A stretch of 64,000 bases of DNA from Patescibacteria group bacterium (GTDB lineage: Bacteria; Patescibacteriota; Gracilibacteria; UBA1369; PNNO01): positions 96,001 through 160,000 of the forward strand of contig JBHPIO010000001.1 in assembly GCA_042568575.1 (NCBI GenBank). The letters run 5' to 3'. The number at the start of each line of letters is the position of its first letter. The stretch's first letter is position 1. This document shows positions 1 through 64,000 of this stretch, in pieces. The notes under the pieces were generated by a model. The model was not told the DNA's origin and searched no databases. It saw nothing but the letters and a program-made list of their open reading frames with translations. The translations under genes were made by a program, and so were the position numbers.

Positions 1-26
1 GAGAAGACAGAAGAATAGACCAGAAG

Positions 27-989
27 TTATCGCAATTTATCCAGAACTCCCTTCAAATCGTTTGGGAGTTTTGTTTTTACAACAATTTCTTCACCATTAG
101 ACAATACAAACTTAAGCTGAGTTGCATGCAGAAACTGTCTCTTTAAACCCAAATCACCCATAACTGCATCGTTAAACTTCTTGTTTCCATAAACAGGATC
201 ACCAACAACAGGATAACCTATCGAATTACAGTGCACACGAATCTGATGCGTACGTCCTGTTTGAATCTGAACTGCCAGTAAGGAAAGCTTGTGACCTTCA
301 AACTGAAGATGCTCATCAACATGATAAGTAGTAACAGCATGCTTCCCTTCATCTTCAGGAGCAAGAAACATCTTCGTTGGATTACGTTTTCCCCGCATTA
401 TTGGGGAATCAATCGTCCCATCCTCTGGATTCAAATGTCCAAAAACCAAAGCTGTATAAGTCTTTTCAATATTTCTGTTTTTAAAAAGATCCACAAGATA
501 CTCATGAATCTCATTATTTTTTGCAACAACAATCAACCCCGAAGTGTCTTTATCTAAACGATGCACAATCCCGGGGCGAAGATCACCATTAAGATTACTC
601 AAACCCTCAGCCCCATACTTATTTAAAAGGGCATTAACAAGCGTTCCTTCCATATGCCGACCGTCTTCAGTCGGATGAACAATCATACCCGCAGGTTTAT
701 TAATAATCGCAAAATCATCATTTTCAAATACTGCCTCAAGCGGGATATCTTCTTTTTGCGGAATCTTTGAAACAGGAGCCGGCAATTTTATAGAAATCTC
801 TTGGTCTATTGCAACATTAAAATGCGGATTTACCGCTTTGGAATCAACAAGGACATCACCCTTTTCGATCATTTTTTTAAATGCGGTGCGCGAAAAGCCA
901 GGAATATGTTTAACAAGAAATTTATCAATTCTTATTGATGCATCTTCTTCACTTACGATTAACTTTATTTCTTTTTGGCTGCTTTCCAT
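27..989 (-). CDS. rluD: RluA/RluD family 23S rRNA pseudouridine synthase
   Basis: N-terminal S4-like RIDKFL segment; INKPAGMIVHP, catalytic HRLDKDTSG, TGRTHQIRVH and GDPVYG motifs. Confidence 0.93.
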   Translation of the reverse strand: MESSQKEIKLIVSEEDASIRIDKFLVKHIPGFSRTAFKKMIEKGDVLVDSKAVNPHFNVAIDQEISIKLPAPVSKIPQKEDIPLEAVFENDDFAIINKPAGMIVHPTEDGRHMEGTLVNALLNKYGAEGLSNLNGDLRPGIVHRLDKDTSGLIVVAKNNEIHEYLVDLFKNRNIEKTYTALVFGHLNPEDGTIDSPIMRGKRNPTKMFLAPEDEGKHAVTTYHVDEHLQFEGHKLSLLAVQIQTGRTHQIRVHCNSIGYPVVGDPVYGNKKFNDAVMGDLGLKRQFLHATQLKFVLSNGEEIVVKTKLPNDLKGVLDKLR

Positions 990-1753
990 GCTAATTCAAA
1001 CATTGCTTTATGAACTTTGTAAATTTCATGACTCTCGATAATTACTCCAAGTAATTCGTCTTTGACCAAAGAAACAAGAGTCACTTTGTCATTGTAGATG
1101 TTTAATCCTATATTGAAAGGAGAAATTTCTTTAGGAATCCATTTGAAATCTAAAAGAGAGCCTACCTTCTTCTTATCAACAGGATAATCTTTAACAATAT
1201 ATTTGCGAGCTAAAGGGCTATCAATAAATAACGCCTGAAGTGGAATTTTATGCTTTTCAACCCTTAATTTGCCATATTCAACAAGATAGTCCTGCAGCAC
1301 TTCTGTACTATTAAACCACGCATCTAAAGAATCCCAACTTTGCAGAGTTTCCGTAGAGGTAAGAGTATCTTCCATCGCACGAATAACACCTTTTTCTCCT
1401 TCGTAAAAACGAACTTTGGGTTTAACGCTTAATGGACTTGCAAGCCCATAAAGATCGGGAAGTATAGTTTTTAAATTTTGCCGCGTTTTCTTTAACTTAG
1501 ATTCTTGCTTTTTGATAGACTTAACAATAATTTGCGGATCAGCGGCAGTAAAATACTTAACATCTGCCCGCATGTACTGATTCACAAATCCTCTTTTTAT
1601 TAAACTATCCAAAATCAGATATGTACTCGAACGATTTATATCGGATTTTTTACCAATTACACTTGCCGGTTGAGAACCAAGTTCAAGCAAAGCCAGATAA
1701 ACTGAAATCTCTTTTTCATTCAAACCGACTTGTTGGAGAACGTCGATAACCAT
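965..1753 (-). CDS. TrmB-family helix-turn-helix transcriptional regulator
   Basis: LQQVGLNEKEISVYLALLELG...RSSTYLILDSLIKRGFV winged HTH and PKVRFYEG motif typical of CPR TrmB paralogues; ATG at 1753 preferred over the upstream GTG. Confidence 0.85.
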   Translation of the reverse strand: MVIDVLQQVGLNEKEISVYLALLELGSQPASVIGKKSDINRSSTYLILDSLIKRGFVNQYMRADVKYFTAADPQIIVKSIKKQESKLKKTRQNLKTILPDLYGLASPLSVKPKVRFYEGEKGVIRAMEDTLTSTETLQSWDSLDAWFNSTEVLQDYLVEYGKLRVEKHKIPLQALFIDSPLARKYIVKDYPVDKKKVGSLLDFKWIPKEISPFNIGLNIYNDKVTLVSLVKDELLGVIIESHEIYKVHKAMFELAWKAAKKK

Positions 1754-1866
1754 ATGAATAAAAGTGAGTAATAAAACAAATTTTGTTGTTGGCACCCACC
1801 AACACCCCCATTATTGCAATTCAACAAGATAAAAGCAATATGACATCTAAAAGTGACCTAGAGGCG

Positions 1867-1895
1867 TTGATAATTTCTCCCAATTTTTGTATCAT
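1867..1895 (+). promoter_or_regulatory. sigma70-type promoter upstream of a candidate sRNA
   Basis: TTGATA-17 bp-TATCAT. Confidence 0.55.
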
Positions 1896-1898
1896 ATA

Positions 1899-1988
1899 GG
1901 TGCAGCTAGTTGGTTGAGGACTATAAAATCTTCATCAACTAGCTACACCAAAAGAGAAGAAGCACGAGCGCGCTTCTTCTTTTTTTAT
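1899..1988 (+). ncRNA. candidate small hairpin ncRNA (unknown family)
   Basis: about 21-bp imperfect stem GGTGCAGCTAGTTGGTTGAGGA / TCTTCATCAACTAGCTACACC between a promoter and an intrinsic terminator; no ORF. Confidence 0.45.
1951..1988 (+). terminator. intrinsic terminator
   Basis: AGAAGAAGC-acgagcgc-GCTTCTTCT followed by a T run and preceded by an A run. Confidence 0.75.
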
Positions 1989-2060
1989 TCAGGTTTACAG
2001 CAAACCCAAAAATCCTTATGATTTAGTAAGAAAATATTACATTACTTAAACTATATAAAA

Positions 2061-3251
2061 ATGGCTGACAAAAAGATCGACGAAGTATTAAGCAGAGGAG
2101 TTGTGGAAGTAATTCAAAAAGATGAACTCAAAAAGAAACTCGCTTCAGGAAAACCTTTAAGAATCAAACTAGGAATCGACCCTTCTGGGGCTGATTTGCA
2201 TATAGGCCACATGGTGGTAATCAAAAAACTTAAGGAATTCCAGGATTTAGGACATCAAATCATTTTGTTGTTTGGAAATTTCACCGGTCAGATTGGTGAC
2301 CCAACCGGGAAAATGGAAACAAGAGCAGCCAAAACAAAAGAAGAGCTCGAAAAAAATGCTAAGAAATATGTTGATCAAGTTAAGTTCTTTCTCGACACAG
2401 ATAAGGTAGAAGTTAGATGGAATGCAGATTGGCTAGAAAAGCTTAATTTTGCTGATGTAATTCAGCTTGCTTCGTGCTTCACTGTCGCTCAGATGATGGA
2501 AAGAGACATGTTTAAAGAACGAGCAAACAATAATCTTCCAATCTCAATGCATGAATTCATGTATCCACTCATGCAAGGGTACGATTCAGTAGCATTAGAA
2601 GCTGATTTAGAGCTTGGAGGGACTGATCAAACTTTCAACCTACTTGCTGGTAGAACTATCCAAAAAGCGTACGGAAAGACTCCTCAAGACGTGTTGACTG
2701 TCCCAATCCTTGAAGGAACAGATGGTGTTAAGAAAATGGGTAAGTCAGAAGACAACTACATTGCAGTAGATGATGCACCTAAAGATATGTTTGGAAAAGT
2801 AATGAGTATTCCAGACGAACTAATTCTGAAATATTTTGAACTCGCAACAGAGGTGCCGACAGAACAAATCAAAGAATATGGACTAGCAATTGAAAATGGC
2901 GAAAACCCTATGAAATACAAGAAAATCCTTGGTCAAGAAATCATTAAAATCTATCATGACGAAGCAGCCGGAGAAAAAGCTCAGGAAGAGTTTGAGAATG
3001 TTTTCAGGGAACACAAGCTTCCAGAAGATATTGAATCGGTAAAAGTTGCAGAGCCAGAAATGAAACTTATTGATGTGATTGCAGAAACTGGCATGACCGC
3101 TTCAAAAAGCGAAGCACGAAGAATGATCCAGCAGGGAGCGGTTAAAGTAAATGAATCAAAAGTCGACGATGTTGATAAAATTATAGACTTCAATAAAGAA
3201 ACATTATTGCAGGTTGGGAAAAGGAAGTTCTTAAAAGTTGTTAAAGGATAA
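2061..3251 (+). CDS. tyrS: tyrosine--tRNA ligase
   Basis: KLGIDPS, HIGH, GGTDQ, KMGKS motifs; C-terminal S4 domain. Confidence 0.97.
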   Translation: MADKKIDEVLSRGVVEVIQKDELKKKLASGKPLRIKLGIDPSGADLHIGHMVVIKKLKEFQDLGHQIILLFGNFTGQIGDPTGKMETRAAKTKEELEKNAKKYVDQVKFFLDTDKVEVRWNADWLEKLNFADVIQLASCFTVAQMMERDMFKERANNNLPISMHEFMYPLMQGYDSVALEADLELGGTDQTFNLLAGRTIQKAYGKTPQDVLTVPILEGTDGVKKMGKSEDNYIAVDDAPKDMFGKVMSIPDELILKYFELATEVPTEQIKEYGLAIENGENPMKYKKILGQEIIKIYHDEAAGEKAQEEFENVFREHKLPEDIESVKVAEPEMKLIDVIAETGMTASKSEARRMIQQGAVKVNESKVDDVDKIIDFNKETLLQVGKRKFLKVVKG

Positions 3252-3289
3252 ACCGCTGTGATAGAATTAGTCACCAATAAAGAGTTTTT

Positions 3290-5329
3290 ATGCTAAAAAC
3301 GCCTCTTAAAGATATATTAAGGACAACATCGAAACACCTGGGTAAGCTAAAAGACCTCGGGATAAAAACAGCCGAAGATCTGCTTCTGTATTTTCCGCGA
3401 ACATACAACGATCGGAGCGATCTCACCAAGATTGCAGAACTACGGACAGACCAGATTAACACGGTTAGGGGCACTCTCACCAGTTTTTTTAGTCAACGAA
3501 CCAAATACGGCAAATATATAAGCCGTGGTGTACTTACAGATAGCACTGGTAGCATCGAAGTCATTTGGTTTAATCAGCCGCATTTAAGTCGAATGCTCTT
3601 TAAAGGAATGGAGATTATCCTAACAGGTAAGCTTAAGTTTTCGTTCGGCAAGATGAGCATGCAAAGTCCAGCGTACGAACTTGTTCAGGAGGAACAGATT
3701 CACACAGCCAGAATCGTTCCGACATATCACGAAACCGAAGGGATTTCTTCAAAATGGATACGTGAGAAAATCAAACCACTTATCGACGACTGGTCTAAGC
3801 ACTTTAGAGAATATATGCCGCTCGACATTATAGATAAACATGGCTTTCTTCTGCATAGTGAGGCAATCAAGCAGGCGCATTTTCCGGAAGATGAAGAAAT
3901 GTTAAACAAAGCAAAAGAACGTCTGAGTTTCGACGAGCTTTTCTTGCTTCAGCTAAAAGCGCTTCAGAAAAAATGGCACTGGCAACAAATAGCTGCAGAA
4001 GAACAAAAGCAAATCCCAAGAGACAAGGTGCTCATAGAAGAGTTCATGAATAAACTTCCTTTTGAATTAACAGGTGCACAAAAAAAATCGCTTGATGAAA
4101 TTCTAACCGATATCGAAAAACCATATCCAATGAGTCGTCTTGTTCAAGGAGACGTTGGGTCAGGGAAAACAATCGTTGCTGCCATCGCAGTTTTGAATGT
4201 AATTAAAGCCGGATTTCAATGTGCATTGATGGCGCCAACAGAAATTCTCGCAAAACAGCATTATGAAGGCATTTCAAAGTATCTGCTTCCATACGGATTC
4301 AATATAAAATTCGTATCAGGAAGTGTAACTGATAAGAATAAAAAGGAAATCATCCAGCAAATGAAAGGTGGAACAGTTGATATGGTAATTGGAACACACG
4401 CGCTCATTCAGGAAGGCGTTGGATTTAAGAATCTTGGCCTTGCAATCATAGATGAACAACATCGGTTTGGTGTGAAACAAAGGAGTATTTTAAAGAGCTT
4501 CGGAAGTCCGCATCTACTAAGTTTGTCCGCTACACCAATTCCACGAACACTCGCAATGACAATTTACGGAGATCAGGATCTTTCAATCATTGATGAGATG
4601 CCGAAAGGAAGAAAGCCGATTATTACGAGGATTGTTCCGGAGAAAAAACGTAACGATGCAAATTTGTGGATTAAGGATCACGTTCTTAAAGGACGTCAGG
4701 TTTTCGTGATCTGCCCGTTGATAGATGAATCCGATACTCTCGAAGTGAAGTCTGTAATTCAGGAATATGACCGCCTCCGTGAACATATTTTCAAAGAGTT
4801 CGAAGTAGGTCTTCTACATGGAAGGCTAAAGTCACAAGACAAGGAAGAAATAATGAACCTGTTTAATGACAATAAAATAAACATTCTTGTATCAACATCC
4901 GTTGTCGAGGTTGGAATAGATGTGCCTAACGCAACAATCATGATGATCGAAGGCGCAGAGCGATTTGGTTTATCACAACTGCATCAGTTTAGAGGGCGAG
5001 TTGGTAGGGGAGAGCACCAATCATATTGCTTCCTATTTTCAGGCGCGCAATCAGAAGAAACTCAAAAACGACTTTCCGCAATGGTAAAGCACAATTCAGG
5101 GTTTGACCTTGCTGAAATAGATCTGGAATTACGCGGTCCAGGTGAAATTTACGGAGTTCGCCAAAGTGGAATCCCTGATTTAAAAATGGCATCACTTACA
5201 GATTCAAAAACAATTGAAAAAGCCCGGATAGAAGCGCAAGCAATCATAGACAGAGATCCAAAACTTATTCAGTATCCTAAGCTGCTGGAGAAGATTGCGG
5301 AATACGAGGATGTTTTTGTGAAGGATTAG
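3290..5329 (+). CDS. recG: ATP-dependent DNA helicase RecG
   Basis: QGDVGSGKT, DEQHRFGV, SATPIPRT, QFRGRVGRG, DLELRGPGE motifs; N-terminal wedge OB domain. Confidence 0.97.
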   Translation: MLKTPLKDILRTTSKHLGKLKDLGIKTAEDLLLYFPRTYNDRSDLTKIAELRTDQINTVRGTLTSFFSQRTKYGKYISRGVLTDSTGSIEVIWFNQPHLSRMLFKGMEIILTGKLKFSFGKMSMQSPAYELVQEEQIHTARIVPTYHETEGISSKWIREKIKPLIDDWSKHFREYMPLDIIDKHGFLLHSEAIKQAHFPEDEEMLNKAKERLSFDELFLLQLKALQKKWHWQQIAAEEQKQIPRDKVLIEEFMNKLPFELTGAQKKSLDEILTDIEKPYPMSRLVQGDVGSGKTIVAAIAVLNVIKAGFQCALMAPTEILAKQHYEGISKYLLPYGFNIKFVSGSVTDKNKKEIIQQMKGGTVDMVIGTHALIQEGVGFKNLGLAIIDEQHRFGVKQRSILKSFGSPHLLSLSATPIPRTLAMTIYGDQDLSIIDEMPKGRKPIITRIVPEKKRNDANLWIKDHVLKGRQVFVICPLIDESDTLEVKSVIQEYDRLREHIFKEFEVGLLHGRLKSQDKEEIMNLFNDNKINILVSTSVVEVGIDVPNATIMMIEGAERFGLSQLHQFRGRVGRGEHQSYCFLFSGAQSEETQKRLSAMVKHNSGFDLAEIDLELRGPGEIYGVRQSGIPDLKMASLTDSKTIEKARIEAQAIIDRDPKLIQYPKLLEKIAEYEDVFVKD

Positions 5330-6657
5330 AACTGAGTCCCTAGTGCATTCATAATACTCTGCGCCTTATGAAGCGTTTCCTCATATTCCATAGCAGGATC
5401 GGAATCGTAAACAACCGCACCACCGATATTGAAGTACAGATTATCTTTATGAACAATCGCAGTTCGAATAACTATGCTTGAGTCAAAGCGTTGGTCGTTT
5501 GCTATAAAGATTGTTCCGGTGTAGATGCCGCGCGTGTAATTCTCTAGTTCATCGATAATTTCCATGCTTCGGATTTTGGGGCAGCCTGTTATTGACCCGC
5601 CGGGGAAACACGCGCGCAGAAGCGATCCGTAGTTTTCCTTAAGTCTTAACTTTCCTTCAATAATCGAGACCAAATGCCAGACATTCGGATATTCTTCCAC
5701 CCTTTTGTGCTCTCGAACTTTCACAGAACCATATTCGCTAACCTTCCCAAGATCGTTCCGCAAAAGATCAACTATCATAGCAAGTTCCGCATCATCTTTT
5801 GTTGATCGCGCGAGCTCATCTCTAATTTGAATATCTTCTTCTGGAGTTTTTCCTCTTGGAGCTGTGCCTTTAATCGGCCTTGATTCAACAAAATCTTTAT
5901 CAGCATATAGAAATCGTTCTGGCGAACTTGAAATTATCACATGATCTCCAAAAGGGAGATAAGCCGAGAATGGAGCAGGATTAAGTTCATACAACCGCTT
6001 AAAAACAGCATAGGGATGTCCTTTAAATGGAACCTCGCATCGATGAGAAAGACTCACTTCATATACATCACCTTTAACAATATAATCCATTATTTCATTA
6101 ACTTTTTTCATATATACATCTTTGCTGCAGCAATTAATTGGTCCTTCAACATTAAACTCATATTTGGAAGCAGGTTCATTAAACTTTCTGAATATCTCTC
6201 GTGAATCAGTAAAATCGTCATCTTCAACTTTAATCTGAACAAGGAATTTTTTATCCTCATGTAAATCATAAATAATCATGTCCTTGTAAAAAACAATCTC
6301 CATATCGGACATTTTGAGATCATTTTTTGTGGTGCGCGGTAATTTCTCTACATAGTGACCTGCATCATACGAGAAATATCCAATTCCTCCCCACAAGTTC
6401 ACAGGATAACTAAATTCTTTAACACTGTAGTGATCCAAAACTTGCTGGAATTCAGCAAACGGATCATTGGTAAATTTGGCTTTATAAAAAGGATTCAGAC
6501 CAATAAACGCATATCGACCATTATCTTTACCACCTTTCCCGCAAAGCAGGGAAGTGTAAGGAATATCAGCGAAATTTGCATACAACTCTTCTGGAGATTT
6601 AGTTATTTTAATCTCCTCGAATTGCACAGATTCTATTTTGGGCAAATTCTCATTCAA
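5326..6657 (-). CDS. pabB: aminodeoxychorismate synthase component I (PabB/TrpE chorismate-binding family)
   Basis: SSSPERF, RPIKGT, MIVDLLRNDLG, FPGGSITGCPK, IVIRT; PIKGT favours PabB over TrpE; TTG start. Confidence 0.85.
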   Translation of the reverse strand: MNENLPKIESVQFEEIKITKSPEELYANFADIPYTSLLCGKGGKDNGRYAFIGLNPFYKAKFTNDPFAEFQQVLDHYSVKEFSYPVNLWGGIGYFSYDAGHYVEKLPRTTKNDLKMSDMEIVFYKDMIIYDLHEDKKFLVQIKVEDDDFTDSREIFRKFNEPASKYEFNVEGPINCCSKDVYMKKVNEIMDYIVKGDVYEVSLSHRCEVPFKGHPYAVFKRLYELNPAPFSAYLPFGDHVIISSSPERFLYADKDFVESRPIKGTAPRGKTPEEDIQIRDELARSTKDDAELAMIVDLLRNDLGKVSEYGSVKVREHKRVEEYPNVWHLVSIIEGKLRLKENYGSLLRACFPGGSITGCPKIRSMEIIDELENYTRGIYTGTIFIANDQRFDSSIVIRTAIVHKDNLYFNIGGAVVYDSDPAMEYEETLHKAQSIMNALGTQF

Positions 6658-6722
6658 TATTTAACTTAAATTAGTGACCAAACCGCTAAACAATAATATG
6701 TATAAGCGTCAATCCTGTAAAG

Positions 6723-6751
6723 TTGACCTTGGTAGTATTATGCATTATAAT
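6723..6751 (+). promoter_or_regulatory. sigma70 promoter of the pilus operon
   Basis: TTGACC-17 bp-TATAAT. Confidence 0.7.
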
Positions 6752-6824
6752 AATATAATATTAAAGAAAAATTTTTTGTTTTCTGAGGAGCACAGAAACG
6801 TTTTGTGTCCTTTTTTATATAATT

Positions 6825-8495
6825 ATGAAAATAAAGAATTTAAAAGAATTTACAAGTTATTTACTTGAAAACAACTTCGTTAATCAAGCTCAACTAAATG
6901 ACGCCCTAAATTTATCCAAAAAGAAAGGTCTTCCTTTGGACCAAGCGTTAGTTGAAGCCAATGCAATAAACGATGAACATCTAGGGCAATTGATTGCCAC
7001 ACATAATAACTGGAAGTTCATCAATTTAAAGAAAGAAATTATTGATCATACACTCTTAAGGAAAATTCCTGAAGAAGTGGCGCGTAATCAGCAAATCATT
7101 GCCTATAAAAAATCTCAATTTGGCATAGAAATTGCAACAAATGATCCCTCAAACACAATCCTAATTCATTTGTTAACAAAAAAGCTGGGACAAAATCTCA
7201 ACATCCATTACGCAACAGTAAACGATATTTCTCAGCATTTTAAACTCTACAAATCTGATATTGGAAAGGAATTTGAGGACATCATCGCAGTGCAAGAAGA
7301 GAAAACAATCAAAAACTATAGCAGCACAATTCAAATTGTTAATATGTTACTCACTCGTGGATACGAGAAAAGTGCTTCGGATATACATATTGATCCAACT
7401 GAAAATGACACAAGCATCCGTTTTAGAATAGACGGTGTAATGCACGATATCATCAATATTCCAAGAAATATTCACGAATCGCTTATTTCAAGAATTAAAG
7501 TGATGTCGCATCTTCGCACAGATGAACATCAAGTTCCACAAGACGGTAAACTGCGATTTGAAATAAATGGTGAAAAAGTAGATGTCCGTGTTTCTATTGT
7601 CCCAACAACCAAAGGAGAAAACGTTGTTATGAGATTGCTGTCAGAAAAGAGTAAACAATATGCACTTGAGGAATTGGGACTCTCGAATAAAGATTATACA
7701 AAACTCTCTAAGGCAATTAAAAAACCTTGGGGGATGATTTTATCTACAGGCCCTACAGGAAGCGGGAAAACAACTATGCTTTATTCAATTCTAAAAATCC
7801 TAAATAGATCTGAAGTACACATAGCAACAATCGAAGACCCGGTTGAATACAATGTAGATGAGATAACTCAAATTCAAGTTAATCCAAAAACAAAATTAAC
7901 GTTTGGAGAAGGACTTAAGTCTATTGTTAGGCAAGATCCAGATATAATTATGGTAGGGGAGATACGTGATAAAGAAACTGCCGGTATTGCCATAAATTCA
8001 GCGATGACAGGCCATTTGGTGCTCTCAACTCTTCATACTAACGACGCATCCACTACATTGCCTCGTATTTTGGATATGGGGATTGAGCCATTTCTAATTG
8101 CATCAACTGCAAATATCGCTATTGGGCAAAGGCTAGTTCGAAAGATTTGCATAAAATGTGTCCAAAGTTACGAAACCACGGTTGATAGTTTAAAAGAAAA
8201 AGTCCCCACTTCTATAGCTGAAAAAATTATGGGTGATAAGAAAACAATCATGACTTATGAAGGCAAGGGATGCGATCTTTGTAATCACACAGGGTATCAT
8301 GGACGAACAGGTGTATTTGAAATTCTTGAAATAGATAACGATATCAAAAAAATGATTATGGAAAATGCTGATGCCGATGAAGTAAAGAAAAAAGCTGTAG
8401 AAAAAGGCATGACAACTATGTTCGATGACGCCTTAGACAAAGCATTAAATGGGATAATCACAGTTGAAGAGTTGTTTAGAGTAATAAAAATATAA
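6825..8495 (+). CDS. pilB: type IV pilus assembly ATPase PilB/GspE
   Basis: ASDIHIDP, PQDG, Walker A GPTGSGKTT, TIEDPVEY, RQDPDIIMVGEIRD, His box, tetracysteine Zn motif. Confidence 0.95.
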   Translation: MKIKNLKEFTSYLLENNFVNQAQLNDALNLSKKKGLPLDQALVEANAINDEHLGQLIATHNNWKFINLKKEIIDHTLLRKIPEEVARNQQIIAYKKSQFGIEIATNDPSNTILIHLLTKKLGQNLNIHYATVNDISQHFKLYKSDIGKEFEDIIAVQEEKTIKNYSSTIQIVNMLLTRGYEKSASDIHIDPTENDTSIRFRIDGVMHDIINIPRNIHESLISRIKVMSHLRTDEHQVPQDGKLRFEINGEKVDVRVSIVPTTKGENVVMRLLSEKSKQYALEELGLSNKDYTKLSKAIKKPWGMILSTGPTGSGKTTMLYSILKILNRSEVHIATIEDPVEYNVDEITQIQVNPKTKLTFGEGLKSIVRQDPDIIMVGEIRDKETAGIAINSAMTGHLVLSTLHTNDASTTLPRILDMGIEPFLIASTANIAIGQRLVRKICIKCVQSYETTVDSLKEKVPTSIAEKIMGDKKTIMTYEGKGCDLCNHTGYHGRTGVFEILEIDNDIKKMIMENADADEVKKKAVEKGMTTMFDDALDKALNGIITVEELFRVIKI

Positions 8496-8497
8496 AC

Positions 8498-9580
8498 ATG
8501 CTAAATAAAAAACTAAACTGGCATAAAGAAATAAATATCGGCGGAATAAAACAAGTCGATATTTTACTTTTCACTAAACACTTATCCGTCGCCTTAGAAA
8601 GCGGCTTAACTCTTGTAGAAGGGTTAGAACTTTTGCGCGATCAAGCAAAAGGAAAAATGAAAATGGTTATTAACGGCATTCACGAAACTGTTTATAGTGG
8701 AAAATCATTTCACGAAGCATTGAATCCTCACACCAAATATTTTTCTGCTATATACATAAACATGGTAAAATCTGGAGAACTTTCAGGGACATTACAAGAA
8801 AATCTCGCAAGACTTAGCGATCAATTGAATAAAAAGCTAAAAATAAAGAAAAAGGTGAAATCAGCAATGCTTTACCCTATGTTTATTTTCATTGCGATAT
8901 TTGGACTCGGCATGTCTGTGGCAATCTTTGTTTTACCAAAAATCCTGCCACTATTCAAAATCCTTGATGTTGAACTTCCCGTAACCACAAAAGCACTAAT
9001 ATATGTTGCCGAACTATTCGAGACACAAGGATTGCTTATTTTTGCAGGAATGATAGTTGGAACAATTTTTCTCATATGGTTTTTTAAAGCAGATTTTATG
9101 AAACCTATTAGCCATCGAATAATGCTAAAAATTCCAATAATCAAACACATAATCATTAAAGTTAATTTGGAAAGATTCCTATACACTCTTGGGACATTGC
9201 TTGAAAGCGGAATATCCCTAGATCAAGCCATTAAAATAACAACATCTGCAACAGACAACAGAGTCTACAAGAAAATCATTGGATCATTTTTACAGGATAT
9301 TGAAGCTGGGAAGAACTTAGCATCATCTTTGGTAAGTGATCCCAAGTTGTTTCCAATCATTGTGTCTAGAATGGTTGGAGTAGGAGAGAGAACCGGAAAT
9401 TTACACAGTACTCTTAAATATCTATCTAAATTTTACGAAGAAGAGATTGATTCATCTATGAAAAACCTATCAACCATAATCGAACCGGTGTTATTAATAT
9501 TTATTGGGATAATTGTAGGAACAGTTGCAATTTCCATTCTCGGACCAATTTATCAAATCACCGGAAGCCTTAGAAACTAA
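8498..9580 (+). CDS. pilC: type IV pilus platform protein PilC/GspF
   Basis: two T2SS-F repeats (MVKSGELSGTL, MVGVGERTGNL), AMLYP, IIEP, three TM helices. Confidence 0.93.
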   Translation: MLNKKLNWHKEINIGGIKQVDILLFTKHLSVALESGLTLVEGLELLRDQAKGKMKMVINGIHETVYSGKSFHEALNPHTKYFSAIYINMVKSGELSGTLQENLARLSDQLNKKLKIKKKVKSAMLYPMFIFIAIFGLGMSVAIFVLPKILPLFKILDVELPVTTKALIYVAELFETQGLLIFAGMIVGTIFLIWFFKADFMKPISHRIMLKIPIIKHIIIKVNLERFLYTLGTLLESGISLDQAIKITTSATDNRVYKKIIGSFLQDIEAGKNLASSLVSDPKLFPIIVSRMVGVGERTGNLHSTLKYLSKFYEEEIDSSMKNLSTIIEPVLLIFIGIIVGTVAISILGPIYQITGSLRN

Positions 9581-9586
9581 ACAAAT

Positions 9587-10816
9587 ATGGAAAACAAAAA
9601 TCATAAAAAAAATGGATTTACGATAATTGAACTTCTATTGGTAATAGCACTTACAGTAATCATATTTTCAGGTGTATTTGCGGTTCAGGGAAGATTTCTT
9701 GTAAACACATACCTTGATACAAATACAGAACAGATAGTTCAGCAATTACGGCTCGCACAAATGCGTTCGATAAGTAAATTTAAAGATTCTGAGTGGGGTG
9801 TTTATTTTGACGAAGACGTGGACGGAAATGATGACAAATTTGTACTTTTTAAAGGCTCTAACTATGAAAACAGAGATCAATCATATGACATCATAACCAA
9901 TTTACCTGACTCCATAGCGCTTTCAAGCATTAACTTAACAGGCGGCACTGATTATATCGTTTTCAATAAAGTTACTGGAGCAACAAAAAACTCTGGATCA
10001 ATTCAAATTTTTGATAATCAAGAAGGTGTAAATACAATTTTAATCAATGGGAAAGGGCTTACAGGGGTAAATGAAATCCCAGCAGGAAGTGGTAGTGGTG
10101 ACTCAACTGAACCATTATCAATAACCGACTTAGCTCTATCCGGTGCCACCGAAGAAAGCCTGGATCTTTCTTGGAGTGCAACAGGAGACGATGGAATTGT
10201 CGGCATTGCAGATTTGTATGATGTCAGATATTCAACATCAACAATAACAGAAGAAAACTGGGCAACTGCAACTCACGTTGCAGCAGAACCAACGCCAGCT
10301 GCTTATGGGTCAGCAGAATCGATGACAGTTTCTGGATTATCATCCGCAACAACATATTATTTTGCCATGAAAGCTTTGGATGAAGTGCCAAATGAATCAT
10401 CCCTTTCCAATGTAGTTTCACTAACAACTTTGGATTCAAGTTCACAAACAGAATCACTAGTTGTTAATACTTCAAAAGCATATTTATCAAATGGGAATAA
10501 ATATCTTAAAGGAATCACAATAAGCAATAGCGCAGAGGAGGACATAATAATCGATAAAATGACTGTTGAATGGAATAATGAGCCATACAAAAGAACATAT
10601 CTAAGAGTAATTAGGATTAATTCGAGGAATGTTTGGGTTGGATATGGATATTCAGGTGTAGAGGTTGATATAAAGGATTTCACGCTTTCACCAAAGCAGA
10701 AAAGTTATTCAATTAATCAAATTAGATTCACTAAAAATATGAAGGGATCCAATATAACAATAACATTAACAATGGCAGACAAAAGTACCATAACAACCCC
10801 CGTACTAAAATTTTAA
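9587..10816 (+). CDS. minor pilin (FimT/GspH-like) with FN3 domain and a C-terminal beta domain
   Basis: KKNG|FTIIELL prepilin motif; FN3 pattern LSWSATGDDG...YDVRY...LSSATTYYFAMKA. Confidence 0.8.
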   Translation: MENKNHKKNGFTIIELLLVIALTVIIFSGVFAVQGRFLVNTYLDTNTEQIVQQLRLAQMRSISKFKDSEWGVYFDEDVDGNDDKFVLFKGSNYENRDQSYDIITNLPDSIALSSINLTGGTDYIVFNKVTGATKNSGSIQIFDNQEGVNTILINGKGLTGVNEIPAGSGSGDSTEPLSITDLALSGATEESLDLSWSATGDDGIVGIADLYDVRYSTSTITEENWATATHVAAEPTPAAYGSAESMTVSGLSSATTYYFAMKALDEVPNESSLSNVVSLTTLDSSSQTESLVVNTSKAYLSNGNKYLKGITISNSAEEDIIIDKMTVEWNNEPYKRTYLRVIRINSRNVWVGYGYSGVEVDIKDFTLSPKQKSYSINQIRFTKNMKGSNITITLTMADKSTITTPVLKF

Positions 10817-10817
10817 A

Positions 10818-11666
10818 ATGAACAAAATCAAAAGAAATAAAGGCAACTCAATTATTGAAATAATCATTGCGATTGGAATATTCGCTTTAGTTTTTCCTAC
10901 TTTATCGATTTTGGTAATTGGGGGTTTCAGCACTACCTTGCGAGATAGTGAACGCTTCCAGGCCGACATGTATCTGCAACAAGGATTCGAAGCAATGCGA
11001 TCTATTAGAGATTACGGTTACGCCAATTTAACCACTGGAACACACGGACTCACAAAAACAAATGGATACTGGGAATTATCAGGAAGTTCTGACACAAACG
11101 GTCAATTCACGCGCGAGATAGTAGTTGAAGAAGTAGAGAGAGACAGCAATTGTGCAATTGTTGCTAGTGGGGGAAAAGTCGACAATAACTCAAAAAAAAT
11201 AACAGCAACAATAACGTGGGACATTGAAGCCGGAAACAGCACCTCTATTTCAACAAGCCAATATTTACATAATTGGACCGATGCCACAGGATGCAATGCT
11301 TCGGATAACTTTAGCGTTGATACTTCAAGTGCATATTTATCAAGTGGCAATAAGACAATAAATGATATATTCATTGAAAACACCGGAGGAGTTGGGATAA
11401 GTATCGATAAAATAACAGTTTCATGGAGTGGAGCGCCTAGCGGCACTGATATTAAAAGAATTAAAATTGACGGAGACACTCTTTGGTCTGGAAATAAAGG
11501 TTCCGGAGAAGTATTGAATATAGAAAATTTCACACTTGATGCGGGATCAGGTGTATATGAAATAGACCAAATTAGATTCGACAAATCAATGGTTGGAACA
11601 ACAGTTAGTCTTGAATTTGAAATGACAGACACAAGCACAGCAACTATTCCTAATATTCAATTTTAA
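10818..11666 (+). CDS. minor pilin (PilV-like) with C-terminal beta domain
   Basis: NKG|NSIIEIII degenerate prepilin motif, EAMRS, FTREI, KKITATITW. Confidence 0.75.
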   Translation: MNKIKRNKGNSIIEIIIAIGIFALVFPTLSILVIGGFSTTLRDSERFQADMYLQQGFEAMRSIRDYGYANLTTGTHGLTKTNGYWELSGSSDTNGQFTREIVVEEVERDSNCAIVASGGKVDNNSKKITATITWDIEAGNSTSISTSQYLHNWTDATGCNASDNFSVDTSSAYLSSGNKTINDIFIENTGGVGISIDKITVSWSGAPSGTDIKRIKIDGDTLWSGNKGSGEVLNIENFTLDAGSGVYEIDQIRFDKSMVGTTVSLEFEMTDTSTATIPNIQF

Positions 11667-12215
11667 ATGAAAAAGCCAGTTACACAGAAAGGATTTACTC
11701 TCGTTGAGTTCATAATATATGTGGCAATAGCTTCTTTTGTGCTTATTTCAACCGTAAATGTAAGTTGGAACATTATGAGTGCACAGGCTAATTTCAATGC
11801 AAAACAGGAAGTCTACATCAACTCCAGACTAGCCATGAATCAAGTTGGAATAGTGATCAAGGAAGCCGAAGACGTACTTACTGCCCAATCTGTATTCGAT
11901 TCGCATCCTGGCGTGCTCACTTTAGATTATCCAGGAGTTAATGACGTTATAATTGATACTTACATCAAAAACATAAGTGTTGGAGGTCAGTCAGCCGCAA
12001 TTCGCAAACTTCAAATCAAGGGGATTGATGGAAGCTTTACGGATTTAACAACAGACAAAGTTAATGTTACTAACTTTAAATTAACAAACCTTACTCGTGG
12101 ATCAGAGAAAGACAACATAAATATGGAATTACGAATTGAAAAAATCAACCCAGGGGACGATCCAACATACGATGCTTCTATTGAGTTTGAAACGGCAATT
12201 TCTTTAAGAGAATAA
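11667..12215 (+). CDS. minor pilin (PilW/GspJ-like)
   Basis: QKG|FTLVEFIIY prepilin motif; position in operon. Confidence 0.8.
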   Translation: MKKPVTQKGFTLVEFIIYVAIASFVLISTVNVSWNIMSAQANFNAKQEVYINSRLAMNQVGIVIKEAEDVLTAQSVFDSHPGVLTLDYPGVNDVIIDTYIKNISVGGQSAAIRKLQIKGIDGSFTDLTTDKVNVTNFKLTNLTRGSEKDNINMELRIEKINPGDDPTYDASIEFETAISLRE

Positions 12216-12217
12216 AT

Positions 12218-12622
12218 ATGAACAAAATAATGAAAACAATTAGAAAAACAAATGAAGGTGCTGCTGTGCTAATTATTGTTATTATTATGGGGTCGGCAAT
12301 GCTATTAATTGCGTTAAGTCTCGGCATATCTTCAATTTCTGAAAATCTGATAAATCTCTATCAAAGTCAATCGAGTCGGTTGTCGCTTAGCATTGATGGT
12401 TGTGCTGAAGAAGCCTTAATACGGCTTAACAGGGATAATAGCTACAACGAAGAAACTCTTTCAATTGGAGGGACTTCTTGCACAATTAGCGTATCAGGTA
12501 GTGGAAGCAGTAGGACTATTAATGTTGCAGGAACAAAAAGCGATTACAGCAGAGAGCTGGAAATCGCAGTAAATATATCACCTACATATGCCATAACTTC
12601 ATGGCAGGAACTAACCACATAA
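12218..12622 (+). CDS. minor pilin (PilX/GspK-like)
   Basis: NEG|AAVLII lacking Glu5, GCAEEAL motif, terminal ITSWQE. Confidence 0.75.
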   Translation: MNKIMKTIRKTNEGAAVLIIVIIMGSAMLLIALSLGISSISENLINLYQSQSSRLSLSIDGCAEEALIRLNRDNSYNEETLSIGGTSCTISVSGSGSSRTINVAGTKSDYSRELEIAVNISPTYAITSWQELTT

Positions 12623-12624
12623 CT

Positions 12625-13587
12625 ATGTTCGAATTTTTTAAGAAAAGAAATCTCACTTTATATTGTACAGACACCTATGTACAAATACTCGTCCTAAAAG
12701 GCAAAAAGCGAAATATGAGAGTTGGCGCGTACGGTCAACGAAATCTATCATCAGGTATAATCAAAAACGGTGAGATTATGCAGGAAAAACAGCTAGCTAT
12801 AGAAATAATCACACTCCTTTCTGAGTTAAATATTAAAGATAAGAATTGCCTTATCGCCCTACCGAAAAATCATATTTTTGAGCATATCATTTACATGGAC
12901 TCTTCACTAAAAAAAGAGGCTTTTACAGAGAAATTAGAAGAAGAAATTAAAAAAATAATTCCAATACCTTTTCAAGAGTTAAAATATACTTATAGTGCTA
13001 CAACATACGGAAAAGCGCAGGCAGTATATGTTGTGGCCATAAAAAAAGAAATAGTTGCCAAATATTACGAAGTTTTGAAGTCCTTCTGCAATCTTAATCC
13101 TTTAGTCTTTGAATCTGAAACTTCAAGTTTAATAAGAAATGTTCCAATAGATTTGCGCGAAGATAAGGGGAAAATCCTAATTGAAGTCCTTCCAAATAAA
13201 ACTGAATGGCTCATTCTCTGGAAGGAAAATATTTTCGATAGCAATACAATATCTAAGACAGGGGATCAGGATGATATTCAAATTGTCACAAGCGACTTGT
13301 TGGAATCAATAATTAATTTTTCTAATAAAACCAAACGCAAAATAAGTGATATCTATTTAATAGGGGACAAAGAAAAAGCTGCAATTATAGGTAACTCTCT
13401 AGAACAAAGCGTGAAACTCAAACCTCAATATCTTTCTGATTTCAGAATCAACTTAAAAACTAAAAAAGAAAATTTGTCTACAAAATTTAAAGTAATTGGT
13501 GGTCTAGCACTACATGAAATGAATCAGAAAAATTCTCTTAACTTAATCCCAAAAAATCCTAAGAAGGGGGTTGCTAGAGGGGGATAA
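12625..13587 (+). CDS. PilM-like pilus assembly protein (actin-like fold, divergent)
   Basis: GIIKNGEI, IALP, IIPIPFQEL, IYLIG segments; position in operon; ATG at 12625 follows the previous stop. Confidence 0.7.
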   Translation: MFEFFKKRNLTLYCTDTYVQILVLKGKKRNMRVGAYGQRNLSSGIIKNGEIMQEKQLAIEIITLLSELNIKDKNCLIALPKNHIFEHIIYMDSSLKKEAFTEKLEEEIKKIIPIPFQELKYTYSATTYGKAQAVYVVAIKKEIVAKYYEVLKSFCNLNPLVFESETSSLIRNVPIDLREDKGKILIEVLPNKTEWLILWKENIFDSNTISKTGDQDDIQIVTSDLLESIINFSNKTKRKISDIYLIGDKEKAAIIGNSLEQSVKLKPQYLSDFRINLKTKKENLSTKFKVIGGLALHEMNQKNSLNLIPKNPKKGVARGG

Positions 13588-13599
13588 TTGATGTATAAT
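13571..13599 (+). promoter_or_regulatory. sigma70 promoter of the major pilin
   Basis: TTGCTA-17 bp-TATAAT. Confidence 0.6.
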
Positions 13600-13686
13600 A
13601 ATAGTAGTTGAAGTAAATCTTCGGTTACCTCAAGTTAATTTGTTCTTTGACCTTTCGTGCCTTAAATAACCTTAATATAAACATTT

Positions 13687-14220
13687 ATGGGTAATCTATG
13701 CAAAACGCATAGGAGCACAAGGAGCACTCGGAGCAACAAGGGGTTCACCCTCATCGAATTAATCATCGTAATAGCAGTAATTGCTATTCTTGCGGGCTCG
13801 ATTTTCGTAGCCATCGACCCAGCAAGGCGTTTAAACGAATCACGTAATGCAAGACGTGCAAGCGATGTAACAACAGTTTTAGACGCTGTTATAAAATACC
13901 AGGCTGATAATGAAGGAACTCATTATTCAACCGTGGCTGCATTAACTGCTGGTAATTACTATACTATCGGTACATGCGCTACAGGTGGAAATAGTGATTG
14001 TGGAGCTCAAACTACACAGGCAGCTTGTGTAGATCTTTCAAGCATTGGGTCAAACTACCTTGCATCTATACCAATGGATCCAAAAACTGGAACTGCTGCA
14101 AAATCAGACTACTATCTGATGGTTGATTCAAATGGAGCGGTAACTGTTGGTTCATGCGACCCTGAAGGAGAAGGTTCAGGTGGAAGCGGAACTGCACCAA
14201 CAATTGAGTTAAGTCGCTAA
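13687..14220 (+). CDS. major type IV pilin
   Basis: NKG|FTLIELIIVIAVIAILA, ARNARRASDV, YLASIPMDP, four Cys in the mature part; own promoter. Confidence 0.9.
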   Translation: MGNLCKTHRSTRSTRSNKGFTLIELIIVIAVIAILAGSIFVAIDPARRLNESRNARRASDVTTVLDAVIKYQADNEGTHYSTVAALTAGNYYTIGTCATGGNSDCGAQTTQAACVDLSSIGSNYLASIPMDPKTGTAAKSDYYLMVDSNGAVTVGSCDPEGEGSGGSGTAPTIELSR

Positions 14221-14239
14221 CATTTGAAAAAATTGCACC

Positions 14240-14623
14240 ATGGCAGATAAGAAACCATTAAAAGTAATGGTGGCTGAGGATGACTCGTTCCTAATGAACA
14301 TGTACTTAGCCAAATTTAAACAGGAAGGATATGAAGTCATTGCTTCGGCTGATGGAGTTGAAGCAATAACTTCCCTCAAAGCAGGAGAAAATCCTGATAT
14401 CATTCTATTAGATATAATGATGCCCAATAAAAATGGGTTTGAAGTCTTGGATTTTATAAACACAGATCCAAAATTAAAGAAAACACCTGTTATAATTCTT
14501 TCTAATCTAGGTCAAGAATCAGACATTCAACGAGGAAAAGATGCCGGTGCAGTAGATTTTATAGTGAAAGCAAATATTTCTTTAGAAGATATCGTTACTA
14601 AAATCAAGAAATATACAGCTTAA
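14240..14623 (+). CDS. single-domain response regulator (CheY-like receiver)
   Basis: VAEDD, DIILLDIMMP (phospho-Asp), PVIILSN, KA motifs. Confidence 0.92.
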   Translation: MADKKPLKVMVAEDDSFLMNMYLAKFKQEGYEVIASADGVEAITSLKAGENPDIILLDIMMPNKNGFEVLDFINTDPKLKKTPVIILSNLGQESDIQRGKDAGAVDFIVKANISLEDIVTKIKKYTA

Positions 14624-14624
14624 A

Positions 14625-15185
14625 TTAGAGATTCAGAAAATTGAACATCAATTTCGCCCCATATTCTGTCATAAATGACTCGGGATGGAATTGAACACCA
14701 TAAACCTCGTAATCTTTATGCTTAATTGCCATAGGGATTTTGTCGTTAGTCCAGGCAACAACATTTAGACATGCCGGGATATCGTCTATTATAAGAGAAT
14801 GATAACGAGCAACATCAATATTATTTTCAATGTTATTAAATAGATCATTTTGCGTATGTTGAATATTCGAAGTTTTGCCATGAACCGGCAGGGGAGAGGC
14901 AACTGTTTCTCCACCAAAGACTTCATTTATGCATTGCATCCCCAAGCATACACCTAAAATAGGCTTTGTCTTATAGTATTGCCCTATAAGTGATTTGGAA
15001 ATCCCTGCATCTTTAGGAGTTTTAGGACCAGGTGAAATCACGAATTTGTCAAATTCATCAAATAATGGTGTGATTTCTTGATCATTTCGTTTAACAATAA
15101 CTTCACATTGTTTCAACGATTTAATTTGTTGAAACAAATTGTATGTAAACGAATCAAAATTATCGATAAGTAAAATTTTTTGCAT
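14625..15185 (-). CDS. pabA: aminodeoxychorismate/anthranilate synthase component II (glutamine amidotransferase)
   Basis: LIDNFDSFTYNL, ISPGP, LGVCLG, RYHSL, QFHPES; start at MQKILL. Confidence 0.9.
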   Translation of the reverse strand: MQKILLIDNFDSFTYNLFQQIKSLKQCEVIVKRNDQEITPLFDEFDKFVISPGPKTPKDAGISKSLIGQYYKTKPILGVCLGMQCINEVFGGETVASPLPVHGKTSNIQHTQNDLFNNIENNIDVARYHSLIIDDIPACLNVVAWTNDKIPMAIKHKDYEVYGVQFHPESFMTEYGAKLMFNFLNL

Positions 15186-15442
15186 AAAAATTTTTATATG
15201 GGGGCGAATTGAACTATACAAAATTTATTAGGGAAAAGGAAGAAAAACATATACAAATTTTTAGACGAAGAGTATGATTGGACGTTTTTTTTCTTTAAAC
15301 GCCTAAAATCGAACGTTTTGAATATCGCGCTTATACAAGCCATTGCTCGGGGATCGGGGTAGAGGAATATCACGGAATTTAAACTGAATCATATTTATAG
15401 ATAGAAAAAAAGCTTATTCTAAGCCTAAACACACTTTTGTTT

Positions 15443-15479
15443 GCACAAGATATATTGTGCAAAATACTATCTGTTGATC
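15443..15479. promoter_or_regulatory. possible tandem NrdR boxes
   Basis: GCACAAGATATATTGT and ATACTATCTGTTGATC, 21 bp apart, resemble acaCwAtATaTwGtgt. Confidence 0.35.
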
Positions 15480-15500
15480 AAATTAGTTATCCCCTGCATT

Positions 15501-17108
15501 TTATTTCAAATCTTTAACCATGAATGTATCTCCTAATTTGAATCCACGTTTTCGATAATACTCTCGAACTCCAATTCCGCTAATCACGGCCAATTTCGAA
15601 AGTTTATATTCAGAAGTAATTTCTTCTGCACGCTCAAGTAGCCTCTTCCCGTAGCCCTGATGCTGAACCGCTAAATCATCATGTTGCGTTAATGGAATCT
15701 GAGCACCATAAGTATGCAGCTCACGAATCACAGCAGCATATTCTAAATCTTTTATAAAATGCTTCTCGCCAGAAAAAATCTGCGAAGGTATTCTTAAGCG
15801 CAAAAAAGCAATAAGCTTATTCTGTTTTATATCTTCAAAACTCAAGAAATGCTCTTTCCCCTCAGATGAATCGTAAACTCGCTCTATCAGTTTAACGTCT
15901 TTAATATCGACCTGAGTATCACGAACTTCCCTACATCGAATGCATTTGCAACTCTCCCCTTTCTCGTACATATTTGCATGAACCACTTGCCGCAAATTAG
16001 AAACTGTTGAACCACCAAGAATACTTTCGGCCGGAATATCCCTATATAAACGTGCAATTCGAACATATTCAGGAACCAATGTTTTCATTTCACTAATAAG
16101 TTCAATTAGCTCGTCGTCTGAATAAGGCTTATGTTTGCCATCCTTGAACACTTTCTCAAGCTCACTATGAGGAGTAACAACACACGGATAAATCTTAAGC
16201 CAATCAGGTTTAAAATCAGGATCTTTAAATAATTCTGCAAACATTTCGAGATCTTTTTTTGGCGTGCTTCCATAAAGATTTGGCATCATGTGGGCGTTTA
16301 TCTTGAACCCGGCATCTTTAAGAAGCTTCATTGCAGTGCGGATCTCCCCCACTCCGTGTCCCCTCTTATTTTTCTTGAGAATCTTATCATCAAGCGCTTG
16401 AATCCCTATTTCTACTTTTGTAGCCCCAAGATTTCGCATGCGCTTAACCTCATCTATATTAATCCAGTCCGGACGTGTTTCTAGAGAAAGACCAACACAT
16501 CTATGTTTTGCAGTCTCATTTATCTTCTGTGCATCCTCAAGTGAAGTTGATTTTTCGCCTTCATTAAGCGCATTATAAACTCCTCGTATAAAAGAAGTCT
16601 GATAGTTTTTTGGATAGTATGAAAAAGTTCCACCGGCAACAATAATCTCAATTTTGTCTGTTGGATGACCTGTTCTTTCAAGCCCCTGAAGACGATTTGT
16701 AACCTGACGATAACCATCAAAATCGTTGAGTATTGCTCTCATCATTGCGGGCTCATTCGAAAGGTAACTCTTTGGCATTTCCGGTTCAGAAGGGCAAAAA
16801 ATACACGTTCCCGGACAAGCATAATGCTTCGTTAAGACAGTAACATTAGCAATCCCGGATTGTGATCTAACTTTCCGCTTTATTATTAAGTCAAAAAAGA
16901 CTTTGTTTTCCTGTATATCACCATCTTTCACCAATTTCCGATAGGTCTTAATTAAAGAAACATTAGTAGGCGAACTTATACGATACTTTAGGCTATATTC
17001 GTTCTTTAACGTCTGAAGATCTTTCTGTTTAGTGATATTTTTAGAAAGCGCTTCACAGAGCAAATCTTCCAAAATTTTATTAAGCGGTTTTCGCTGCTTG
17101 CAGTCCAT
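15501..17108 (-). CDS. elp3: Elp3 tRNA uridine(34) carboxymethyltransferase (radical SAM plus KAT/GNAT)
   Basis: RSQSG, CPGTCIFCP, PKSY, GGTF, ETRPD, KIYP, IRCRE, IRELHTYG, QHQGYGKRLL, VISGIGVREYYRK. Confidence 0.93.
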   Translation of the reverse strand: MDCKQRKPLNKILEDLLCEALSKNITKQKDLQTLKNEYSLKYRISSPTNVSLIKTYRKLVKDGDIQENKVFFDLIIKRKVRSQSGIANVTVLTKHYACPGTCIFCPSEPEMPKSYLSNEPAMMRAILNDFDGYRQVTNRLQGLERTGHPTDKIEIIVAGGTFSYYPKNYQTSFIRGVYNALNEGEKSTSLEDAQKINETAKHRCVGLSLETRPDWINIDEVKRMRNLGATKVEIGIQALDDKILKKNKRGHGVGEIRTAMKLLKDAGFKINAHMMPNLYGSTPKKDLEMFAELFKDPDFKPDWLKIYPCVVTPHSELEKVFKDGKHKPYSDDELIELISEMKTLVPEYVRIARLYRDIPAESILGGSTVSNLRQVVHANMYEKGESCKCIRCREVRDTQVDIKDVKLIERVYDSSEGKEHFLSFEDIKQNKLIAFLRLRIPSQIFSGEKHFIKDLEYAAVIRELHTYGAQIPLTQHDDLAVQHQGYGKRLLERAEEITSEYKLSKLAVISGIGVREYYRKRGFKLGDTFMVKDLK

Positions 17109-17153
17109 ATGCCTTTCTTGTATGGTTATTATTGCGGATCCTAATTCTATCCT

Positions 17154-17828
17154 ATGAAAGAGTCGGTGGCAAAACAATTATTGCAGAAAGTTCAGGAGGA
17201 TTATGCGACTATTGCAGATGAATTTTCCCAAACAAGACAGTATGCATGGCCAGAATTTAAACATTTTAAGAAATATATTAACCCAGGTGATACAATTCTG
17301 GATCTTGGATGTGGAAATGGTCGTTTATATGAATCTTTGAAGGATTTACAAAACATAAAATATATTGGGATAGATAATAACAAAAAATTTATACAGCTTG
17401 CGCAAAAAAAGTATACAGACACAAAATTTATAGTCGGAGATGCACTAAATATCCCCCTAAAAGAGGATATCGATATCGTGCTTTCTATTGCATCTTTACA
17501 CCACATCGCCTCATCACGTTTGCGCAAAAAAAGTGTACGCGAATTATCAAGAATTACAAAGAAAAATGGATACGTCATTGTTACTGTTTGGGATCTCTTC
17601 CAAAAGCGCTACAGGAAATACATACTCCAAAGCTTGTTCAAATATTTTATTCAATTTGGGAAGTATGACTGGAATGATACGTTCATCCCATGGGGCAAGA
17701 CTGGAGTTAAAAGATACTATCATGCGTTCACAAAGCGTGAGCTAAAAAAACTCTTTGAAAAGAACGGGTTCGAGATAGTAGAATTATTTAAAACGAATAA
17801 CCTTTGCTTGGTATGCAGAAAAAAATAG
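17154..17828 (+). CDS. class I SAM methyltransferase, Trm9/ALKBH8-like
   Basis: YATIADEFSQTR..AWP, LDLGCGNG, SIASLHH, GYVIVTVW, DTFIPW, RYYHAF in the Trm9/ALKBH8 motif order. Confidence 0.75.
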   Translation: MKESVAKQLLQKVQEDYATIADEFSQTRQYAWPEFKHFKKYINPGDTILDLGCGNGRLYESLKDLQNIKYIGIDNNKKFIQLAQKKYTDTKFIVGDALNIPLKEDIDIVLSIASLHHIASSRLRKKSVRELSRITKKNGYVIVTVWDLFQKRYRKYILQSLFKYFIQFGKYDWNDTFIPWGKTGVKRYYHAFTKRELKKLFEKNGFEIVELFKTNNLCLVCRKK

Positions 17829-18610
17829 ATGTACTGAACGTAAGATTCGACAATGTAACTATCGAGGAAACTCTCGATTATATTTTCGATCATATTAACA
17901 GAGGAAAAAAGGGATATCTTTGTACACCTAATCCTGAAATGCTTCTTGAAGCAGAGAGAAATCACGACTTCAAGAAAGTCTTAAATCACTCATTATTAAA
18001 TATCCCAGATGGAATAGGGATTTTATGGGCAGCAACTCATATTGCACGTAAATCATCGAAACTTAAGGCATTCTTCACCCTTCCATTAATTGCATTTATG
18101 CCAAGTATGTTTAAAAAGATCCTTAGAGAACGAGTAACAGGATCAGATTTAATGAAGAAAATCGCAAGAGAGGCGGCGAGAGCAAACAAAAGCATCTTTC
18201 TACTCGGTGCTGCCGAAGGAATCGCAGAAGAAACAGCTGAGAAATTAAAAAAAACATATACCGGATTACAAATTGCAGGAACTTATGCCGGCTCCCCTAC
18301 CCCAGATGAAGAAGAATTCATAATCAATGGCATCAACGATGCATCTCCAGACATACTTTTTGTTGCGTATGGCGCGCCAAGACAGGAAATGTGGATATCC
18401 AGGAACCTCAAATACTTAAACAGCGTAAAAATAGCAATAGGGATCGGAGGCGCTTTCGACTTTATTGCCGGAAAAAGAAAACGAGCTCCAAAGTGGATGC
18501 AAAAACTAGGACTCGAATGGCTTTTCAGACTAATTCAAGAACCGTCACGCTGGAAACGCATCTACAACGCCACAATTAAATTCCCAACAAAAGTAATTAA
18601 AAAACTTTGA
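17813..18610 (+). CDS. WecB/TagA/CpsF family glycosyltransferase
   Basis: TPNPE, PDGIG, RVTGSDL, FVAYGAPRQE, GIGGAFD, RAPKWMQ..GLEWLFRL..EP.RWKR. Confidence 0.92.
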   Translation: MQKKIDVLNVRFDNVTIEETLDYIFDHINRGKKGYLCTPNPEMLLEAERNHDFKKVLNHSLLNIPDGIGILWAATHIARKSSKLKAFFTLPLIAFMPSMFKKILRERVTGSDLMKKIAREAARANKSIFLLGAAEGIAEETAEKLKKTYTGLQIAGTYAGSPTPDEEEFIINGINDASPDILFVAYGAPRQEMWISRNLKYLNSVKIAIGIGGAFDFIAGKRKRAPKWMQKLGLEWLFRLIQEPSRWKRIYNATIKFPTKVIKKL

Positions 18611-18919
18611 TTACTTCTTTTTGCGAGGTCGTCCCCTCTTCTTAACTTTTCTAGCTGCAGATTCTGCCATCTCTTCTCCTCGATGAGCAATAGACTCAAG
18701 AATAGGAGCTACTTTGTCCATAACAGAATTTGCCATAACAAGAGGTCTGTATACAAAATCATTCACTTTTTTCACAGTATCACGTACATAATGTGATGTT
18801 TTGCTCGCATCACGAAGAATGAAGATCAGATAAATAATCGCAATCGCCAAAAGGATCCCCACAAGAAGAATAACCGCTGCCAGTACAATGTAGAGAATGT
18901 CGAGAGAAGAATTAAACAT
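18611..18919 (-). CDS. small membrane protein (one TM, coiled coil, basic tail)
   Basis: long hydrophobic N-terminus, KKRGRPRKKK tail. Confidence 0.7.
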   Translation of the reverse strand: MFNSSLDILYIVLAAVILLVGILLAIAIIYLIFILRDASKTSHYVRDTVKKVNDFVYRPLVMANSVMDKVAPILESIAHRGEEMAESAARKVKKRGRPRKKK

Positions 18920-18990
18920 ATTTTTTGGGTGAAATTTCGCTATTTATTTTAAAGACATGCGAGAAATAGTGCAATGAAAGGCTCAAAGTA

Positions 18991-19542
18991 ATGTTGACAA
19001 AAAGCAGTTACATGAGTATTGTTTGCACTTGGAAATCTAAATTTAGTGCAATGATGCTTCATAGAAAAATAGATAAAAGGCTCGTATTACCAAGGATCGA
19101 AGAAGATCCTCAGGATGGCAAAGCTGAACAACAAGAAAACCCACAATCAATAAGCCCTGAGATAAAAAGGGTTAAATTTGAAATCAAATCAAAACTAACT
19201 GCGCTTCAAGGAAAACTAAGATTGAGCAAACTTCTATTTCCATTGTTGGAAGAGCTGGATTTATCTGAGGTTGAACCAAACATAGCAGTAAGCATGTTAC
19301 ATAGAGCATGTAAACAAGTTGAAATTAGCGATGAAACTGATGAAGTTGTTGATAGCACAGATTTAATTGATGCAGAGCCCATATTGACAAGCAAACTTCC
19401 AAGACCTCACATAATTAAAAAAATGAAGTGTAGGCAAGAAATTGCAATTGTTCCAAAAGATGCAGATGTAGTATGCATTTATTATCCTTCAAACTTGAGA
19501 AAAACAAAAAAATGGGTGTGTGGAAATGTGATTACAATTTAA
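18991..19542 (+). CDS. hypothetical protein (start uncertain, possibly 19051)
   Basis: open frame filling the intergenic space; TTGACA at 18995; no recognised motif. Confidence 0.5.
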   Translation: MLTKSSYMSIVCTWKSKFSAMMLHRKIDKRLVLPRIEEDPQDGKAEQQENPQSISPEIKRVKFEIKSKLTALQGKLRLSKLLFPLLEELDLSEVEPNIAVSMLHRACKQVEISDETDEVVDSTDLIDAEPILTSKLPRPHIIKKMKCRQEIAIVPKDADVVCIYYPSNLRKTKKWVCGNVITI

Positions 19543-19553
19543 TCTCTCACTGT

Positions 19554-20045
19554 ATGGGTAGGGAAAAAAAATCAGCGCTCCAAACTTTCTATGAAGATCC
19601 AGCAAAATTAGCAGAGGAAGCTAAATCAGTTTTGGGAGAATCACCTGAAGCTGAAAGATACTTCGAACAAGCAATTGGTCAACTTATACACTTAACTCAA
19701 AAAAAAGCCGAAAGTATTAAAATCCATAATCAATTAGTTGAAGCTCTAACTGAATTAGCAAGAACAGCAAAAACATTAGAAGAACTAGGTACATGCGTTG
19801 AAGCTTTCTGTGCATTAAACGGAATGGTTGAATACGAACCAACGTTTGAAATAAGCCCAGAATTAGCAAAAATGTCTCAAGAACTTGAACAACCTCTTTC
19901 TGTAAACCAAGTAACAGTGTCCTCTCCTCCAGATCTTCAATTAGAAGTTGATGGGCATGAATGCGCTTTCTCAATTAATTACCTTTATTTTACTGTATGT
20001 ATAAATGGTCAACCTTGGGCCCATTACTACAGAGGTTCAATCTAG
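19554..20045 (+). CDS. hypothetical protein
   Basis: open helical ORF; ATG at 19554 follows the upstream stop; no recognised motif. Confidence 0.55.
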   Translation: MGREKKSALQTFYEDPAKLAEEAKSVLGESPEAERYFEQAIGQLIHLTQKKAESIKIHNQLVEALTELARTAKTLEELGTCVEAFCALNGMVEYEPTFEISPELAKMSQELEQPLSVNQVTVSSPPDLQLEVDGHECAFSINYLYFTVCINGQPWAHYYRGSI

Positions 20046-21475
20046 GATATCAATTTCTTCAAAATATCGTTCACAACCTGAGGATTTGCCTGGCCTTTCA
20101 TTTCTTTCATAACCTGGCCGACTAAGAAGCCAAAGACTCTGTCTTTTCCGCTTTTAAAGTCTTCGATAACTTTTGGATTTGCTTCGATAACTTTTTTGCA
20201 AGCTTCTTCAATTGCGCCCGTATCACTTACAACTTTCAATCCCTTTTCTTCAACAATTTTGGAAGGACTATCCCCTGTTTCGTACATCACATTAAATACT
20301 TCAGCTTTTGCCTGATTCATAGAAATATCTCCGGACTCAACAAGCTGAATTAGTTCGCCCATCATTTCCGCGGTTACTTTGGATTCGCTTAAACTAATCT
20401 GCTCTTCGTTTAAACGTTTCATCAAAATCGTATTGATAAAAGAAACTGCTTTCTTGGGCTCTTTTATCATAGAGGTTACTTTTTCAAAATATTGAGCAAT
20501 ATGTAGATCAGCAGTCAGAATGCGTATATCATCTGGAAGCAATTTATATTCTTTTGCATAGCGTGCTCTTTTTTGAGCCGGCAATTCTGGAACAAGCTTT
20601 CCAAGCTCTTTAAGATTTTCTTTTGTTGTAATTAGCGGTGGCAAGTCAGGTTCAGGAAAATATCTGTAATCATCCGAACCTTCTTTATCACGAAGGAAGT
20701 ATGTTTTTTGACTATCATCAGCCCACCCCATCGTTATATCTTTATTCAAAGGTTCATCGTTATTCCACAAAGTAATCTGACGCTCTATTTCATAATCAAT
20801 TGCAGATCCAAGTGATCTAAAAGAGTTTAAATTCTTAATTTCAGCACGATTGTTAAGTTTAGTTTCCCCTTTCGGACGAATCGACACACTCGCATCAAAA
20901 CGCATCATCCCCTTCTCCATATCCGCATCTGAAGCCTCACAAAATCGCAAAACATTCTGAATTTCGCGCGCATAGGCCATTGCTTCTTCTGAATTTCTAA
21001 TGTCAGGCTCAGAAACAATTTCCATCAATGGAGTTCCACAACGATTGTAGTCAACAAGCGAACCACCTGGAACGTGAGTTAGCTTCCCTGCATCGTCTTC
21101 CAAATGCAAACGCGTGATTCGAATTTTCTTTTTTTCGTCACCTACTTCAATTTCAATCTCGCCGTTTATTGCAAGCGGTTTATCGAATTGAGAAATCTGA
21201 AATCCCTTTGGAAGATCCGGGTAGAAATAATTTTTACGATCGAACTTGCAGTACTCGGGAATTTCACAATTAAGTGCAAGAGAAGCAACAGTCCCCTTTT
21301 GCACTGCTGTTTCGTTAATGACTGGAAGCTGCCCCGGGAAGCCCATGCAAACTTCACAAACATTGCTATTTGGATCTTTATCAAAAGAATCATTATCGCA
21401 TCGACAAAACATTTTCGTTTTTGTTGAAATCTGCGCGTGTATTTCTATTCCGATAACTGCTTCAAAATCAGGCAT
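20042..21475 (-). CDS. gatB: Asp-tRNA(Asn)/Glu-tRNA(Gln) amidotransferase subunit B
   Basis: IGIEIHAQ, FDRKNYFYPDLPKGFQISQ, HLEDDAGK, EIKNLNSF, YRYFPEPDLPP. Confidence 0.97.
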   Translation of the reverse strand: MPDFEAVIGIEIHAQISTKTKMFCRCDNDSFDKDPNSNVCEVCMGFPGQLPVINETAVQKGTVASLALNCEIPEYCKFDRKNYFYPDLPKGFQISQFDKPLAINGEIEIEVGDEKKKIRITRLHLEDDAGKLTHVPGGSLVDYNRCGTPLMEIVSEPDIRNSEEAMAYAREIQNVLRFCEASDADMEKGMMRFDASVSIRPKGETKLNNRAEIKNLNSFRSLGSAIDYEIERQITLWNNDEPLNKDITMGWADDSQKTYFLRDKEGSDDYRYFPEPDLPPLITTKENLKELGKLVPELPAQKRARYAKEYKLLPDDIRILTADLHIAQYFEKVTSMIKEPKKAVSFINTILMKRLNEEQISLSESKVTAEMMGELIQLVESGDISMNQAKAEVFNVMYETGDSPSKIVEEKGLKVVSDTGAIEEACKKVIEANPKVIEDFKSGKDRVFGFLVGQVMKEMKGQANPQVVNDILKKLIS

Positions 21476-21538
21476 TATAAATAATTAACACTCTGAGATG
21501 TATTGTACTAAAAAAGAATCACATTTGAAATACCTAGC

Positions 21539-21844
21539 TTATGATATTTCAACTTCTTCTAAAATCGTTAAAGCCCGTTCAAGATCATCACCTTTTCTAT
21601 CAAACGATCTAAATAATGACCTGGCCCAAAAAATAATTCCTGTAACATCTGCTCGCGATATAACTTCTGGAGTCCTAGTAATTGGCTGTTCCAACGATTG
21701 CAAACGACACATGTGATGTAAATCTCCTGATGTCCTTATTTTTTCAGTTAAACCGTATGCTTCTTTAAGAATTGTTTGTGCTGCTAATCCAACTTCATCC
21801 CTCCCCTTAGGTGGATCTAGAGTTTTGTCTTCACTTAATGCCAT
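21539..21844 (-). CDS. hypothetical protein
   Basis: 101-aa ORF with AT-rich leader and an upstream TTGACA. Confidence 0.5.
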   Translation of the reverse strand: MALSEDKTLDPPKGRDEVGLAAQTILKEAYGLTEKIRTSGDLHHMCRLQSLEQPITRTPEVISRADVTGIIFWARSLFRSFDRKGDDLERALTILEEVEIS

Positions 21845-21910
21845 AATTATTTATTATCAAATACAGTCAATATTTAATAAATATTTAATGTTCTGTCAAG
21901 TGAAAGCTAG

Positions 21911-22483
21911 CTAAATTCTCTCAACAACTTTTTCGATCTGTTTCTTCAAATCTTTCAAACTCCCATTATTTTCAATCACAAAATCAATCTTGAAAGGCTT
22001 TTTCTGATATGAAATCAACTTATCGTAATCCTCTCGGCTTAGCTTTCTTTTCTCAATTACTCGCTTATAAGCGGTATCATGATCTGCCTCAACCCAAACT
22101 GTATGAGTTAATTTGGCGCCAATTCTTTTCTCATCAAAACGAATCGCCTCAATTGCTATCTTGTCAGACTTATTTGCCTGAATTTCCTTACTCATTTCAT
22201 TAAAAACAATCGGATGAATAATTTTTTCCAGAATCCTAAGCTTTGCTGGATTGCAAAAAACAGTTTTTGCCAACTTCTTCCTGTTAACCTTGCCATTTTT
22301 CAAAATATATTCCGGTCCAAAAAAATCATTGATCTTTCGCCACCCATCATTCTCAGGCTCATAAAGTTTATGAACAATCTCGTCCGCATCAATAATATAA
22401 AACCCATGCTCCTTAAAATACTTTAAAGCAGTGCTTTTCCCAGATCCAAGATACCCTGTAATTCCAACAATTACTTTATTCAT
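21911..22483 (-). CDS. coaE: dephospho-CoA kinase
   Basis: GITGYLGSGKST, IDAD, VNRKKLA..VF, LEKIIHP, IENNG. Confidence 0.9.
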   Translation of the reverse strand: MNKVIVGITGYLGSGKSTALKYFKEHGFYIIDADEIVHKLYEPENDGWRKINDFFGPEYILKNGKVNRKKLAKTVFCNPAKLRILEKIIHPIVFNEMSKEIQANKSDKIAIEAIRFDEKRIGAKLTHTVWVEADHDTAYKRVIEKRKLSREDYDKLISYQKKPFKIDFVIENNGSLKDLKKQIEKVVERI

Positions 22484-22890
22484 AATTTTGCGCCTAAATC
22501 CTTATATGCACTTTTAAATTGAGATAGTGTCACTTTAACCTCCCTTGAAGATAATGAAACTCCTATCTCGTGCGCAATTCTGTTCCTCGTTTTATGAGCC
22601 GTCCAAACATCATTTAAATTTCCAAATAAACTTCCACCTTTTTTGAGCATTTCCCCAAGTGTTCCATCGTACCCTTTTGCTTCAAGTAAATAAGCCAAAA
22701 GTTTGTCTGCATCTAAAATCGATTGAACAGGATTGTGCTGGCTTTCAGAAACTATTTTCGTCCACTGTTTATTTAAGAACCTTTGCTGCTGCGCTGTTAA
22801 CTTCCTTGAACCTCCCTTTATCAAAACCAAAACCGCCACAACAATGGCAAGCCCAATAAAAACCAGCAAAACAATCGAAAAAATCTCCAT
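22480..22890 (-). CDS. conserved hypothetical membrane-anchored protein
   Basis: N-terminal TM; ADKLL..G.TLGEMLK..W.AHK.RN.IAHE pattern; ATGA overlap with coaE. Confidence 0.75.
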   Translation of the reverse strand: MEIFSIVLLVFIGLAIVVAVLVLIKGGSRKLTAQQQRFLNKQWTKIVSESQHNPVQSILDADKLLAYLLEAKGYDGTLGEMLKKGGSLFGNLNDVWTAHKTRNRIAHEIGVSLSSREVKVTLSQFKSAYKDLGAKL

Positions 22891-22893
22891 AAG

Positions 22894-23514
22894 TTATTTC
22901 TTTTTTACAGAATCTATTGGTGTCTCATCAACTTTATCAGGAAGCCCATTTCTTTTCACATGATCAACGACTAAATCCGAAAGAAGCTGCTTTAAAACCT
23001 CCTGATCTTGGAAGTTTTTTGAAGTCATATATTTTTCCTGATACTTCAATACATATTTCTCACATTTTTTTGGATTCATCGCCTCCTTAAGAGTTATTGT
23101 TGAAGGTCCACCAAACTTCGCAAGACTCATGTCTCCATAATTCATCATCGTCTGCCAGAAGCCTTTTAAACTGTACGAAACACCCTCAATCGAAGGATAT
23201 TCAATTCTGCTGCTGCTTCTATCAAAAAAGCCAAGCCATTCAACACCAATAATCCCCATGTTTGTAAGAAGCCAAACATCATAATACCAATCTTGAACAA
23301 CAAAAAACGCTCTTGCAAGGCCAATAAAAGCCCATCCTCCATAAATAAGCAAAAGTTGTGGGAACATTATCCAAAATAGAAAAGGAACAAAAGCATGAAA
23401 AAAGACAATCCTCAGAATATCTCGAAGCATAATTATCGGATGCCTTCTAGCAACAAAAAGAATGTGCTCGTCATCCTCAAGATAATCTTTAAATAAATAC
23501 TCAGTTATTTTCAT
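22894..23514 (-). CDS. membrane protein with bacterial PH-like domain
   Basis: two TM helices then DVWLLTN..GFF..I..V..KGFW....NYG. Confidence 0.7.
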   Translation of the reverse strand: MKITEYLFKDYLEDDEHILFVARRHPIIMLRDILRIVFFHAFVPFLFWIMFPQLLLIYGGWAFIGLARAFFVVQDWYYDVWLLTNMGIIGVEWLGFFDRSSSRIEYPSIEGVSYSLKGFWQTMMNYGDMSLAKFGGPSTITLKEAMNPKKCEKYVLKYQEKYMTSKNFQDQEVLKQLLSDLVVDHVKRNGLPDKVDETPIDSVKKK

Positions 23515-23604
23515 ACAAAATGGAATTATTCCGACAACATATTACCCTGATTTGAAAAATATGAAAAGAGCGAGTAAAATCAAATAAATGTTTAAATTTA
23601 TCTC

Positions 23605-24507
23605 ATGAAAGTTATTTTTTGCGGAACTCCCGATTTTGCAGTTCCATTTCTTATTAGTCTCATATATGACAAAGATATCGAAGTGGAAGCTGTCGTGACT
23701 CAGCCAGATAAGCCTGTTGGCCGCAAGCAAATTCTCACGCCTCCAGCAGTAAAAGAGATCGCAATTGAAAATAATCTACCTGTATTGCAGCCAGATTCAA
23801 TTAATGATGACTTTCTTGAGTTAATTAGAAATATAGAACCAGATTTTATTGTTGTTATTGCTTACGGAGTAATTCTTCCTCAGGAAATGATCGACATTCC
23901 AAAGCGTGACTGCATTAATGTTCACGCATCACTCCTTCCAAAATATCGCGGTGCTTCACCAATTCAAACTTCACTTCTAAACGGAGACAAGGAGACCGGG
24001 CTAACTATTATGCAAATTGATAAAGAACTGGATAAAGGCGGTATTTATATGCTTAGAAAAGTTGCAATCGATTCAACAGACACAACTGAAATCCTTTCTA
24101 AAAGACTTTCAGAAATCGGTGCAATTATTCTTCCATCTGCCCTTAAGGATATTGAGGAGGAAGTTCTCTCCCCTCTCAAGCAAGATGAAAATGATGCAAG
24201 TTATTGTAAAAAGATTTCAAAAAAAGACGCTCAAATTGATCCAGAAAAAGATGATGCAGAAAAAATTCTCAATAAACTTAGAGCCTTTACACCTTGGCCC
24301 GGCATTTACATGGATTTCCAGGAAAAACGATTAAAGGTTTTACATGCTAAAGCAAGCGAAGAGAAAGCTAACCCTGGGGAGCTTAAAGGTATTGATGGCA
24401 GCTTAATTCTTGGCACAAAAAAAGACTCAATAGAGCTTTTTAAAGTTCAAATGGAAGGGAAAAATCCTGTTTCCGCAAAGGAATTCATTAATGGCTTTTT
24501 GAAGTAA
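23605..24507 (+). CDS. fmt: methionyl-tRNA formyltransferase
   Basis: FCGTPDFA, VTQPD, INVHASLLPKYRGASP, PWPG. Confidence 0.96.
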   Translation: MKVIFCGTPDFAVPFLISLIYDKDIEVEAVVTQPDKPVGRKQILTPPAVKEIAIENNLPVLQPDSINDDFLELIRNIEPDFIVVIAYGVILPQEMIDIPKRDCINVHASLLPKYRGASPIQTSLLNGDKETGLTIMQIDKELDKGGIYMLRKVAIDSTDTTEILSKRLSEIGAIILPSALKDIEEEVLSPLKQDENDASYCKKISKKDAQIDPEKDDAEKILNKLRAFTPWPGIYMDFQEKRLKVLHAKASEEKANPGELKGIDGSLILGTKKDSIELFKVQMEGKNPVSAKEFINGFLK

Positions 24508-25807
24508 TAGCGTAGCTTCCAAACACAGCAAACATAAGGAAAAGTAAAGCTTGTCCGTGATATAAAGAGATAAGGTAGTGATCGAAAAGTCCAATTATAC
24601 AAAGTGCGGTGAGCAACGAAATCAAAATGGCTCCAAGGTTTCTTTTATGCTTGTCTGCTTTTTTCATTGCAAGGAAAATTAAAACAGCAAAGCTCACAAG
24701 AAGTAGCACAAATACTATAAATCCAAACACTCCCATTTCGTTTGTAATGAGCATGTAAATATTATGCACCGGCTGAAAATCCCATGGTGCAAGCTTGGCC
24801 GAAGTAAAATCAGACATAAGTAATGTAAAATTACCAAGGCCAATCCCAAACGGAATTGCATACATCATCTGCTTACTTATATTGAAATAAAAGACACGGT
24901 CGGTAAGGCTACTATCGTCCATCAAGAATAGACGCGTAAGAATACTTTGCTCAAGATTAAAAAGTACAACAAAGAAAATCAAAATACTTAAAGAAAACAG
25001 AATGTATTTAATAGAAATCCTGCTATTTTTTAAAGATATATAAACAAGGAAAGCCACAAGGATTGCAAGAAATGCTCCCCTTGAAAAAGCCAATACAAGA
25101 GCCGCTGACATAAGAATTAATAGCGGATAAGCAATATACTCCTTCTGACGTATTCGATGGTAAGCAAAGAGAATTCCGGCTAGTAGATATCCAGCAAGAA
25201 TATTTGGATGTGGAAGTGTCCCGTAAGGCCGCATCAGCGTGTTCTCCTCAAGTTGAATCTTTGCAACTCCAGGGATGTCCGCGGAAATCTGTGGTTCTCC
25301 AAAAATCGCAAAACCAACTGAGCCCTGATAAAGGTACTGAATGACAGCAAGTAAAGCCTGCAGACTAACCGAAGCAATGAAAACATTAATAATTGTATTG
25401 ATCTTTACTGTTTTATTAACAACAAAGAAATACATGAGAATCAATTCAACAAATCGAATGACATACGCAAACGAAAGCCATTGATCTTCCGCAAATAAAA
25501 CTGAAACCTCAGCAATAATCAAAAACAAGACTAGCAAAATCGCGATTGCACTTTTACCATAAGTAATCTTCTCCTTAAATTCATTTTTAAATATTGCAAT
25601 CCCCCAGCAAATAAACGCTGCCAAAAATAAGAAATCCGTGAGATATAGAAAGAACGATGTTATCTGATTAAAATTCCCACTCTCAAAAATTGGTGTTGCG
25701 TAAACAATCACATTGATTTGGAGAGGCAGCAGAAAAACAAATGCGTAAAAACAAAAACGACAAACCTTCATCCATGTTAGTTGTTTACGAAGCTTGTTCA
25801 GTTTCAT
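24488..25807 (-). CDS. O-antigen ligase / O-oligosaccharyltransferase family membrane protein
   Basis: multi-TM; RPYGTLPHPNILAG, FSRGA, GIGLGNF, PVHNIY..E.G. Confidence 0.85.
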   Translation of the reverse strand: MKLNKLRKQLTWMKVCRFCFYAFVFLLPLQINVIVYATPIFESGNFNQITSFFLYLTDFLFLAAFICWGIAIFKNEFKEKITYGKSAIAILLVLFLIIAEVSVLFAEDQWLSFAYVIRFVELILMYFFVVNKTVKINTIINVFIASVSLQALLAVIQYLYQGSVGFAIFGEPQISADIPGVAKIQLEENTLMRPYGTLPHPNILAGYLLAGILFAYHRIRQKEYIAYPLLILMSAALVLAFSRGAFLAILVAFLVYISLKNSRISIKYILFSLSILIFFVVLFNLEQSILTRLFLMDDSSLTDRVFYFNISKQMMYAIPFGIGLGNFTLLMSDFTSAKLAPWDFQPVHNIYMLITNEMGVFGFIVFVLLLVSFAVLIFLAMKKADKHKRNLGAILISLLTALCIIGLFDHYLISLYHGQALLFLMFAVFGSYAITSKSH

Positions 25808-27251
25808 CCTCAGTTACAGTTACTTGCGGGAGCAATCCTCCGCTAGGTAGGATAGCATTTATTTCGTCCTGTGCAATCTTCATTGCATCATCAGGACTTT
25901 TTGTCGCAAGAACTGCGTTAATCGCCTTCATCATACTTCCCTCGTATGTTTCTTCGTCATATATCAGAAAACTTTCAGCAAAACCAATCTGTTCTGCAAA
26001 CACACCATAAATCGGATCGTTTTTCTGTTCTTCAATCATGTCACGACGACTTGTTGGCTTGTGAGTTTTTTCATTGTAATGCTGCAGTGATTCCTGTGAA
26101 GTAACAAATATTAGGAAATCCCATGCCCATCGTGGATTTTCTGAAGTTCGAGCAACCGTTTCAGCAAAATAATGTGCATATGCATCACGCTTTTCGGTCG
26201 AAACAGATGGATCGACAACTTGAGGAATAACTGAAACTCTAATGCTTGCCGGGTCAATTGTAGAAAGACCCTTTGATTTAAGCTCATTAATTTCATCAAC
26301 TATTTGATCGTACATATAAGAATAACCAATCACCATTGATACTTTACCTCGAGCAAATGTAGTAATTTCTTTTTCGTCAGAATTTCCATCAGAAAGATAT
26401 GCATTCCATGAATAGTTTTTATTTGAAGGGTTTGCAAAACTTGTATAAAGCTCTAGTGCATTTGGGCCAGGTTTTAAAGTACTTCCATCACTTCCGACAC
26501 CCTGTTGATTCGCAAAAATAGATTGAGTGAAACTATCATCATAAAAGTCTCCGTTTTGTTGAACCATTAATAAATATAGGATATCAACAGCACGAGAAAT
26601 ATTGTCCGCAAATCCCATTGCCATTCCAGAAACTTCAAATCTTTCAAAACTATTATCTTTTTTAGTTAGTTTAAACACGTCTTCTTTAATTCCATCCCAA
26701 GTGGTCGCTGGCTTCCCTCTCTCAGGCACAGCGTCGTCAAAATGATCCTTATTGTAATATAAAGCTAGGGTATCAACTGTCATTGGAAGCGCATAAGGAG
26801 TTAAAACTCCTGTTTGTGGATCCGTTCTCACCAAATCATCGTATGCAACTCCAACAAAAGTGTCCTCAAATATCTTTGCAGGTACTAAATCTGGTGGCGC
26901 TGGTGTGACTTTCTTGTGATTCTTTACAAACCAAGTGTTTGGAACAGAGAAAATGTCTGGTCCTTCACCTTCTGCAAGCTCATTTAGTATTAAATCGTAA
27001 TATTCTTCTGTATCTGTAAATTGTCGATAATTTATCTTAACATTCGGATGCGTAGCAACATATTCCTGAATCAAAGGCTCAATTACCTCAGAATCATCAA
27101 AAAGCTTGTAATACGTAAGCTCAACTACATCAAAAGTTTGCTTTACAACAGGGCTTTTTGTGCGAAAACATCCCGCTCCAAATGCAATTAAAAAAAGAAA
27201 TGCGAGTCCTGCCGCTCCTGCACCAATTATAAGAACAAGTCTTCGATTCAT
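25785..27251 (-). CDS. extracellular solute-binding protein (sugar ABC family 1)
   Basis: N-terminal anchor; GEGPDIF, DTLALYYNKD, P.TW, F..GKVSM, AWDFL. Confidence 0.82.
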   Translation of the reverse strand: MNRRLVLIIGAGAAGLAFLFLIAFGAGCFRTKSPVVKQTFDVVELTYYKLFDDSEVIEPLIQEYVATHPNVKINYRQFTDTEEYYDLILNELAEGEGPDIFSVPNTWFVKNHKKVTPAPPDLVPAKIFEDTFVGVAYDDLVRTDPQTGVLTPYALPMTVDTLALYYNKDHFDDAVPERGKPATTWDGIKEDVFKLTKKDNSFERFEVSGMAMGFADNISRAVDILYLLMVQQNGDFYDDSFTQSIFANQQGVGSDGSTLKPGPNALELYTSFANPSNKNYSWNAYLSDGNSDEKEITTFARGKVSMVIGYSYMYDQIVDEINELKSKGLSTIDPASIRVSVIPQVVDPSVSTEKRDAYAHYFAETVARTSENPRWAWDFLIFVTSQESLQHYNEKTHKPTSRRDMIEEQKNDPIYGVFAEQIGFAESFLIYDEETYEGSMMKAINAVLATKSPDDAMKIAQDEINAILPSGGLLPQVTVTEDETEQAS

Positions 27252-27323
27252 ATGATTTTCTTAAATGTCAGTTTTTATTTATATACTTATATTATTATAC
27301 TACTTTTTCGCCTCCTAAACAAA

Positions 27324-27352
27324 TTGCCACGGGATTATTTTTGTAGTATAAT
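27324..27352 (+). promoter_or_regulatory. sigma70 promoter
   Basis: TTGCCA-17 bp-TATAAT upstream of 27375. Confidence 0.65.
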
Positions 27353-27374
27353 ATAGGGAAAACATAAATTAACC

Positions 27375-27674
27375 ATGTTCAAAATGGCTAATCCAGAAGG
27401 ATCATATTATGACGAGGATGAACTAGGTACTCCTGAAGCTCATAATCAAAGTGATTATGAGGCTCCAGAAAGCGCATTTATGCCTCAAATTAACGAAGCT
27501 CAAGAAGAAACGCATGCTAGTTATGCAAGACTTTGGGAACAATATTCGTCAGAACAAGGCATTTCTACGGATGAAGAGCCAGAAGCTGCTAATGATGAAG
27601 GAATGTCATTCGCTGAAGAAACTCCAGAAAACATTGGTGGAAGCGAAGGCGGAGGAATGGCCGCAGCTGCTTAA
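27375..27674 (+). CDS. small acidic hypothetical protein ending in AAAA
   Basis: Glu-rich, probably disordered; own promoter. Confidence 0.7.
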   Translation: MFKMANPEGSYYDEDELGTPEAHNQSDYEAPESAFMPQINEAQEETHASYARLWEQYSSEQGISTDEEPEAANDEGMSFAEETPENIGGSEGGGMAAAA

Positions 27675-28594
27675 GCTCCCTCTTTCAAGCCTTTTAGGAA
27701 GTATTTTTTTGAAAGCGCATAATAATATAACGTGCAGTATTTCCCATCAGAGATATCGCGGATTTTTTTGAATACAAATAAAGGAATGGGATTTGATAGA
27801 AGCGCAAAAGCTATCTTTTTCCATGTTGAGGGAACTTTATTCAATTCAGGATATTTTTTATGAATCAAATGTGCCGATTTCCCGATCATTCTCATTCTAT
27901 CTGCAAGACTTTCCTCTTCCATTGGGTGATAATGATAACCAATAGCCCGAGGATTGTAGTGCAGCACTAAATTCTCTTTTTTTGTTAATCGATAGCCAAG
28001 TTCAATATCTTCCCATCCATATGAACTAAACCTCGAATCGAAAGGGTACTTTTTAAGAACAGATGTCTTTAAGGAAATATTAATCGTATAGAAAAAGTTA
28101 TAATCTGCCTTCGTTTTACCTTCAAGTTTCTCAAAAGCAAACTGATGTCCGCCAAATTTCCCCATCACAGAAGAACCATTTGTAAGCCAATCCATAAAAG
28201 GTGTAATTTCAAGACGCGGATCCCAACTTACAAATCCCAAAACAGCTTCATTTGGCTTATTAAACCTGCGATGATACTGAACATGTTGCTTAACAAAATC
28301 TGGAAGAACCATAAGATCATCTCCGATAAGAATAACTATCTTCCCCTGAGCATATCTAAGCGCATAATTCCGAGCAATCCCCTGCCCCTGATTTTTCTGG
28401 TGTAGTGCTTTAAACTGCACTTTCGATTTTTTCTCAAATTCTTCAAGAACTTCCTTAGTATTATCCGTACTCCCATCATCAACAACAATAATTTCGAACT
28501 CGTTTTTAACAAAGTCCTGCTTCAAAAGCTTTTCAAGACATTCTTTTAAAATATCTGCTCTGTTGTATGTTGGGATAATAACGGTTGCCTGCAC
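27671..28594 (-). CDS. family 2 glycosyltransferase
   Basis: VIIPTYNR, VVDDGSTD, G..ARN, GWEDIELGYRL. Confidence 0.92.
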   Translation of the reverse strand: MQATVIIPTYNRADILKECLEKLLKQDFVKNEFEIIVVDDGSTDNTKEVLEEFEKKSKVQFKALHQKNQGQGIARNYALRYAQGKIVILIGDDLMVLPDFVKQHVQYHRRFNKPNEAVLGFVSWDPRLEITPFMDWLTNGSSVMGKFGGHQFAFEKLEGKTKADYNFFYTINISLKTSVLKKYPFDSRFSSYGWEDIELGYRLTKKENLVLHYNPRAIGYHYHPMEEESLADRMRMIGKSAHLIHKKYPELNKVPSTWKKIAFALLSNPIPLFVFKKIRDISDGKYCTLYYYALSKKYFLKGLKEGA

Positions 28595-28727
28595 CTTGTG
28601 ATTTTGATTAAGAACATTTGAAGTTTACGGCAGCACGCAAGAAAATTCAACTAAGTCGCATGCCATACATTTTAAATATGACACGCGACTTTAGTCCCAA
28701 CAAAGCCTATCTTAAATTTTCGGCTTA

Positions 28728-29144
28728 CTATTTATCCTCTTCCTCGTCTTCCATCTCTTCATCCTCATCCTTAATTGGCTCAACCGACGCATTCGGTTCA
28801 CCCTGCTTATTCTTCTTCCAAGTTAAAATATTCACATCCTTCGCAACTATTTCAGTAACATATTTAGTATCACCCTCCTTTGTTTCATAACTTCGATTTT
28901 TCAGCATCCCTTCAAGATAAATACTTGAACCCTTCTTTAGGTATTCACCACAAATTTCCCCAAGTTTATGCCATGCAATGATCCGATGAAAATCTGTCGC
29001 ACGTTTTTGTTCCCCATCTGGATTTTTCCACTGACGATTTGTTGCTAGCGCAAAATTCGCCACTTTTTTGCCCGTAGTTGTCTCACGCAGATCTGGATCA
29101 GCAACCAGGTTCCCCATGAGAGTCACTCGATTTAAACTTCGCAT
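28728..29144 (-). CDS. ssb: single-stranded DNA-binding protein
   Basis: LNRVTLMGNLVADPDLR, FALAT, YLKKGS..Y.EG.L, YVTEI; acidic tail without a terminal IPF. Confidence 0.92.
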   Translation of the reverse strand: MRSLNRVTLMGNLVADPDLRETTTGKKVANFALATNRQWKNPDGEQKRATDFHRIIAWHKLGEICGEYLKKGSSIYLEGMLKNRSYETKEGDTKYVTEIVAKDVNILTWKKNKQGEPNASVEPIKDEDEEMEDEEEDK

Positions 29145-29292
29145 ATTTTTTTGGTTAAAAAATGAAAGTGCCCTAAGCTTAGCGAACACTTGTAAAAAGG
29201 ATCTAAAAAAAATATTAAAAGTTGAAGTGTGTTTTTTCTTGTTTTTTAGGCATATTTCGCTAATAATGAACGCACAAAATAATACTCTATCA

Positions 29293-29874
29293 ATGTTCAC
29301 AGGAATCATTCAGGAAATCGGAACCATTAAAAAAATCACGCAGGACGGTGACAACAAAGTCGTTGAGATTGAAGCAAAGACAACTTTAAAGGATTGTAAG
29401 AAAGGAGGTTCTATTTGCGTAAACGGAATCTGTTCAACCGTTATGAATATTTCAGATAGCGAATTTTCTGTTGAATACATGCCTGAAACTCTAAAATTAA
29501 CAACTGTTCAAGATTGGCAGGAAAAAGAAAGTGTAAACCTCGAATCTTCACTAACCTTAAGCGATAAACTAAGCGGACATTTTGTTGCAGGACACGTGGA
29601 TGCTGTCGGAAAAATAATCAATATTAAAGAAAATGATTTTGATATTTCATTCCCACCGGAAATTGCTAAATTTATCGCATTTAAAGGATCAATTACTGTT
29701 GATGGCATTAGTCTCACAGTTTCAAAACTCGATGACGAACACTTCACAGTTTCTATCATTCCTCACACGCTTGAAAACACTACGCTTGGAAAGAAGATAG
29801 TTAGTGATACTATTAATCTGGAAGTTGATTTAATAAGTCGTTATTTGCAAAGATTCGCTGATTTATCTAACTAA
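29293..29874 (+). CDS. ribE: riboflavin synthase (alpha chain)
   Basis: MFTGII start, VNLE, GHFVAGHVD, KGSITVDGISLTV, IPHT. Confidence 0.95.
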   Translation: MFTGIIQEIGTIKKITQDGDNKVVEIEAKTTLKDCKKGGSICVNGICSTVMNISDSEFSVEYMPETLKLTTVQDWQEKESVNLESSLTLSDKLSGHFVAGHVDAVGKIINIKENDFDISFPPEIAKFIAFKGSITVDGISLTVSKLDDEHFTVSIIPHTLENTTLGKKIVSDTINLEVDLISRYLQRFADLSN

Positions 29875-29876
29875 TT

Positions 29877-30326
29877 ATGAAAAAAGAAACTACCGACAAT
29901 TCGGATTACACAGGAGAAAACGTGAAAGTTGCGATTGTATACTCGCAGTTTAATGAAGAGATTGTGGAAAAGTTGCTTTCCGGGACTATTAATGAACTGG
30001 AAAGGCTTCAAACTAAAGAAATTAAAACATTCAAAGTTCCCGGAGCACTCGAAATTCCTGTGGTTGCAAAAAAAATTATCGAGAAGAATGAGTTCGATGT
30101 TATTATTGCTCTCGGTGCGATAATTAAAGGAGGTACAACGCATTTTGAGCATGTATCGACCGAAAGTATCCATGCATTATCAATACTCTCCTTACAAACA
30201 GGAGTCCCCATAATTTCTGGAATTCTTACAGCGCTAGATGAAAATCAAGCAAATGAAAGAATTGATAGAGGAAAAGAATTCGCACAAAGCGCGCTTCACA
30301 CCGTTCACACTTTAAAATCAATTTAA
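29877..30326 (+). CDS. ribH: 6,7-dimethyl-8-ribityllumazine synthase
   Basis: SQFN, VPGALEIP, LGAIIKGGTTHFE, GILT. Confidence 0.95.
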   Translation: MKKETTDNSDYTGENVKVAIVYSQFNEEIVEKLLSGTINELERLQTKEIKTFKVPGALEIPVVAKKIIEKNEFDVIIALGAIIKGGTTHFEHVSTESIHALSILSLQTGVPIISGILTALDENQANERIDRGKEFAQSALHTVHTLKSI

Positions 30327-30336
30327 TTATAAACTC

Positions 30337-31518
30337 ATGAAACTCCAAACACTAAAAGATGCTGATATTGCTCACAAAACCGTTCTCTTACGAGTTGATT
30401 ATAATGTTCCATTACGAAATGGAAAAGTTGCTGATGATACACGGATAAAGCAGTCACTTCCAACTCTAAAACACCTTGTTCAACAAGATGCGAAAATAAT
30501 TATTATGTCGCATCTCGGACGTCCAAAAGGTGAAGTTAATGAGGAATTACGTTTAACGCCGGTTGCGGATCATCTATCTAAACTTCTTGATGCACCAATA
30601 ATTAAAGTTGAAAGTTGCATTGGAGCCGATGTTGAAGAAGCAATCAAGTCTATGAAAAACGGACAAATTTTAATGCTTGAAAATACTCGTTTCCATGCTG
30701 AAGAGAAAAAGAACGACCCTGAGTTTGCAAAAAAACTCGCAAGCTATGCGGATGTTTACGTAAGTGATGCATTTGGCACAGTTCATAGAGCTCATGCATC
30801 AACAGAAGGAGTTGCTCACCATTTACCGGCTTATGCGGGATTCTTGATTGAAAAGGAAATAGCAGCACTCTCCCCTCTTTTGGAGAAACCTGAGGCGCCA
30901 TTTGTATTAATTATGGGTGGAGCAAAAATCGACACTAAAATTGGTGTGATAAAAAATTATCTAGAAAAGGCTGACAAAATTATTATTGGAGGTGGACTTG
31001 CAAACACTTTCCTTCTTGCTCGAGGATTTGATGTAGGAGCTTCATTATGTGAGAAAGACAAAGTTGAAACAGCTCAAGATATAATGCTTGAAGCTGACAA
31101 AGCCAATTGTGAAATCGTAATGCCGGAAGATGTAATTGCCGCAGATGAAATAAGCGACGATGCAATTACAGCAGATGCAAATATTAGAGGAATTGAAGGT
31201 GAAATGCAGATTTTAGATATTGGTGAAGAGTCGCTGAAGCAATTTGTTGAAATAATTAATGAAGCAGCAACAATTATCTGGAACGGACCAGTTGGTTTAT
31301 ATGAGAAAAAGCCATTCGAAAAAGGAACACGAGAAATTGCATGGGCAGTAAAAAACAGCCAAGCCAAGACCTATTTAGGTGGCGGCGACACAGTGGATGC
31401 AATCAAACGATTCGACATCTCTCCAGATTCATTTACTCATGTTTCTACAGGAGGCGGAGCAATGTTGGAGTTCTTGGAAGGAAAAGATTTGCCTGGACTT
31501 AAAGTGTTAAAAAAATAA
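30337..31518 (+). CDS. pgk: phosphoglycerate kinase
   Basis: RVDYNVP, SHLGRP, LENTRF, DAFGTVHRAH, WNGP, HVSTGGGA. Confidence 0.97.
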   Translation: MKLQTLKDADIAHKTVLLRVDYNVPLRNGKVADDTRIKQSLPTLKHLVQQDAKIIIMSHLGRPKGEVNEELRLTPVADHLSKLLDAPIIKVESCIGADVEEAIKSMKNGQILMLENTRFHAEEKKNDPEFAKKLASYADVYVSDAFGTVHRAHASTEGVAHHLPAYAGFLIEKEIAALSPLLEKPEAPFVLIMGGAKIDTKIGVIKNYLEKADKIIIGGGLANTFLLARGFDVGASLCEKDKVETAQDIMLEADKANCEIVMPEDVIAADEISDDAITADANIRGIEGEMQILDIGEESLKQFVEIINEAATIIWNGPVGLYEKKPFEKGTREIAWAVKNSQAKTYLGGGDTVDAIKRFDISPDSFTHVSTGGGAMLEFLEGKDLPGLKVLKK

Positions 31519-33375
31519 CTACTTCTTCTTACTCTTCCAATAAAGCGCATTATACCCTCTAATATATGCGTCTATTGATGCTTGGATAATATCCGGAGAT
31601 GTCGCAGAACCAAGTACTTTTTCGCCGCTCTTGTCCCCCATCGTGATGTTTACCTCAACGGCAGCGTCTGTACCTGCGGAATGGATTGTTACCGCGTAAT
31701 CTAGTAATTTAACTTCCAATTTATCGTCCTTTGCAATTCCTTTTTTAAGAGCTTCGATAATCGCATCAACTGGCCCCACACCTTCTGCTTTTGCACATAT
31801 TTTCTTGCCCATAAATTCTATGTCGATGGTTGTAACTGGACGCTTTGCTTTGCTTATTTGTAAGTCAAAATCAATAATTTTTAAAACTGGTTTTTTCGAA
31901 GAAAATTCTTTAAGCACATTTTCTACGATTTTTTGAAGATCACTTTCTGTTACTGATTTCCCTTTTGCCTGGAAATTTAAAAGTTCACCGTGAACTGCCC
32001 GAAGGTAATCCCCTTTTATCAGGATATCAAATTTCTCTTTGATGATTTTCTGAAGCTGTTTTTCGGTTGGCATTTTCTTCCACAAAGTTTTTTGTCTTCC
32101 TTTTGAAGAAGCTGCACGTAATTTATAAAGTTTATATTTGAGATACCTGTTAATATCCTCTTTGCTTGGCTCAAGAGATGGTGGAGATGGCAAGTTAGAC
32201 ATCGCTGTAACAGGATCTTTAAGCCCATTTCCAGTTGCCATAACAACTACCGTATCGTCTTTCTTGAAAATTCCTTTTTTAGATAACTGATTAAGCGCAC
32301 CAACAGGTAAAGCACCTGAAGGTTCAACAAAAATCGACTCAATATTTGCCAAAAGTGCTTCCGCATCGAGCGTGTCGTCATCATCTACTGCAACAGCCAT
32401 TCCTCCGGAGTCTTTTATGGCTTTTAGAACCATATTTCCATCAAGAGGATAATTCACGGCAACAGCACTACAAACCGTATCAATATGGTCTGCCGTAGCA
32501 ACCTTTCTTTTCTTTTCCTTGAATGCTTCCACAACTGTTTGGCATCCACTTGGTTGGACACCAATCAACTTTGGAAGCTTATCTATAAATCCAAGTTTAT
32601 GAAACTCCTTAAATCCCTTCCATATAGCGGATAAATTCGTTCCACAACCTATTGGACAAATAACATAATCGGGAGCACGCCAGAAAAGCTGCTCGCAAAT
32701 TTCGTAAGCTTGAGATTTTTGACCTTCTCTTCTAAACACATAATCACCGGCAAGATAGAAATCATTTTCTTTCGCAATTTGAACTGCCAATTTTGCACAT
32801 TCACTATATGCACCTCTAATTAGAAGTACACGAGCACCATATGAAATAGTTTGAGAAAGTTTTCCGATTGGAGTTTTTTCCGGAACCATAACGTAACATG
32901 GAATACCCGCAACAGTTGAATATGCCGCAACCGAGGCAGCCATATTGCCTGAAGAAGCAAGGCAAATCGCCTTCGCACCAAGTTCCAGAGCTTTTGTAAC
33001 TTCAACAAGAGTTCCGCGATCTTTAAATACACCAGTTGGATTCGCGCCTTCATTTTTAACGTAAAGTTTTTGGAGTCCGAGTTTTTTTCCAAGATGCTTT
33101 GCGTGATACAGAGGCGTTCCACCTTCTTTTAAACTAACAATCTTTTCAAGATCCAAAATCGGATAAAAATCTAAATATTTCATTGCTGAAATCGGCGAAT
33201 TCTTAAGCGCAAACATATTCATTCGACGCTTAATTCGTTCATAATCGTAAATAACATCAAGAGCACCATCACACTTTAAACAAGATGTCGAAGTTTGCTT
33301 CTCGTCATACTCAGCCTTGCATTCAACACATTGAAGTTTATAAAATTTCTGACTTGTACTCGATCCGTTAGGCAT
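31519..33375 (-). CDS. thrC: threonine synthase fused to a C-terminal LeuA-type allosteric (dimerisation) domain
   Basis: EGGTPL, NPTGVFKDRG (PLP Lys), ASSGN, EGQKS, EPS, TGNGLKD; tail GVGPVDA..DY.V..GTDA..SPDIIQASIDAY. Confidence 0.85.
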   Translation of the reverse strand: MPNGSSTSQKFYKLQCVECKAEYDEKQTSTSCLKCDGALDVIYDYERIKRRMNMFALKNSPISAMKYLDFYPILDLEKIVSLKEGGTPLYHAKHLGKKLGLQKLYVKNEGANPTGVFKDRGTLVEVTKALELGAKAICLASSGNMAASVAAYSTVAGIPCYVMVPEKTPIGKLSQTISYGARVLLIRGAYSECAKLAVQIAKENDFYLAGDYVFRREGQKSQAYEICEQLFWRAPDYVICPIGCGTNLSAIWKGFKEFHKLGFIDKLPKLIGVQPSGCQTVVEAFKEKKRKVATADHIDTVCSAVAVNYPLDGNMVLKAIKDSGGMAVAVDDDDTLDAEALLANIESIFVEPSGALPVGALNQLSKKGIFKKDDTVVVMATGNGLKDPVTAMSNLPSPPSLEPSKEDINRYLKYKLYKLRAASSKGRQKTLWKKMPTEKQLQKIIKEKFDILIKGDYLRAVHGELLNFQAKGKSVTESDLQKIVENVLKEFSSKKPVLKIIDFDLQISKAKRPVTTIDIEFMGKKICAKAEGVGPVDAIIEALKKGIAKDDKLEVKLLDYAVTIHSAGTDAAVEVNITMGDKSGEKVLGSATSPDIIQASIDAYIRGYNALYWKSKKK

Positions 33376-33384
33376 TACAATTCG

Positions 33385-33756
33385 TTAAATACTAGCGATG
33401 CAATCAATTTCAACCTTAACATCCTTTGGAAGTCTTGAAACCTCAACAGTCGCACGAGCGGGTTTGTGACTTGGGAAATAAGTCGCGTAAACATCATTAA
33501 CAGCTGTGAAATCATTCATATCAGTCAAAAAGATTGTTGTTTTTACGACTTTATCAAGCGAACTTTCCGCAGCCTCGAGAACAGCTTTCAAATTTTTCAT
33601 AACCTGGTGAGTTTGTTCAGCCACATCGCCATCAATAAGATTCCCGTTTGAAGTAAGCGGAATTTGGCCGGAACAAAAAACCAGTTTACAGTTTTTAACT
33701 GCCTGAGAATAAGGTCCGATTGCCTGTGGAGCGCTATCTGTTTTTATAGTTTCCAT
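33385..33756 (-). CDS. ridA: RidA family enamine/imine deaminase
   Basis: APQAIGPYSQA, SGQIP, VVKTTIFL..M.DF, PARATV..LP..VEI. Confidence 0.93.
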   Translation of the reverse strand: METIKTDSAPQAIGPYSQAVKNCKLVFCSGQIPLTSNGNLIDGDVAEQTHQVMKNLKAVLEAAESSLDKVVKTTIFLTDMNDFTAVNDVYATYFPSHKPARATVEVSRLPKDVKVEIDCIASI

Positions 33757-33900
33757 GCCGAGAAGTTTACAAGGTTTTAGAGCCGAAATCAATAAAAATT
33801 CGTAAGACAAGCACCCGCAGCAATGGTAGTAGCTGCGGGGCCAGGTTGGTAGGCTTTGAAAGAGGATCCAGACCCAATTGAATGGGCTGGAAAAGGAGGG

Positions 33901-35457
33901 TTATGGGATGATCTGGATGGTGGGGCCGTTAATAGTGCCACCAAAGACGTTCCCGACGGGGAACGGTGTGTCGTCGATGTACGTGAAGCTAGTCTGCGGT
34001 GACAGGTAGCTAAAGTTGAACGTGGAACTCTGAGCTCCTGCAGCTGTGTCGAACGTGAACCAGAACTCGGTCGACTCACAAATTGGCAAGTTTACCGTAT
34101 CTGTAAGCTCGATGATACACGTGAACACGGTGGGGTCGCTATCATTCCAGCAATCTCCCATGACCACATCTTGTGGTCCAGAAAAAACAGCCTCCTGATT
34201 CTGAGAATTGTATGCCCAGGCCTTGATGTCCAGGATGTCCTGTGGGTCGTACTGTTTGTGCAGCTGGACCGGGAAACTCCACATCTTCAGGGAGTTTTGT
34301 GGCAGCACGCTGATGCTCAGACCCGTAACGTCGTTCTCTCCGGACAGGACGTCGAAGTCCGGCGGGTTATTGGCCGAAGGCACAAAGTGAACCTCGTGCC
34401 CTGGAATGTAGCGCGTAGTCGGATTGCCGTAGTCGGGAAATTCGACAGTGCTCACACCAAAGCCATAAGTACGTCCGATCGCCTCGATATCCATGGGGCT
34501 CTCGATGATGAAACCGACTGTATCGCACGGAGTTGTGCCACTCATGGACACAACAACGCTGAAGTGATACATCATTCCGCGTGGAATGTAGAAGGCCTCA
34601 GGAAGCGTAATTACGATATAATCGCCCACTATCTCCCAATCCACGTTTAGATCTCCGGATCCGCCACCAGCATTGACGGTCATCATCACGTGGACGATCG
34701 ATGTCGCATCAAAAGTTCCGATCTGCTTCATCCTGAACCTGTACAGATCCATGTCCTCGACGGTGGCCTCAAAGATGACCTCGGTCGTCGAGGTATTCTC
34801 GTCGTTCAAGCCATTCTCCGAGACATAGGCGTCGTAGTTCAACACGCCCACAACCGCACTCGTCGTGGTCATGGGATAGCCACAGAGCGGGAACTCCGGC
34901 AGGCCGATAACGTTCACAGGCTCGCCGGTGGTAACTCCGAATGCTGGCATGTGCTCCGGGAACTCTAAACAGAAGTAGTTCTCGGAGTTTTCAACCGCGT
35001 CCATGTTCGCATAAACGTCCATGTACGCGGACTCGCCAGCTCCCAGATAGAAAGTAGTTTCGGAGAAGTCGACCTGGTTAGTCGAAGTGCTAATTCCCAG
35101 GTACGGCGTCTCCTGATCTTCATCGAAGATCACTTGCACGACGGGCATGTCATTGGCATCACCCAACCCCCTTCTCGTGAGAGTGGGGCCAATGATCTCG
35201 ACATCTTGGTCTTCCGGCGCCTTCACCAGGAAGCGCACGAAGTGAACTCGCTGCGCAACGCGCGGAATATGTCTACCTTCAGGCGTGTTCTCGTCGATCT
35301 CCACGGTGAGATCCTTATTCTCCTCCGTGTTGTTGTTATTGGCATTGGAATTGCCGTTAACGTTGTTGTTGCCGTCGTAGCCAACGCTCCTTTCGCAAGC
35401 AGCAAAGGCCATGATGATCGCCGTAACGATCGCTATAGTTCTCGCGATGTGTCCCAA
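33901..35457 (-). CDS. high-GC putative lipoprotein, acidic and beta-rich (surface-protein-like)
   Basis: AAAGGAGGG SD 6 nt before TTG at 35457; signal MGHIARTIAIVTAIIMAFAA|C; Asn-rich linker; repeated Ig-like beta segments. Confidence 0.7.
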   Translation of the reverse strand: MGHIARTIAIVTAIIMAFAACERSVGYDGNNNVNGNSNANNNNTEENKDLTVEIDENTPEGRHIPRVAQRVHFVRFLVKAPEDQDVEIIGPTLTRRGLGDANDMPVVQVIFDEDQETPYLGISTSTNQVDFSETTFYLGAGESAYMDVYANMDAVENSENYFCLEFPEHMPAFGVTTGEPVNVIGLPEFPLCGYPMTTTSAVVGVLNYDAYVSENGLNDENTSTTEVIFEATVEDMDLYRFRMKQIGTFDATSIVHVMMTVNAGGGSGDLNVDWEIVGDYIVITLPEAFYIPRGMMYHFSVVVSMSGTTPCDTVGFIIESPMDIEAIGRTYGFGVSTVEFPDYGNPTTRYIPGHEVHFVPSANNPPDFDVLSGENDVTGLSISVLPQNSLKMWSFPVQLHKQYDPQDILDIKAWAYNSQNQEAVFSGPQDVVMGDCWNDSDPTVFTCIIELTDTVNLPICESTEFWFTFDTAAGAQSSTFNFSYLSPQTSFTYIDDTPFPVGNVFGGTINGPTIQIIP

Positions 35458-35511
35458 AGTAAACCCTCCTTTAAAGGTTTTCCTCATTGTCAAAAATCAA
35501 CTTGGATTAAG

Positions 35512-35539
35512 ATTGTACTATAAATAAGCGAATAGTCAA
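35512..35539 (-). promoter_or_regulatory. sigma70 promoter of the high-GC lipoprotein gene
   Basis: TTGACT-16 bp-TACAAT. Confidence 0.6.
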
Positions 35540-35627
35540 TAGAGCGCACACGAGATTCCTCCCGGGAGGAGATTGACACAATACATTTCTTTCGTATACA
35601 TTGATCTCTTAATTTATTATTTATCAT

Positions 35628-36275
35628 ATGAAAGAAGACATCAGCCGCGAAGGCCTTACATCAGAAAAACTGCTTCAGCCATTATATTTACTCAGGCCAA
35701 AAAACAACCATGCAATAGCCAAGGTTCAAGAATTCACACAAATAAGACTTCAAAGAATAAATGAACTTCTTGGAAAAGACTACAAGGGTGCAATTTTAGA
35801 TATAGATGAGTGCACAGCCCCACATCACGGAGAGATTCTTCCAGAAAATTTAGAACATGTAGTAGAAATGATTCAAGACGGCACACGCGTAGTAATTTTC
35901 TCAAACATGAAAGCATCAGACCGATATAACGCCATTATTGACGCAACTAATGGAGCAGTCAAAGTGCATACCAGTCAATTTGCAAAACCAGATGCACGCG
36001 GGTTCTTAGAATGCTGCGATGAATTGAATCTTCTTCCTCATGAAGTAGTTATGATCGGCGACAATTTTATCACTGACGGTGGTTCAATAAGAGCTGGCAT
36101 CGACTTTATTAAGGTTGAACCAATTAAAACTGAAGGCGAATCAATTGGAAAAAAACTAAAAAGACTTCCGCAAACAGCTACAAGATGGTTTTACAGTAAA
36201 CTTTCAAATCTATACGACAAAATTTCTAAGAGAAAAGTGCTTAAGCCCGACGATATTTCTCCCAAATCTTCTTAA
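35628..36275 (+). CDS. HAD-IIIA family phosphatase (YqeG-like)
   Basis: ILDIDEC (DxD), IFSN, AKP, VMIGDNFITDG. Confidence 0.78.
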   Translation: MKEDISREGLTSEKLLQPLYLLRPKNNHAIAKVQEFTQIRLQRINELLGKDYKGAILDIDECTAPHHGEILPENLEHVVEMIQDGTRVVIFSNMKASDRYNAIIDATNGAVKVHTSQFAKPDARGFLECCDELNLLPHEVVMIGDNFITDGGSIRAGIDFIKVEPIKTEGESIGKKLKRLPQTATRWFYSKLSNLYDKISKRKVLKPDDISPKSS

Positions 36276-36504
36276 AAAAAGACAAACTAAGCGTAGAAAT
36301 CACAAAAGCAGCAGTCGGAACAATCGAATTGATAAGCGGATCTGGCAATTCAGCTACATAGAAGAAAACAACAATCACAAGATAAGTTAATACAGCAACA
36401 ATCACTTTCCGAGTGAAGCTCATTTCCCATTTTTTATTAAGCTCAACACGTTTATTGCGTTCTTGTATTTTTGTGATTTCGGATTCAATTTGTTTAAGTT
36501 CCAT
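36241..36504 (-). CDS. conserved hypothetical membrane protein
   Basis: ERNKRVE..K.WE.S.TRK then two TM helices; start at MELKQ. Confidence 0.7.
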   Translation of the reverse strand: MELKQIESEITKIQERNKRVELNKKWEMSFTRKVIVAVLTYLVIVVFFYVAELPDPLINSIVPTAAFVISTLSLSFFKKIWEKYRRA

Positions 36505-36514
36505 GGTAGTAGTA

Positions 36515-37348
36515 TTAAAAACGTTTAGTATACCCATGACAATACGGCTCATCCCCTTTTTTCTCATAATAATCTTGATGATAATCTTCAGCAGGCCAAA
36601 ACTTCCCTGCTTCACGTAATTCAGTCGCTACATCAAAGCCTTTTTCGTGCAACAATTCAATTAAACCCTCTGCAATTTTCTTCTGCTCTTCATCAATATA
36701 AAAAATAACAGAAAGATATTGCTCACCAATGTCAGGACCCTGACCGTCCTTTTGAGTAGGATCATGAGTCTCAAAAAATAATTTTGCTAGTTTCTCATAC
36801 GAAACCTGAGCAGGATCAAACAAAATCTCCAAAGCCTCAATATGCCCAGTAGTATGCGCACAAACTTCCTCATATGTTGGATTTTCTTTCTCACCACCAA
36901 TGTATCCAACTGTTGTATCAATCACTCCAGGTTCTTTTTGCATGTAATACTCAACTCCCCAGAAACAACCACCTGCAAATATCGCACGTCCAAGATCTTT
37001 CTCAGGAATAAAATTCATTGAAATTGAATTCACACAATGACGAACATTCTTCGGCGTATCCCCTTCTCCTTCAAAAACATGTCCAAGATGAGCATCGCAA
37101 CTCGCACATAAAATCTCCGTTCGCATACCATCCGCATCTGGCTCGTGTTTGATAGCACCTGGAATTTCATCATCAAAACTTGGCCAACCACAACTTGATT
37201 TAAATTTATCAGTCGATTTATACAGCAACGCATTACAACGCTTGCACGTATAAACTCCATCTTCAAAATGATCGTTATACTTGCCGGTAAAAGGAGCTTC
37301 CGTCCCTTTGTTAACGATTACGTCTTCTTCTTCAGGAGTTAATTTCAT
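36515..37348 (-). CDS. msrAB: bifunctional methionine sulfoxide reductase MsrB-MsrA
   Basis: MsrB (GTEAPFTG, CGWPSF, HLGHVF, RHCVNS) followed by MsrA (AGGCFWG, HDPT, AEDYHQDY). Confidence 0.95.
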   Translation of the reverse strand: MKLTPEEEDVIVNKGTEAPFTGKYNDHFEDGVYTCKRCNALLYKSTDKFKSSCGWPSFDDEIPGAIKHEPDADGMRTEILCASCDAHLGHVFEGEGDTPKNVRHCVNSISMNFIPEKDLGRAIFAGGCFWGVEYYMQKEPGVIDTTVGYIGGEKENPTYEEVCAHTTGHIEALEILFDPAQVSYEKLAKLFFETHDPTQKDGQGPDIGEQYLSVIFYIDEEQKKIAEGLIELLHEKGFDVATELREAGKFWPAEDYHQDYYEKKGDEPYCHGYTKRF

Positions 37349-37350
37349 AA

Positions 37351-37581
37351 TTAAACGAAAATAAGGTACAAAAGTAGCACAAACGCTATCGTCCAATAAG
37401 TTGTCCAGAAAATATTATAAAACTTGTCCGTTTCATTTTTGAAAATCTTCGCAGGCGGCCAATAATATTTTTTCGACATAGACTTACTCTGATTTCCAAA
37501 AAAGCACTCAATGACATGCAGATGTAAATCATAGAAAACCATGACTGCCAAAATGATTGTAATTACTTCTTTAGTACTCAT
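37351..37581 (-). CDS. small two-TM hypothetical protein
   Basis: translationally coupled between its neighbours; two hydrophobic segments. Confidence 0.6.
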   Translation of the reverse strand: MSTKEVITIILAVMVFYDLHLHVIECFFGNQSKSMSKKYYWPPAKIFKNETDKFYNIFWTTYWTIAFVLLLYLIFV

Positions 37582-38126
37582 ACTATTTCTTTAATCTTTG
37601 AAAGCAGTATATCAAATTCAGTATATCCAGACGACTGATTAATATGACCAGCACCTGGAACAAGAGTCACATCGATTTCAAGTTTTTCCGCTAGCTTCTC
37701 CGCTTTTTCGAGTTTAATATATGGATCATTATCTGAATGAAAAACATAAAAGTACTCACAATTCGATTTTATCTTCTCCCAATCAAACTCTCGTTGCGCA
37801 AACGTCACCATTCCAGGATCAAATTGATTGTCCGCTTTGCCATAAAAACCACTAACGAGAAAAGCCGCCTTCACCTTATAACGCTCAAGAACATTAAGCG
37901 CAAAAGGCACACCCAAACTGTGACCAATCAAAATCGCATCTTCATTGATGTCCTCTTTATATTGATCAAGTACATTCAACCAGTTTTCAAGCGTCTGCCC
38001 CTCAGGCGTAGGAAATTGAGGAATAATAACTTGTTGATCAAGATCTTCTAATTGTTCTTTGAGCCACGGAAACCAGTTTTCTTGAGGCGAACCCCCTACT
38101 CCGTGGAAGATGAATGTTGTGGGCAT
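37578..38126 (-). CDS. RBBP9/YdeN family alpha/beta hydrolase
   Basis: HG....NWFPWL, GHSLG nucleophile elbow, SDNDPY, GAGHIN. Confidence 0.9.
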   Translation of the reverse strand: MPTTFIFHGVGGSPQENWFPWLKEQLEDLDQQVIIPQFPTPEGQTLENWLNVLDQYKEDINEDAILIGHSLGVPFALNVLERYKVKAAFLVSGFYGKADNQFDPGMVTFAQREFDWEKIKSNCEYFYVFHSDNDPYIKLEKAEKLAEKLEIDVTLVPGAGHINQSSGYTEFDILLSKIKEIV

Positions 38127-38189
38127 ATTTTTAACATTAATTACTTCTCTGATATACTACCAACAAAGCATCTCCTAACAAACTTAAAA

Positions 38190-39548
38190 ATGCTGAAACG
38201 AACTCTCGCAATCATACTTTCTATTTCATTGATTGCTCTTAGTGGTGTACCTGCTTTTGCAGCAGGCGGTGCATGTTCTTATCACGACGGAATTGACTGT
38301 CTTACAGGCCCGGACACCGACGGTAGTGTAATTTGTAATGATGGCTGGAAAGCTGATTCGACATCATACTCAAGTGTGAAGTCAGCGTGTGGCGAAGATT
38401 ATCGTCCTTTTGCTGATGTTGATTCTTCAACCGAATATAACGAAGCTATTATAACTCTCTATGAGAAACAAGTGATTATCGGTTATCCAGATCAAACTTT
38501 CAAACCTTATAGTTTTATTAATCGTGCCGAGTTTTTAAAAATCCTTGTTGAAGGAAACGGAATCACTCCAGACGCAGATGTATACAAAGACTGTTTTCCT
38601 GACGTAACTGACGATTGGTACGCACCCCACGTGTGTTATGCAAAAGAGCAAGGATGGGTTGAAGGTTATCCAGACGGACAATTTAAAGCTACACAAAACG
38701 TAAACAAAGCAGAATCTATTAAAATGATTATCGAAATTCACGAATACAGCGATCTACTTCCTGAAATCGTTGAAGAAAGCAAGTACGAAGATGTTGCTAT
38801 GGATGATTGGTTCGCTCCGTATGTGCAAGTTGCTTACGATAAAGCGTTTATCATCCAGGAAATTTCATACTTAAATCCTGCTGACTTTATGACACGAGCA
38901 GGTATCACAGAAATGACATACCGCAGCATGATGGTTAAAGAATTCAATCTTGATACATTCCTCGATTACGATCCTCTTGATGAAGTAGTGCCAATTCCTG
39001 AACCAACTGTAATACTTAATTACTCATCAGAAAATCGTGCGATCGGTGAAGCTAACGCACCGATTGTAATTGTCGAATATAGCGATTATCAATGTCCTTT
39101 CTGCCAAAAACAGGCGGAAGAAGTTATTGCTAACCTAAAAATCGATTACATCGCAACTGGAGACGTATACTATGAGTTTAAAGACTTCCCTCTTGCGTTC
39201 CATACAAACGCAGCTACAGCAGCTATGGCAACAAATTGCGCAGCCGATCAAAACGCATTCTGGGAAATGCACGACATGATCTTCGAAAATCAAAGCGAAT
39301 GGTCATATTCTGAGGATGCTTCAGTTGAGTTTGAAAATTACTCAGATACTATTGGATTAGACTTAGAAGATTTTTCATTCTGCATGGCAGAAGAAACTCA
39401 CCTTGCTGACATCGAGGCTGACAGAGAAGCAGGAGTTGCAGCAGGCGTTACTGGAACACCCGCAATGTTCGTAAACGACGAACTATTTCTTGGCGTACAG
39501 GATTACACTACTTTAAGTGAATATTTAGACACCCTTCTTAGCGAATAG
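38190..39548 (+). CDS. secreted protein with Cys-rich N-terminal domain, SLH repeats and a DsbA-like thioredoxin domain
   Basis: signal peptide; ACSYHDGIDC..VICNDGW; GYPDQTFKP..INRAE and GYPDGQFK SLH repeats; EYSDYQCPFC, FPL..H, GVTGTP. Confidence 0.85.
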   Translation: MLKRTLAIILSISLIALSGVPAFAAGGACSYHDGIDCLTGPDTDGSVICNDGWKADSTSYSSVKSACGEDYRPFADVDSSTEYNEAIITLYEKQVIIGYPDQTFKPYSFINRAEFLKILVEGNGITPDADVYKDCFPDVTDDWYAPHVCYAKEQGWVEGYPDGQFKATQNVNKAESIKMIIEIHEYSDLLPEIVEESKYEDVAMDDWFAPYVQVAYDKAFIIQEISYLNPADFMTRAGITEMTYRSMMVKEFNLDTFLDYDPLDEVVPIPEPTVILNYSSENRAIGEANAPIVIVEYSDYQCPFCQKQAEEVIANLKIDYIATGDVYYEFKDFPLAFHTNAATAAMATNCAADQNAFWEMHDMIFENQSEWSYSEDASVEFENYSDTIGLDLEDFSFCMAEETHLADIEADREAGVAAGVTGTPAMFVNDELFLGVQDYTTLSEYLDTLLSE

Positions 39549-39891
39549 ATTCCCGAATCTTCTTTGGAAGTTTCGCAAAAACAAGTTCATACGAATGATC
39601 GACAAGTTCTCTAACCAGCTTGTCGGTCATTTCTTTTTCCTCAACACTCACTGTATTCCAATGGTCCTTATTCATGTGATAACCGGGCACAACAGCCTTG
39701 TGCTTTTGTCGCAACGCCATCGCAAAAATAGGATCGCATTTGAGGTTCACAGTACACGGAGTTTTGTTGATATTCGTTAGAGCAAACATTTTGCCACTAA
39801 CACGAAAAACAAGCGTCTCGTGATCAAATGGAAAGTCACAAGTAGCTTTCGGCTTTGAAAGACAATGTTTTTTAAGTTGATTGATGTTCAT
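39538..39891 (-). CDS. MmcQ/YjbR family DNA-binding protein
   Basis: PF....VFRV.GKMFA, NLKCDP, PGYHMNK.HWNTV, SYELV. Confidence 0.92.
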   Translation of the reverse strand: MNINQLKKHCLSKPKATCDFPFDHETLVFRVSGKMFALTNINKTPCTVNLKCDPIFAMALRQKHKAVVPGYHMNKDHWNTVSVEEKEMTDKLVRELVDHSYELVFAKLPKKIRESIR

Positions 39892-40126
39892 CAGGTGAAC
39901 TTAAGGCTATTGCTCTAATGGATATTCTCTTTCCGTCTGCCACAGATTCCTTCATACATCCTATTAACGCATTAATGCCACGACGCTCGAATTTGCTTAC
40001 AAATTCTGCAACAATTATTGCAGGATCTTCCTCTGGATATCTTTTTGGAGTTTCGAAATCAGTTTCGCCATCTCTTCCCAATGCAATTTCTATTCTAGCC
40101 ATCTCTTCGTCTAAAATTGTGAACAT
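39872..40126 (-). CDS. hypothetical protein
   Basis: 84-aa ORF with an upstream TTGACA..TATAAT promoter at about 40161-40188. Confidence 0.45.
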   Translation of the reverse strand: MFTILDEEMARIEIALGRDGETDFETPKRYPEEDPAIIVAEFVSKFERRGINALIGCMKESVADGKRISIRAIALSSPDEHQST

Positions 40127-40202
40127 AATAATTTTGGTAATATTTGATTAAAGGAGATGATTATATTTGATCACCAGATTATGTCAAGCAATGTTTGATA
40201 TC

Positions 40203-42974
40203 TTATTTCTTTTTATCTGCATCTTCCTTCTTTGGCGTCTCCGGCTTTTTCTCAGCAGCAGGCTTCTTATCCGCTACAGGCTTCTTTGGCGCATCACTCT
40301 TCAGCGCAGGTTTCTTATCACTAGGCTTCGCTTCTGGAAGTTCTCTCTTTGGTGGCGGTGAACTCCATCTTTTAATTTTATCCTCAACCATCTCACGTTT
40401 TGATGTATATCGTTCACGAACTACTTTCAAAATCTTATCACGACGACCTTCTTCAACATCATACTCGGGCGGTGGCAATGTATCGTACGAGAATGTCTTT
40501 GATGGCATTCCATCAACCAGAACCTTACTGTACGCGGTATATTTGCTCAAATTAACTAAATCGTTCGGAAGTGCCTCTTCACCAAACTGCGAAGATAGAT
40601 ATTCAGCATCATCAAATCCAACCTGGAATGAAATTGTAGATCCCACATTACCAAACACAGCATCACGAACTTCATCCGGCATTTGCGCAATATACTGATT
40701 CGCCATTGTTAAATTCAAATGATATTTTCGAGCCTCGGAAAGAATTGTCGCAAACGACTCTGTAGCAAAATTCTGGAACTCATCCACATATAAATAGAAA
40801 TCTTTACGATCTTTTTCAGGAATATCAGCACGACTCATCGCATCGATCTGGAACTTTGTAATAAGCATCGCACCAAGAAGCTGCGAATTGTCTTCACCAA
40901 GTTTACCTTTAGATAAATTCACAATAATGATCTTTCCACGATCCATCGCAAATCTCAAATTAACAGTTGATTTTGGCTGTCCCACAATATTTCTAATAAT
41001 TGGACTCGCAAGGAACTGACCCACTTTATTCAAAATAGGAGAAATCGCCTCAACACGCATTCTATCCTGCATAACTTCAAATTCCTTTTCCCAGAAAGCC
41101 TTCACAACTGGATCTTCAATCTTGCGCACAACTTTACGTCTAAAATCACGATCCTGAAGGATTCGCGTAATTCCAAGCATCGTTGTATTCGGATATTCAA
41201 GTAACGAAAGAATTGTGTTCCTTAATATATGTTCAAGACGTGGACCCCAACTATCCGCATAAATCTTTTTAAAGATTCCAACAAGTCCGGAAGAAATAAT
41301 CGTATTTAAAGAAGGATCAGCTGTTTCCAGCATATTAAACGCAATAGGGAAATCACGATCTGAAGGATCAAACACAATCACATCATTTGTTCTCTCCGGC
41401 GGGATATAGTTCAAAACAGCATCGGCAAGATCTCCATGAGGATCAATCACACCAACACCTTTCCCGGCCTTTATATCTGAAAAAATCATATTCTCGAGCA
41501 GAGTCGTTTTACCCATCCCGGTCTTCCCAATAATGTACATGTGACGACGCCTATCTAACGTTTTGATTCCAAATGTTTCCTTAATTCCTCTAAAGTTTGT
41601 TCGCCCAAGTGTTGTAAGCTCTCCCTGCTCCCTTCCAAGTATAGGAAGATCAACAGGCGGCTCAAGCTTTCGCGATTTCACCCAATAAATGTTTGGTGTT
41701 GAAACCGACATATTCGGTAAATGATAAATTGTCGCAAGCTCCTCAACATTCAATACAAAAGGATCATCAATCACACGATGACGATACCTATCAATTGCAT
41801 CTTTGCCTTTAATATATTGTCCGATTTTAAATCCGTTTAATTGCGGTATATTAAACTGTTTAAACGAACCTGCAATTTCCCGAAGTTTAATTTTTGCAGC
41901 CTCTGGGTTTTTATCTTTTTGAACATAAACTATTCTGATGTTTGCTTCATAAAGCAGCTTAACTACCTTATCCATCGCAGCAGAAGTTGAGGTTTCTCTT
42001 TCATGACTTCTTGAAGTTAAATCTTCGATATCCTGCTCACTACCACCCGAATCTGCAGTACTCTGAAAAGACATCTTAGTACCAGCCTTAAGTCCATGAA
42101 TCCACAAAATAAAATAAACAGGAAAGAAAACAATTCTCTTTAATCTGCTTCGTGTACAAAAAACTCTAGTGTAAGCCTTTTGAAAAGTCTCAATGTTAGA
42201 CCAAATTCCTTTTCCGACTATACGAACACATTTTGTAAAAAGAACTCTCCATTTATCAGAAAGCGGACGAACAACAACCTGCACCCAGGCCTGCTCATTT
42301 ACATCATATAGTTTCGCAAGCGTTGCTGTAATTCCCGAAATCGGATCAACTGAAGTTCTTGTAATCTTATCTTCCAATTGAACGTAACGTTTTACCGGGA
42401 AAATATCCGGATCTGTAAAAGTAAGTTCAACTCCAACACTATTCTTATATAGATCATAATTCTCAAAATGCCTTTTCTTCTGAATTGGTGGAAGGCTATC
42501 TATAGCAATCATTGCCTTTTCTTCTGTTTGATGTGCCTGACCCACAACTGGAGCCTGCGCAATCTCAATTTCTTGTGGCGAAGCATAATCCTCTACTTCA
42601 TTGATCTCGACATCAGGATATTGCGCATAAATCTGTCCTTCAATAAAATTCTTATATTTTGCGGGAAATGAGAAGTAAAATTTAATATGACTTCCGATAT
42701 TCGCAATTTCAAGACTTATCCTGTCCTGAGAAGCACCAAACAATCGTTTCCAAAAAGATATCTTCTTGTATATTCCGTGAAGCGACGAAAATATCTGCTC
42801 GGCTACAATTGGCCCTGTTTCGTTTTCTTTGGAGACGCGCACCTCTAGAATTGTGAACTTTTTTGTGAATTGACGCTTTTCCTGAAGCTTTCTTGCAAAA
42901 AGTTCTAGCAAAATTAGGAGTACGTATACACCTATTAAAATAATTCCGATTGTTGCGATTAGAGACATATCCAT
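40203..42974 (-). CDS. VirD4/TraD/HerA-like P-loop ATPase with N-terminal TM
   Basis: RRHMYIIGKTGMGKT, DPHGD, WGPRLE, LYVDEFQNF, LSEARKY, NQY; Lys/Pro/Ala-rich tail. Confidence 0.88.
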   Translation of the reverse strand: MDMSLIATIGIILIGVYVLLILLELFARKLQEKRQFTKKFTILEVRVSKENETGPIVAEQIFSSLHGIYKKISFWKRLFGASQDRISLEIANIGSHIKFYFSFPAKYKNFIEGQIYAQYPDVEINEVEDYASPQEIEIAQAPVVGQAHQTEEKAMIAIDSLPPIQKKRHFENYDLYKNSVGVELTFTDPDIFPVKRYVQLEDKITRTSVDPISGITATLAKLYDVNEQAWVQVVVRPLSDKWRVLFTKCVRIVGKGIWSNIETFQKAYTRVFCTRSRLKRIVFFPVYFILWIHGLKAGTKMSFQSTADSGGSEQDIEDLTSRSHERETSTSAAMDKVVKLLYEANIRIVYVQKDKNPEAAKIKLREIAGSFKQFNIPQLNGFKIGQYIKGKDAIDRYRHRVIDDPFVLNVEELATIYHLPNMSVSTPNIYWVKSRKLEPPVDLPILGREQGELTTLGRTNFRGIKETFGIKTLDRRRHMYIIGKTGMGKTTLLENMIFSDIKAGKGVGVIDPHGDLADAVLNYIPPERTNDVIVFDPSDRDFPIAFNMLETADPSLNTIISSGLVGIFKKIYADSWGPRLEHILRNTILSLLEYPNTTMLGITRILQDRDFRRKVVRKIEDPVVKAFWEKEFEVMQDRMRVEAISPILNKVGQFLASPIIRNIVGQPKSTVNLRFAMDRGKIIIVNLSKGKLGEDNSQLLGAMLITKFQIDAMSRADIPEKDRKDFYLYVDEFQNFATESFATILSEARKYHLNLTMANQYIAQMPDEVRDAVFGNVGSTISFQVGFDDAEYLSSQFGEEALPNDLVNLSKYTAYSKVLVDGMPSKTFSYDTLPPPEYDVEEGRRDKILKVVRERYTSKREMVEDKIKRWSSPPPKRELPEAKPSDKKPALKSDAPKKPVADKKPAAEKKPETPKKEDADKKK

Positions 42975-43015
42975 CTAGTAGCTCTCGTTATTAAGAGTAT
43001 GTCTCCCCTATTATT

Positions 43016-43471
43016 TTATTTCCCCTGTTTCCCTGTAAGTAAGTTTAGATAATTTTGAAGAATAAGTGAAGCGGCAATTATATCTTGCTCTTGTTTTTTA
43101 ACATTTTTCTTGGATTTTCCGCTCCCTTTCACTCCAAGAGTGTATAATATAGCATCACTTTCCGCACTTGTCAACCGCTCATCGTTATAATTTACTGGCA
43201 AGCCAATCTGACTCTCTAAAACATCTCCGAATTGTTCTACTTTACGTGTTTGTGCAGTCTCTTCGCCATCCATATTTAATGGCAGACCAATAACTATTTC
43301 AACCACTTTTTCACTATCGCAAATCTCCTTAATTTGTTTAATCACAGATTCCCGTGATTTATTTTTAATTAAAACACGGCCAAAAGCGACTGTTTGTGAT
43401 TCATCACTAATAGCGACCCCAATCTTGGCATCGCCATAGTCAATTCCAAGGACTTTTCCTTTATCTGGCAT
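43016..43471 (-). CDS. ruvX: Holliday junction resolvase-like / pre-16S rRNA nuclease YqgF
   Basis: LGIDYG..KIGVA.SD, IGLPLNMDG, DERLTS, D..AASLILQ.YL. Confidence 0.93.
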   Translation of the reverse strand: MPDKGKVLGIDYGDAKIGVAISDESQTVAFGRVLIKNKSRESVIKQIKEICDSEKVVEIVIGLPLNMDGEETAQTRKVEQFGDVLESQIGLPVNYNDERLTSAESDAILYTLGVKGSGKSKKNVKKQEQDIIAASLILQNYLNLLTGKQGK

Positions 43472-43917
43472 TATTTACCTTTTATTTCAACTTTAACCTT
43501 TGCGTGAACTTCGTCTGTAAGCTTTACAGTAACTTTGTGCTTTCCAACAGTCTTAATATGTTCAGCCATGTCGATCTGTTTCTTCTTAAGTTTAACTTTC
43601 CCTTGTTCTTCAAGAGCTTTAACAAGTTCTTTTTCACCAATTGATCCGTAAAGTGTATCTTTGTCAGTTGTTTTTTCTTCAAACGTAATAGTTAATCCTT
43701 CAAGCTTCTTTTTGATTTCTTCTGCATTTTTCACAACTTCTTCTTTTTCTTTAACTGACTGTTCTTGCAATTTTTTAGCCCATTCAAGCAAGTTAGGGTT
43801 TGCAACCTTCGCTACTTTGCGAGGAGCAAGAAAATTTCGATAGTATCCGTCTTTAACGTTTTTAACATCTCCTTTTTTCCCGAGATTCTCAACGTTTTTA
43901 GTTAATATAATCTGCAT
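43471..43917 (-). CDS. rplI: 50S ribosomal protein L9
   Basis: LGKKGDV..VKDGY.RNFL.P, LYGSI, IKT.G.H. Confidence 0.95.
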   Translation of the reverse strand: MQIILTKNVENLGKKGDVKNVKDGYYRNFLAPRKVAKVANPNLLEWAKKLQEQSVKEKEEVVKNAEEIKKKLEGLTITFEEKTTDKDTLYGSIGEKELVKALEEQGKVKLKKKQIDMAEHIKTVGKHKVTVKLTDEVHAKVKVEIKGK

Positions 43918-44066
43918 CTTATTTAATATTTAGATTGTAAAAATAAAGCAGGGATACGATAGAGGAAAAACACGTTGTTGTAAATGGAAAATTTATTTAA
44001 ATTTGGGAAAGCTTCCGACCGAAAGGTGGGACGACTGCCGGCAGGAACCTGCGGCGGGACGTACGG

Positions 44067-44267
44067 TCATTTAGAACGACCGGAAGCTTGGGAAGGGCCA
44101 TGAATCGCCCTCGACAGGGAGAAACCTTCTTCTCCCAGGCGCGGGACCTGTGCTCGTAGGATCTGCCATCTCCTTTCGCGCTGTTTTGGAGTTCTGGCAC
44201 TATCGGCTTGATATGCCATCCCCAACAAATTCCATGATCTACACATCAGCGTTCTTTCACTCGGCAT
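44067..44267 (-). CDS. high-GC small basic hypothetical protein (66 aa)
   Basis: GAGGAGGTG SD before ATG at 44267; promoter upstream; high GC. Confidence 0.55.
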   Translation of the reverse strand: MPSERTLMCRSWNLLGMAYQADSARTPKQRERRWQILRAQVPRLGEEGFSLSRAIHGPSQASGRSK

Positions 44268-44315
44268 CGTCACCTCCTCGAGAAATACATGCCCTTGTTT
44301 ATAGAAACCATACGA

Positions 44316-44343
44316 ATTCTAATAGTTATTAGTAATTTGTCAA
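44316..44343 (-). promoter_or_regulatory. sigma70 promoter
   Basis: TTGACA-16 bp-TAGAAT. Confidence 0.65.
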
Positions 44344-44371
44344 GCTCCACCTGGGTGGAATCTAAAATTTC

Positions 44372-46240
44372 CTAATTAAAATACCACTCATCCAGCCTGC
44401 AAAATCTATCTGCAGGGAAAGCCAAATCCTCCATTTGAATACCACTAACTTTCCCGTCGCTGGCATAGTAATAAACCGGTCTGTAAAGGAAAATTGCCGG
44501 AATGTCATCCTGAATAACTTTTGCAAGTTGCTCTGATTTAGCCAGCTTTTCTTCATCATTAAACGTGTTTCGAATTTGTTCAATTAAAGTATCAACCTGG
44601 AAACTTTTGTAATTTGAAAGATTCAATCCAGTTTCTGACGCCTGAGTCGAATGCCAATATCCATAAAGATCCAGATTGTATCCAAGTCCCTGGCCAAACA
44701 AAAGCATGTCGTAGTCACGCGTTCGGATCTTTTCCTGCAAAGTTTCTGAATCGTAAAGCTCGATATTTAATTTAACTCCTGCCTTAGACCAGTTCTCTTC
44801 AAGATAATTAAGAACCGTAGCGGTTTCTGTGTATTTATAAGTGTTCTCCGGATATAAACGTGCAATTAAACGGAATTCCAACACTTGTCCGCCTGCATTC
44901 TTTCGTAGAATAGTTTTTTCCTCTTCTGGAAGTTCTTCCTCGACAGGCTCAGTAACCTCTTCAGTTGCCTCTTCAACGACTGGTTCATCAATCTCGACTG
45001 TATCAGTCTCCGCTGCAACCTCTTCGGTTGTGGCATCCTCAGCTGCCTCTTCCTCACTGGTTGCTTCTTCAGCCACCTCTTCAGCAGCAGCAGCTTCCTC
45101 AGCAGCAATTTCATCTTCTAAAACAAACTCTTTAAATCCTGCGTTATCTAAAAGCTTCATTGCATCATCCATGTTTGCTTTATATCGCCATTCAATTTGA
45201 TTCAAACTTAGAACCGGTGTTTCAACTGGAATCGTATTTGGAATTTGCTCACGGAATGCATCTTTAAAGATTGCCTTCTGTAATGCCTGCCTAACCTTCA
45301 AACTTTTAAGATTAGGATTTTCCATATTCATAAATACCGCATTATACTGCGGCAGAGAGTATCCATATAGAGAGAAACGCGAATCCTGTGAAACAGATTC
45401 AATAGCTTCGTCTGTTAATTTTGCAATCGCATTTATAGAATTTTTATTTTCCAACAAAACTTGCCTTGTAGGATATCCAAAGAACCGAATATTTTGAATT
45501 TGAGGCTTTACGTCATAATAATATTCAGACTGCTCAAGAACAACCTGCGTAACCCCTGTCATTGTATTTATTAAAGGAGAACTAATTTTATAAGGACCTG
45601 TCCCGATCGGATTAAAATTAAACTCATGAGTAAATAAATCCGCAACCAAAACGTCACCTAAAACATGTTGAGGCAAAATTCCAACATTCGTATTTGTTAT
45701 AAAGAAAGAATTTGGCGCGCTCAGTTTAAACGACACACTCATTTCGTCGATCTTGGTAATTTCAATTCCTTCAAAATTCGATTTTAATATTGGATTTTGG
45801 AAATCAGGAGCCTGAACAACATCATGGAAAGTAAAATAAACATCATCCGAGGTAACAGCCTCACCATCATGCCAAAAGAGCCCACTCCTTAAAGTGAATA
45901 TATAAGTTAAATGATCCTCGCTAATCACTACATCAGCCATGTCCGCAACTATTTTCTTTGTACTTGGATCGTATTTAGTAAGACCTGTGAATACTAACTC
46001 ACTCACATCTCTGTCAGACGCATTTAAATCAGCATAAACAGGGTTAATTCTCAATATGCTTGTCTGGAATCCTTCTGTATAAATACCTTCTGCACCTGCA
46101 ACCTGAACACCATATCCAAGTTTTCCATATACATATTTTCCTGCAATCGCTACAAAAGCTACAACAAGAATTATGCTCACGATCTTTTCAACGCCCGAAT
46201 ATGACTTTAGAACGCGGACAAATGTTGAGGGTTTCTTCAT
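44372..46240 (-). CDS. peptide ABC substrate-binding protein (family 5) with an acidic insertion
   Basis: YIFTLR...WHDG...TSDDV.FT, PIGTGPY, VRQAL, WHS.Q, LNLS.Y. Confidence 0.88.
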   Translation of the reverse strand: MKKPSTFVRVLKSYSGVEKIVSIILVVAFVAIAGKYVYGKLGYGVQVAGAEGIYTEGFQTSILRINPVYADLNASDRDVSELVFTGLTKYDPSTKKIVADMADVVISEDHLTYIFTLRSGLFWHDGEAVTSDDVYFTFHDVVQAPDFQNPILKSNFEGIEITKIDEMSVSFKLSAPNSFFITNTNVGILPQHVLGDVLVADLFTHEFNFNPIGTGPYKISSPLINTMTGVTQVVLEQSEYYYDVKPQIQNIRFFGYPTRQVLLENKNSINAIAKLTDEAIESVSQDSRFSLYGYSLPQYNAVFMNMENPNLKSLKVRQALQKAIFKDAFREQIPNTIPVETPVLSLNQIEWRYKANMDDAMKLLDNAGFKEFVLEDEIAAEEAAAAEEVAEEATSEEEAAEDATTEEVAAETDTVEIDEPVVEEATEEVTEPVEEELPEEEKTILRKNAGGQVLEFRLIARLYPENTYKYTETATVLNYLEENWSKAGVKLNIELYDSETLQEKIRTRDYDMLLFGQGLGYNLDLYGYWHSTQASETGLNLSNYKSFQVDTLIEQIRNTFNDEEKLAKSEQLAKVIQDDIPAIFLYRPVYYYASDGKVSGIQMEDLAFPADRFCRLDEWYFN

Positions 46241-46246
46241 ATACTC

Positions 46247-46462
46247 TTATACAAAAAGATATAAAACTGAACTTGCCACAAAGAGTACCGCAAAAATTAC
46301 AGTCAAATTGAAAAGAACCTTTTCAGCTCCTCTTTTACTAACATGAAATCCTCCAGATCCTCCAAAAGTTGCTGATAACCCAGCACTTCTTTGCTGTGAA
46401 AGGATCGAAAGAATTAAAAGTACTGATACTACGATTTGAAATAGATCTAGAAACGTTTTCAT
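46247..46462 (-). CDS. secG: preprotein translocase subunit SecG
   Basis: two TM; LSQQRSAGLSATFGGSG..RGAEK.L. Confidence 0.9.
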   Translation of the reverse strand: MKTFLDLFQIVVSVLLILSILSQQRSAGLSATFGGSGGFHVSKRGAEKVLFNLTVIFAVLFVASSVLYLFV

Positions 46463-46470
46463 ATTTTAAT

Positions 46471-46836
46471 TTATTTAAGAATAATGTTTTGCGCCCAGTT
46501 TATTAACCCGAGTACGATTCCTGCAAGCAAATAACTACCAATTCCAGTGAATACTAAAGTAACATCCTGAAACGCCATTGTATTGATAACCCACTGAGTA
46601 AGAAACAAAACTATCGCGTTGATTACAATCAAGAAGAGTCCAGCAGTCAAAACCACAAACGGAAGAGAAAAAATCTTCATAATCGGCTTAATAAAGGCAT
46701 TTATTAGCCCAATAATAACACCACCAATAATAAATAGTTTGAGACCACCTGTCCCAGTTACTTCATCAAGGAATTCGATTAACACATAAAGTGTTACTGC
46801 GTTAAGTGCTATACCTATTAATATGCGTTTAAGCAT
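46471..46836 (-). CDS. YvlD-like four-TM membrane protein (holin superfamily IV)
   Basis: GLINAFIKPI..SLP...TAGLFLIVINA. Confidence 0.85.
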   Translation of the reverse strand: MLKRILIGIALNAVTLYVLIEFLDEVTGTGGLKLFIIGGVIIGLINAFIKPIMKIFSLPFVVLTAGLFLIVINAIVLFLTQWVINTMAFQDVTLVFTGIGSYLLAGIVLGLINWAQNIILK

Positions 46837-46924
46837 GTCCTATGAGGTTTAATAAATAGTCGAGTGAAAGTATAGGGAAAATAGAGAAAAAATTCCAGTA
46901 GTTTTAATAATTATTAAAAAATTC

Positions 46925-46952
46925 TTGACGAATATCGAATTAGAACTATAAT
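46925..46952 (+). promoter_or_regulatory. sigma70 promoter
   Basis: TTGACG-16 bp-TATAAT. Confidence 0.7.
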
Positions 46953-47043
46953 GCGGCCAGTTGTAAATCTAAGCTCTTCGCAACTATGCGAAGGTGCAGG
47001 ATTCATGCATCGCTAATTCACAAACAGGACACGGAGGGAAAGA

Positions 47044-47340
47044 ATGCAGCGTTTCAGGATTGTGAACCATCAGCAAAACCCCGACATGACAGCACTAAGT
47101 CAGAAGAAAAAGAAGTTGCGCTTCTCATTTGCCGTCCAAATCGATGCGGGTGGCAAAGATCGACCGCCCATCACGAAGATGATCACTGTGAAGGCTTCGA
47201 CAGTGACTCGCAAGAACGGGAAATTCGTGATCAAGGCGCAAGTCCAGAGCTCGTCAGCCGCAGAGATCGCCAAAGGTGCGGCCGTGAAAGTGAGCAGCTA
47301 CAGCCCCAACCTCAAAAACGGGGATCTTACGGTCAACTAG
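47044..47340 (+). CDS. high-GC small basic hypothetical protein (98 aa)
   Basis: GGAGG SD at 47033; GC-ending codons; beta-rich, Lys-rich. Confidence 0.65.
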   Translation: MQRFRIVNHQQNPDMTALSQKKKKLRFSFAVQIDAGGKDRPPITKMITVKASTVTRKNGKFVIKAQVQSSSAAEIAKGAAVKVSSYSPNLKNGDLTVN

Positions 47341-47440
47341 ACCACGGCTCACAGCGCCACTTCAAACGGACTCGGAATGCAAACACCCTTTAACTGCGTA
47401 GCGGTGCCTATCCAGCGGCACACAACCACAAAAAAATCAC

Positions 47441-47476
47441 AAAAGCGGATTAGATTGGAGGATGTGCCGCTTTTTG
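47441..47476. terminator. probable bidirectional terminator between 47044 and ileS
   Basis: AAAAGCGG ... CCGCTTTTT inverted repeat with a long loop. Confidence 0.5.
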
Positions 47477-47484
47477 TAATACGT

Positions 47485-50400
47485 CTACTTCTCCCTCCTT
47501 ACTCCAAGAACAACTTTATGTCCGTCAACTTCAACGGTTTCTTCTAATTCCCACGTAAATTCACTTCCTTGCTGCAATTCAAGTCCAAGGGTTTCTCGTT
47601 TAATGTAGTCAGCAAAATCAGTTACGGCTTGTTCGACATCTCCATCTGTTTTCACCTGAACATAGATGCGCTCAAACACCTCAAATCCCGCTTTCTTACG
47701 CATTTCCTGAATGTATCTGATGATTTCACGAGCATATCCTTCCGATTTTAATTCCGGCGTTATTGTTGTATCTAAAACAACAACAAATCCTGCTTCACCT
47801 TGGACGTCATATCCTTCTTTTCCTTCAAATCCAACTTCAAACTCGTCTTTTTCCAAAGTTACATCGCCAACTTTTATTCGTCCATCTTCAAGCTCTTCAA
47901 AATCACCAGATTTTACCGTTTGGATAATTTTTTGAACATCCTTTCCATGCTTTGGTCCAAGTTTTCGAGCATCCGGCCTAACAACTTTAGTAACGATATC
48001 CCCTACTTCAGTTAACACGTGAAGCTCTTTAACGTTTAGCTCTTCCGTAATAACATCCTTTGACGCCTCAACTATTGCATGATTTACGCTATCAGGCAGA
48101 CCAATTTGAACCTTAGCAAGCGGCTGACGCACCTTAACTCCACTTTTTGCCCTAACACTATGCCCAAGATTCACAATTCTTCTAACAACAGCCATTTCTT
48201 CATTGAGAGACTTATCAATCTTTTTCTTATCCGCAACAGGCCAATCACACAAATGAACCGACTCTTCACACGCCTTGCATGATTTGCTCAAATTTCTATA
48301 CATCTCATCCGCTACAAACGGCATAAAAGGAGCAATCAATTTTGAAAACTCTTTTAACACAACGTAAAGAGTTTGATATGCCTCGTTCTTATCATCATCA
48401 TTTTCCGATTTCCAAAAACGCCTTCGACTTCTTCGGATATACCAGTTCGACAAGTTATCAACAAATTCAATCATAGGACGAGTTCCTTTTGTAAGATTGT
48501 ATGCATCTAATTCCTTTGTCGACTCTTCAGTTAACTGGTGAAGCTCAGATATAATCCACTGATCCAATTTATGCTTTGGCTCAAAATCTCCATTTATCTT
48601 TCCAGGATGCCATTTGTCGATATTCGCATAAGTCACAAAGAAACTGTACGTATTCCATAGTGTTAATAAGAATTTCTTTATCATCTCATCAACATGCGCT
48701 TCCGAGAAACGAACATCTTCCGCAAGTGGCGCAGTCGACGAATAAAGGAAGAATCTAACTGCATCAACCCCTCGAGTATCAAAAAGCATATTCGGATCCG
48801 GATAATTCTTCTTTCGTTTTGAGAGTTTTTCTCCATCCGCAGCAAGAAGTATTCCGTTTACAATCACATTTTCAAAAGCCGACGAATCAAACAGGATAGT
48901 TGCAATCACATGCAGTGTATAAAACCATCCGCGAGTTTGATCGAGCCCTTCTGCAATAAACTGAGCAGGGAAATTCTTTTCAAACTCCTCTTTATTTTCA
49001 AAAGGATAATGAAGCTGCGCATACGGCATTGATCCACTTTCGAACCAACAATCAAGCACTTCGGGAATTCGTTTCATAGATTTTCCACACTTCTCACATT
49101 TAAGTTCAACACTATCAATATATGGCTTATGTAAATCCAAATCACCATGGCGCTCCGGGATTTTACCTCCCGATTTTTCCTTAAGATCATCAACAGATCC
49201 AACACAGGTTTTATGATCACATTCCGTACATTCCCAAATCGGAATTGGACATCCCCAGAATCTATTACGAGAAATCGCCCAATCTCGAGCTCCTTCAAGC
49301 CATTTTCCGAATCGTCCTTCCTGAATATGTTCAGGCTGCCAATGAATTTTCTTATTGTTAGCTTGAAGTTTATCTTTGATATCAGTAACACGAATGAACC
49401 ACGACTTAGTTGTAAAATTAAGCAGTGGAGTATCACATCTCCAACAATGAGGATACGAGTGACGATAATTTTCTTTGCTAAACAAAAGCCCTTCTTCGTG
49501 AAGCCACGTCATAATGTTTTGATCCTGACTTTTCACAAATTTTCCTGCCCACGGCTTAACATCATCAACAAAAGTTCCATCCATATGTACGTGTTGAAGC
49601 ACCTCAAGATCATGTTTCTGACCAAGATGCAGATCATCCTCACCAAACGCAGGAGCAATGTGTACAACACCAGTTCCATCCTCAGTCGACACAAAGTCGG
49701 CAAGCAAAATTACGTATGCTTTTTTCTCTAGTTTGCCTTCAAAAAACGGAAATAGAGGTTTGTACTCTTTTCCTTCAAGAGATTTTGGATCAACATCTTC
49801 CAAAACTTCATAAGGTGTATCCCCCATCACTTTTTCAACTAAATCTTTTGCAAGAATATATTTCTCATTTTCTACAGCAATTTTCACATATTTAACATCT
49901 CCTCCAAACGCAAGCGCAACATTCCCCGGAAGCGTCCAAGGAGTTGTTGTCCATGCAAGAACAAAGGTGTCCGACTCATCTTTTAATGGAAACTTAGCAA
50001 TCACAGAAAGATCCGTAACATCTTTGTATCCCTGACTCACCTCAAAATTCGATAAAGGCGTCTCGCATCTTGGACAAATGTGCATACTTTTGTGCCCCTG
50101 GTAAACCATATCTTTATCCCAAATCTGCTTAAATACCCACCAAATCGATTCCATGTAGTTATTCTCCAGTGTTGCATAACTCTCGCTTGTATCAACCCAT
50201 CGTCCGATTCTTCTTAGGAGCTTTTCCCATTCTTCCGTATACGTAAACACACTTGCACGACATTTGTCGTTAAAGTTCTCCAATCCATATTCTTCGATTT
50301 CTTTTTTACCTGAGATTTCTAGTTCTTTCTCAATTTCATATTCAACAGGAAGTCCATGACAATCCCAACCATTTGTTCGTGGAACGTAATATCCCTTCAT

Positions 50401-50637
50401 GGTCCAGTATCTTGTGACTGCATCTTTTAGAGCATTAGCAAGGATATGTCCGTAATGAGGCAGACCATTGGCAAATGGAGGCCCATCAAAAAACACATAC
50501 TTCTTCCCGCTTTTTCTGCGAACTACAGATTGCTCAAAGATGTGATTTTCATCCCAGTATTTGAGCATTGCCTGCTCCATATCTGGGAATGACTGCTTTG
50601 CATTCACATCATTAAATGGTTGTTCGTTATTGTTCAT
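47485..50637 (-). CDS. ileS: isoleucine--tRNA ligase, type 2 (IleRS2)
   Basis: DGPPFANGLPHYGH, GWDCHGLP, WTTTPWTLP, DQTRGWFY, KLSKR; no C-terminal Zn finger. Confidence 0.97.
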   Translation of the reverse strand: MNNNEQPFNDVNAKQSFPDMEQAMLKYWDENHIFEQSVVRRKSGKKYVFFDGPPFANGLPHYGHILANALKDAVTRYWTMKGYYVPRTNGWDCHGLPVEYEIEKELEISGKKEIEEYGLENFNDKCRASVFTYTEEWEKLLRRIGRWVDTSESYATLENNYMESIWWVFKQIWDKDMVYQGHKSMHICPRCETPLSNFEVSQGYKDVTDLSVIAKFPLKDESDTFVLAWTTTPWTLPGNVALAFGGDVKYVKIAVENEKYILAKDLVEKVMGDTPYEVLEDVDPKSLEGKEYKPLFPFFEGKLEKKAYVILLADFVSTEDGTGVVHIAPAFGEDDLHLGQKHDLEVLQHVHMDGTFVDDVKPWAGKFVKSQDQNIMTWLHEEGLLFSKENYRHSYPHCWRCDTPLLNFTTKSWFIRVTDIKDKLQANNKKIHWQPEHIQEGRFGKWLEGARDWAISRNRFWGCPIPIWECTECDHKTCVGSVDDLKEKSGGKIPERHGDLDLHKPYIDSVELKCEKCGKSMKRIPEVLDCWFESGSMPYAQLHYPFENKEEFEKNFPAQFIAEGLDQTRGWFYTLHVIATILFDSSAFENVIVNGILLAADGEKLSKRKKNYPDPNMLFDTRGVDAVRFFLYSSTAPLAEDVRFSEAHVDEMIKKFLLTLWNTYSFFVTYANIDKWHPGKINGDFEPKHKLDQWIISELHQLTEESTKELDAYNLTKGTRPMIEFVDNLSNWYIRRSRRRFWKSENDDDKNEAYQTLYVVLKEFSKLIAPFMPFVADEMYRNLSKSCKACEESVHLCDWPVADKKKIDKSLNEEMAVVRRIVNLGHSVRAKSGVKVRQPLAKVQIGLPDSVNHAIVEASKDVITEELNVKELHVLTEVGDIVTKVVRPDARKLGPKHGKDVQKIIQTVKSGDFEELEDGRIKVGDVTLEKDEFEVGFEGKEGYDVQGEAGFVVVLDTTITPELKSEGYAREIIRYIQEMRKKAGFEVFERIYVQVKTDGDVEQAVTDFADYIKRETLGLELQQGSEFTWELEETVEVDGHKVVLGVRREK

Positions 50638-50659
50638 ATTTTTAAATTATTTATAAATA

Positions 50660-50868
50660 CTAAAAACGCCTTCAATAGTTTTCAAGGACGAGATCATTTC
50701 GATCCGCGGTACCACCTTGATTCCTAATAGGAAGGCACTTAATTTTGATTTTGTAACGATGTTTTCTCATCGGAAGATTCTACTCTTGTTCGCTAATTAT
50801 GCGAACAATTTCTTCCCTCTGCGTGGCCGAGTGGCGCTCGAAAAGTGATAACTTTTCTTTGGTACGCA
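50660..50868 (-). ncRNA. T-box riboswitch (Ile specifier AUC) with ultrashort Stem I and a terminator
   Basis: AAGGTGGTACCGCG T-box at 50705-50718, antiterminator partner CGTCCTT, Stem II with AAGAA/AGTAGAA, hairpin GAAAAG-TTATCA-CTTTTC carrying ATC. Confidence 0.9.
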
Positions 50869-50930
50869 TTTACCTGTACTTTTAGCACAGATAAAGTCTA
50901 CCACGAAAGCTTTAAAATGCAAGTTGGAAA

Positions 50931-52274
50931 CTATCTCAACAGATATTCTTCTTCGAAGATTTGTCCTTGCGGATGAGCATCAACAAATCTGTCTTTATTG
51001 TTTATTCGAATGCGATTCCTTGTAATTTTACCTTTAGCATCCACAACATTCCAAGTATTCATGTCTTTATGCCACATTGCCTGCTTAATAGCTCCAGCAT
51101 CACTTTCTACTGTGATAAGCATTTTAGGGTCTGAAGGTTTTCCGATAATATCTTGAACTTGAACTTTTGCTTGTTCAGCTCGGTTTCTAAATTTAACAAC
51201 ATAGTGATTTCCTACTGTTTCAACATATTGTGGACCAACTAATGATGAAGCGAGCCTCATAACAGGACCCTGAACTTTTTTTGGTTTAAGTTTGTTTGGA
51301 ATCATATCTGCACTTGGAACGTGTTGAGCAAATTGCTGCTGAGTAACTCTTCCTGCGCCAGTGTAAAGTGAATAGTATCTAGCTTTATCAGTTTCAACAA
51401 TAACGTTGCTTGCAGTTACCCTAACCTGCAATTTCGACTTTGGAACTTTGTAAGTTCCTTTTGGCCAACCTCTCATAGCTCTTACTAATGGATAGATATC
51501 ATGAGTAGCTGTAAATCCTTTTTCGATTCTACCGTTTAATGTTGCTAAATGACTGTTTCTTATTCGTGCATTTGCAAGTTCTCTTCGTTCCCTCATTGAA
51601 GGTCTTAAGAATCTCATCATAGTTCTCATTGCATGACGATTAACAACCTTTCCTGCAATACAAAGTGGATAATTCCGCATTGACTTAGGACGTGTAAAAC
51701 TAATTGTAAGTTCACCTTTTGGATTTTTTCTTACAAGAAACGTACGACCTTCAAATCTAGCAGTAGTAAATATGAATTGTTTTGGCAAACGAAGGCTTCT
51801 TTCTATCCGCCATTCAACCGATAGCATTTTCTGTAATGATGAGCTGCTATTTGGCAATCCGCTTATAGCTCTTTTTAAGCTACTCTCATACTTTTTCTTT
51901 TCTTTTTCTAATGGACCGGCAACTTGTTTTAAAGCAGCCTTTAGCTGTCTCAATTTACTTTGCAAGTAAGTCACAGGATTCGATTTTCCAATCGCTTTTC
52001 GAATTTCAGGAGCATTTTTTAATGTCTGACGAATAGTATGCGCAGTATAATAAAGTTGCATATGATCTGAATTCTCATCAATATTGTACTGGCGCATGTA
52101 ATCGTCAGCCACTTTTAGTGTTTGCTTTGCATCTTTAAGTAAGTCAGCATTAACTTCAAGCGCTTTCATATGCTCAGCTCCCCCACCGGCTTCCGGTGAA
52201 CGATAGAACACAAGCTTTGAATATGCTGAGATAATGCTTTCCTCATGCATATTTTGTAGAAATTTAGTAAACAT
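50931..52274 (-). CDS. basic hypothetical protein
   Basis: long ORF, Lys/Arg-rich, no classical signal peptide; start uncertain. Confidence 0.7.
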   Translation of the reverse strand: MFTKFLQNMHEESIISAYSKLVFYRSPEAGGGAEHMKALEVNADLLKDAKQTLKVADDYMRQYNIDENSDHMQLYYTAHTIRQTLKNAPEIRKAIGKSNPVTYLQSKLRQLKAALKQVAGPLEKEKKKYESSLKRAISGLPNSSSSLQKMLSVEWRIERSLRLPKQFIFTTARFEGRTFLVRKNPKGELTISFTRPKSMRNYPLCIAGKVVNRHAMRTMMRFLRPSMRERRELANARIRNSHLATLNGRIEKGFTATHDIYPLVRAMRGWPKGTYKVPKSKLQVRVTASNVIVETDKARYYSLYTGAGRVTQQQFAQHVPSADMIPNKLKPKKVQGPVMRLASSLVGPQYVETVGNHYVVKFRNRAEQAKVQVQDIIGKPSDPKMLITVESDAGAIKQAMWHKDMNTWNVVDAKGKITRNRIRINNKDRFVDAHPQGQIFEEEYLLR

Positions 52275-52400
52275 AATATTTTGTGTTAATTTTTGTTTTA
52301 CCATCATATTATTTTAGCATATTTTAGACATTTTGTTAAGCCCTAACCTTGACATAGCTCTCATTTTCCGTACAATTACCTCCAATCTAAATTATTTACT

Positions 52401-53468
52401 ATGAAACGTTCTTACAAAGACATACCAGAAATTGCTTCTGAAAGAGTAGAATTAGAGGAATTCATAACTGAACCAATAGTTAGGATACAAACAGAAGATG
52501 CTAATGATGCAATAACAGCAGGAGAAATTAATGGTCCTGAGGGCTTTAAACTAAGGGAGCATTGTATTACTGAAGGATCAAAACTTCAATCGCTCTTCAC
52601 AATTCATCCTTATGATAAATTCTCAGAAAAAAAGGTTGAAGGGATAAGCATTATTGATCATTTTGAAATAATTCAACGTTATGGAGACCCAACAATTCTT
52701 AATGAAGCTTATTGGTTAGGAGGAAAAGAATGGGGAGCTTTCCCACTTTTGAATCCAAGTATGATGAGAAAACTATCACGAAAAGAGCTTGAAAAACACT
52801 TTTCAAGAATACGTGATACGCGTGATGCTGAAACATTTATTCAAGAAGGTCCAACATTGATTCTTACAGATAGAGATGATGAAGTTGCGGCATATGATGG
52901 GAGTGTAGAAAGGATTGTTGATACAACTAAAGATAGAGTAAAAGATACTACTTGGGCTGTTAAAAGCACCCCTGGAAGCCCTCATGCAACAAAAGTAGAA
53001 GTAGATGAAAACTCTTCAGCCTCACTAGTATTTAATGTAGCTGAATATCCAATTACAGAGGAAGTTAATCCAAATGGAATTATGTTGTTCTTGGATGGTA
53101 AACATATTACCCCATCCGTTATTGCTCAAATAGTTAGGAAAGCTGGAGTTAGAAATCCACTAGGTATTCATGTTGTTGTTGATGGAGAAATCACATGTAG
53201 TGCTCCACATACACTACCAACACGAGCAATAGAAATGGAAGATTTAAAAAGTCCAGATTATGTGAATATTCTTAAACAAGAAGGCACTTTTATTGGAAAC
53301 GGTATTAGTTCAGCTTTGGAAGGGCACTCACAAGATGCACACATTCATACAAATGTTGGACATATGATTGAAGCAAGCGGGAAAGTACTTGTTTATATAT
53401 CCCCTGCTCGTTCAGAAATAAGGGTTGAATATGCGGATGATGCAATCAAACAACAGGTTACTCAGTAA
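52401..53468 (+). CDS. hypothetical protein, possibly with an acetolactate-decarboxylase-like C-terminal metal site
   Basis: G.FIG...G...HIH...GH pattern near the C-terminus; own promoter TTGACA..TACAAT. Confidence 0.6.
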   Translation: MKRSYKDIPEIASERVELEEFITEPIVRIQTEDANDAITAGEINGPEGFKLREHCITEGSKLQSLFTIHPYDKFSEKKVEGISIIDHFEIIQRYGDPTILNEAYWLGGKEWGAFPLLNPSMMRKLSRKELEKHFSRIRDTRDAETFIQEGPTLILTDRDDEVAAYDGSVERIVDTTKDRVKDTTWAVKSTPGSPHATKVEVDENSSASLVFNVAEYPITEEVNPNGIMLFLDGKHITPSVIAQIVRKAGVRNPLGIHVVVDGEITCSAPHTLPTRAIEMEDLKSPDYVNILKQEGTFIGNGISSALEGHSQDAHIHTNVGHMIEASGKVLVYISPARSEIRVEYADDAIKQQVTQ

Positions 53469-54831
53469 TTTTATAGTCCTCAACAAGTTTTTCGGCAATT
53501 CCAAGATACTTTTCCGGAGTTAGCTTTTTTAGACGTTCAATTTCACGTTTAGGCAATCCAGATTTGTTCAGGAATTTCGTAATACTCGATTTATTAATTG
53601 TTTTGCCACGAGTCAGCTCCTTAAGTTTCTCATAAGGATTTTCTAACTTGTACCTCCTCATAACTGTTTGAATTGGTTCCGCCAAAAGTTCCCATGCATC
53701 TTTTAGGTCGGCTCTTATCGCAGTTTTATCGATTACAAGTTTCTGAAGACCACGTAGAACACTTCGGTATCCAAGCACACTATGTCCAAACGCAGCTCCA
53801 AAGTTTCGAAGCACTGTTGAATCTGTTAAGTCTCTCTGCATTCTGGCAATTGGAAGTTTTGCAGCAAAATGTTCGAAAAGCGCATTCGCAACTCCAAGAT
53901 TCCCTTCACTATTTTCAAAATCAATCGGATTAACTTTATGAGGCATCGCAGACGATCCAACTTCACCTTTCTTAGTTTTCTGTTTGAAATATCCAAAACC
54001 GATGTAGGTCCAGATATCACGATCAAAATCCAATAAAATTGTATTGATTCTCTTAAACGCATCGCATATTTCTGCTACAAAATCATGACACTCAATTTGC
54101 GTTGAATATTCAACAAATTCAAGCCCCAAACCTTGTATAAATTTTTTATTCGCTTCCACCCAATCTACGTTTGGATATGCGATATAATGGGCGTTGTAAT
54201 TCCCGGTTGCTCCATTAAATTTAGCTTTCATCGGAATTGACTCCAAAGCAACGATTTGATTAGCAAGACGATCAACTGTGTTCACAAATTCTTTACCCAT
54301 TGTAGTAGGACTTGCAGGCTGACCATGAGTCCGAGCCATCATTGGAACTCCTTTGTACTTTTCTGCGTGAGAATAAAGAGCCTCCGCAACACCAGTAAGC
54401 ATTGGATAAAGCTCGTTGTGGATAGCACCTTGAAGCATTAACGCATAAGCTGTGTTATTAATATCCTCAGAAGTGCATCCAAAATGAATAAATTCAAAAT
54501 ATTTCTCAAGACCCGAGCCTTTCATTGTCTCTTTTATGTAATACTCAATCGCCTTAACGTCATGATTTGTTTTTTTCTCAATATCTTTTACTCTTTGAGC
54601 CGCAACAAGATCAAAAGTTTCGTATAGCGCACGCAAATCGTTAACCTGAAGAGGCTTTAACTCCTTAGTTCCGCTCAATTTCATTTCATTGCAAAGATGA
54701 ATAAACCATTCAATTTCTACAACAATTCTGTAGCGCATAAGAGCTGCCTCAGAAAAATAGCTTCGAAGTTCCTCGACTTTGTCATTATAACGACCATCAA
54801 GTGGAGAAAGTGCAAATAAGGGGTCTATCAT
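53458..54831 (-). CDS. purB: adenylosuccinate lyase
   Basis: ALSPLDGRY, TNHDVKA, HFGCTSEDIN, RTHGQPA, GSSAMPHKVNPIDFEN. Confidence 0.97.
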   Translation of the reverse strand: MIDPLFALSPLDGRYNDKVEELRSYFSEAALMRYRIVVEIEWFIHLCNEMKLSGTKELKPLQVNDLRALYETFDLVAAQRVKDIEKKTNHDVKAIEYYIKETMKGSGLEKYFEFIHFGCTSEDINNTAYALMLQGAIHNELYPMLTGVAEALYSHAEKYKGVPMMARTHGQPASPTTMGKEFVNTVDRLANQIVALESIPMKAKFNGATGNYNAHYIAYPNVDWVEANKKFIQGLGLEFVEYSTQIECHDFVAEICDAFKRINTILLDFDRDIWTYIGFGYFKQKTKKGEVGSSAMPHKVNPIDFENSEGNLGVANALFEHFAAKLPIARMQRDLTDSTVLRNFGAAFGHSVLGYRSVLRGLQKLVIDKTAIRADLKDAWELLAEPIQTVMRRYKLENPYEKLKELTRGKTINKSSITKFLNKSGLPKREIERLKKLTPEKYLGIAEKLVEDYKITE

Positions 54832-54838
54832 TTTTAAT

Positions 54839-55291
54839 TTAGTTAAATTTAGCTTTAATACTTTTGATATGTTCTGCAACACGCTTTTTAAGTTCTGGAT
54901 CGCTGTTACTTAGAATTCTCGTTACTGCCATAGCCGCATTTTGTGGATCAACAACCGTTAAAACAGGTGTATCTGAGGGCATTTGAAGTGTCGAATGCAT
55001 ATTAATAAGCATATCCTCTTTGCCAGAAAATGGAGGACAAGCAATAACAGGATGATTACTATTTGCTGCCACAACTCCAGAAAGACCGTTTGAACGACCA
55101 GCAATTGTTATATAACAGATATCTTCATCAGACTCGTTATATTTCTGAACGACTTCAAAAACTTTTTCAGGAACTTTATGAGCGGAGGCAACTGTGATTT
55201 CGTAAGGAATTTTCCATTCATCAAGAATGTTTGTGATTTTTTCAGCGAATACTTTATCAGATTCGCTACCCATAAGTATTGGAACTAACAT
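54839..55291 (-). CDS. purE: AIR carboxylase PurE (class II-like)
   Basis: ILMGSESD, SAHK, AGRSNGL, PVIACPP, STLQMPS. Confidence 0.92.
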   Translation of the reverse strand: MLVPILMGSESDKVFAEKITNILDEWKIPYEITVASAHKVPEKVFEVVQKYNESDEDICYITIAGRSNGLSGVVAANSNHPVIACPPFSGKEDMLINMHSTLQMPSDTPVLTVVDPQNAAMAVTRILSNSDPELKKRVAEHIKSIKAKFN

Positions 55292-55303
55292 ATTGTTTGC
55301 GGT

Positions 55304-56272
55304 TTATTGCATATAAGGTTTAAGATTTTCTGTAACGCGAGCAAGTGGATCCCCCACTTCTCCTTCGAATGTTTTTCCAGTGATAAGTTCGTATGCTTCG
55401 ATATATCTTCGAGCTGCTTCTACTCGCACCTCATCTGGTAACTCAGGAACTTCTCCTTCTCCGATAAATCCTTGATCAGCAAGCCATTCTCGAACATACT
55501 CTTTGTCGATTTTCTTTTGTTCTTCCCCAGCTGCAAAACGTTGATCATATTCGTTCTGGAACCAAAAACGAGAAGAATCAGGTGTGTGAATTTCATCAAT
55601 CAAAATGATTTCACCATCAGGAGTTTTTCCGAATTCGTACTTTGTATCAACAAGGATAATCCCCTGTTTCGCAGCAATCTCAACCCCTCTCTTGAAAAGT
55701 TTCATTGCAACGTCAGCCATGTAATCAAAATCTTCTTCAGTAATTTTTCCTTCTGCTAGAATTTCTTCTTTCGAAGCCGAAACATCATGATCACCATGTG
55801 CAGCTTTTGTAGAAGGAGTTAGGATCGGTTCATCAAATTTTTGGTTCTTTTTTAGGCCTTCAGGTAATTGATTACCGCAGAAATTCCGTACGCCTTTTTC
55901 ATAATTGTACCAAGCAGAAGTTGATGTAACTCCTGTGATGTATCCGCGAACAACCATCTCAACAGGCATTGCCTCACACTGTTTAACAACAATTGCATTT
56001 GGATCCGGTAATTCAATCATATGATTTCCAACAATGTCTTTAGTCTCATCAAACCAAAATGTTGCCATTTGATTAAGAACTTGGCCTTTAAATGGAAGAA
56101 GTGTTATTATTCGATCGAACGCCGAAAGACGGTCTGTAATTACAATAATACGTTTCTCACCTTGAGTGTAGTTATCCCGAACTTTGCCTTCATAACGTTC
56201 ACCCATATTCGTAAAATTAGTTCCCTTAAAGCATAGAGGGAGTTGTTTCTGGAGGTCTTCAACTGAAATCAT
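55304..56272 (-). CDS. purC: SAICAR synthetase
   Basis: GKVRDNY, TDRLSAFD, EMVVRGY, TPSTKA, VDTKYEFG, DEIHTPDSSR. Confidence 0.96.
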   Translation of the reverse strand: MISVEDLQKQLPLCFKGTNFTNMGERYEGKVRDNYTQGEKRIIVITDRLSAFDRIITLLPFKGQVLNQMATFWFDETKDIVGNHMIELPDPNAIVVKQCEAMPVEMVVRGYITGVTSTSAWYNYEKGVRNFCGNQLPEGLKKNQKFDEPILTPSTKAAHGDHDVSASKEEILAEGKITEEDFDYMADVAMKLFKRGVEIAAKQGIILVDTKYEFGKTPDGEIILIDEIHTPDSSRFWFQNEYDQRFAAGEEQKKIDKEYVREWLADQGFIGEGEVPELPDEVRVEAARRYIEAYELITGKTFEGEVGDPLARVTENLKPYMQ

Positions 56273-56486
56273 TTGTATTTTGAATTAAATAGTATGTGTG
56301 TCTTAAATTTATATTAATTGTTGGAAAGGATCAATGTTGATTTTGCATGTCGAAAAACCACTTTTCAATTAAAGCGGATTAGGGGTTTTCAGGGCGGCTC
56401 AAACAAATAAATGCTTAAGCGCGCCCCGATAGCCCGAGTTTCAGACGGATTATAGGTGCGCGAAACGCGCGAGGTGGGTCGAGAGG

Positions 56487-56963
56487 TCAGCGGCGGATGG
56501 ACTTGGGCGTGAGCGTGGCCTGGATCGCGAGTCGCCTCACGCGAATCTCGGGCATGCTGGGACAGGACTTCTGCACCGGGAGGACGCAGTCCAAGGCGCG
56601 CCCCCAAAGGTCTTGCTGGAGCCACTTGCTCAGCTGGCCCGCCGGGACGGTACGCATCTTGTCGCGATAGGCCTTAATTTTCTTCAAATCCTGGTGGCCA
56701 ATCCAGCCCTTCGTGGAGTGCGGGTCAGGCCACTTGCACTCGAACTTCACGGGTATGGGGCCGCGCGATTTCGCGAGCACCTCGATCTTGCACTGACGCA
56801 TCTCGAGTTGGATCGCGATGAACCACCTCGCCCTGGGTGTCTCGTTGATGACGCGATTCTCGTACTTGAAGTTGATCTTCGCCGGCTTGGGCTTCTGCAC
56901 AGTCGCCGCACAGCCACCGAGCATCATCACGGCCACGATCATTCCGATGTTTCTCAGCTTCAT
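56487..56963 (-). CDS. high-GC basic putative lipoprotein
   Basis: AGAGGAG SD; MKLRNIGMIVAVMMLGG|C lipobox; Lys/Arg-rich. Confidence 0.72.
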   Translation of the reverse strand: MKLRNIGMIVAVMMLGGCAATVQKPKPAKINFKYENRVINETPRARWFIAIQLEMRQCKIEVLAKSRGPIPVKFECKWPDPHSTKGWIGHQDLKKIKAYRDKMRTVPAGQLSKWLQQDLWGRALDCVLPVQKSCPSMPEIRVRRLAIQATLTPKSIRR

Positions 56964-56994
56964 CTCTCACTCCTCTGTTTTACGGGGCGTACCC

Positions 56995-57648
56995 CTACTT
57001 GGTTCTTCTTACGCCTGGCGGTGGTTCCACCAAGCGACTACGTTTCTTGAACTCCTGATGTGCCTTCCTCAAGCATCTGATGCGCTTGGCAGGCAACGGA
57101 AACATCATGCAGATCGACTGATGACTGTTTCTGGTGCAGAGATACGGCAAGCCGTCCCTGTACTTCACCATCATCAGTTGGTGCATAGCAGCCTTCTTGG
57201 CCCAGGTGCCAAACTTGACACCGTTCGACACCATAATCAAGGGTATGAGTTTACCCGATGTCGGACACTTCTTGTGGTGAGTCGTCAGGCTATAGACCGG
57301 AATCGGGTGGATGTACGTAACCGTTCGATTCGGAAACTTGCACACCACGGCGATCTTGGAAGAGTCCCGAATGTAGATAAAGAAGTTTCCGCAGTAGGGA
57401 TTCGCACCCCATGCGGAAATCCAGATCTGAAAGGACTTCCAGACTCTGATGTTCATCTGCCTATACTTCTCGCGCTCCATCGCCTTCTCGATGTCAGGAC
57501 ACTTGGACCGCTTCACGACTTCTACGTCTGCACATGACGATTGTTGATTTGCCCTCCAGCAAGTCAGATATGAACCATTCGAACAAACCGGACCGCAGCC
57601 ACTTAGCAGCAGTCCGATCGCCATCGCAGTCAAAACCAAAGTCTTCAT
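56995..57648 (-). CDS. high-GC Cys-rich basic putative lipoprotein
   Basis: AGAGGTGAT SD; MKTLVLTAMAIGLLLSG|C lipobox; many Cys. Confidence 0.72.
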   Translation of the reverse strand: MKTLVLTAMAIGLLLSGCGPVCSNGSYLTCWRANQQSSCADVEVVKRSKCPDIEKAMEREKYRQMNIRVWKSFQIWISAWGANPYCGNFFIYIRDSSKIAVVCKFPNRTVTYIHPIPVYSLTTHHKKCPTSGKLIPLIMVSNGVKFGTWAKKAAMHQLMMVKYRDGLPYLCTRNSHQSICMMFPLPAKRIRCLRKAHQEFKKRSRLVEPPPGVRRTK

Positions 57649-57821
57649 GAGATCACCTCTTTCGTTTCGTTATTTGTATGCGAGCACTTCTGGCTCGCAA
57701 TTTTCCGTCTTTTTCTCGGGATTACCACCGGCAACACCGCATGAACCAAAAAAAATCAGTATCAGGGAGTTACCTGGCAGTAAGCCAAGAAAAAGTTTGT
57801 CAAAGGACAAAAAAGGTTACC

Positions 57822-57850
57822 ATTACACCATAACCAAGCCGCGAAGTCAA
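57822..57850 (-). promoter_or_regulatory. sigma70 promoter of the lipoprotein pair
   Basis: TTGACT-17 bp-TGTAAT. Confidence 0.5.
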
Positions 57851-57918
57851 CGTTTTGTTCTTATTTAAATTTTATACTATACTTCCCCTGACAAAATTAT
57901 AACTACTAACGAAATCCT

Positions 57919-59226
57919 ATGAACTCTGATTCTTACAACCTCGGAAATATTGCTGCTGTGATTGGTACCCAATGGGGCGACGAGGGTAAAGGAAAACTGG
58001 TTGATATATTATCTGAAAAATACGACATCATTGCTCGTGCAACTGGAGGAGCAAATGCAGGTCATACAATATATGTTCCAAATCCTTTAAATCCTGAAGA
58101 AACTACTAAATTCGTATTCCACTTGGTTCCATCAGGCATTATTCACGAGGGAAAGATCGCGATAATCGGGAACGGACTTGTTGTTCATCTACCGGCTCTT
58201 TTGGAAGAACTTGATACATTAAAAGAATATAAAATTGATTTAACAGGAAAGCTATTTATTTCAGACCGTGCTCATATTGTTTTTGATTATCATAGAAAAA
58301 TCGACGGACTTGAAGAAGATCAAAAAGGAGACAAGAAAGTTGGAACTACACTTAGAGGAATCGGCCCTGCATACCAAGATAAAGTAGCACGCCGTGGAGT
58401 ACGATTTGGAGAACTCTTAGATTTTGATAAATTCTCTGAACACGTTAGAAGCACTTTTGTTCAACTTCAACGAATGCATAAAGATCTTAAGCACGATATC
58501 GAAAAAGAACTCGAAGAAATTCGAAAAATGCTTGGATTCCTAAGACCCTTCATCATTGATACTGCGCTTTATCTACACAAAGCCAACAAAGAAGGAAAAA
58601 CTATTTTAATTGAAGGAGCAAATGGAACTCATCTTGATATCGACCACGGAACTTATCCGTTTGTGACATCTTCAAACCCTACATCTGGAGGGCTTCACAC
58701 AGGACTTGGAATTGGAGCAAACAAAATCAATAGTGTTGTTGGAATAATGAAAGCATACACAACAAGAGTTGGAGGAGGAGTATTCCCTACCGAGCTTCAC
58801 GATGACCTTGGAGAAGCAATTCGCCAAAAAGGTGGTGAATTCGGTGCAACAACCGGACGTCCACGAAGATGCGGATGGTTCGATGCCGTTGTTGGAAGAT
58901 ACGCTGTTATGATAAACGGACTTACCTCAGTTAACTTAACTAAACTTGATATCCTGGATGATCTTGAGAAAATCAAAATCTGCACAGGGTACAAGTACAA
59001 AGGAAATCAACTCGAATCAATGCCTCCAACAATTCCAATGTACGAAGATCTAGAACTTGAATACATGGAAATGGATGGATGGATGGAAGATACATCTAAA
59101 GCAAAAACATTCGAAGACCTTCCTGAGAACGCTCAAAAATATGTTCTCAAACTTGAAGAACTTGTTGAATGCCCTATGCAATTTATCGGTGTTGGAGTAC
59201 GAAGAGATCAAATGATTGTTAGATAG
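57919..59226 (+). CDS. purA: adenylosuccinate synthetase
   Basis: QWGDEGKGK, GGANAGHT, GTT.RGIGP.Y, GTYPFVTSS, KAYTTRVG, TTGRPRRCGW. Confidence 0.97.
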   Translation: MNSDSYNLGNIAAVIGTQWGDEGKGKLVDILSEKYDIIARATGGANAGHTIYVPNPLNPEETTKFVFHLVPSGIIHEGKIAIIGNGLVVHLPALLEELDTLKEYKIDLTGKLFISDRAHIVFDYHRKIDGLEEDQKGDKKVGTTLRGIGPAYQDKVARRGVRFGELLDFDKFSEHVRSTFVQLQRMHKDLKHDIEKELEEIRKMLGFLRPFIIDTALYLHKANKEGKTILIEGANGTHLDIDHGTYPFVTSSNPTSGGLHTGLGIGANKINSVVGIMKAYTTRVGGGVFPTELHDDLGEAIRQKGGEFGATTGRPRRCGWFDAVVGRYAVMINGLTSVNLTKLDILDDLEKIKICTGYKYKGNQLESMPPTIPMYEDLELEYMEMDGWMEDTSKAKTFEDLPENAQKYVLKLEELVECPMQFIGVGVRRDQMIVR

Positions 59227-59228
59227 GC

Positions 59229-60665
59229 CTAGCTTGTTTTAAGAAGCTTATCCATATCAACATTTTCTAGTTCGCGAAGATTCTTTAGGAATCTTCCAAC
59301 ATATCTGCTGTTTGAAGTTGTTTGTCTTACAACAGTTCTAAATTCGCTTTTTCCATTATTTCTTCTCCCCTGCCAAGTCTTACCATGAAGATATTTGTCG
59401 TAGTATTTATTTGCATCAGCACTATTTGTTGGAAATAGAATTCCCTTTCTCAAATTTTCTCTATATACACGAGATCCTCCAACTCCTCGGTAATGTCTTA
59501 AATACAGCATATATCCCCACTGCCTTTTCATCATATCGTTTGGTGCATTTTTAATGTTGTCACAAATTTCTAGCATCTGGATATCCCTTCTTGAACGACG
59601 CCATCCTGCAAGGTACTGATATACGTGTGCTATTGTCTGATGGAAAACACTTAGATGTTCCGCCCTTACTCTTGGCATATCCACACCTTCAAGCGCATTG
59701 TAGTTAATCCCGGGAACTCTTCTTCTTCTAGCAATTGATTTTTGCACACCTTCGCTGCTACCTCGTCCTAAATAGTACCTTGTAAAAAGTTGAAACATTC
59801 CTCGCTCAGGACCTTTAACTTTTCTTCCACGTAATTGAGCCAAAGCCATAGGATTGTATCCAGATTCAGTACGTGCAGTAGCATCGAAATGAGCTATAAA
59901 TATTTTCCAATATCTTTTTGGAATATTGAACATTTTTAACGCAACTTTAACAGCCTCTAAATAATCATATTCCTTCTGAAAACTTTTTAATCGATCAACA
60001 ATATTCATTCTAAAACGTCTTCGCGCTTTAGCTCTTTCAGCTTTGTAGATCTTATATTGCTCCGGAGTCAATGTATCTCCCTGCCTAATTGGAAACGGTA
60101 GCGCTCCCCTTTTCCTTCTTTCCGGACGGGAAATAATTGCAGGCAGTACAACTAACGGCGCTGCTCCAGGAGTTACATATCTTGTCCGTTTTTTGGGTCT
60201 AGAAGCAATTGGTGCTGAGCCACCTGATGATCCAGGCAAATTATAGCTGCGAGCAAATTTCTTTCTTTTATCTTTATAAAAACCTTTAAAAAATTTCTTT
60301 AAAGTTGCACATTTTTTATTTCGCAATAATTCACTTTCAGTGAATTCACCAAATTTCACATCTATTGATTCAGGATAACCGCTTAACTCCGACCTTCCAC
60401 TTTTAGGGATAAGTGGGAATTTCAGCTTCATCTGAATATATAGCACATTAAAAAACATGTCATCGGATGGACTCTTAAGTCCCAAAAACTTAGCAGCCTT
60501 CTTTAAAAACTCGTTCGGCTTATGTTTAGGATGTAGCCTCGAAGCCAAATATCTTCGAGTATATGCAACTCTGCTGGCCTTGGTCTTCACCATATCCTTA
60601 TAATAAACCGATTCTTTAAGCTCGGGAGCCGATTTAGCCGATAAAACTTCAAGTCTGCTTGTCAT
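59229..60665 (-). CDS. very basic protein with a lysozyme/SLT-like domain
   Basis: ATARTESGYNP.A and G.RGMFQL resemble lytic transglycosylase motifs I and II. Confidence 0.6.
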   Translation of the reverse strand: MTSRLEVLSAKSAPELKESVYYKDMVKTKASRVAYTRRYLASRLHPKHKPNEFLKKAAKFLGLKSPSDDMFFNVLYIQMKLKFPLIPKSGRSELSGYPESIDVKFGEFTESELLRNKKCATLKKFFKGFYKDKRKKFARSYNLPGSSGGSAPIASRPKKRTRYVTPGAAPLVVLPAIISRPERRKRGALPFPIRQGDTLTPEQYKIYKAERAKARRRFRMNIVDRLKSFQKEYDYLEAVKVALKMFNIPKRYWKIFIAHFDATARTESGYNPMALAQLRGRKVKGPERGMFQLFTRYYLGRGSSEGVQKSIARRRRVPGINYNALEGVDMPRVRAEHLSVFHQTIAHVYQYLAGWRRSRRDIQMLEICDNIKNAPNDMMKRQWGYMLYLRHYRGVGGSRVYRENLRKGILFPTNSADANKYYDKYLHGKTWQGRRNNGKSEFRTVVRQTTSNSRYVGRFLKNLRELENVDMDKLLKTS

Positions 60666-60789
60666 GTTTGTTTTTATATTAGATTTCTTATCATTTTAGC
60701 AAAAAATAGCCATTTTTTCAATACCTAGCCCTCTTAAAACCTTGTATTTTACTTTTATTTCACTAAAATAGCGATGTACCAATTGTTGT

Positions 60790-60879
60790 GGGCAAGTGGC
60801 GGAATTGGTAGACGCGCTAGGTTGAGGGCCTAGTCTCCATTATTTGGAGGTGGAGGTTCAAGTCCTCTCTTGCCCACCA
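60790..60879 (+). tRNA. tRNA-Leu(GAG)
   Basis: acceptor GGGCAAG/CTTGCCC-A-CCA, anticodon arm CTAGG-TTGAGGG-CCTAG, long variable arm, TTCAA T-loop. Confidence 0.96.
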
Positions 60880-62870
60880 TTTTCTTCATCTACAATCTCC
60901 GGAACAGACTCCTTTTGTTCCTCAAAAATGCTTCTAAACTCATCATACATCAAACGAATCTCATTATCATTTGGAGCGATCTCTTTAATCAAGGAAGTAT
61001 ACATATCTTCAGCATGGAGATGATTATCAGAGTTCGTTAGCAAATATGGATTATTCTCAAGTAATTCAGAATATAATAAAAGTCTTTCTTTTAAATCATC
61101 AACATCATCCTGATTAAGCACTCCAATATGCCATTTAGAAAGCATCAAATTATGATAATATTCTAAATGATTGTGAGGATCGATAGACAGGGCTTTCTCA
61201 AAAATTTCTTTTGCTTTTTCATAATAACCAAGTTCATATAGCGCCTCCCCATAAGCATTCCAGGTTCTGTCGCTATGTGGCGAGAAATCAATAGCTTTTT
61301 CGGCAGCTTCAATCCACAATCCTTCGCCTTTCTTGGTAAGCTCCCCATCCAGATACATGATTTTGTACATATTGGCACTTTGAATTTGGAAATCTTCTTT
61401 AAACCATTTTGCATCTGCTGCTTTTTCATAATATTCAGCGGCTTTTTCAAAGTCTTTGTTAGCCTGTGCAATTCTAGCTTTTTTAACCCAAGTATCAGCG
61501 CTATACTCATGAATCGAAACAACTGATATTACCATCAAAAACAGTGTCATAGCAGTAATTGTAAGTACCTGCCAACTCTTTGAAATCTTCTTTTTTGTGA
61601 CTGGAAGTCGAGAAATAAACAAAGCTGTAAATAAACCAAGAATCGTGATATTCAAAACAAAATTTACATTGTGATCCATTGAGTTCTGAATTACACCTGC
61701 CAGAAGAATAAATCCCAAAGTCCCAACATAATACTTCTGTTCGATATTATGCTGTTGCTTTAAATAGAAATAACCCACGAAAATAATAAATAGTGCAGCA
61801 AAGATAGCAGACGGGATACCCGTCTCGCTTGCTATTCTAATAGCAAAATTATGCGGATTTGTCGCCAATAACGGAGCTTTCTGGTATTTAGGATAGAAAA
61901 ACCGAAAATTATCAGCCCCAATTCCAAAAATCGGATAATCCAAACTAAGTTTCATCCCTGCACTCTGATAATCGAACCTATCAAAAAACGAAGTGGTGTT
62001 CTCGGAAGCATCTAGATCCAAACGCTCCTCAAAATCACTAATCTCATATTGGTAACTTCTTGCTAAGTTTATAAACGATATACTTACAAAACTTACAAGG
62101 AAAATTACAAGCAAAGCTCTGATTGCTTTTCCTCTAAAAAAATCTTTACCCTTTAAGGCATTCTGAAGTTGCACCCCAATAAAAACAAGTGAAAGCACAA
62201 GCAGTGCGATTAGGGAGGAACGCGAGAACGCAAGGAAGAAGGCGGAAAAAATTACTATCGAGCTAATATAAAAATAAAGTTTATGTACTGTTATTTGCCG
62301 AGAAGATGCCTGATTAAACAAATAAAGAATCTGAATTGGAATAATCAGTATGAGGAAAAATGCAAATGCATTTGGAAAAAGTTGTTTAGTTTGTCCAACA
62401 TTAGCAACAAAGGGACCAATAACTCGATCAAAAGGAAAATAGATATATCTATAGATTCCATATAGGGAAAACAAAAACGCAACAACACATAGACAGCGGA
62501 AAATACATCTTAGATGAACTTTTCCCCACGGAATTGTGACACTTCCTAATATCACAAAATTCATTGAAAAAAACAGGATAAGATCTTTAAATCCAAACGG
62601 ACTAAAAGGAGGGACAAAATAACCGATAAATACAAAAAGCGCCCAAGTAAAAAGCGCTATAAGGGCGGGATTGTATGTTTTTACTAGTTTCCAATTCTTA
62701 TTTGGAATAAGAAGCCAAAACGCAAAAAGTGGAATTGTCGCAAATGCCCATAGAGAAACAGAATAGAAAGTATATCCGGCATCAACAAAAGTTGCTAAAA
62801 CAGCCGAAGCAATCAAAGTTAGTATATACAAATAAACTGCTTTTTGTTGAAGTAATTTCAGGTATTTCAT
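60858..62870 (-). CDS. O-antigen ligase family membrane protein with C-terminal TPR repeats
   Basis: PNAFA, FSRS, P.FGIG..NF, PHN..E.G, then TPR helices (AWNAYG-like W..YG..LY.LG.YEKA..F.KAL..DP). Confidence 0.85.
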   Translation of the reverse strand: MKYLKLLQQKAVYLYILTLIASAVLATFVDAGYTFYSVSLWAFATIPLFAFWLLIPNKNWKLVKTYNPALIALFTWALFVFIGYFVPPFSPFGFKDLILFFSMNFVILGSVTIPWGKVHLRCIFRCLCVVAFLFSLYGIYRYIYFPFDRVIGPFVANVGQTKQLFPNAFAFFLILIIPIQILYLFNQASSRQITVHKLYFYISSIVIFSAFFLAFSRSSLIALLVLSLVFIGVQLQNALKGKDFFRGKAIRALLVIFLVSFVSISFINLARSYQYEISDFEERLDLDASENTTSFFDRFDYQSAGMKLSLDYPIFGIGADNFRFFYPKYQKAPLLATNPHNFAIRIASETGIPSAIFAALFIIFVGYFYLKQQHNIEQKYYVGTLGFILLAGVIQNSMDHNVNFVLNITILGLFTALFISRLPVTKKKISKSWQVLTITAMTLFLMVISVVSIHEYSADTWVKKARIAQANKDFEKAAEYYEKAADAKWFKEDFQIQSANMYKIMYLDGELTKKGEGLWIEAAEKAIDFSPHSDRTWNAYGEALYELGYYEKAKEIFEKALSIDPHNHLEYYHNLMLSKWHIGVLNQDDVDDLKERLLLYSELLENNPYLLTNSDNHLHAEDMYTSLIKEIAPNDNEIRLMYDEFRSIFEEQKESVPEIVDEENGGQERT

Positions 62871-62979
62871 TGTATCCGCATTGTAGCAAAATTACACTTT
62901 GGCAACAATTTTATATTGCAACAATCGCTGAAAAATGATAAAAAAGATCGTGCAACTTCAGAAACTTGAAATTGATCAT

Positions 62980-63056
62980 GGGCGATTAGCTCAGTTGGCT
63001 AGAGCACCTGGTTTACACCCAGGGGGTCGTAGGTTCGAATCCTACATCGCCCACCA
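62980..63056 (+). tRNA. tRNA-Val(TAC)
   Basis: acceptor GGGCGAT/ATCGCCC-A-CCA, anticodon arm CCTGG-TTTACAC-CCAGG, GTTCGAATC T-loop. Confidence 0.97.
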
Positions 63057-63068
63057 AAAAAAGTTCAC

Positions 63069-63098
63069 AAAGTAGAAAAAGTTGTTTCTGCTTTTTTT
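63069..63098 (+). terminator. intrinsic terminator after tRNA-Val
   Basis: AAGTAGAAA/TTTCTGCTT hairpin (one G-U pair) followed by a T run. Confidence 0.55.
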
Positions 63099-63246
63099 GA
63101 TATACGCAAATTTATTTTCATGGAGCTCATTAATAAACGAAGTGCGAACTGGTAATGCAATATAATAGCTCCGAACAACGTATGAAATTCGAACCAATTT
63201 TTTCCAAAATAAAGTCTATAAAATGGGAATATGTTAAAATATTTCC

Positions 63247-64000
63247 ATGAGCTTAAAAAAGTACAACATCAAATCCAAGAATATTCCAATAATGTACGCG
63301 ACTACAGTAATTGGGGGTATGCTGTTCTTTCTACCTGTAATTGCACTTTATTATGAAGAAACTCTTTTTTCAGTTACTAATGTTGCATTAATTTTTGCTG
63401 TTGAATATTTTGCTTCAGTGATTTTTGAAGTTCCAACAGGTGCAATTGCTGACCTTTTTGGAAGAAGAAAAACAATTATTTTAGATCATTTTATAACTTT
63501 AATAGCTTTAGTATTTTTATTTATTGGAGGGAGTATGACAATGTTCATACTTTATGCAGTTTTTAATGCTCTAGCAATGAGTCTTGCTAGTGGAACAGAT
63601 AGCGCACTCATTTACGATTCACTAAAAGAAGAAGGTAAAGAAAAACACTATAAAAAAATTATTGGTACTTATCATGCATTGTGGCCTTTAGGTGCTTCAA
63701 TAGGATCAATAATAGGTGGATATTTAGCAGCAGTATCTTTAAATTTTCCAGTTTTGATTACATTTATTCCAATTACAATTGCTCTAATTTTCACTTTCTT
63801 CCTTAAAGAACCTAAATATGAAAAAGAGGGACATAAAAATATTTTTAAACAAATGTTTCATTCTTCAAAATTTATACTCAATAATGGTCAAATAATTATT
63901 TTGATATTAGCCGGATTTTTATTCTTTGGATTTGGAGAATCAATGCATCATTTAAGTCCTTTATTTTTCAAATTTCATGAAATCCCTATAATTTATTTTG
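63247..64000 (+). CDS. MFS transporter (truncated by the window end; absent from the ORF track)
   Basis: open frame from ATG at 63247; FEVPTGAIADLFGRRK motif A, SGTDSALIYDSL, several TM helices. Confidence 0.9.
   Translation, partial: MSLKKYNIKSKNIPIMYATTVIGGMLFFLPVIALYYEETLFSVTNVALIFAVEYFASVIFEVPTGAIADLFGRRKTIILDHFITLIALVFLFIGGSMTMFILYAVFNALAMSLASGTDSALIYDSLKEEGKEKHYKKIIGTYHALWPLGASIGSIIGGYLAAVSLNFPVLITFIPITIALIFTFFLKEPKYEKEGHKNIFKQMFHSSKFILNNGQIIILILAGFLFFGFGESMHHLSPLFFKFHEIPIIYF

Follow-up and report, generated by a model that had tools for sequence, protein, structure and literature searches.

Bacteria usually modify the wobble uridine of tRNAs through the MnmEG route, while Elp3 together with Trm9 is used by eukaryotes and some archaea. 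MnmE-MnmG, which forms cmnm5U/nm5U34, acts on the same target position (C5 of U34) and is a functional alternative to Elp3-Trm9, but its enzymes and chemistry are unrelated. Of the Elongator subunits, Elp3 alone is conserved in archaea and bacteria, according to the available portion of PMC13315578. A 2020 review (PMC7694415), in the sections accessible to us, credits bacteria with only cmnm5U, mnm5U, and nm5U of this group of modifications and ascribes ncm5U synthesis to an unknown enzyme. A prokaryotic two-step route that follows a stand-alone Elp3 is represented by archaeal Trm9-Trm112 (Haloferax volcanii HVO_1032), and the Elp3-Trm9 gene cluster of Sulfolobus solfataricus provides a precedent for clustering of the two genes (accessible parts of PMC6144793 and PMC5372719). 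The Elp3 of Dehalococcoides mccartyi (5L7J, 6IA6) was termed a rare bacterial Elp3 in the available part of PMC6367351, which names no downstream enzyme for it. Our literature search found no paper describing a bacterial Elp3-Trm9 pair.

Such a pair is predicted in the window, i.e., the whole 64,000-nucleotide stretch of Patescibacteria DNA analysed here. The elp3 gene (15501..17108, minus strand, 535 aa), encoding a predicted tRNA U34 carboxymethylase with radical-SAM and KAT domains, lies head to head with a gene for a predicted Trm9/ALKBH8-type class I SAM carboxyl methyltransferase (17154..17828, plus strand, 224 aa). The divergent spacer between them (17109..17153) is exactly 45 bp, in agreement with the sequence-only reading, which had put it at about 45 bp. 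We took the ATG at 17108 as the elp3 start; the TTG at 17177, a longer call by the ORF tool, was rejected because overlap with the methyltransferase would result. Identification of elp3 also held, as the protein scored 584 bits on TIGR01211 (curated cut-off 350) and had 6ia8 as its best PDB match (E 2e-130). It carries CPGTCIFC at 98, CKCIRCRE at 387, RELH at 462, QHQGYG at 482, and SGIGVR at 510, which we take to be the radical-SAM cysteine motif, the Zn-linker cysteines, and the KAT domain of the family. Its family membership suggests that it forms cm5U34. The window Elp3 has an N-terminal extension similar to that of archaeal Elp3, whereas the Dehalococcoides protein, a member of the same family, does not.

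The proposal that the two genes are co-regulated was not borne out. An elp3 sigma-70-like site at 17172-17144 extends into the methyltransferase start, and two such sites occur near the spacer versus 3.1 expected in shuffles. Among 48 head-to-head loci, a site was found on the elp3 strand in 13 and on the methyltransferase strand in 8, versus 11.7 in shuffles. The sites lie at scattered positions, the spacer site is not conserved in relatives, and a shared divergent promoter is not supported.

The best PDB match of the methyltransferase was Trm9 (5cm2_Z), both for the single protein (E 1.5e-13) and for the family profile (3.4e-24; next match 3.6e-17), and the same chain ranked first in Foldseek with the structural model (pLDDT 95.7). 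In that model the protein has a class I SAM methyltransferase fold with a two-stranded lid, or insertion, after beta5 (strands 175-180 and 185-190). VIA placed 5cm2 12th (Z 20.9, rmsd 1.9 A, 168 aligned), with many methyltransferases within 2 Z of it, so the fold by itself does not single out Trm9. Residues R28, D74, H117, W146, W180, R187, Y189, and N216 correspond to yeast R29, D72, H116, W145, W168, R241, Y243, and N271, mutation of which impairs yeast Trm9 (PMC4678810 Table 2). All eight are thus present, versus one to four in low-scoring generic methyltransferases, and each of these columns is invariant or at least 90% conserved among 44 close homologs; among wider homologs the position matching Y243 is variable (Y in 97 of 148). 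The cm5U-contacting residues are likewise all retained in the alignment, and every motif attributed to the protein beforehand is in the translation (YATIADEFSQTRQYAWP, DLGCGNG, SIASLHH, TVW, DTFIPW, and RYYH). A profile made solely from archaeal and giant-virus homologs scored the window methyltransferase at 194.5 bits and the next gene in the genome at 58.2, and against the PDB it scored 5cm2 at 144 bits with the next match at 81. The best matches with known Trm9 are therefore reciprocal, the query and family profile leading to 5cm2 and the archaeal/viral profile to both 5cm2 and the window gene.

The phylogenies did not return a clean Trm9 clade. In a 101-row quick tree and a 51-row tree with an unresolved root, neither of which included eukaryotic rows, the deep nodes were weakly supported (41 and 61/70), with long outgroup rows misplaced among the ingroup; neither tree gives a donor or a transfer direction. 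The Patescibacteria genes clustered with most Chloroflexota genes, separately from those of archaea and viruses (support 97/92; a single long outgroup row also fell within the group). Giant viruses share the motif set, with Elp3 within the 4-kb flank in 2 of 79 viral loci, and elp3 was nearby in only one of nine archaeal loci. A phage collection contained a single partial, generic match.

Best sequence and Foldseek match, the eight residues, the fold, and the insertion after beta5 connect the window enzyme with yeast Trm9-Trm112 (Y. lipolytica 5CM2) and the animal ALKBH8 domain, and the same reaction is predicted as for yeast Trm9 and the ALKBH8 methyltransferase. Unlike yeast Trm9, the window enzyme is bacterial, is 23-26% identical to Trm9, has several polar residues at the interface positions, and comes from an assembly in which no Trm112 was found. 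Unlike ALKBH8, it is a single domain without the RRM and AlkB parts, and its gene is paired head to head with elp3. When longer homologs were sought, only WecG fusions and unrelated proteins came up, and no ALKBH8.

We examined 221 Patescibacteria and 91 Chloroflexota genomes, in which related genomes are not independent samples. Elp3 was present in 93 of the Patescibacteria, and is common there. The motif-type Trm9 gene was found in 72, 71 of which also had Elp3. In 53 of these 71 genomes the two genes lay head to head no more than 600 bp apart; in seven more they were divergent within 3.5 kb. Twenty Chloroflexota genomes carried a full-length Trm9-like gene, the same 20 carried Elp3, and 17 had the pair head to head; in one of these pairs, the Elp3 was nearly identical to the crystallised 5l7j (985 bits). 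The arrangement is more than chance, because it recurs in 53/71 and 17/20 genomes of two phyla, which bears out linkage of the methyltransferase to elp3 in relatives. Genes for neither Elp3, Trm9, nor MnmG were matched in 120 of the 221 Patescibacteria, and 22 of the 93 with Elp3 had no methyltransferase, indicating that the pathway is dispensable in Patescibacteria.

MnmG was never found together with Elp3-Trm9 in the 221 Patescibacteria or in 50 Chloroflexota genomes. Eight Patescibacteria encoded MnmG, none of which had Elp3 or Trm9, and among Chloroflexota MnmG occurred in none of the 20 pair-bearing genomes versus 20 of 30 without Elp3. Of the wobble enzymes that bacteria normally use, we found no match in the window's genome (81.8% complete) to MnmG or MnmE (PF01134, PF12631; none for TIGR00136) or to U32 peptidases (TrhP family, PF01136), and the best CmoB score there was 22 bits versus a cut-off of 275. 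MnmA was present in 195 of the 221 Patescibacteria, and the window's genome encodes MnmA as well as NifU-NifS. MetK and SufB had no match in the same 81.8%-complete genome, which bears on SAM supply and counts against our reading.

Archaeal Trm9 requires Trm112, and the sequence-only reading, having seen no Trm112-like ORF nearby, proposed that the window methyltransferase may not need the activator. No match to PF03966 (Trm112) was found in the whole assembly (81.8% complete), and we do not file the pair as a Trm9-Trm112 holoenzyme. Across the 221 Patescibacteria there were 15 PF03966 matches, all in proteins of 201-758 aa with no short stand-alone ORF among them; the eight inspected were parts of longer proteins, e.g., methyltransferase fusions and PriA-like proteins. 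Yl V59, F78, V102, A110, P112, F116, E100, R115, and D117 align to T47, K69, I93, P101, K103, I106, K91, D105, and D107, such that three of six hydrophobic Trm112-interface positions are polar or charged (T47, K69, and K103), and K91 stands at yeast E100, a type of substitution that reportedly disrupts the Trm9-Trm112 complex of yeast. Position 69 is mostly polar in the homologs from archaea and viruses too, which makes the interface a weak test. Ten of the 20 pair-bearing Chloroflexota genomes, moreover, carry a short Trm112-like ORF (67-91 aa), and the 40-position PF03966 model could miss divergent activators. Independence is likely for Patescibacteria, in which the methyltransferase most likely works without Trm112. 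The same observations bear on the alternative that this is a Trm9-family tRNA enzyme that needs an unrecognised activator (Elp3 itself, or a Trm112 of divergent sequence) or whose end product is not mcm5U. The H. volcanii trm9 mutant, for which the available text of PMC6144793 reports no cm5U accumulation, would fit such a reading; set against the changed interface, the long PF03966 proteins, and the intact cm5U contacts, we consider it unlikely.

Two further explanations would place the methyltransferase outside tRNA modification. A WecG/TagA glycosyltransferase gene (17813..18610, plus strand; PF03808, E 1.2e-60) with a probable ATG at 17813, not mentioned in the sequence-only reading, overlaps the last 16 nt of the methyltransferase, and fusions of the two occur in P0127, P0137, P0171, P0174, P0269, P0270, G188, and G123, with elp3 elsewhere in the genome in the latter two. 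As methylation of a carboxylate is Trm9 chemistry, the enzyme might esterify a sugar-acid carboxylate in cell-envelope synthesis, its link to elp3 being incidental. WecG, however, follows the methyltransferase gene in only five of the first 30 loci, all five belonging to this taxonomic order, and in 11 of 80 GTDB loci, whose titles mostly name Gracilibacteria, Peregrinibacteria, or Peribacteria, and was not seen beside archaeal or viral homologs, whereas Elp3 accompanies the methyltransferase in 71/72 Patescibacteria and 20/20 Chloroflexota. We regard an envelope role as highly improbable; linkage or fusion of WecG to the methyltransferase occurs mainly in this class, and WecG probably does not belong to the tRNA pathway. 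The remaining alternative is that inertia of gene order has left a generic class I methyltransferase for small molecules (UbiE/BioC-like) next to elp3; it draws on the low identity to Trm9 and on Pfam and NCBIfam, which assign generic methyltransferase families only. No NCBIfam family attains its cut-off, however, and the eight-residue signature and the gap of the reciprocal profile separate this protein from generic genes. The pair also stays while other neighbours vary between lineages, and in G188 and G203 the methyltransferase is present along with Elp3 although the genes are far apart. We give gene-order inertia scarcely any credence. Neither of the genomic findings that would have spoken against a two-gene Elongator-type wobble pathway, a generic methyltransferase or a lack of linkage to elp3, was made, and this earlier proposal is supported.

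The tRNA-Val(TAC) that had been suggested as a substrate is a real tRNA (62980..63056, plus strand), one of nine U34 tRNAs found in the assembly; those of the genome include tRNAs for Lys, Glu, Gln, Arg, Gly, Leu, Val, and Ala. It lies 45 kb away with no evidence of linkage, and we rejected it as part of the locus. It is a possible Elp3 substrate; yeast tRNA-Val(UAC) carries ncm5U, which makes it a doubtful substrate for Trm9.

A short asparagine-synthetase-like gene adjoins elp3 in place of Trm9 in six Patescibacteria genomes from four families, and its product is a candidate ncm5U synthase. Genes of this short type lie at G013:C11:14468-15280, G176:C2:232836-233621, and G315:C1:116044-116799. 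Archaeal-type short relatives in metagenomes had elp3 in 0 of 80 loci (many on short contigs), and the top 18 of these loci had other neighbours in common; the elp3 link is thus seen only for the Patescibacteria genes. Tentatively, and with somewhat more doubt than confidence, we suggest that Patescibacteria and part of the Chloroflexota may have replaced MnmEG with a minimal module of two genes, elp3 and an exchangeable one whose enzyme caps the cm5U carboxylate. The capping enzyme would usually be a Trm112-free Trm9 (giving the methyl ester, mcm5U). At least four Patescibacteria families would instead use an ATP pyrophosphatase of the asparagine-synthetase type, standing alone, that amidates cm5U to ncm5U, i.e., the missing ncm5U synthase. 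A glutamine amidotransferase downstream of elp3 in the window (14625..15221) was considered separately as an amide donor for ncm5U and rejected. Its similarity is to anthranilate synthase component II, and none of the retrieved loci contained a match to it.

We observed directly the identities of the genes, the residues of the active site, the co-occurrence and synteny of the pair, its mutual exclusion with MnmG, and the presence of MnmA and NifU-NifS. On this genomic basis we hold it very probable that the pair is a bacterial version of the archaeal/eukaryotic cm5U-to-mcm5(s2)U34 pathway, used in place of MnmEG and probably not dependent on Trm112; both chemical steps, the substrate tRNAs, and the independence from Trm112 are inferred. 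Stand-alone Elp3 would draw on SAM, acetyl-CoA (or acetate), and its [4Fe-4S] cluster to carboxymethylate U34 at C5 (cm5U), and the Trm9-like enzyme would use SAM to methylate the cm5U carboxylate, giving mcm5U. MnmA, with sulfur from NifS, would probably add the 2-thio group on tRNA-Lys/Glu/Gln to give mcm5s2U, and the Elp3-Trm9 pair would stand in for MnmEG. Unlike in the archaeal system, thiolation here would be by the bacterial MnmA, such that archaeal-type C5 enzymes would be combined with a bacterial thiolation enzyme.

If this is true, about a third of the sampled Patescibacteria and a fifth of the sampled Chloroflexota would make "eukaryotic" mcm5(s2)U, a tRNA modification with which bacteria have so far not been credited, and the missing downstream step would be named for the structurally studied bacterial Elp3. 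A possibly Trm112-free Trm9 could be useful for work on mechanism and structure, and cultured organisms are available in which the reading is testable. For ncm5U synthesis, the exchange of genes next to elp3 offers a concrete candidate, and such a synthase, if real, would point to its eukaryotic and archaeal counterparts.

The elp3 gene (15501-17108, minus strand) and the gene for a 224-aa Trm9-like methyltransferase (17154-17828, plus strand) lie head to head in a 1.20-Mb assembly (G000; 31 contigs, 81.8% complete; window at C1:96001-160000). Homologs labeled Peregrinibacteria and Gracilibacteria put the assembly in Patescibacteria. The sequence-only reading had described a divergent pair about 45 bp apart, and exactly 45 bp separate the two ATGs; every Trm9/ALKBH8 motif that it listed was found in the methyltransferase gene. 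The tRNA-Val(TAC) it proposed as a substrate is present in the window, 45 kb from the pair. The assembly carries 24 tRNA genes, nine of them U34. A tRNA-Gly with anticodon ACC called by ARAGORN (G000:C2:49086-49159) is unusual in bacteria, looks imperfect in sequence, and is possibly a mis-call. At 9587-14220 lies a run of putative pilin-like genes, whose N-termini resemble those of type IV prepilins, together with a PilM-like gene and a predicted response regulator after it. Downstream of elp3 lies an amidotransferase gene resembling anthranilate/aminodeoxychorismate synthase component II (14625-15221), which was absent from every related locus fetched.

Pfam and NCBIfam placed the methyltransferase in generic class I families only, with 0 NCBIfam models at cut-off. 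Yarrowia lipolytica Trm9 (5cm2_Z) was the top of 28 PDB matches (E 1.5e-13), and a 44-sequence family profile returned 5cm2 at E 3.4e-24 (runner-up, 3.6e-17). The predicted structure (pLDDT 95.7) had 5cm2 at Foldseek rank 1; VIA ranked it 12th (Z 20.9, rmsd 1.9 Å, 168 aligned) with 3e23 on top, so the fold alone does not discriminate, and it is the active site that singles out Trm9. The accessible text of PMC4678810 names 3e23 as the closest structure to Trm9 and lists eight residues at any of which mutation impairs the yeast enzyme. All eight are retained (R28, D74, H117, W146, W180, R187, Y189, and N216), each column being invariant or at least 90% conserved among 44 close homologs; in a wider set of 148 representatives, Y189 occurred in 97 and W180 in 119 (F in 22). 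Among fetched loci, those scoring at least 98 bits against the family profile kept 6 to 8 of the eight residues, and those below 98 bits kept 1 to 4. A reciprocal profile drawn from archaea (9 homologs) and giant viruses (8), without any Patescibacteria row, matched 5cm2 at 144 bits (next, 81) and recovered the window gene from G000 at 194.5 bits (next gene, 58.2). Automatic JGI labels on some homologs read "TRM9" or "alkB family protein 8".

The window Elp3 scored 584 bits against TIGR01211 (cut-off 350), and its closest solved structure was archaeal-type Elp3 6ia8 (E 2e-130), ahead of 5l7j from a bacterium (9e-115) and Elp3 from eukaryotes (about 1e-102). The motifs to which we assign radical-SAM, Zn-linker, and KAT roles are intact. 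Elp3 is described as working alone in archaea and numerous bacteria (accessible text of PMC13315578), with that of Dehalococcoides a rare bacterial example (likewise, PMC6367351).

Distribution was examined in 221 Patescibacteria genomes (G000 and 220 that were at least 85% complete), and we give counts instead of P values because related genomes are not independent. Elp3 was detected in 93 genomes and methyltransferase profile matches (E <= 1e-20) in 79. Six of the latter were left out, their matches ending before the C-terminal RYY motif (G024, G051, G066, G139, G193, and G219), as was G129, whose match fails the motif check; G093, with a partial match that passes, was kept. Of the resulting 72 genomes, 48 had motif-checked loci and the remainder full-length matches at E <= 1.1e-29; G034 was counted although its sole match lacks R28. 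Elp3 was present in 71 of the 72 (exception, G067). Synteny, a check the sequence-only reading had proposed, held up across the phylum: the pair was head to head within 600 bp in 53 of these 71 genomes, divergent at 0.8 to 3.5 kb in 7, distant on the same contig in 2, and on separate contigs in 9. MnmG occurred in 8 of 221 genomes, none of which had Elp3 or the Trm9-like gene, and 120 of 221 matched none of Elp3, Trm9, and MnmG. MnmA was found in 195 of 221; in families f10 (0/3) and f29 (0/11) it too is missing. A further Trm9-like paralog is present in family f14 (L047 in G058, L048 in G034, and G082:C5:36195-36926), with the catalytic arginine at position 28 replaced by M or P in the two inspected; the Elp3 frames of this family are long (605-721 aa).

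The association extends beyond this phylum. Among the best 80 of 438 confirmed GTDB matches, 60 of 71 non-archaeal loci were head to head with elp3, and elp3 was nearby in 1 of 9 archaeal loci. Seven loci titled Gammaproteobacteria, Pacearchaeota, or Bdellovibrionales (L205, L208, L209, L216, L219, L223, and L251) have genes that nest among Patescibacteria, and the titles may be wrong. In 91 genomes of Chloroflexota, to which the Anaerolineales record G381 belongs, the Trm9-like gene was full-length in 20 and partial only in 2; Elp3 occurred in exactly the same 20 (17 head to head, 3 on different contigs). MnmG was found in 0 of these 20 versus 20 of the 30 searched among 71 Elp3-negative genomes. 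The Elp3 of G406 is nearly identical to the crystallized 5l7j (985 bits), and its head-to-head methyltransferase has all eight essential residues. The family also occurs in giant viruses. Of 79 viral loci, 72 scored high on the family profile; Elp3 lay within the flank in two (L118:1296-4603 and L120:1806-4597), on the same strand as Trm9. Many giant-virus contigs (L101-L171) encode the full active-site set.

Phylogenies were computed on subsamples with no eukaryotic rows. In a quick tree of 101 rows, those from bacteria formed one branch (SH-aLRT 87) and those from archaea and viruses a second (83); deep support was 41, and three outgroup rows fell inside. In a 51-row tree, 19 Patescibacteria and 7 Chloroflexota rows grouped at 97/92 together with one long outgroup row, and three small-genome Chloroflexota rows fell apart from that group. 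Both trees are compatible with an old bacterial lineage of the Trm9 family, and a donor is visible in neither. By each testable feature except placement in the trees, the methyltransferase belongs to the Trm9 catalytic family. The predicted function in the sequence-only reading is supported by the PDB match, active-site residues, reciprocal profile, and distribution, and we consider it very probable that the pair works like Elp3 plus Trm9.

A minor rival would give the methyltransferase a cell-envelope role with WecG, since a WecG/TagA glycosyltransferase gene (17813-18610) overlaps its end. WecG-methyltransferase fusions were seen in relatives (L052, L053, P0127, P0137, P0171, P0174, P0269, and P0270), two with elp3 elsewhere. 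Such overlap or fusion is mostly limited to the window's class, and we take the adjacency to reflect gene order conserved locally, with an occasional fusion.

In the 81.8% complete G000 assembly, MnmE, MnmG, Trm112, U32 peptidase, and SufB had no match and CmoB none at cut-off, which extends the earlier remark that no Trm112-like ORF lies nearby to the whole assembly. MetK was also unmatched there, though SAM is required by Elp3 as well as by the methyltransferase. MnmA and a NifU-NifS pair are present, which makes a supply of Fe-S clusters and sulfur plausible. Searching PF03966 in the 221 Patescibacteria genomes returned no stand-alone Trm112: the matches, in 15 genomes, all lay within frames of 201-758 aa, and the 8 inspected were parts of longer proteins, by sequence mostly methyltransferase fusions or PriA-like. 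Of the 20 pair-bearing Chloroflexota genomes, 10 had a Trm112-like frame of 67-91 aa; G406, G418, G435, and G437 had no match. Yeast Trm112-interface residues align with T47, K69, I93, P101, K103, I106, K91, D105, and D107, and K91 is the counterpart of the yeast N89K change, which is reported to help break the Trm9-Trm112 complex (accessible text of PMC4678810). This surface is a weak test, because position 69 is mostly polar in archaeal and viral homologs too; the phylum sample without stand-alone Trm112 is the stronger support for Trm112 independence. With no stand-alone Trm112 matched in that sample, we do not class the pair as a Trm9-Trm112 holoenzyme.

Trm9-Trm112 produces mcm5U in Haloferax volcanii, and Elp3-Trm9 genes cluster in Sulfolobus (accessible text of PMC6144793); such methyltransferases were not detected in bacterial genomes according to that of PMC5372719, and the accessible part of PMC12710937 holds nothing further on bacteria. 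In a search that covered little subscription literature, no published description was found of a bacterial Elp3-Trm9 pair or of an asparagine-synthetase-like ncm5U enzyme. Trm9, Elp3, and ALKBH8 are nowhere mentioned in the main text of a 2026 preprint about methyltransferases of CPR, whose supplements may bear on novelty.

Elp3 without the methyltransferase occurred in 22 Patescibacteria genomes, for 20 of which loci were fetched. Among the 22 is every genome sampled from family f24 (9 of 9), which has no Trm9-like gene and, in 8 fetched loci (L063, L065, L066, L067, L070, L071, L074, and L075), no short asparagine-synthetase gene at elp3; here cm5U may be the final product or be capped by another enzyme. 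In G013 (L062:2454-3305), G176 (L072:3322-4113), and G129 (L069:5834-6265, cut by the contig end), elp3 adjoins an asparagine-synthetase synthetase domain of 263-283 aa without the glutaminase domain. G176 shares flanking genes with same-family G084, which holds Trm9 in that position, and G129 and G013 share theirs with Trm9-bearing G064. A PF00733 search of the 221 genomes gave short frames in these three and G063 (unlinked, with no Elp3 match in the genome), plus contig-end fragments. Across 381 genomes at least 70% complete, a profile that itself included G013 and G176 gave seven matches, six being stand-alone genes from 4 families (three from one genus), including L341 (G263), L342 (G235), and L344 (G315). 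All six lie by elp3 (four head to head, one in tandem, one with an intervening gene), and no Trm9-like gene was found in these six genomes. The seventh (L346:539-2581, on an unlinked short contig of the bacterial assembly G164) is a fusion of 680 aa that joins glutaminase and asparagine-synthetase domains to one we take to be diphthamide-synthase-like; it looks archaeal, possibly reflecting contamination or transfer.

The enzyme forming ncm5U is unknown according to the accessible text of PMC7694415, and in that of PMC10275265 it is presented as possible that ncm5U is a default product. Because the chemistry is carboxylate to amide, the stand-alone asparagine-synthetase-like protein is a candidate for the enzyme amidating cm5U to ncm5U. 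Counting against this role, elp3 was near 0 of 80 metagenome relatives of the short genes, many archaeal-like by protein names. Archaeal-like loci L260-L277 had neighbors that by sequence resemble adenylosuccinate lyase (15/18) and QueD/PTPS (11/18), and for that group a deazapurine role would be the alternative. Beside elp3 in Patescibacteria, where amidation of cm5U is the proposed role, the gene swap supports a position that handles the cm5U carboxylate.

Follow-up and report, generated by a model that had tools for sequence, protein, structure and literature searches.

Introduction

Phage morons are autonomous promoter-gene-terminator units of odd composition that are inserted between genes, and they often encode lipoproteins or surface proteins. 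The Bacteroidota are an SD-poor lineage with SD-independent initiation, and bS21 is involved in the initiation mechanism of Bacteroidia. For foreign DNA, Lawrence and Ochman reportedly formulated an amelioration model.

Some Parcubacteria are described as lacking the anti-SD motif (PMC9297842). In Patescibacteria, horizontal transfer and genomic islands are reported to be common, and competence pili have been put forward as a route (PMC12455944). A dichotomy between native and islet initiation signals was not found in the literature searched, which included excerpts of PMC12455944.

The organism studied here has a small (~1.2 Mb), AT-rich genome, probably of the CPR/Patescibacteria type, and the window (the whole stretch of DNA analysed, 64,000 nucleotides) contains four GC-rich islets. 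Like morons, they are self-contained transcription units of atypical composition between unrelated genes, but they are flanked by the housekeeping genes ileS, purA, purC and rplI rather than by prophage, and no phage matches were found for the window islet genes. They resemble integron gene cassettes as single-gene units of heterogeneous composition, but they have no common attC-like boundary and no integrase was seen, and they are scattered rather than arrayed and have their own promoters. With the Patescibacteria genomic islands (PMC12455944), they share the setting of small streamlined genomes with many acquired segments; they differ in being very small (0.4-1.8 kb in the window), single-gene, without mobility genes and with an initiation signal of their own. 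The native leaders are A-rich, G-depleted and without SD, as in SD-poor lineages, but this lineage has kept a canonical anti-SD and, on a small share of its genes, conserved SDs. The amelioration model fits strain-specific islets with recipient-unlike composition and signals, as well as AT-adapted, SD-less DUF4215 homologues in relatives. It does not, in its simple form, predict that an M23 peptidase gene and one DUF4215 locus keep a GC3 of 0.6-0.8 although their synonymous sites (dS) are saturated between genera.

GC-rich islets in the window

The islets have a GC content of 47-61% against a background of about 37% (Table 1). In 400-nt bins, GC was 0.472-0.550 for islet 1 (33601-35600), 0.497 for islet 2 (44001-44400), 0.495 for islet 3 (47201-47600) and 0.610, 0.540 and 0.510 along islet 4 (56401-57600), whereas bins outside the islets were mostly at 0.31-0.42, and the earlier note's observation that all four are GC-richer than their flanks is borne out. 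They are separate loci, and their composition differs from islet to islet. Genome-wide, about 32 GC-rich islets make up 3.9% of the genome, and no sequence shared among the 32 was found. The reported lack of transposases, integrases and repeats also held: Pfam matched neither a transposase nor an integrase among the islet proteins and 20 of their neighbours, and no repeats were common to the islets.

Table 1. Islets, their genes and their signals in the window.
Feature	Position	Strand	Description
Islet 1	33797..35575	-	GC-rich insert with a single gene (putative lipoprotein, 518-528 aa); GC 0.47-0.55
Islet 1 ORF	33901..35487	-	ATG at 35487, in-frame SD-led TTG at 35457; signal peptide, lipobox AFAAC; GC3 0.67
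Islet 1 SD AAAGGAGGG	35465..35473	-	6 nt before TTG at 35457; -12.5 kcal/mol
Islet 1 promoter-like site TTGACT-N16-TACAAT	35512..35539	-	scan, 10/12
Islet 1 terminator candidate	33814..33839	-	hairpin CCCGCAGC-N10-GCTGCGGG, then T-rich; read from sequence, immediately inside left junction; not called by terminator scan
VirD4/TraG-like coupling-protein gene	40203-42974		Pfam
Islet 2	43994..44371	-	378-bp GC-rich segment; promoter-like site, perfect SD, 66-aa ORF; edges from comparison with G001
Islet 2 promoter-like site	44343-44316	-	scan, 11/12
Islet 2 SD GAGGAGGTGA			-14.8 kcal/mol
Islet 3	46916..47485	+	570-bp insert: promoter, SD, 98-aa ORF, hairpin with T-run; absent from G001, flanks abut
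Islet 3 promoter-like site TTGACG-N16-TATAAT	46925..46952	+	scan, 11/12
Islet 3 SD GGAGGG	47033-47038	+	-10.0 kcal/mol
Islet 3 ORF	47044..47340	+	98 aa, GC3 0.69, without signal peptide; ORFan
Islet 3 terminator candidate	47414..47476	+	long-loop hairpin, then TTTTT; read from sequence; not called by scan
Islet 4	56346..57851	-	1.5-kb insert, two tandem lipoprotein genes; absent from G001, flanks abut
Islet 4 terminator-like stem	56358..56377	-	then TTTTT; 3' end of islet; scan
Islet 4b ORF	56487..56963	-	158 aa, lipobox MLGGC, GC3 0.85
Islet 4b SD AGAGGAG	56970-56976	-	-9.4 kcal/mol
Islet 4a ORF	56995..57648	-	217 aa, lipobox LLSGC, GC3 0.67
Islet 4a SD AGAGGTGA	57653-57660	-	-11.9 kcal/mol
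Islet 4 promoter candidate TTGACT-N17-TGTAAT	57822..57850	-	read by eye, immediately inside right junction; fails scanner rule

A near-consensus promoter had been proposed for every islet. Promoter-like sites do lie at the 5' ends of islets 1, 2 and 3, but their total in the region is that expected by chance (36 against 35.2) and the islet 4 site does not pass the scan. Four islet ORFs, those of islets 1, 3 and 4, show a strong codon-position asymmetry, with GC3 at 0.67-0.85 against GC2 at 0.39-0.44. Three of the five genes had been called lipoproteins, and the lipoboxes AFAAC, LSGC and LGGC agree with this by pattern only.

The left edge of islet 1 was set where homology to the same-genus genome G001 ends, at 33796, and the right edge by the drop in GC and the sequence. 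Since an in-frame ATG with an A/T-rich leader precedes its SD by 30 nt, this SD serves the TTG. The protein matches the central part of 1211-1268 aa open frames at 27-33% identity; such frames occur in 8 of 12 family genomes, and one of them, in G006, carries SLH. The fold look-alikes of the islet 1 protein are CPR surface proteins, mostly in CPR phyla. The islet 1 protein is a distant relative of the SLH-type surface proteins of this lineage.

Islet 2 does not share the raised GC3 seen in the others (0.49 for its 66-68 aa ORF, against 0.67-0.85), and its standing as a fifth gene is doubtful. It gave no Rfam match at E<=1, and its fold z-scores were -1.10 and -1.04. Most probably it consists of DNA like that of the other islets which is non-coding or has decayed.

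No close relatives of four of the five islet ORFs were found in very large protein collections. The homologue search with the islet 3 ORF returned only itself, in an 84-aa form; its sole Pfam match, Levi_coat (E 0.084), was below the cut-off. For islet 4a, one relative (P0001, 66% identity) was found among 5.8 billion proteins, and a full-library HMMER search with islet 4b returned itself and one marginal match (E 7e-4). The searches identified no donor for the window islets and, in line with the reading of the earlier note, no near-identical homologues of the islet genes in unrelated donors.

SD signals across the genome

The 16S rRNA of the organism carries a canonical anti-SD (GATCACCTCCTTTCT), against which the pairing of the islet starts was predicted. 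The five islet starts gave -9.4 to -14.8 kcal/mol, whereas the native controls ileS, tyrS, pilB, pgk and purA, whose identities were confirmed via Pfam or translation, gave +2.7 to -0.7 kcal/mol; these energies uphold the reported strong SDs at all five islet starts and their lack at the five controls. When every candidate start is considered, a strong SD turns up for 2 of the 54 native window ORFs of at least 100 aa.

The gene set and starts for the genome came from a crude ORF caller, which took an overlapping spurious ORF over the islet 4 genes. Among 1000 ORFs in this set, a strong SD preceded 2-7% of those with GC3 below 0.42, 24% at 0.42-0.55 and 81% above 0.55. Of the 23 high-GC genes, 83% have one, compared with 4% of the 936 native genes; at shifted control positions the share is 13-22%, which puts the pattern far beyond chance. 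The SD signal of the high-GC genes peaks at -13 to -9, and native first starts show no peak. Hence the bimodal gene class that had been predicted exists, with high GC3 going together with SD, and SD is rare outside the class, both in the remaining genome and in a relative. In G006, native genes are SD-poor (3% of 331), and this genome has GC-rich, SD-led lipoprotein genes of its own. bS21 was not found in the genome under study, which is 82% complete.

By heuristic calls, a signal-like N-terminus is present in 15 of the 23 high-GC genes against 240 of the 936 native ones, and a lipobox in 5 against 33; exported proteins are over-represented in the islet set. Its cargo is otherwise mixed, with beta-oxidation enzymes, a transporter and a glycosyltransferase among the products.

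Comparison with related genomes

Five relatives (G001-G005) lack islets 2, 3 and 4, and islet 1 lies within a 3.77-kb segment missing from G001, whose flanks are 81-87% identical in nucleotide sequence. At the sites of islets 3 and 4, the flanks abut to the base in G001; 149-496 bp lie between the same flanks of islet 4 in G002-G005, and unrelated 692 bp occupy the islet 2 site in G001. Because there are five independent absences, gain is more parsimonious than loss. A search of 400 other genomes of the phylum did not recover islet 4a. Among other islet proteins, OPT and those of 583, 605 and 358 aa had no match in any of the 12 family genomes, and the FadB-like gene gave one weak match in 40 relatives and one partial match in 400 genomes of the phylum. 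A Kerfeldbacteria MAG has a FadB-like gene with a GC3 of 0.91 and the SD GGGAGG, next to neighbours with a GC3 of about 0.57.

Unexpectedly, two islet-class genes outside the window islets are syntenic across the family; one encodes an M23 peptidase, the other a DUF4215 surface protein. The M23 gene is syntenic in all 10 genomes analysed, each time with an SD (-8.0 to -12.4 kcal/mol); its GC3 reaches 0.81 and falls to 0.37-0.44 in two genomes. All 6 syntenic copies of the DUF4215 locus are GC-rich (GC3 0.63-0.75) and have an SD-like motif (-6.2 to -10.7 kcal/mol), and the divergence of this locus follows the pattern of the flank gene; other DUF4215 genes in the family have a GC3 of 0.12-0.35 and no SD. 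M23 and DUF4215 are not recent imports. Since they are retained in a GC-rich state, high GC and SD alone do not prove recent transfer, and since their SDs are conserved in the family, the SD class cannot be put down to recent accidents alone. The SDs conserved on these two vertically inherited GC-rich genes indicate that SD-led initiation is a working minority regime in the family.

Discussion

The best reading, with a probability of about 0.6, is that the islets are recent horizontal imports that joined a functional minority SD-led regime. The four islets would be independent, strain-specific insertions of foreign DNA at intergenic sites. The earlier note had argued against four independent recent transfers, but the separate loci, the lack of common sequence, the differing composition, the empty sites and the failure to find islet 4a in 400 other genomes speak for them. 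Islets 1, 3 and 4 would be self-contained expression units that run from a sigma-70-like promoter through a strong SD and an ORF (GC3 0.67-0.85) to a hairpin terminator, and together would encode three lipoproteins and one small protein. The DNA may have entered by natural transformation and illegitimate recombination, from GC-rich, SD-using donors inside or outside the phylum. ComEC, two copies of Lgt, LspA and the type IV pilus genes pilB and pilC are present, and DNA uptake and lipoprotein maturation by the organism itself are plausible given ComEC, Lgt and LspA. The bacterium itself would read the islet genes with its canonical anti-SD, and Lgt and LspA would mature the lipoproteins; the products are presumably expressed and may function in the envelope.

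A tentative alternative, which we consider rather unlikely, is that the window islets belong to a CPR-internal pool of envelope genes held GC-rich and SD-led by a gene-specific force, perhaps selection on mRNA or translation, or GC-biased gene conversion at often-recombining loci. These genes would then be exchanged between related strains, and a GC-rich phylum would not be required as donor. The syntenic M23 and DUF4215 genes, with their GC3 kept at saturated sites, argue for such a force, and the likeness of islet 1 to family SLH proteins and CPR folds is consistent with a shared pool, as is the published analysis PMC12455944, in which most transfers run between Patescibacteria. Against it stand the searches of 400 genomes of the phylum, in which islet 4a was not found and the FadB-like gene gave one partial match, and the lack of OPT and the three other islet proteins in the 12 family genomes; moreover, the SD-less, low-GC3 DUF4215 genes and the drop in M23 GC3 in two genomes mean that the force is not universal. 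The earlier note had favoured genes adapted to translation in a GC-rich host, delivered as DNA or mRNA and expressed there. We regard this as very improbable, although codon composition and SD depart from those of native genes, the coupling-protein gene lies in the window, no donors were identified by the searches and most of the window genes are ORFans. No observation points to foreign translation machinery or to DNA or mRNA passing to a host. The anti-SD of the organism itself is canonical, and SDs kept on vertical syntenic genes argue for use by its own ribosomes. Its Sec, Lgt and LspA suit the signal peptides and lipoboxes, the cargo also contains ordinary enzymes and a membrane transporter, and the coupling-protein gene is conserved in the islet-free G001. 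Since the window islets are missing from this same-genus relative, they are not a conserved effector set.

That GC-rich pieces of another organism were spliced into the contig during assembly or binning is hardly credible either. The genome is a draft of 31 contigs with a completeness of 81.8%, but estimated contamination is 0.19%, and native sequence on both sides of each islet is contiguous in G001; at islets 3 and 4 this holds to the base. An artefact would thus need two exact switches within 0.6-1.5 kb. Islets of the same kind also occur in a closed single-contig relative, and islet-class loci are syntenic across 6-10 genomes. We give next to no credence to the islets being structured RNA genes or other non-coding elements with spurious ORFs. 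GC-rich patches of AT-rich genomes are often RNA genes, and islet 2 has no coding signature, but the only Rfam matches in the window are two tRNAs outside the islets, with none in islet 2 at the threshold used, the four other ORFs are codon-asymmetric, and 4a has a protein relative.

Hence, an SD-poor, AT-rich bacterium carries scattered GC-rich, SD-led inserts, mostly surface-lipoprotein genes, and most of these look recently imported, while a few GC-rich, SD-led genes have been retained in that state throughout a bacterial family.

Composition and Shine-Dalgarno pairing across the genome

The assembly of the genome under study (G000), in which the window occupies C1:96001-160000, comprises 1.203 Mb in 31 contigs with 38.3% GC, and its estimated completeness and contamination are 81.8% and 0.19%. 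In 400-nt windows, the GC content was 0.472-0.550 over 33601-35600 (islet 1), 0.497 at 44001-44400 (islet 2), 0.495 at 47201-47600 (islet 3) and 0.610, 0.540 and 0.510 across 56401-57600 (islet 4), and the remaining windows were mostly at 0.31-0.42. A GC of 0.47-0.61 versus 0.38 for the genome is the deviation in composition expected of horizontally acquired islets, and the GC at third codon positions (GC3) of the ORFs in islets 1, 3 and 4 was 0.67-0.85 versus a main mode of the genome near 0.28. The 3' end of the 16S rRNA is ...GATCACCTCCTTTCT, a canonical anti-Shine-Dalgarno (anti-SD) sequence. Predicted pairing with this anti-SD was -9.4 to -14.8 kcal/mol for the five islet starts and +2.7 to -0.7 kcal/mol for the starts of ileS, tyrS, pilB, pgk and purA. 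With an SD located 5-10 nt 5' of the start and complementary to the organism's own 16S rRNA, the islet genes are predicted to be initiated in an SD-dependent manner.

SD use over the whole genome was assessed on 1000 non-overlapping ORFs (100 aa or longer) from a crude ORF call, and an SD was called strong when pairing of -9 kcal/mol or lower was found upstream of any candidate start within the first 60 codons. The share of ORFs with a strong SD climbed stepwise with GC3, from 2% (GC3 up to 0.25) through 4% (0.25-0.30), 4% (0.30-0.35), 7% (0.35-0.42) and 24% (0.42-0.55) to 81% (above 0.55). Strong SDs were found in 83% of 23 curated high-GC genes, compared with 13-22% at shifted control positions, and in 4% of 936 native genes. 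The native first starts showed no positional SD peak, and SD-like pairing (-6 or lower) was even depleted there, with 2% versus 13% at internal positions. A closed genome from the same family (G006) was sampled over 400 kb; 3% of its 331 native ORFs there had a strong SD, which equals the shifted control, and the native leaders were A-rich and G-poor.

The earlier note had described GC-rich islets with strong SDs among SD-poor native genes and had proposed a genome-wide search for a bimodal GC3/SD class. The description was borne out by the 400-nt GC values, the pairing energies and the data from the whole genome and the family, and the class was found in the 1000 ORFs and the 23 curated genes. 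Since the strong-SD share rises with GC3 in G000 and the native set of G006 is SD-poor, both points are confirmed, and the pattern extends over the whole genome and the whole family.

Anatomy of the window islets

The ORFs of islets 1 and 3 and the tandem ORFs of islet 4 (4a and 4b) had GC3 values of 0.67, 0.69, 0.67 and 0.85, versus 0.39-0.44 at second codon positions (GC2), and this asymmetry is that of genuine genes from a GC-rich background. Each of the coding islets is a compact unit. Promoter and terminator motifs around single genes were present as consensus matches with a total count equal to chance; the consensus scan returned 36 promoter-like sites versus 35.2 by chance, which is no excess, and the position of the best promoter matches alone is suggestive.

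Features of the window islets and of neighboring loci in the window
Locus	Feature	Position	Strand	Remark
Islet 1	Promoter-like site	35539-35512	minus	TTGACT-N16-TACAAT
Islet 1	ATG	35487	minus	A/T-rich leader
Islet 1	SD and start	TTG at 35457	minus	AAAGGAGGG-N6-TTG, in frame
Islet 1	Signal peptide		minus	ends in AFAAC, by pattern
Islet 1	Stop	33901	minus
Islet 1	Hairpin	33814-33839	minus	immediately within the junction
Islet 3	Promoter-like site	46925-46952		TTGACG-N16-TATAAT, then GGAGGG
Islet 3	ORF	47044-47340	plus	98 aa
Islet 3	3' end			long-loop hairpin, then TTTTT
Islet 3	Insertion relative to G001	46916-47485
Islet 4	Promoter-like site			TTGACT-N17-TGTAAT, read by eye
Islet 4	ORFs 4a and 4b			two SD-led lipoprotein genes (putative), 217 aa (4a) and 158 aa (4b)
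Islet 4	Terminator-like stem	56377-56358
Islet 4	Insertion relative to G001	56346-57851
Islet 1 region	Segment missing from G001	33797-37570		3.77 kb, native composition outside islet 1
DsbA-SLH region	Segment missing from G001	38134-40335		native composition
Coupling protein gene	ORF	40203-42974	minus	923 aa
Type IV pilus cluster	Gene cluster	6825-13587	plus

The ORF of islet 2 (66-68 aa) had a GC3 of only 0.49. A comparison of islet 2 with Rfam at E<=1 gave no match, and its fold z-scores were -1.10 and -1.04, a predicted folding no stabler than that of shuffled sequence. Islet 2 was treated as a putative non-coding or decayed fragment. The idea that islets 1, 3 and 4 are RNA genes was rejected, because Rfam (run on the window at gathering thresholds) and ARAGORN found two tRNAs only, both outside the islets.

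The islets as insertions

The window flanks were 81-87% identical at the nucleotide level to those of a relative of the same genus (G001), in which the flanks of islet 3 and those of islet 4 directly adjoin. Islet 1 lies within the 3.77-kb segment missing from this relative; an exact empty site was not recovered, as synteny in G003 and G005, two other genomes of the family, was too poorly conserved. The site of islet 2 is turned over in both G000 and G001, the latter having an unrelated 692 bp of native composition (~40% GC) in this place (G001:C17:19190-19882, locus L048). On its minus strand, that segment has an open frame that is 194 aa or longer. Islets 2-4 were also absent between conserved flanks in G002-G005, which represent four other genera, and hence are absent at conserved sites across the relatives G001-G005.

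Two further observations concern the neighborhood. The segment around islet 1 also carries genes for a HAD hydrolase and MsrAB, and a second missing segment, which carries DsbA-SLH and YjbR, has 105 bp in its place in G001. Since these parts have native composition, the neighborhood is rich in indels outside the GC-rich islets too. HerA/DUF87, TrwB_AAD_bind and TraG-D_C domains identify the product of a gene between islets 1 and 2 as a VirD4/TraG-like type IV coupling protein, and this gene is kept in G001 at 86% nucleotide identity.

No target duplication or inverted repeat was seen at the islet junctions in the G001 comparison, no integrase or transposase was detected by Pfam in the islet proteins or their neighbors, and no tRNA is adjacent to the window islets. 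The neighbors are ordinary genes (RidA, HAD hydrolase, MsrAB, serine hydrolase, DsbA-SLH, YjbR, rplI, ileS, purC and purA). In these respects the islets differ from mobile genomic islets, which are marked by an integrase or transposase, a tRNA target or flanking repeats. They also differ from phage morons, which lie in a prophage or phage setting, whereas the islet flanks are housekeeping genes with no phage match. An integron cassette would belong to an array with attC sites and an integrase, whereas the 32 islets of G000 are scattered over many contigs; the cassette idea was rejected after an all-against-all BLASTN of these islets with 300-bp flanks, in which no common boundary sequence was found. 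This search gave only overlaps of adjacent islets on contig C7, DUF4215 repeat similarity and two matches of 24-25 nt at chance level.

That misassembly produced the islets is very unlikely from the comparison with the relatives. It would require two exact switches per islet, each returning to the adjacent native bases, and similar islets are also present in the closed genome G006.

Proteins encoded by the window islets

None of the five window islet proteins matched a Pfam family. For the islet 3 protein, a hit to Levi_coat (Levivirus coat) was observed with an E of 0.084 and 13.3 bits at a cut-off of 25, which is not significant. Word-index searches returned only the islet 3 protein itself, and only the islet 1 protein itself among near-length proteins of a set of 5.8 billion. 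A full HMMER scan of 1.84 billion representatives with 4b returned itself and one marginal match. The word-index search with 4a found one relative, a metagenome protein (P0001) with 66% identity on a 1434-bp contig, and a search of 400 further genomes from the phylum gave no match to 4a. Metagenome contig scans with 4a and P0001, four viral contig scans, and plasmid DNA and phage protein searches found nothing, and beyond the 66% match no donor lineage or close foreign homologue was obtained for the window islets. The AlphaFold2 models of 4a (two-sequence alignment, mean pLDDT 37.5) and 4b (single sequence, mean pLDDT 45.2) were too low in confidence for a fold search. The ESM Atlas gave no usable match for 4a and only leads below 0.9 for islet 1, with TM scores up to 0.52; these candidate fold look-alikes are mostly from CPR phyla.

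In 8 of the 12 family genomes, open frames of 1211-1268 aa have a middle portion with 27-33% identity to the islet 1 protein over ~470 aa. These relatives have native composition (40-43% GC), and the one examined, from G006, has a signal peptide and an SLH domain, whereas the islet 1 protein has no SLH but a lipobox instead. Its identity to an SLH-type surface protein of the family and its lipobox suggest that it is a shortened, putatively lipid-anchored variant of a lineage-typical surface protein, with foreign composition. Lipoboxes were found by pattern in islet 1 (AFAAC), 4a (LSGC) and 4b (LGGC). The genome encodes two Lgt copies and LspA, above the Pfam cut-off, and the three proteins are accordingly predicted lipoproteins.

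The islet set of the genome and its cargo

About 32 islets were found in G000, together 47,215 bp or 3.9% of the genome. Of 20 further islet proteins scanned, 12 gave a family match at E<=0.01, namely three DUF4215 repeat proteins, a weak TSP3 repeat, SLH, an OPT transporter, GT87, a FadB-like enzyme, a thiolase, an enoyl-CoA hydratase, a zinc alcohol dehydrogenase and an M23 peptidase with Golvesin_C. Exported proteins were enriched among the islet genes by a heuristic, with a signal-like N-terminus in 15 of 23 high-GC genes versus 240 of 936 native genes and a lipobox in 5 of 23 versus 33 of 936; both islet 4 lipoproteins are outside these counts because the ORF picker took an overlapping spurious frame.

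Most islet genes tested were found in G000 only. The OPT protein and the proteins of 583, 605 and 358 aa each occurred in none of 12 family genomes, and a 368-aa protein had SLH-domain matches only. The FadB-like gene had one weak match in 40 relatives and one partial match in 400 genomes of the phylum. Its only named relative, found by a genome contig scan, is in a Candidatus Kerfeldbacteria MAG (41% identity; JBDRKW010000006.1, locus L051, 2944-4971). That gene has a GC3 of 0.91 versus ~0.57 in its neighbors and a GGGAGG SD, and the neighbors are SD-less with A/T-rich leaders. The islet anatomy recurs here in a CPR lineage of another name.

Several other GC-rich or surface-related loci were observed. 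At G000:C7:8360-11419, overlapping ORFs of extreme codon-position composition (e.g., GC2 of 0.21-0.26, and GC1 or GC3 of 0.7-0.86) suggest that the GC-rich patches include a region coding for a low-complexity or repeat protein. In G006, GC-rich, SD-led genes encode a 203-aa secreted protein with a GC3 of 0.92 (G006:C1:19767-20378) and, in tandem, two lipoproteins with lengths of 212 and 167 aa (G006:C1:186675-187874). Homology of this pair with the islet 4 pair was rejected (E of 2.5 and 15). The type IV pilus cluster in the window comprises a PilB-like T2SSE ATPase and a PilC-like T2SSF protein followed by small ORFs with pilin-like N-termini (..GFTLIE/GFTLVE), all with A/T-rich, SD-less leaders.

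Conserved GC-rich genes of the family

Two islet genes outside the window are old. In five other family genomes (G005, G006, G008, G010 and G011), the 816-aa DUF4215 gene on contig C2 has a counterpart at the same position, bounded by the same neighboring genes. All copies at this locus are GC-rich, with GC3 of 0.63-0.75 versus 0.29-0.43 in the flanks, and an SD-like motif precedes the signal-peptide start in 6 of 6. Pairwise identity among the copies tracks the flank gene and the division into genera: copies from one genus are 65% identical, those from another 36-45%, and identity to the G000 copy is 28-32%. Contig C6 carries the M23 peptidase gene, whose orthologues are present in 11 of the 12 family genomes (49-76% identity), and both its flanking genes are kept in all 9 other genomes analysed. 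In 10 of 10 copies it has a strong SD (-8.0 to -12.4 kcal/mol) with a similar leader and signal peptide, and its GC3 lies between 0.37 and 0.81. Over 10 genomes, the leader at ~30-120 nt upstream of the start (loci L112-L122) aligns with a coding-looking pattern (..catggtgc.tttga.ga..); the M23 SD may lie within the 3' end of an upstream ORF, which hints at translational coupling.

The synonymous divergence of a conserved flank gene was 0.84 between G000 and G001 and saturated between genera, many dS estimates being uncomputable (-1); the left-flank pair of G000 and G001, with a dN of 1.9, was an alignment artefact and was excluded. Under amelioration, the GC3 of a donor cannot passively survive so much synonymous turnover, and therefore the high GC3 of the M23 and DUF4215 genes appears to be held up by selection or a biased process. 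The conserved SDs indicate that the ribosomes of this lineage probably use SDs. AT-adapted DUF4215 genes, with GC3 of 0.12-0.35 and A-rich, SD-less leaders, coexist in the family (G008:C2, L077; G002:C116, L079; G005:C4, L078), so having the domain does not entail the GC-rich, SD-led state.

Lineage and previous descriptions

We infer that G000 belongs to the CPR because of its small size (1.2 Mb), the lack of a detected L30 in the 82%-complete assembly, its unlinked rRNA genes (23S at G000:C1:178596-181589 and 16S at 202067-203530, ~20 kb apart) and the CPR affinity of relatives and look-alikes; IleS of the Kerfeldbacteria MAG is 48% identical to that of G000. One study states that uL30 is absent from all CPR and that some Parcubacteria lost the anti-SD motif (PMC9297842), and another documents horizontal gene transfer and genomic islands in Patescibacteria (PMC12455944). 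The literature searched on Patescibacteria/CPR, DUF4215 and SD/HGT gave no account in which native and GC-rich genes are split by SD use, or in which SD-led, GC-rich genes are conserved in CPR. Ribosomal_S21, considered for a Bacteroidia-like bS21 route, was not found in this 82%-complete genome.

Origin of the islets and initiation in the lineage

Recent horizontal acquisition best fits the four window islets, because of their strain specificity, exact empty sites, heterogeneous composition and unrelated cargo, and the metabolic imports that are rare in the phylum. ComEC, pilB and pilC are encoded in G000 and mobility signatures are absent, which points to DNA uptake through natural transformation followed by integration by illegitimate recombination as the probable route. 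The window islets might instead derive from a CPR-internal pool that is maintained GC-rich, a source that we regard as less likely. The earlier note had gone further and suggested that the genes are tuned for the translation machinery of another organism, for example by delivery to a high-GC host. The distinct SD-led, GC-rich class behind this suggestion exists genome-wide, but expression in a host has no positive support and is unnecessary, since G000 has its own canonical anti-SD, conserved SDs and its own Lgt and LspA.

Returning to recent acquisition, the SD/GC signature of the islets need not be a mere relic, since the family conserves SD-led initiation as a minority regime, and this regime is probably why such imports can be expressed and kept. 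A more general reading, to which we tentatively give a probability of about 0.3, is that this CPR family has two initiation regimes: ~96% of the genes would be SD-less, and in a small class of mostly exported envelope genes a gene-specific force (selection on mRNA or translation, or GC-biased conversion) would maintain both the SD and the high GC. The anti-SD would be retained for this class, and islets that already fit would be recruited to it by transfer.

CPR/Patescibacteria are a large and mostly uncultured group, in which gene expression and the building of the host-contacting surface are little known. The SDs conserved on a few syntenic genes suggest that the anti-SD is in use and that initiation is dual-mode rather than SD-free. 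If the SD-led class were switched on jointly, for example upon host contact, it would be a translational regulon for the cell surface. Since foreign and native genes differ in the initiation signal as well as in composition, the two together offer an easy way of marking the accessory surface-protein set from sequence. A GC3 of 0.6-0.8 in two genes despite saturation, with a native GC3 of ~0.3, is not predicted by standard amelioration and offers a tractable case for GC-biased conversion versus synonymous selection in streamlined bacteria. Should their donors be identified, the strain-specific islets may in addition indicate the partners of these organisms.
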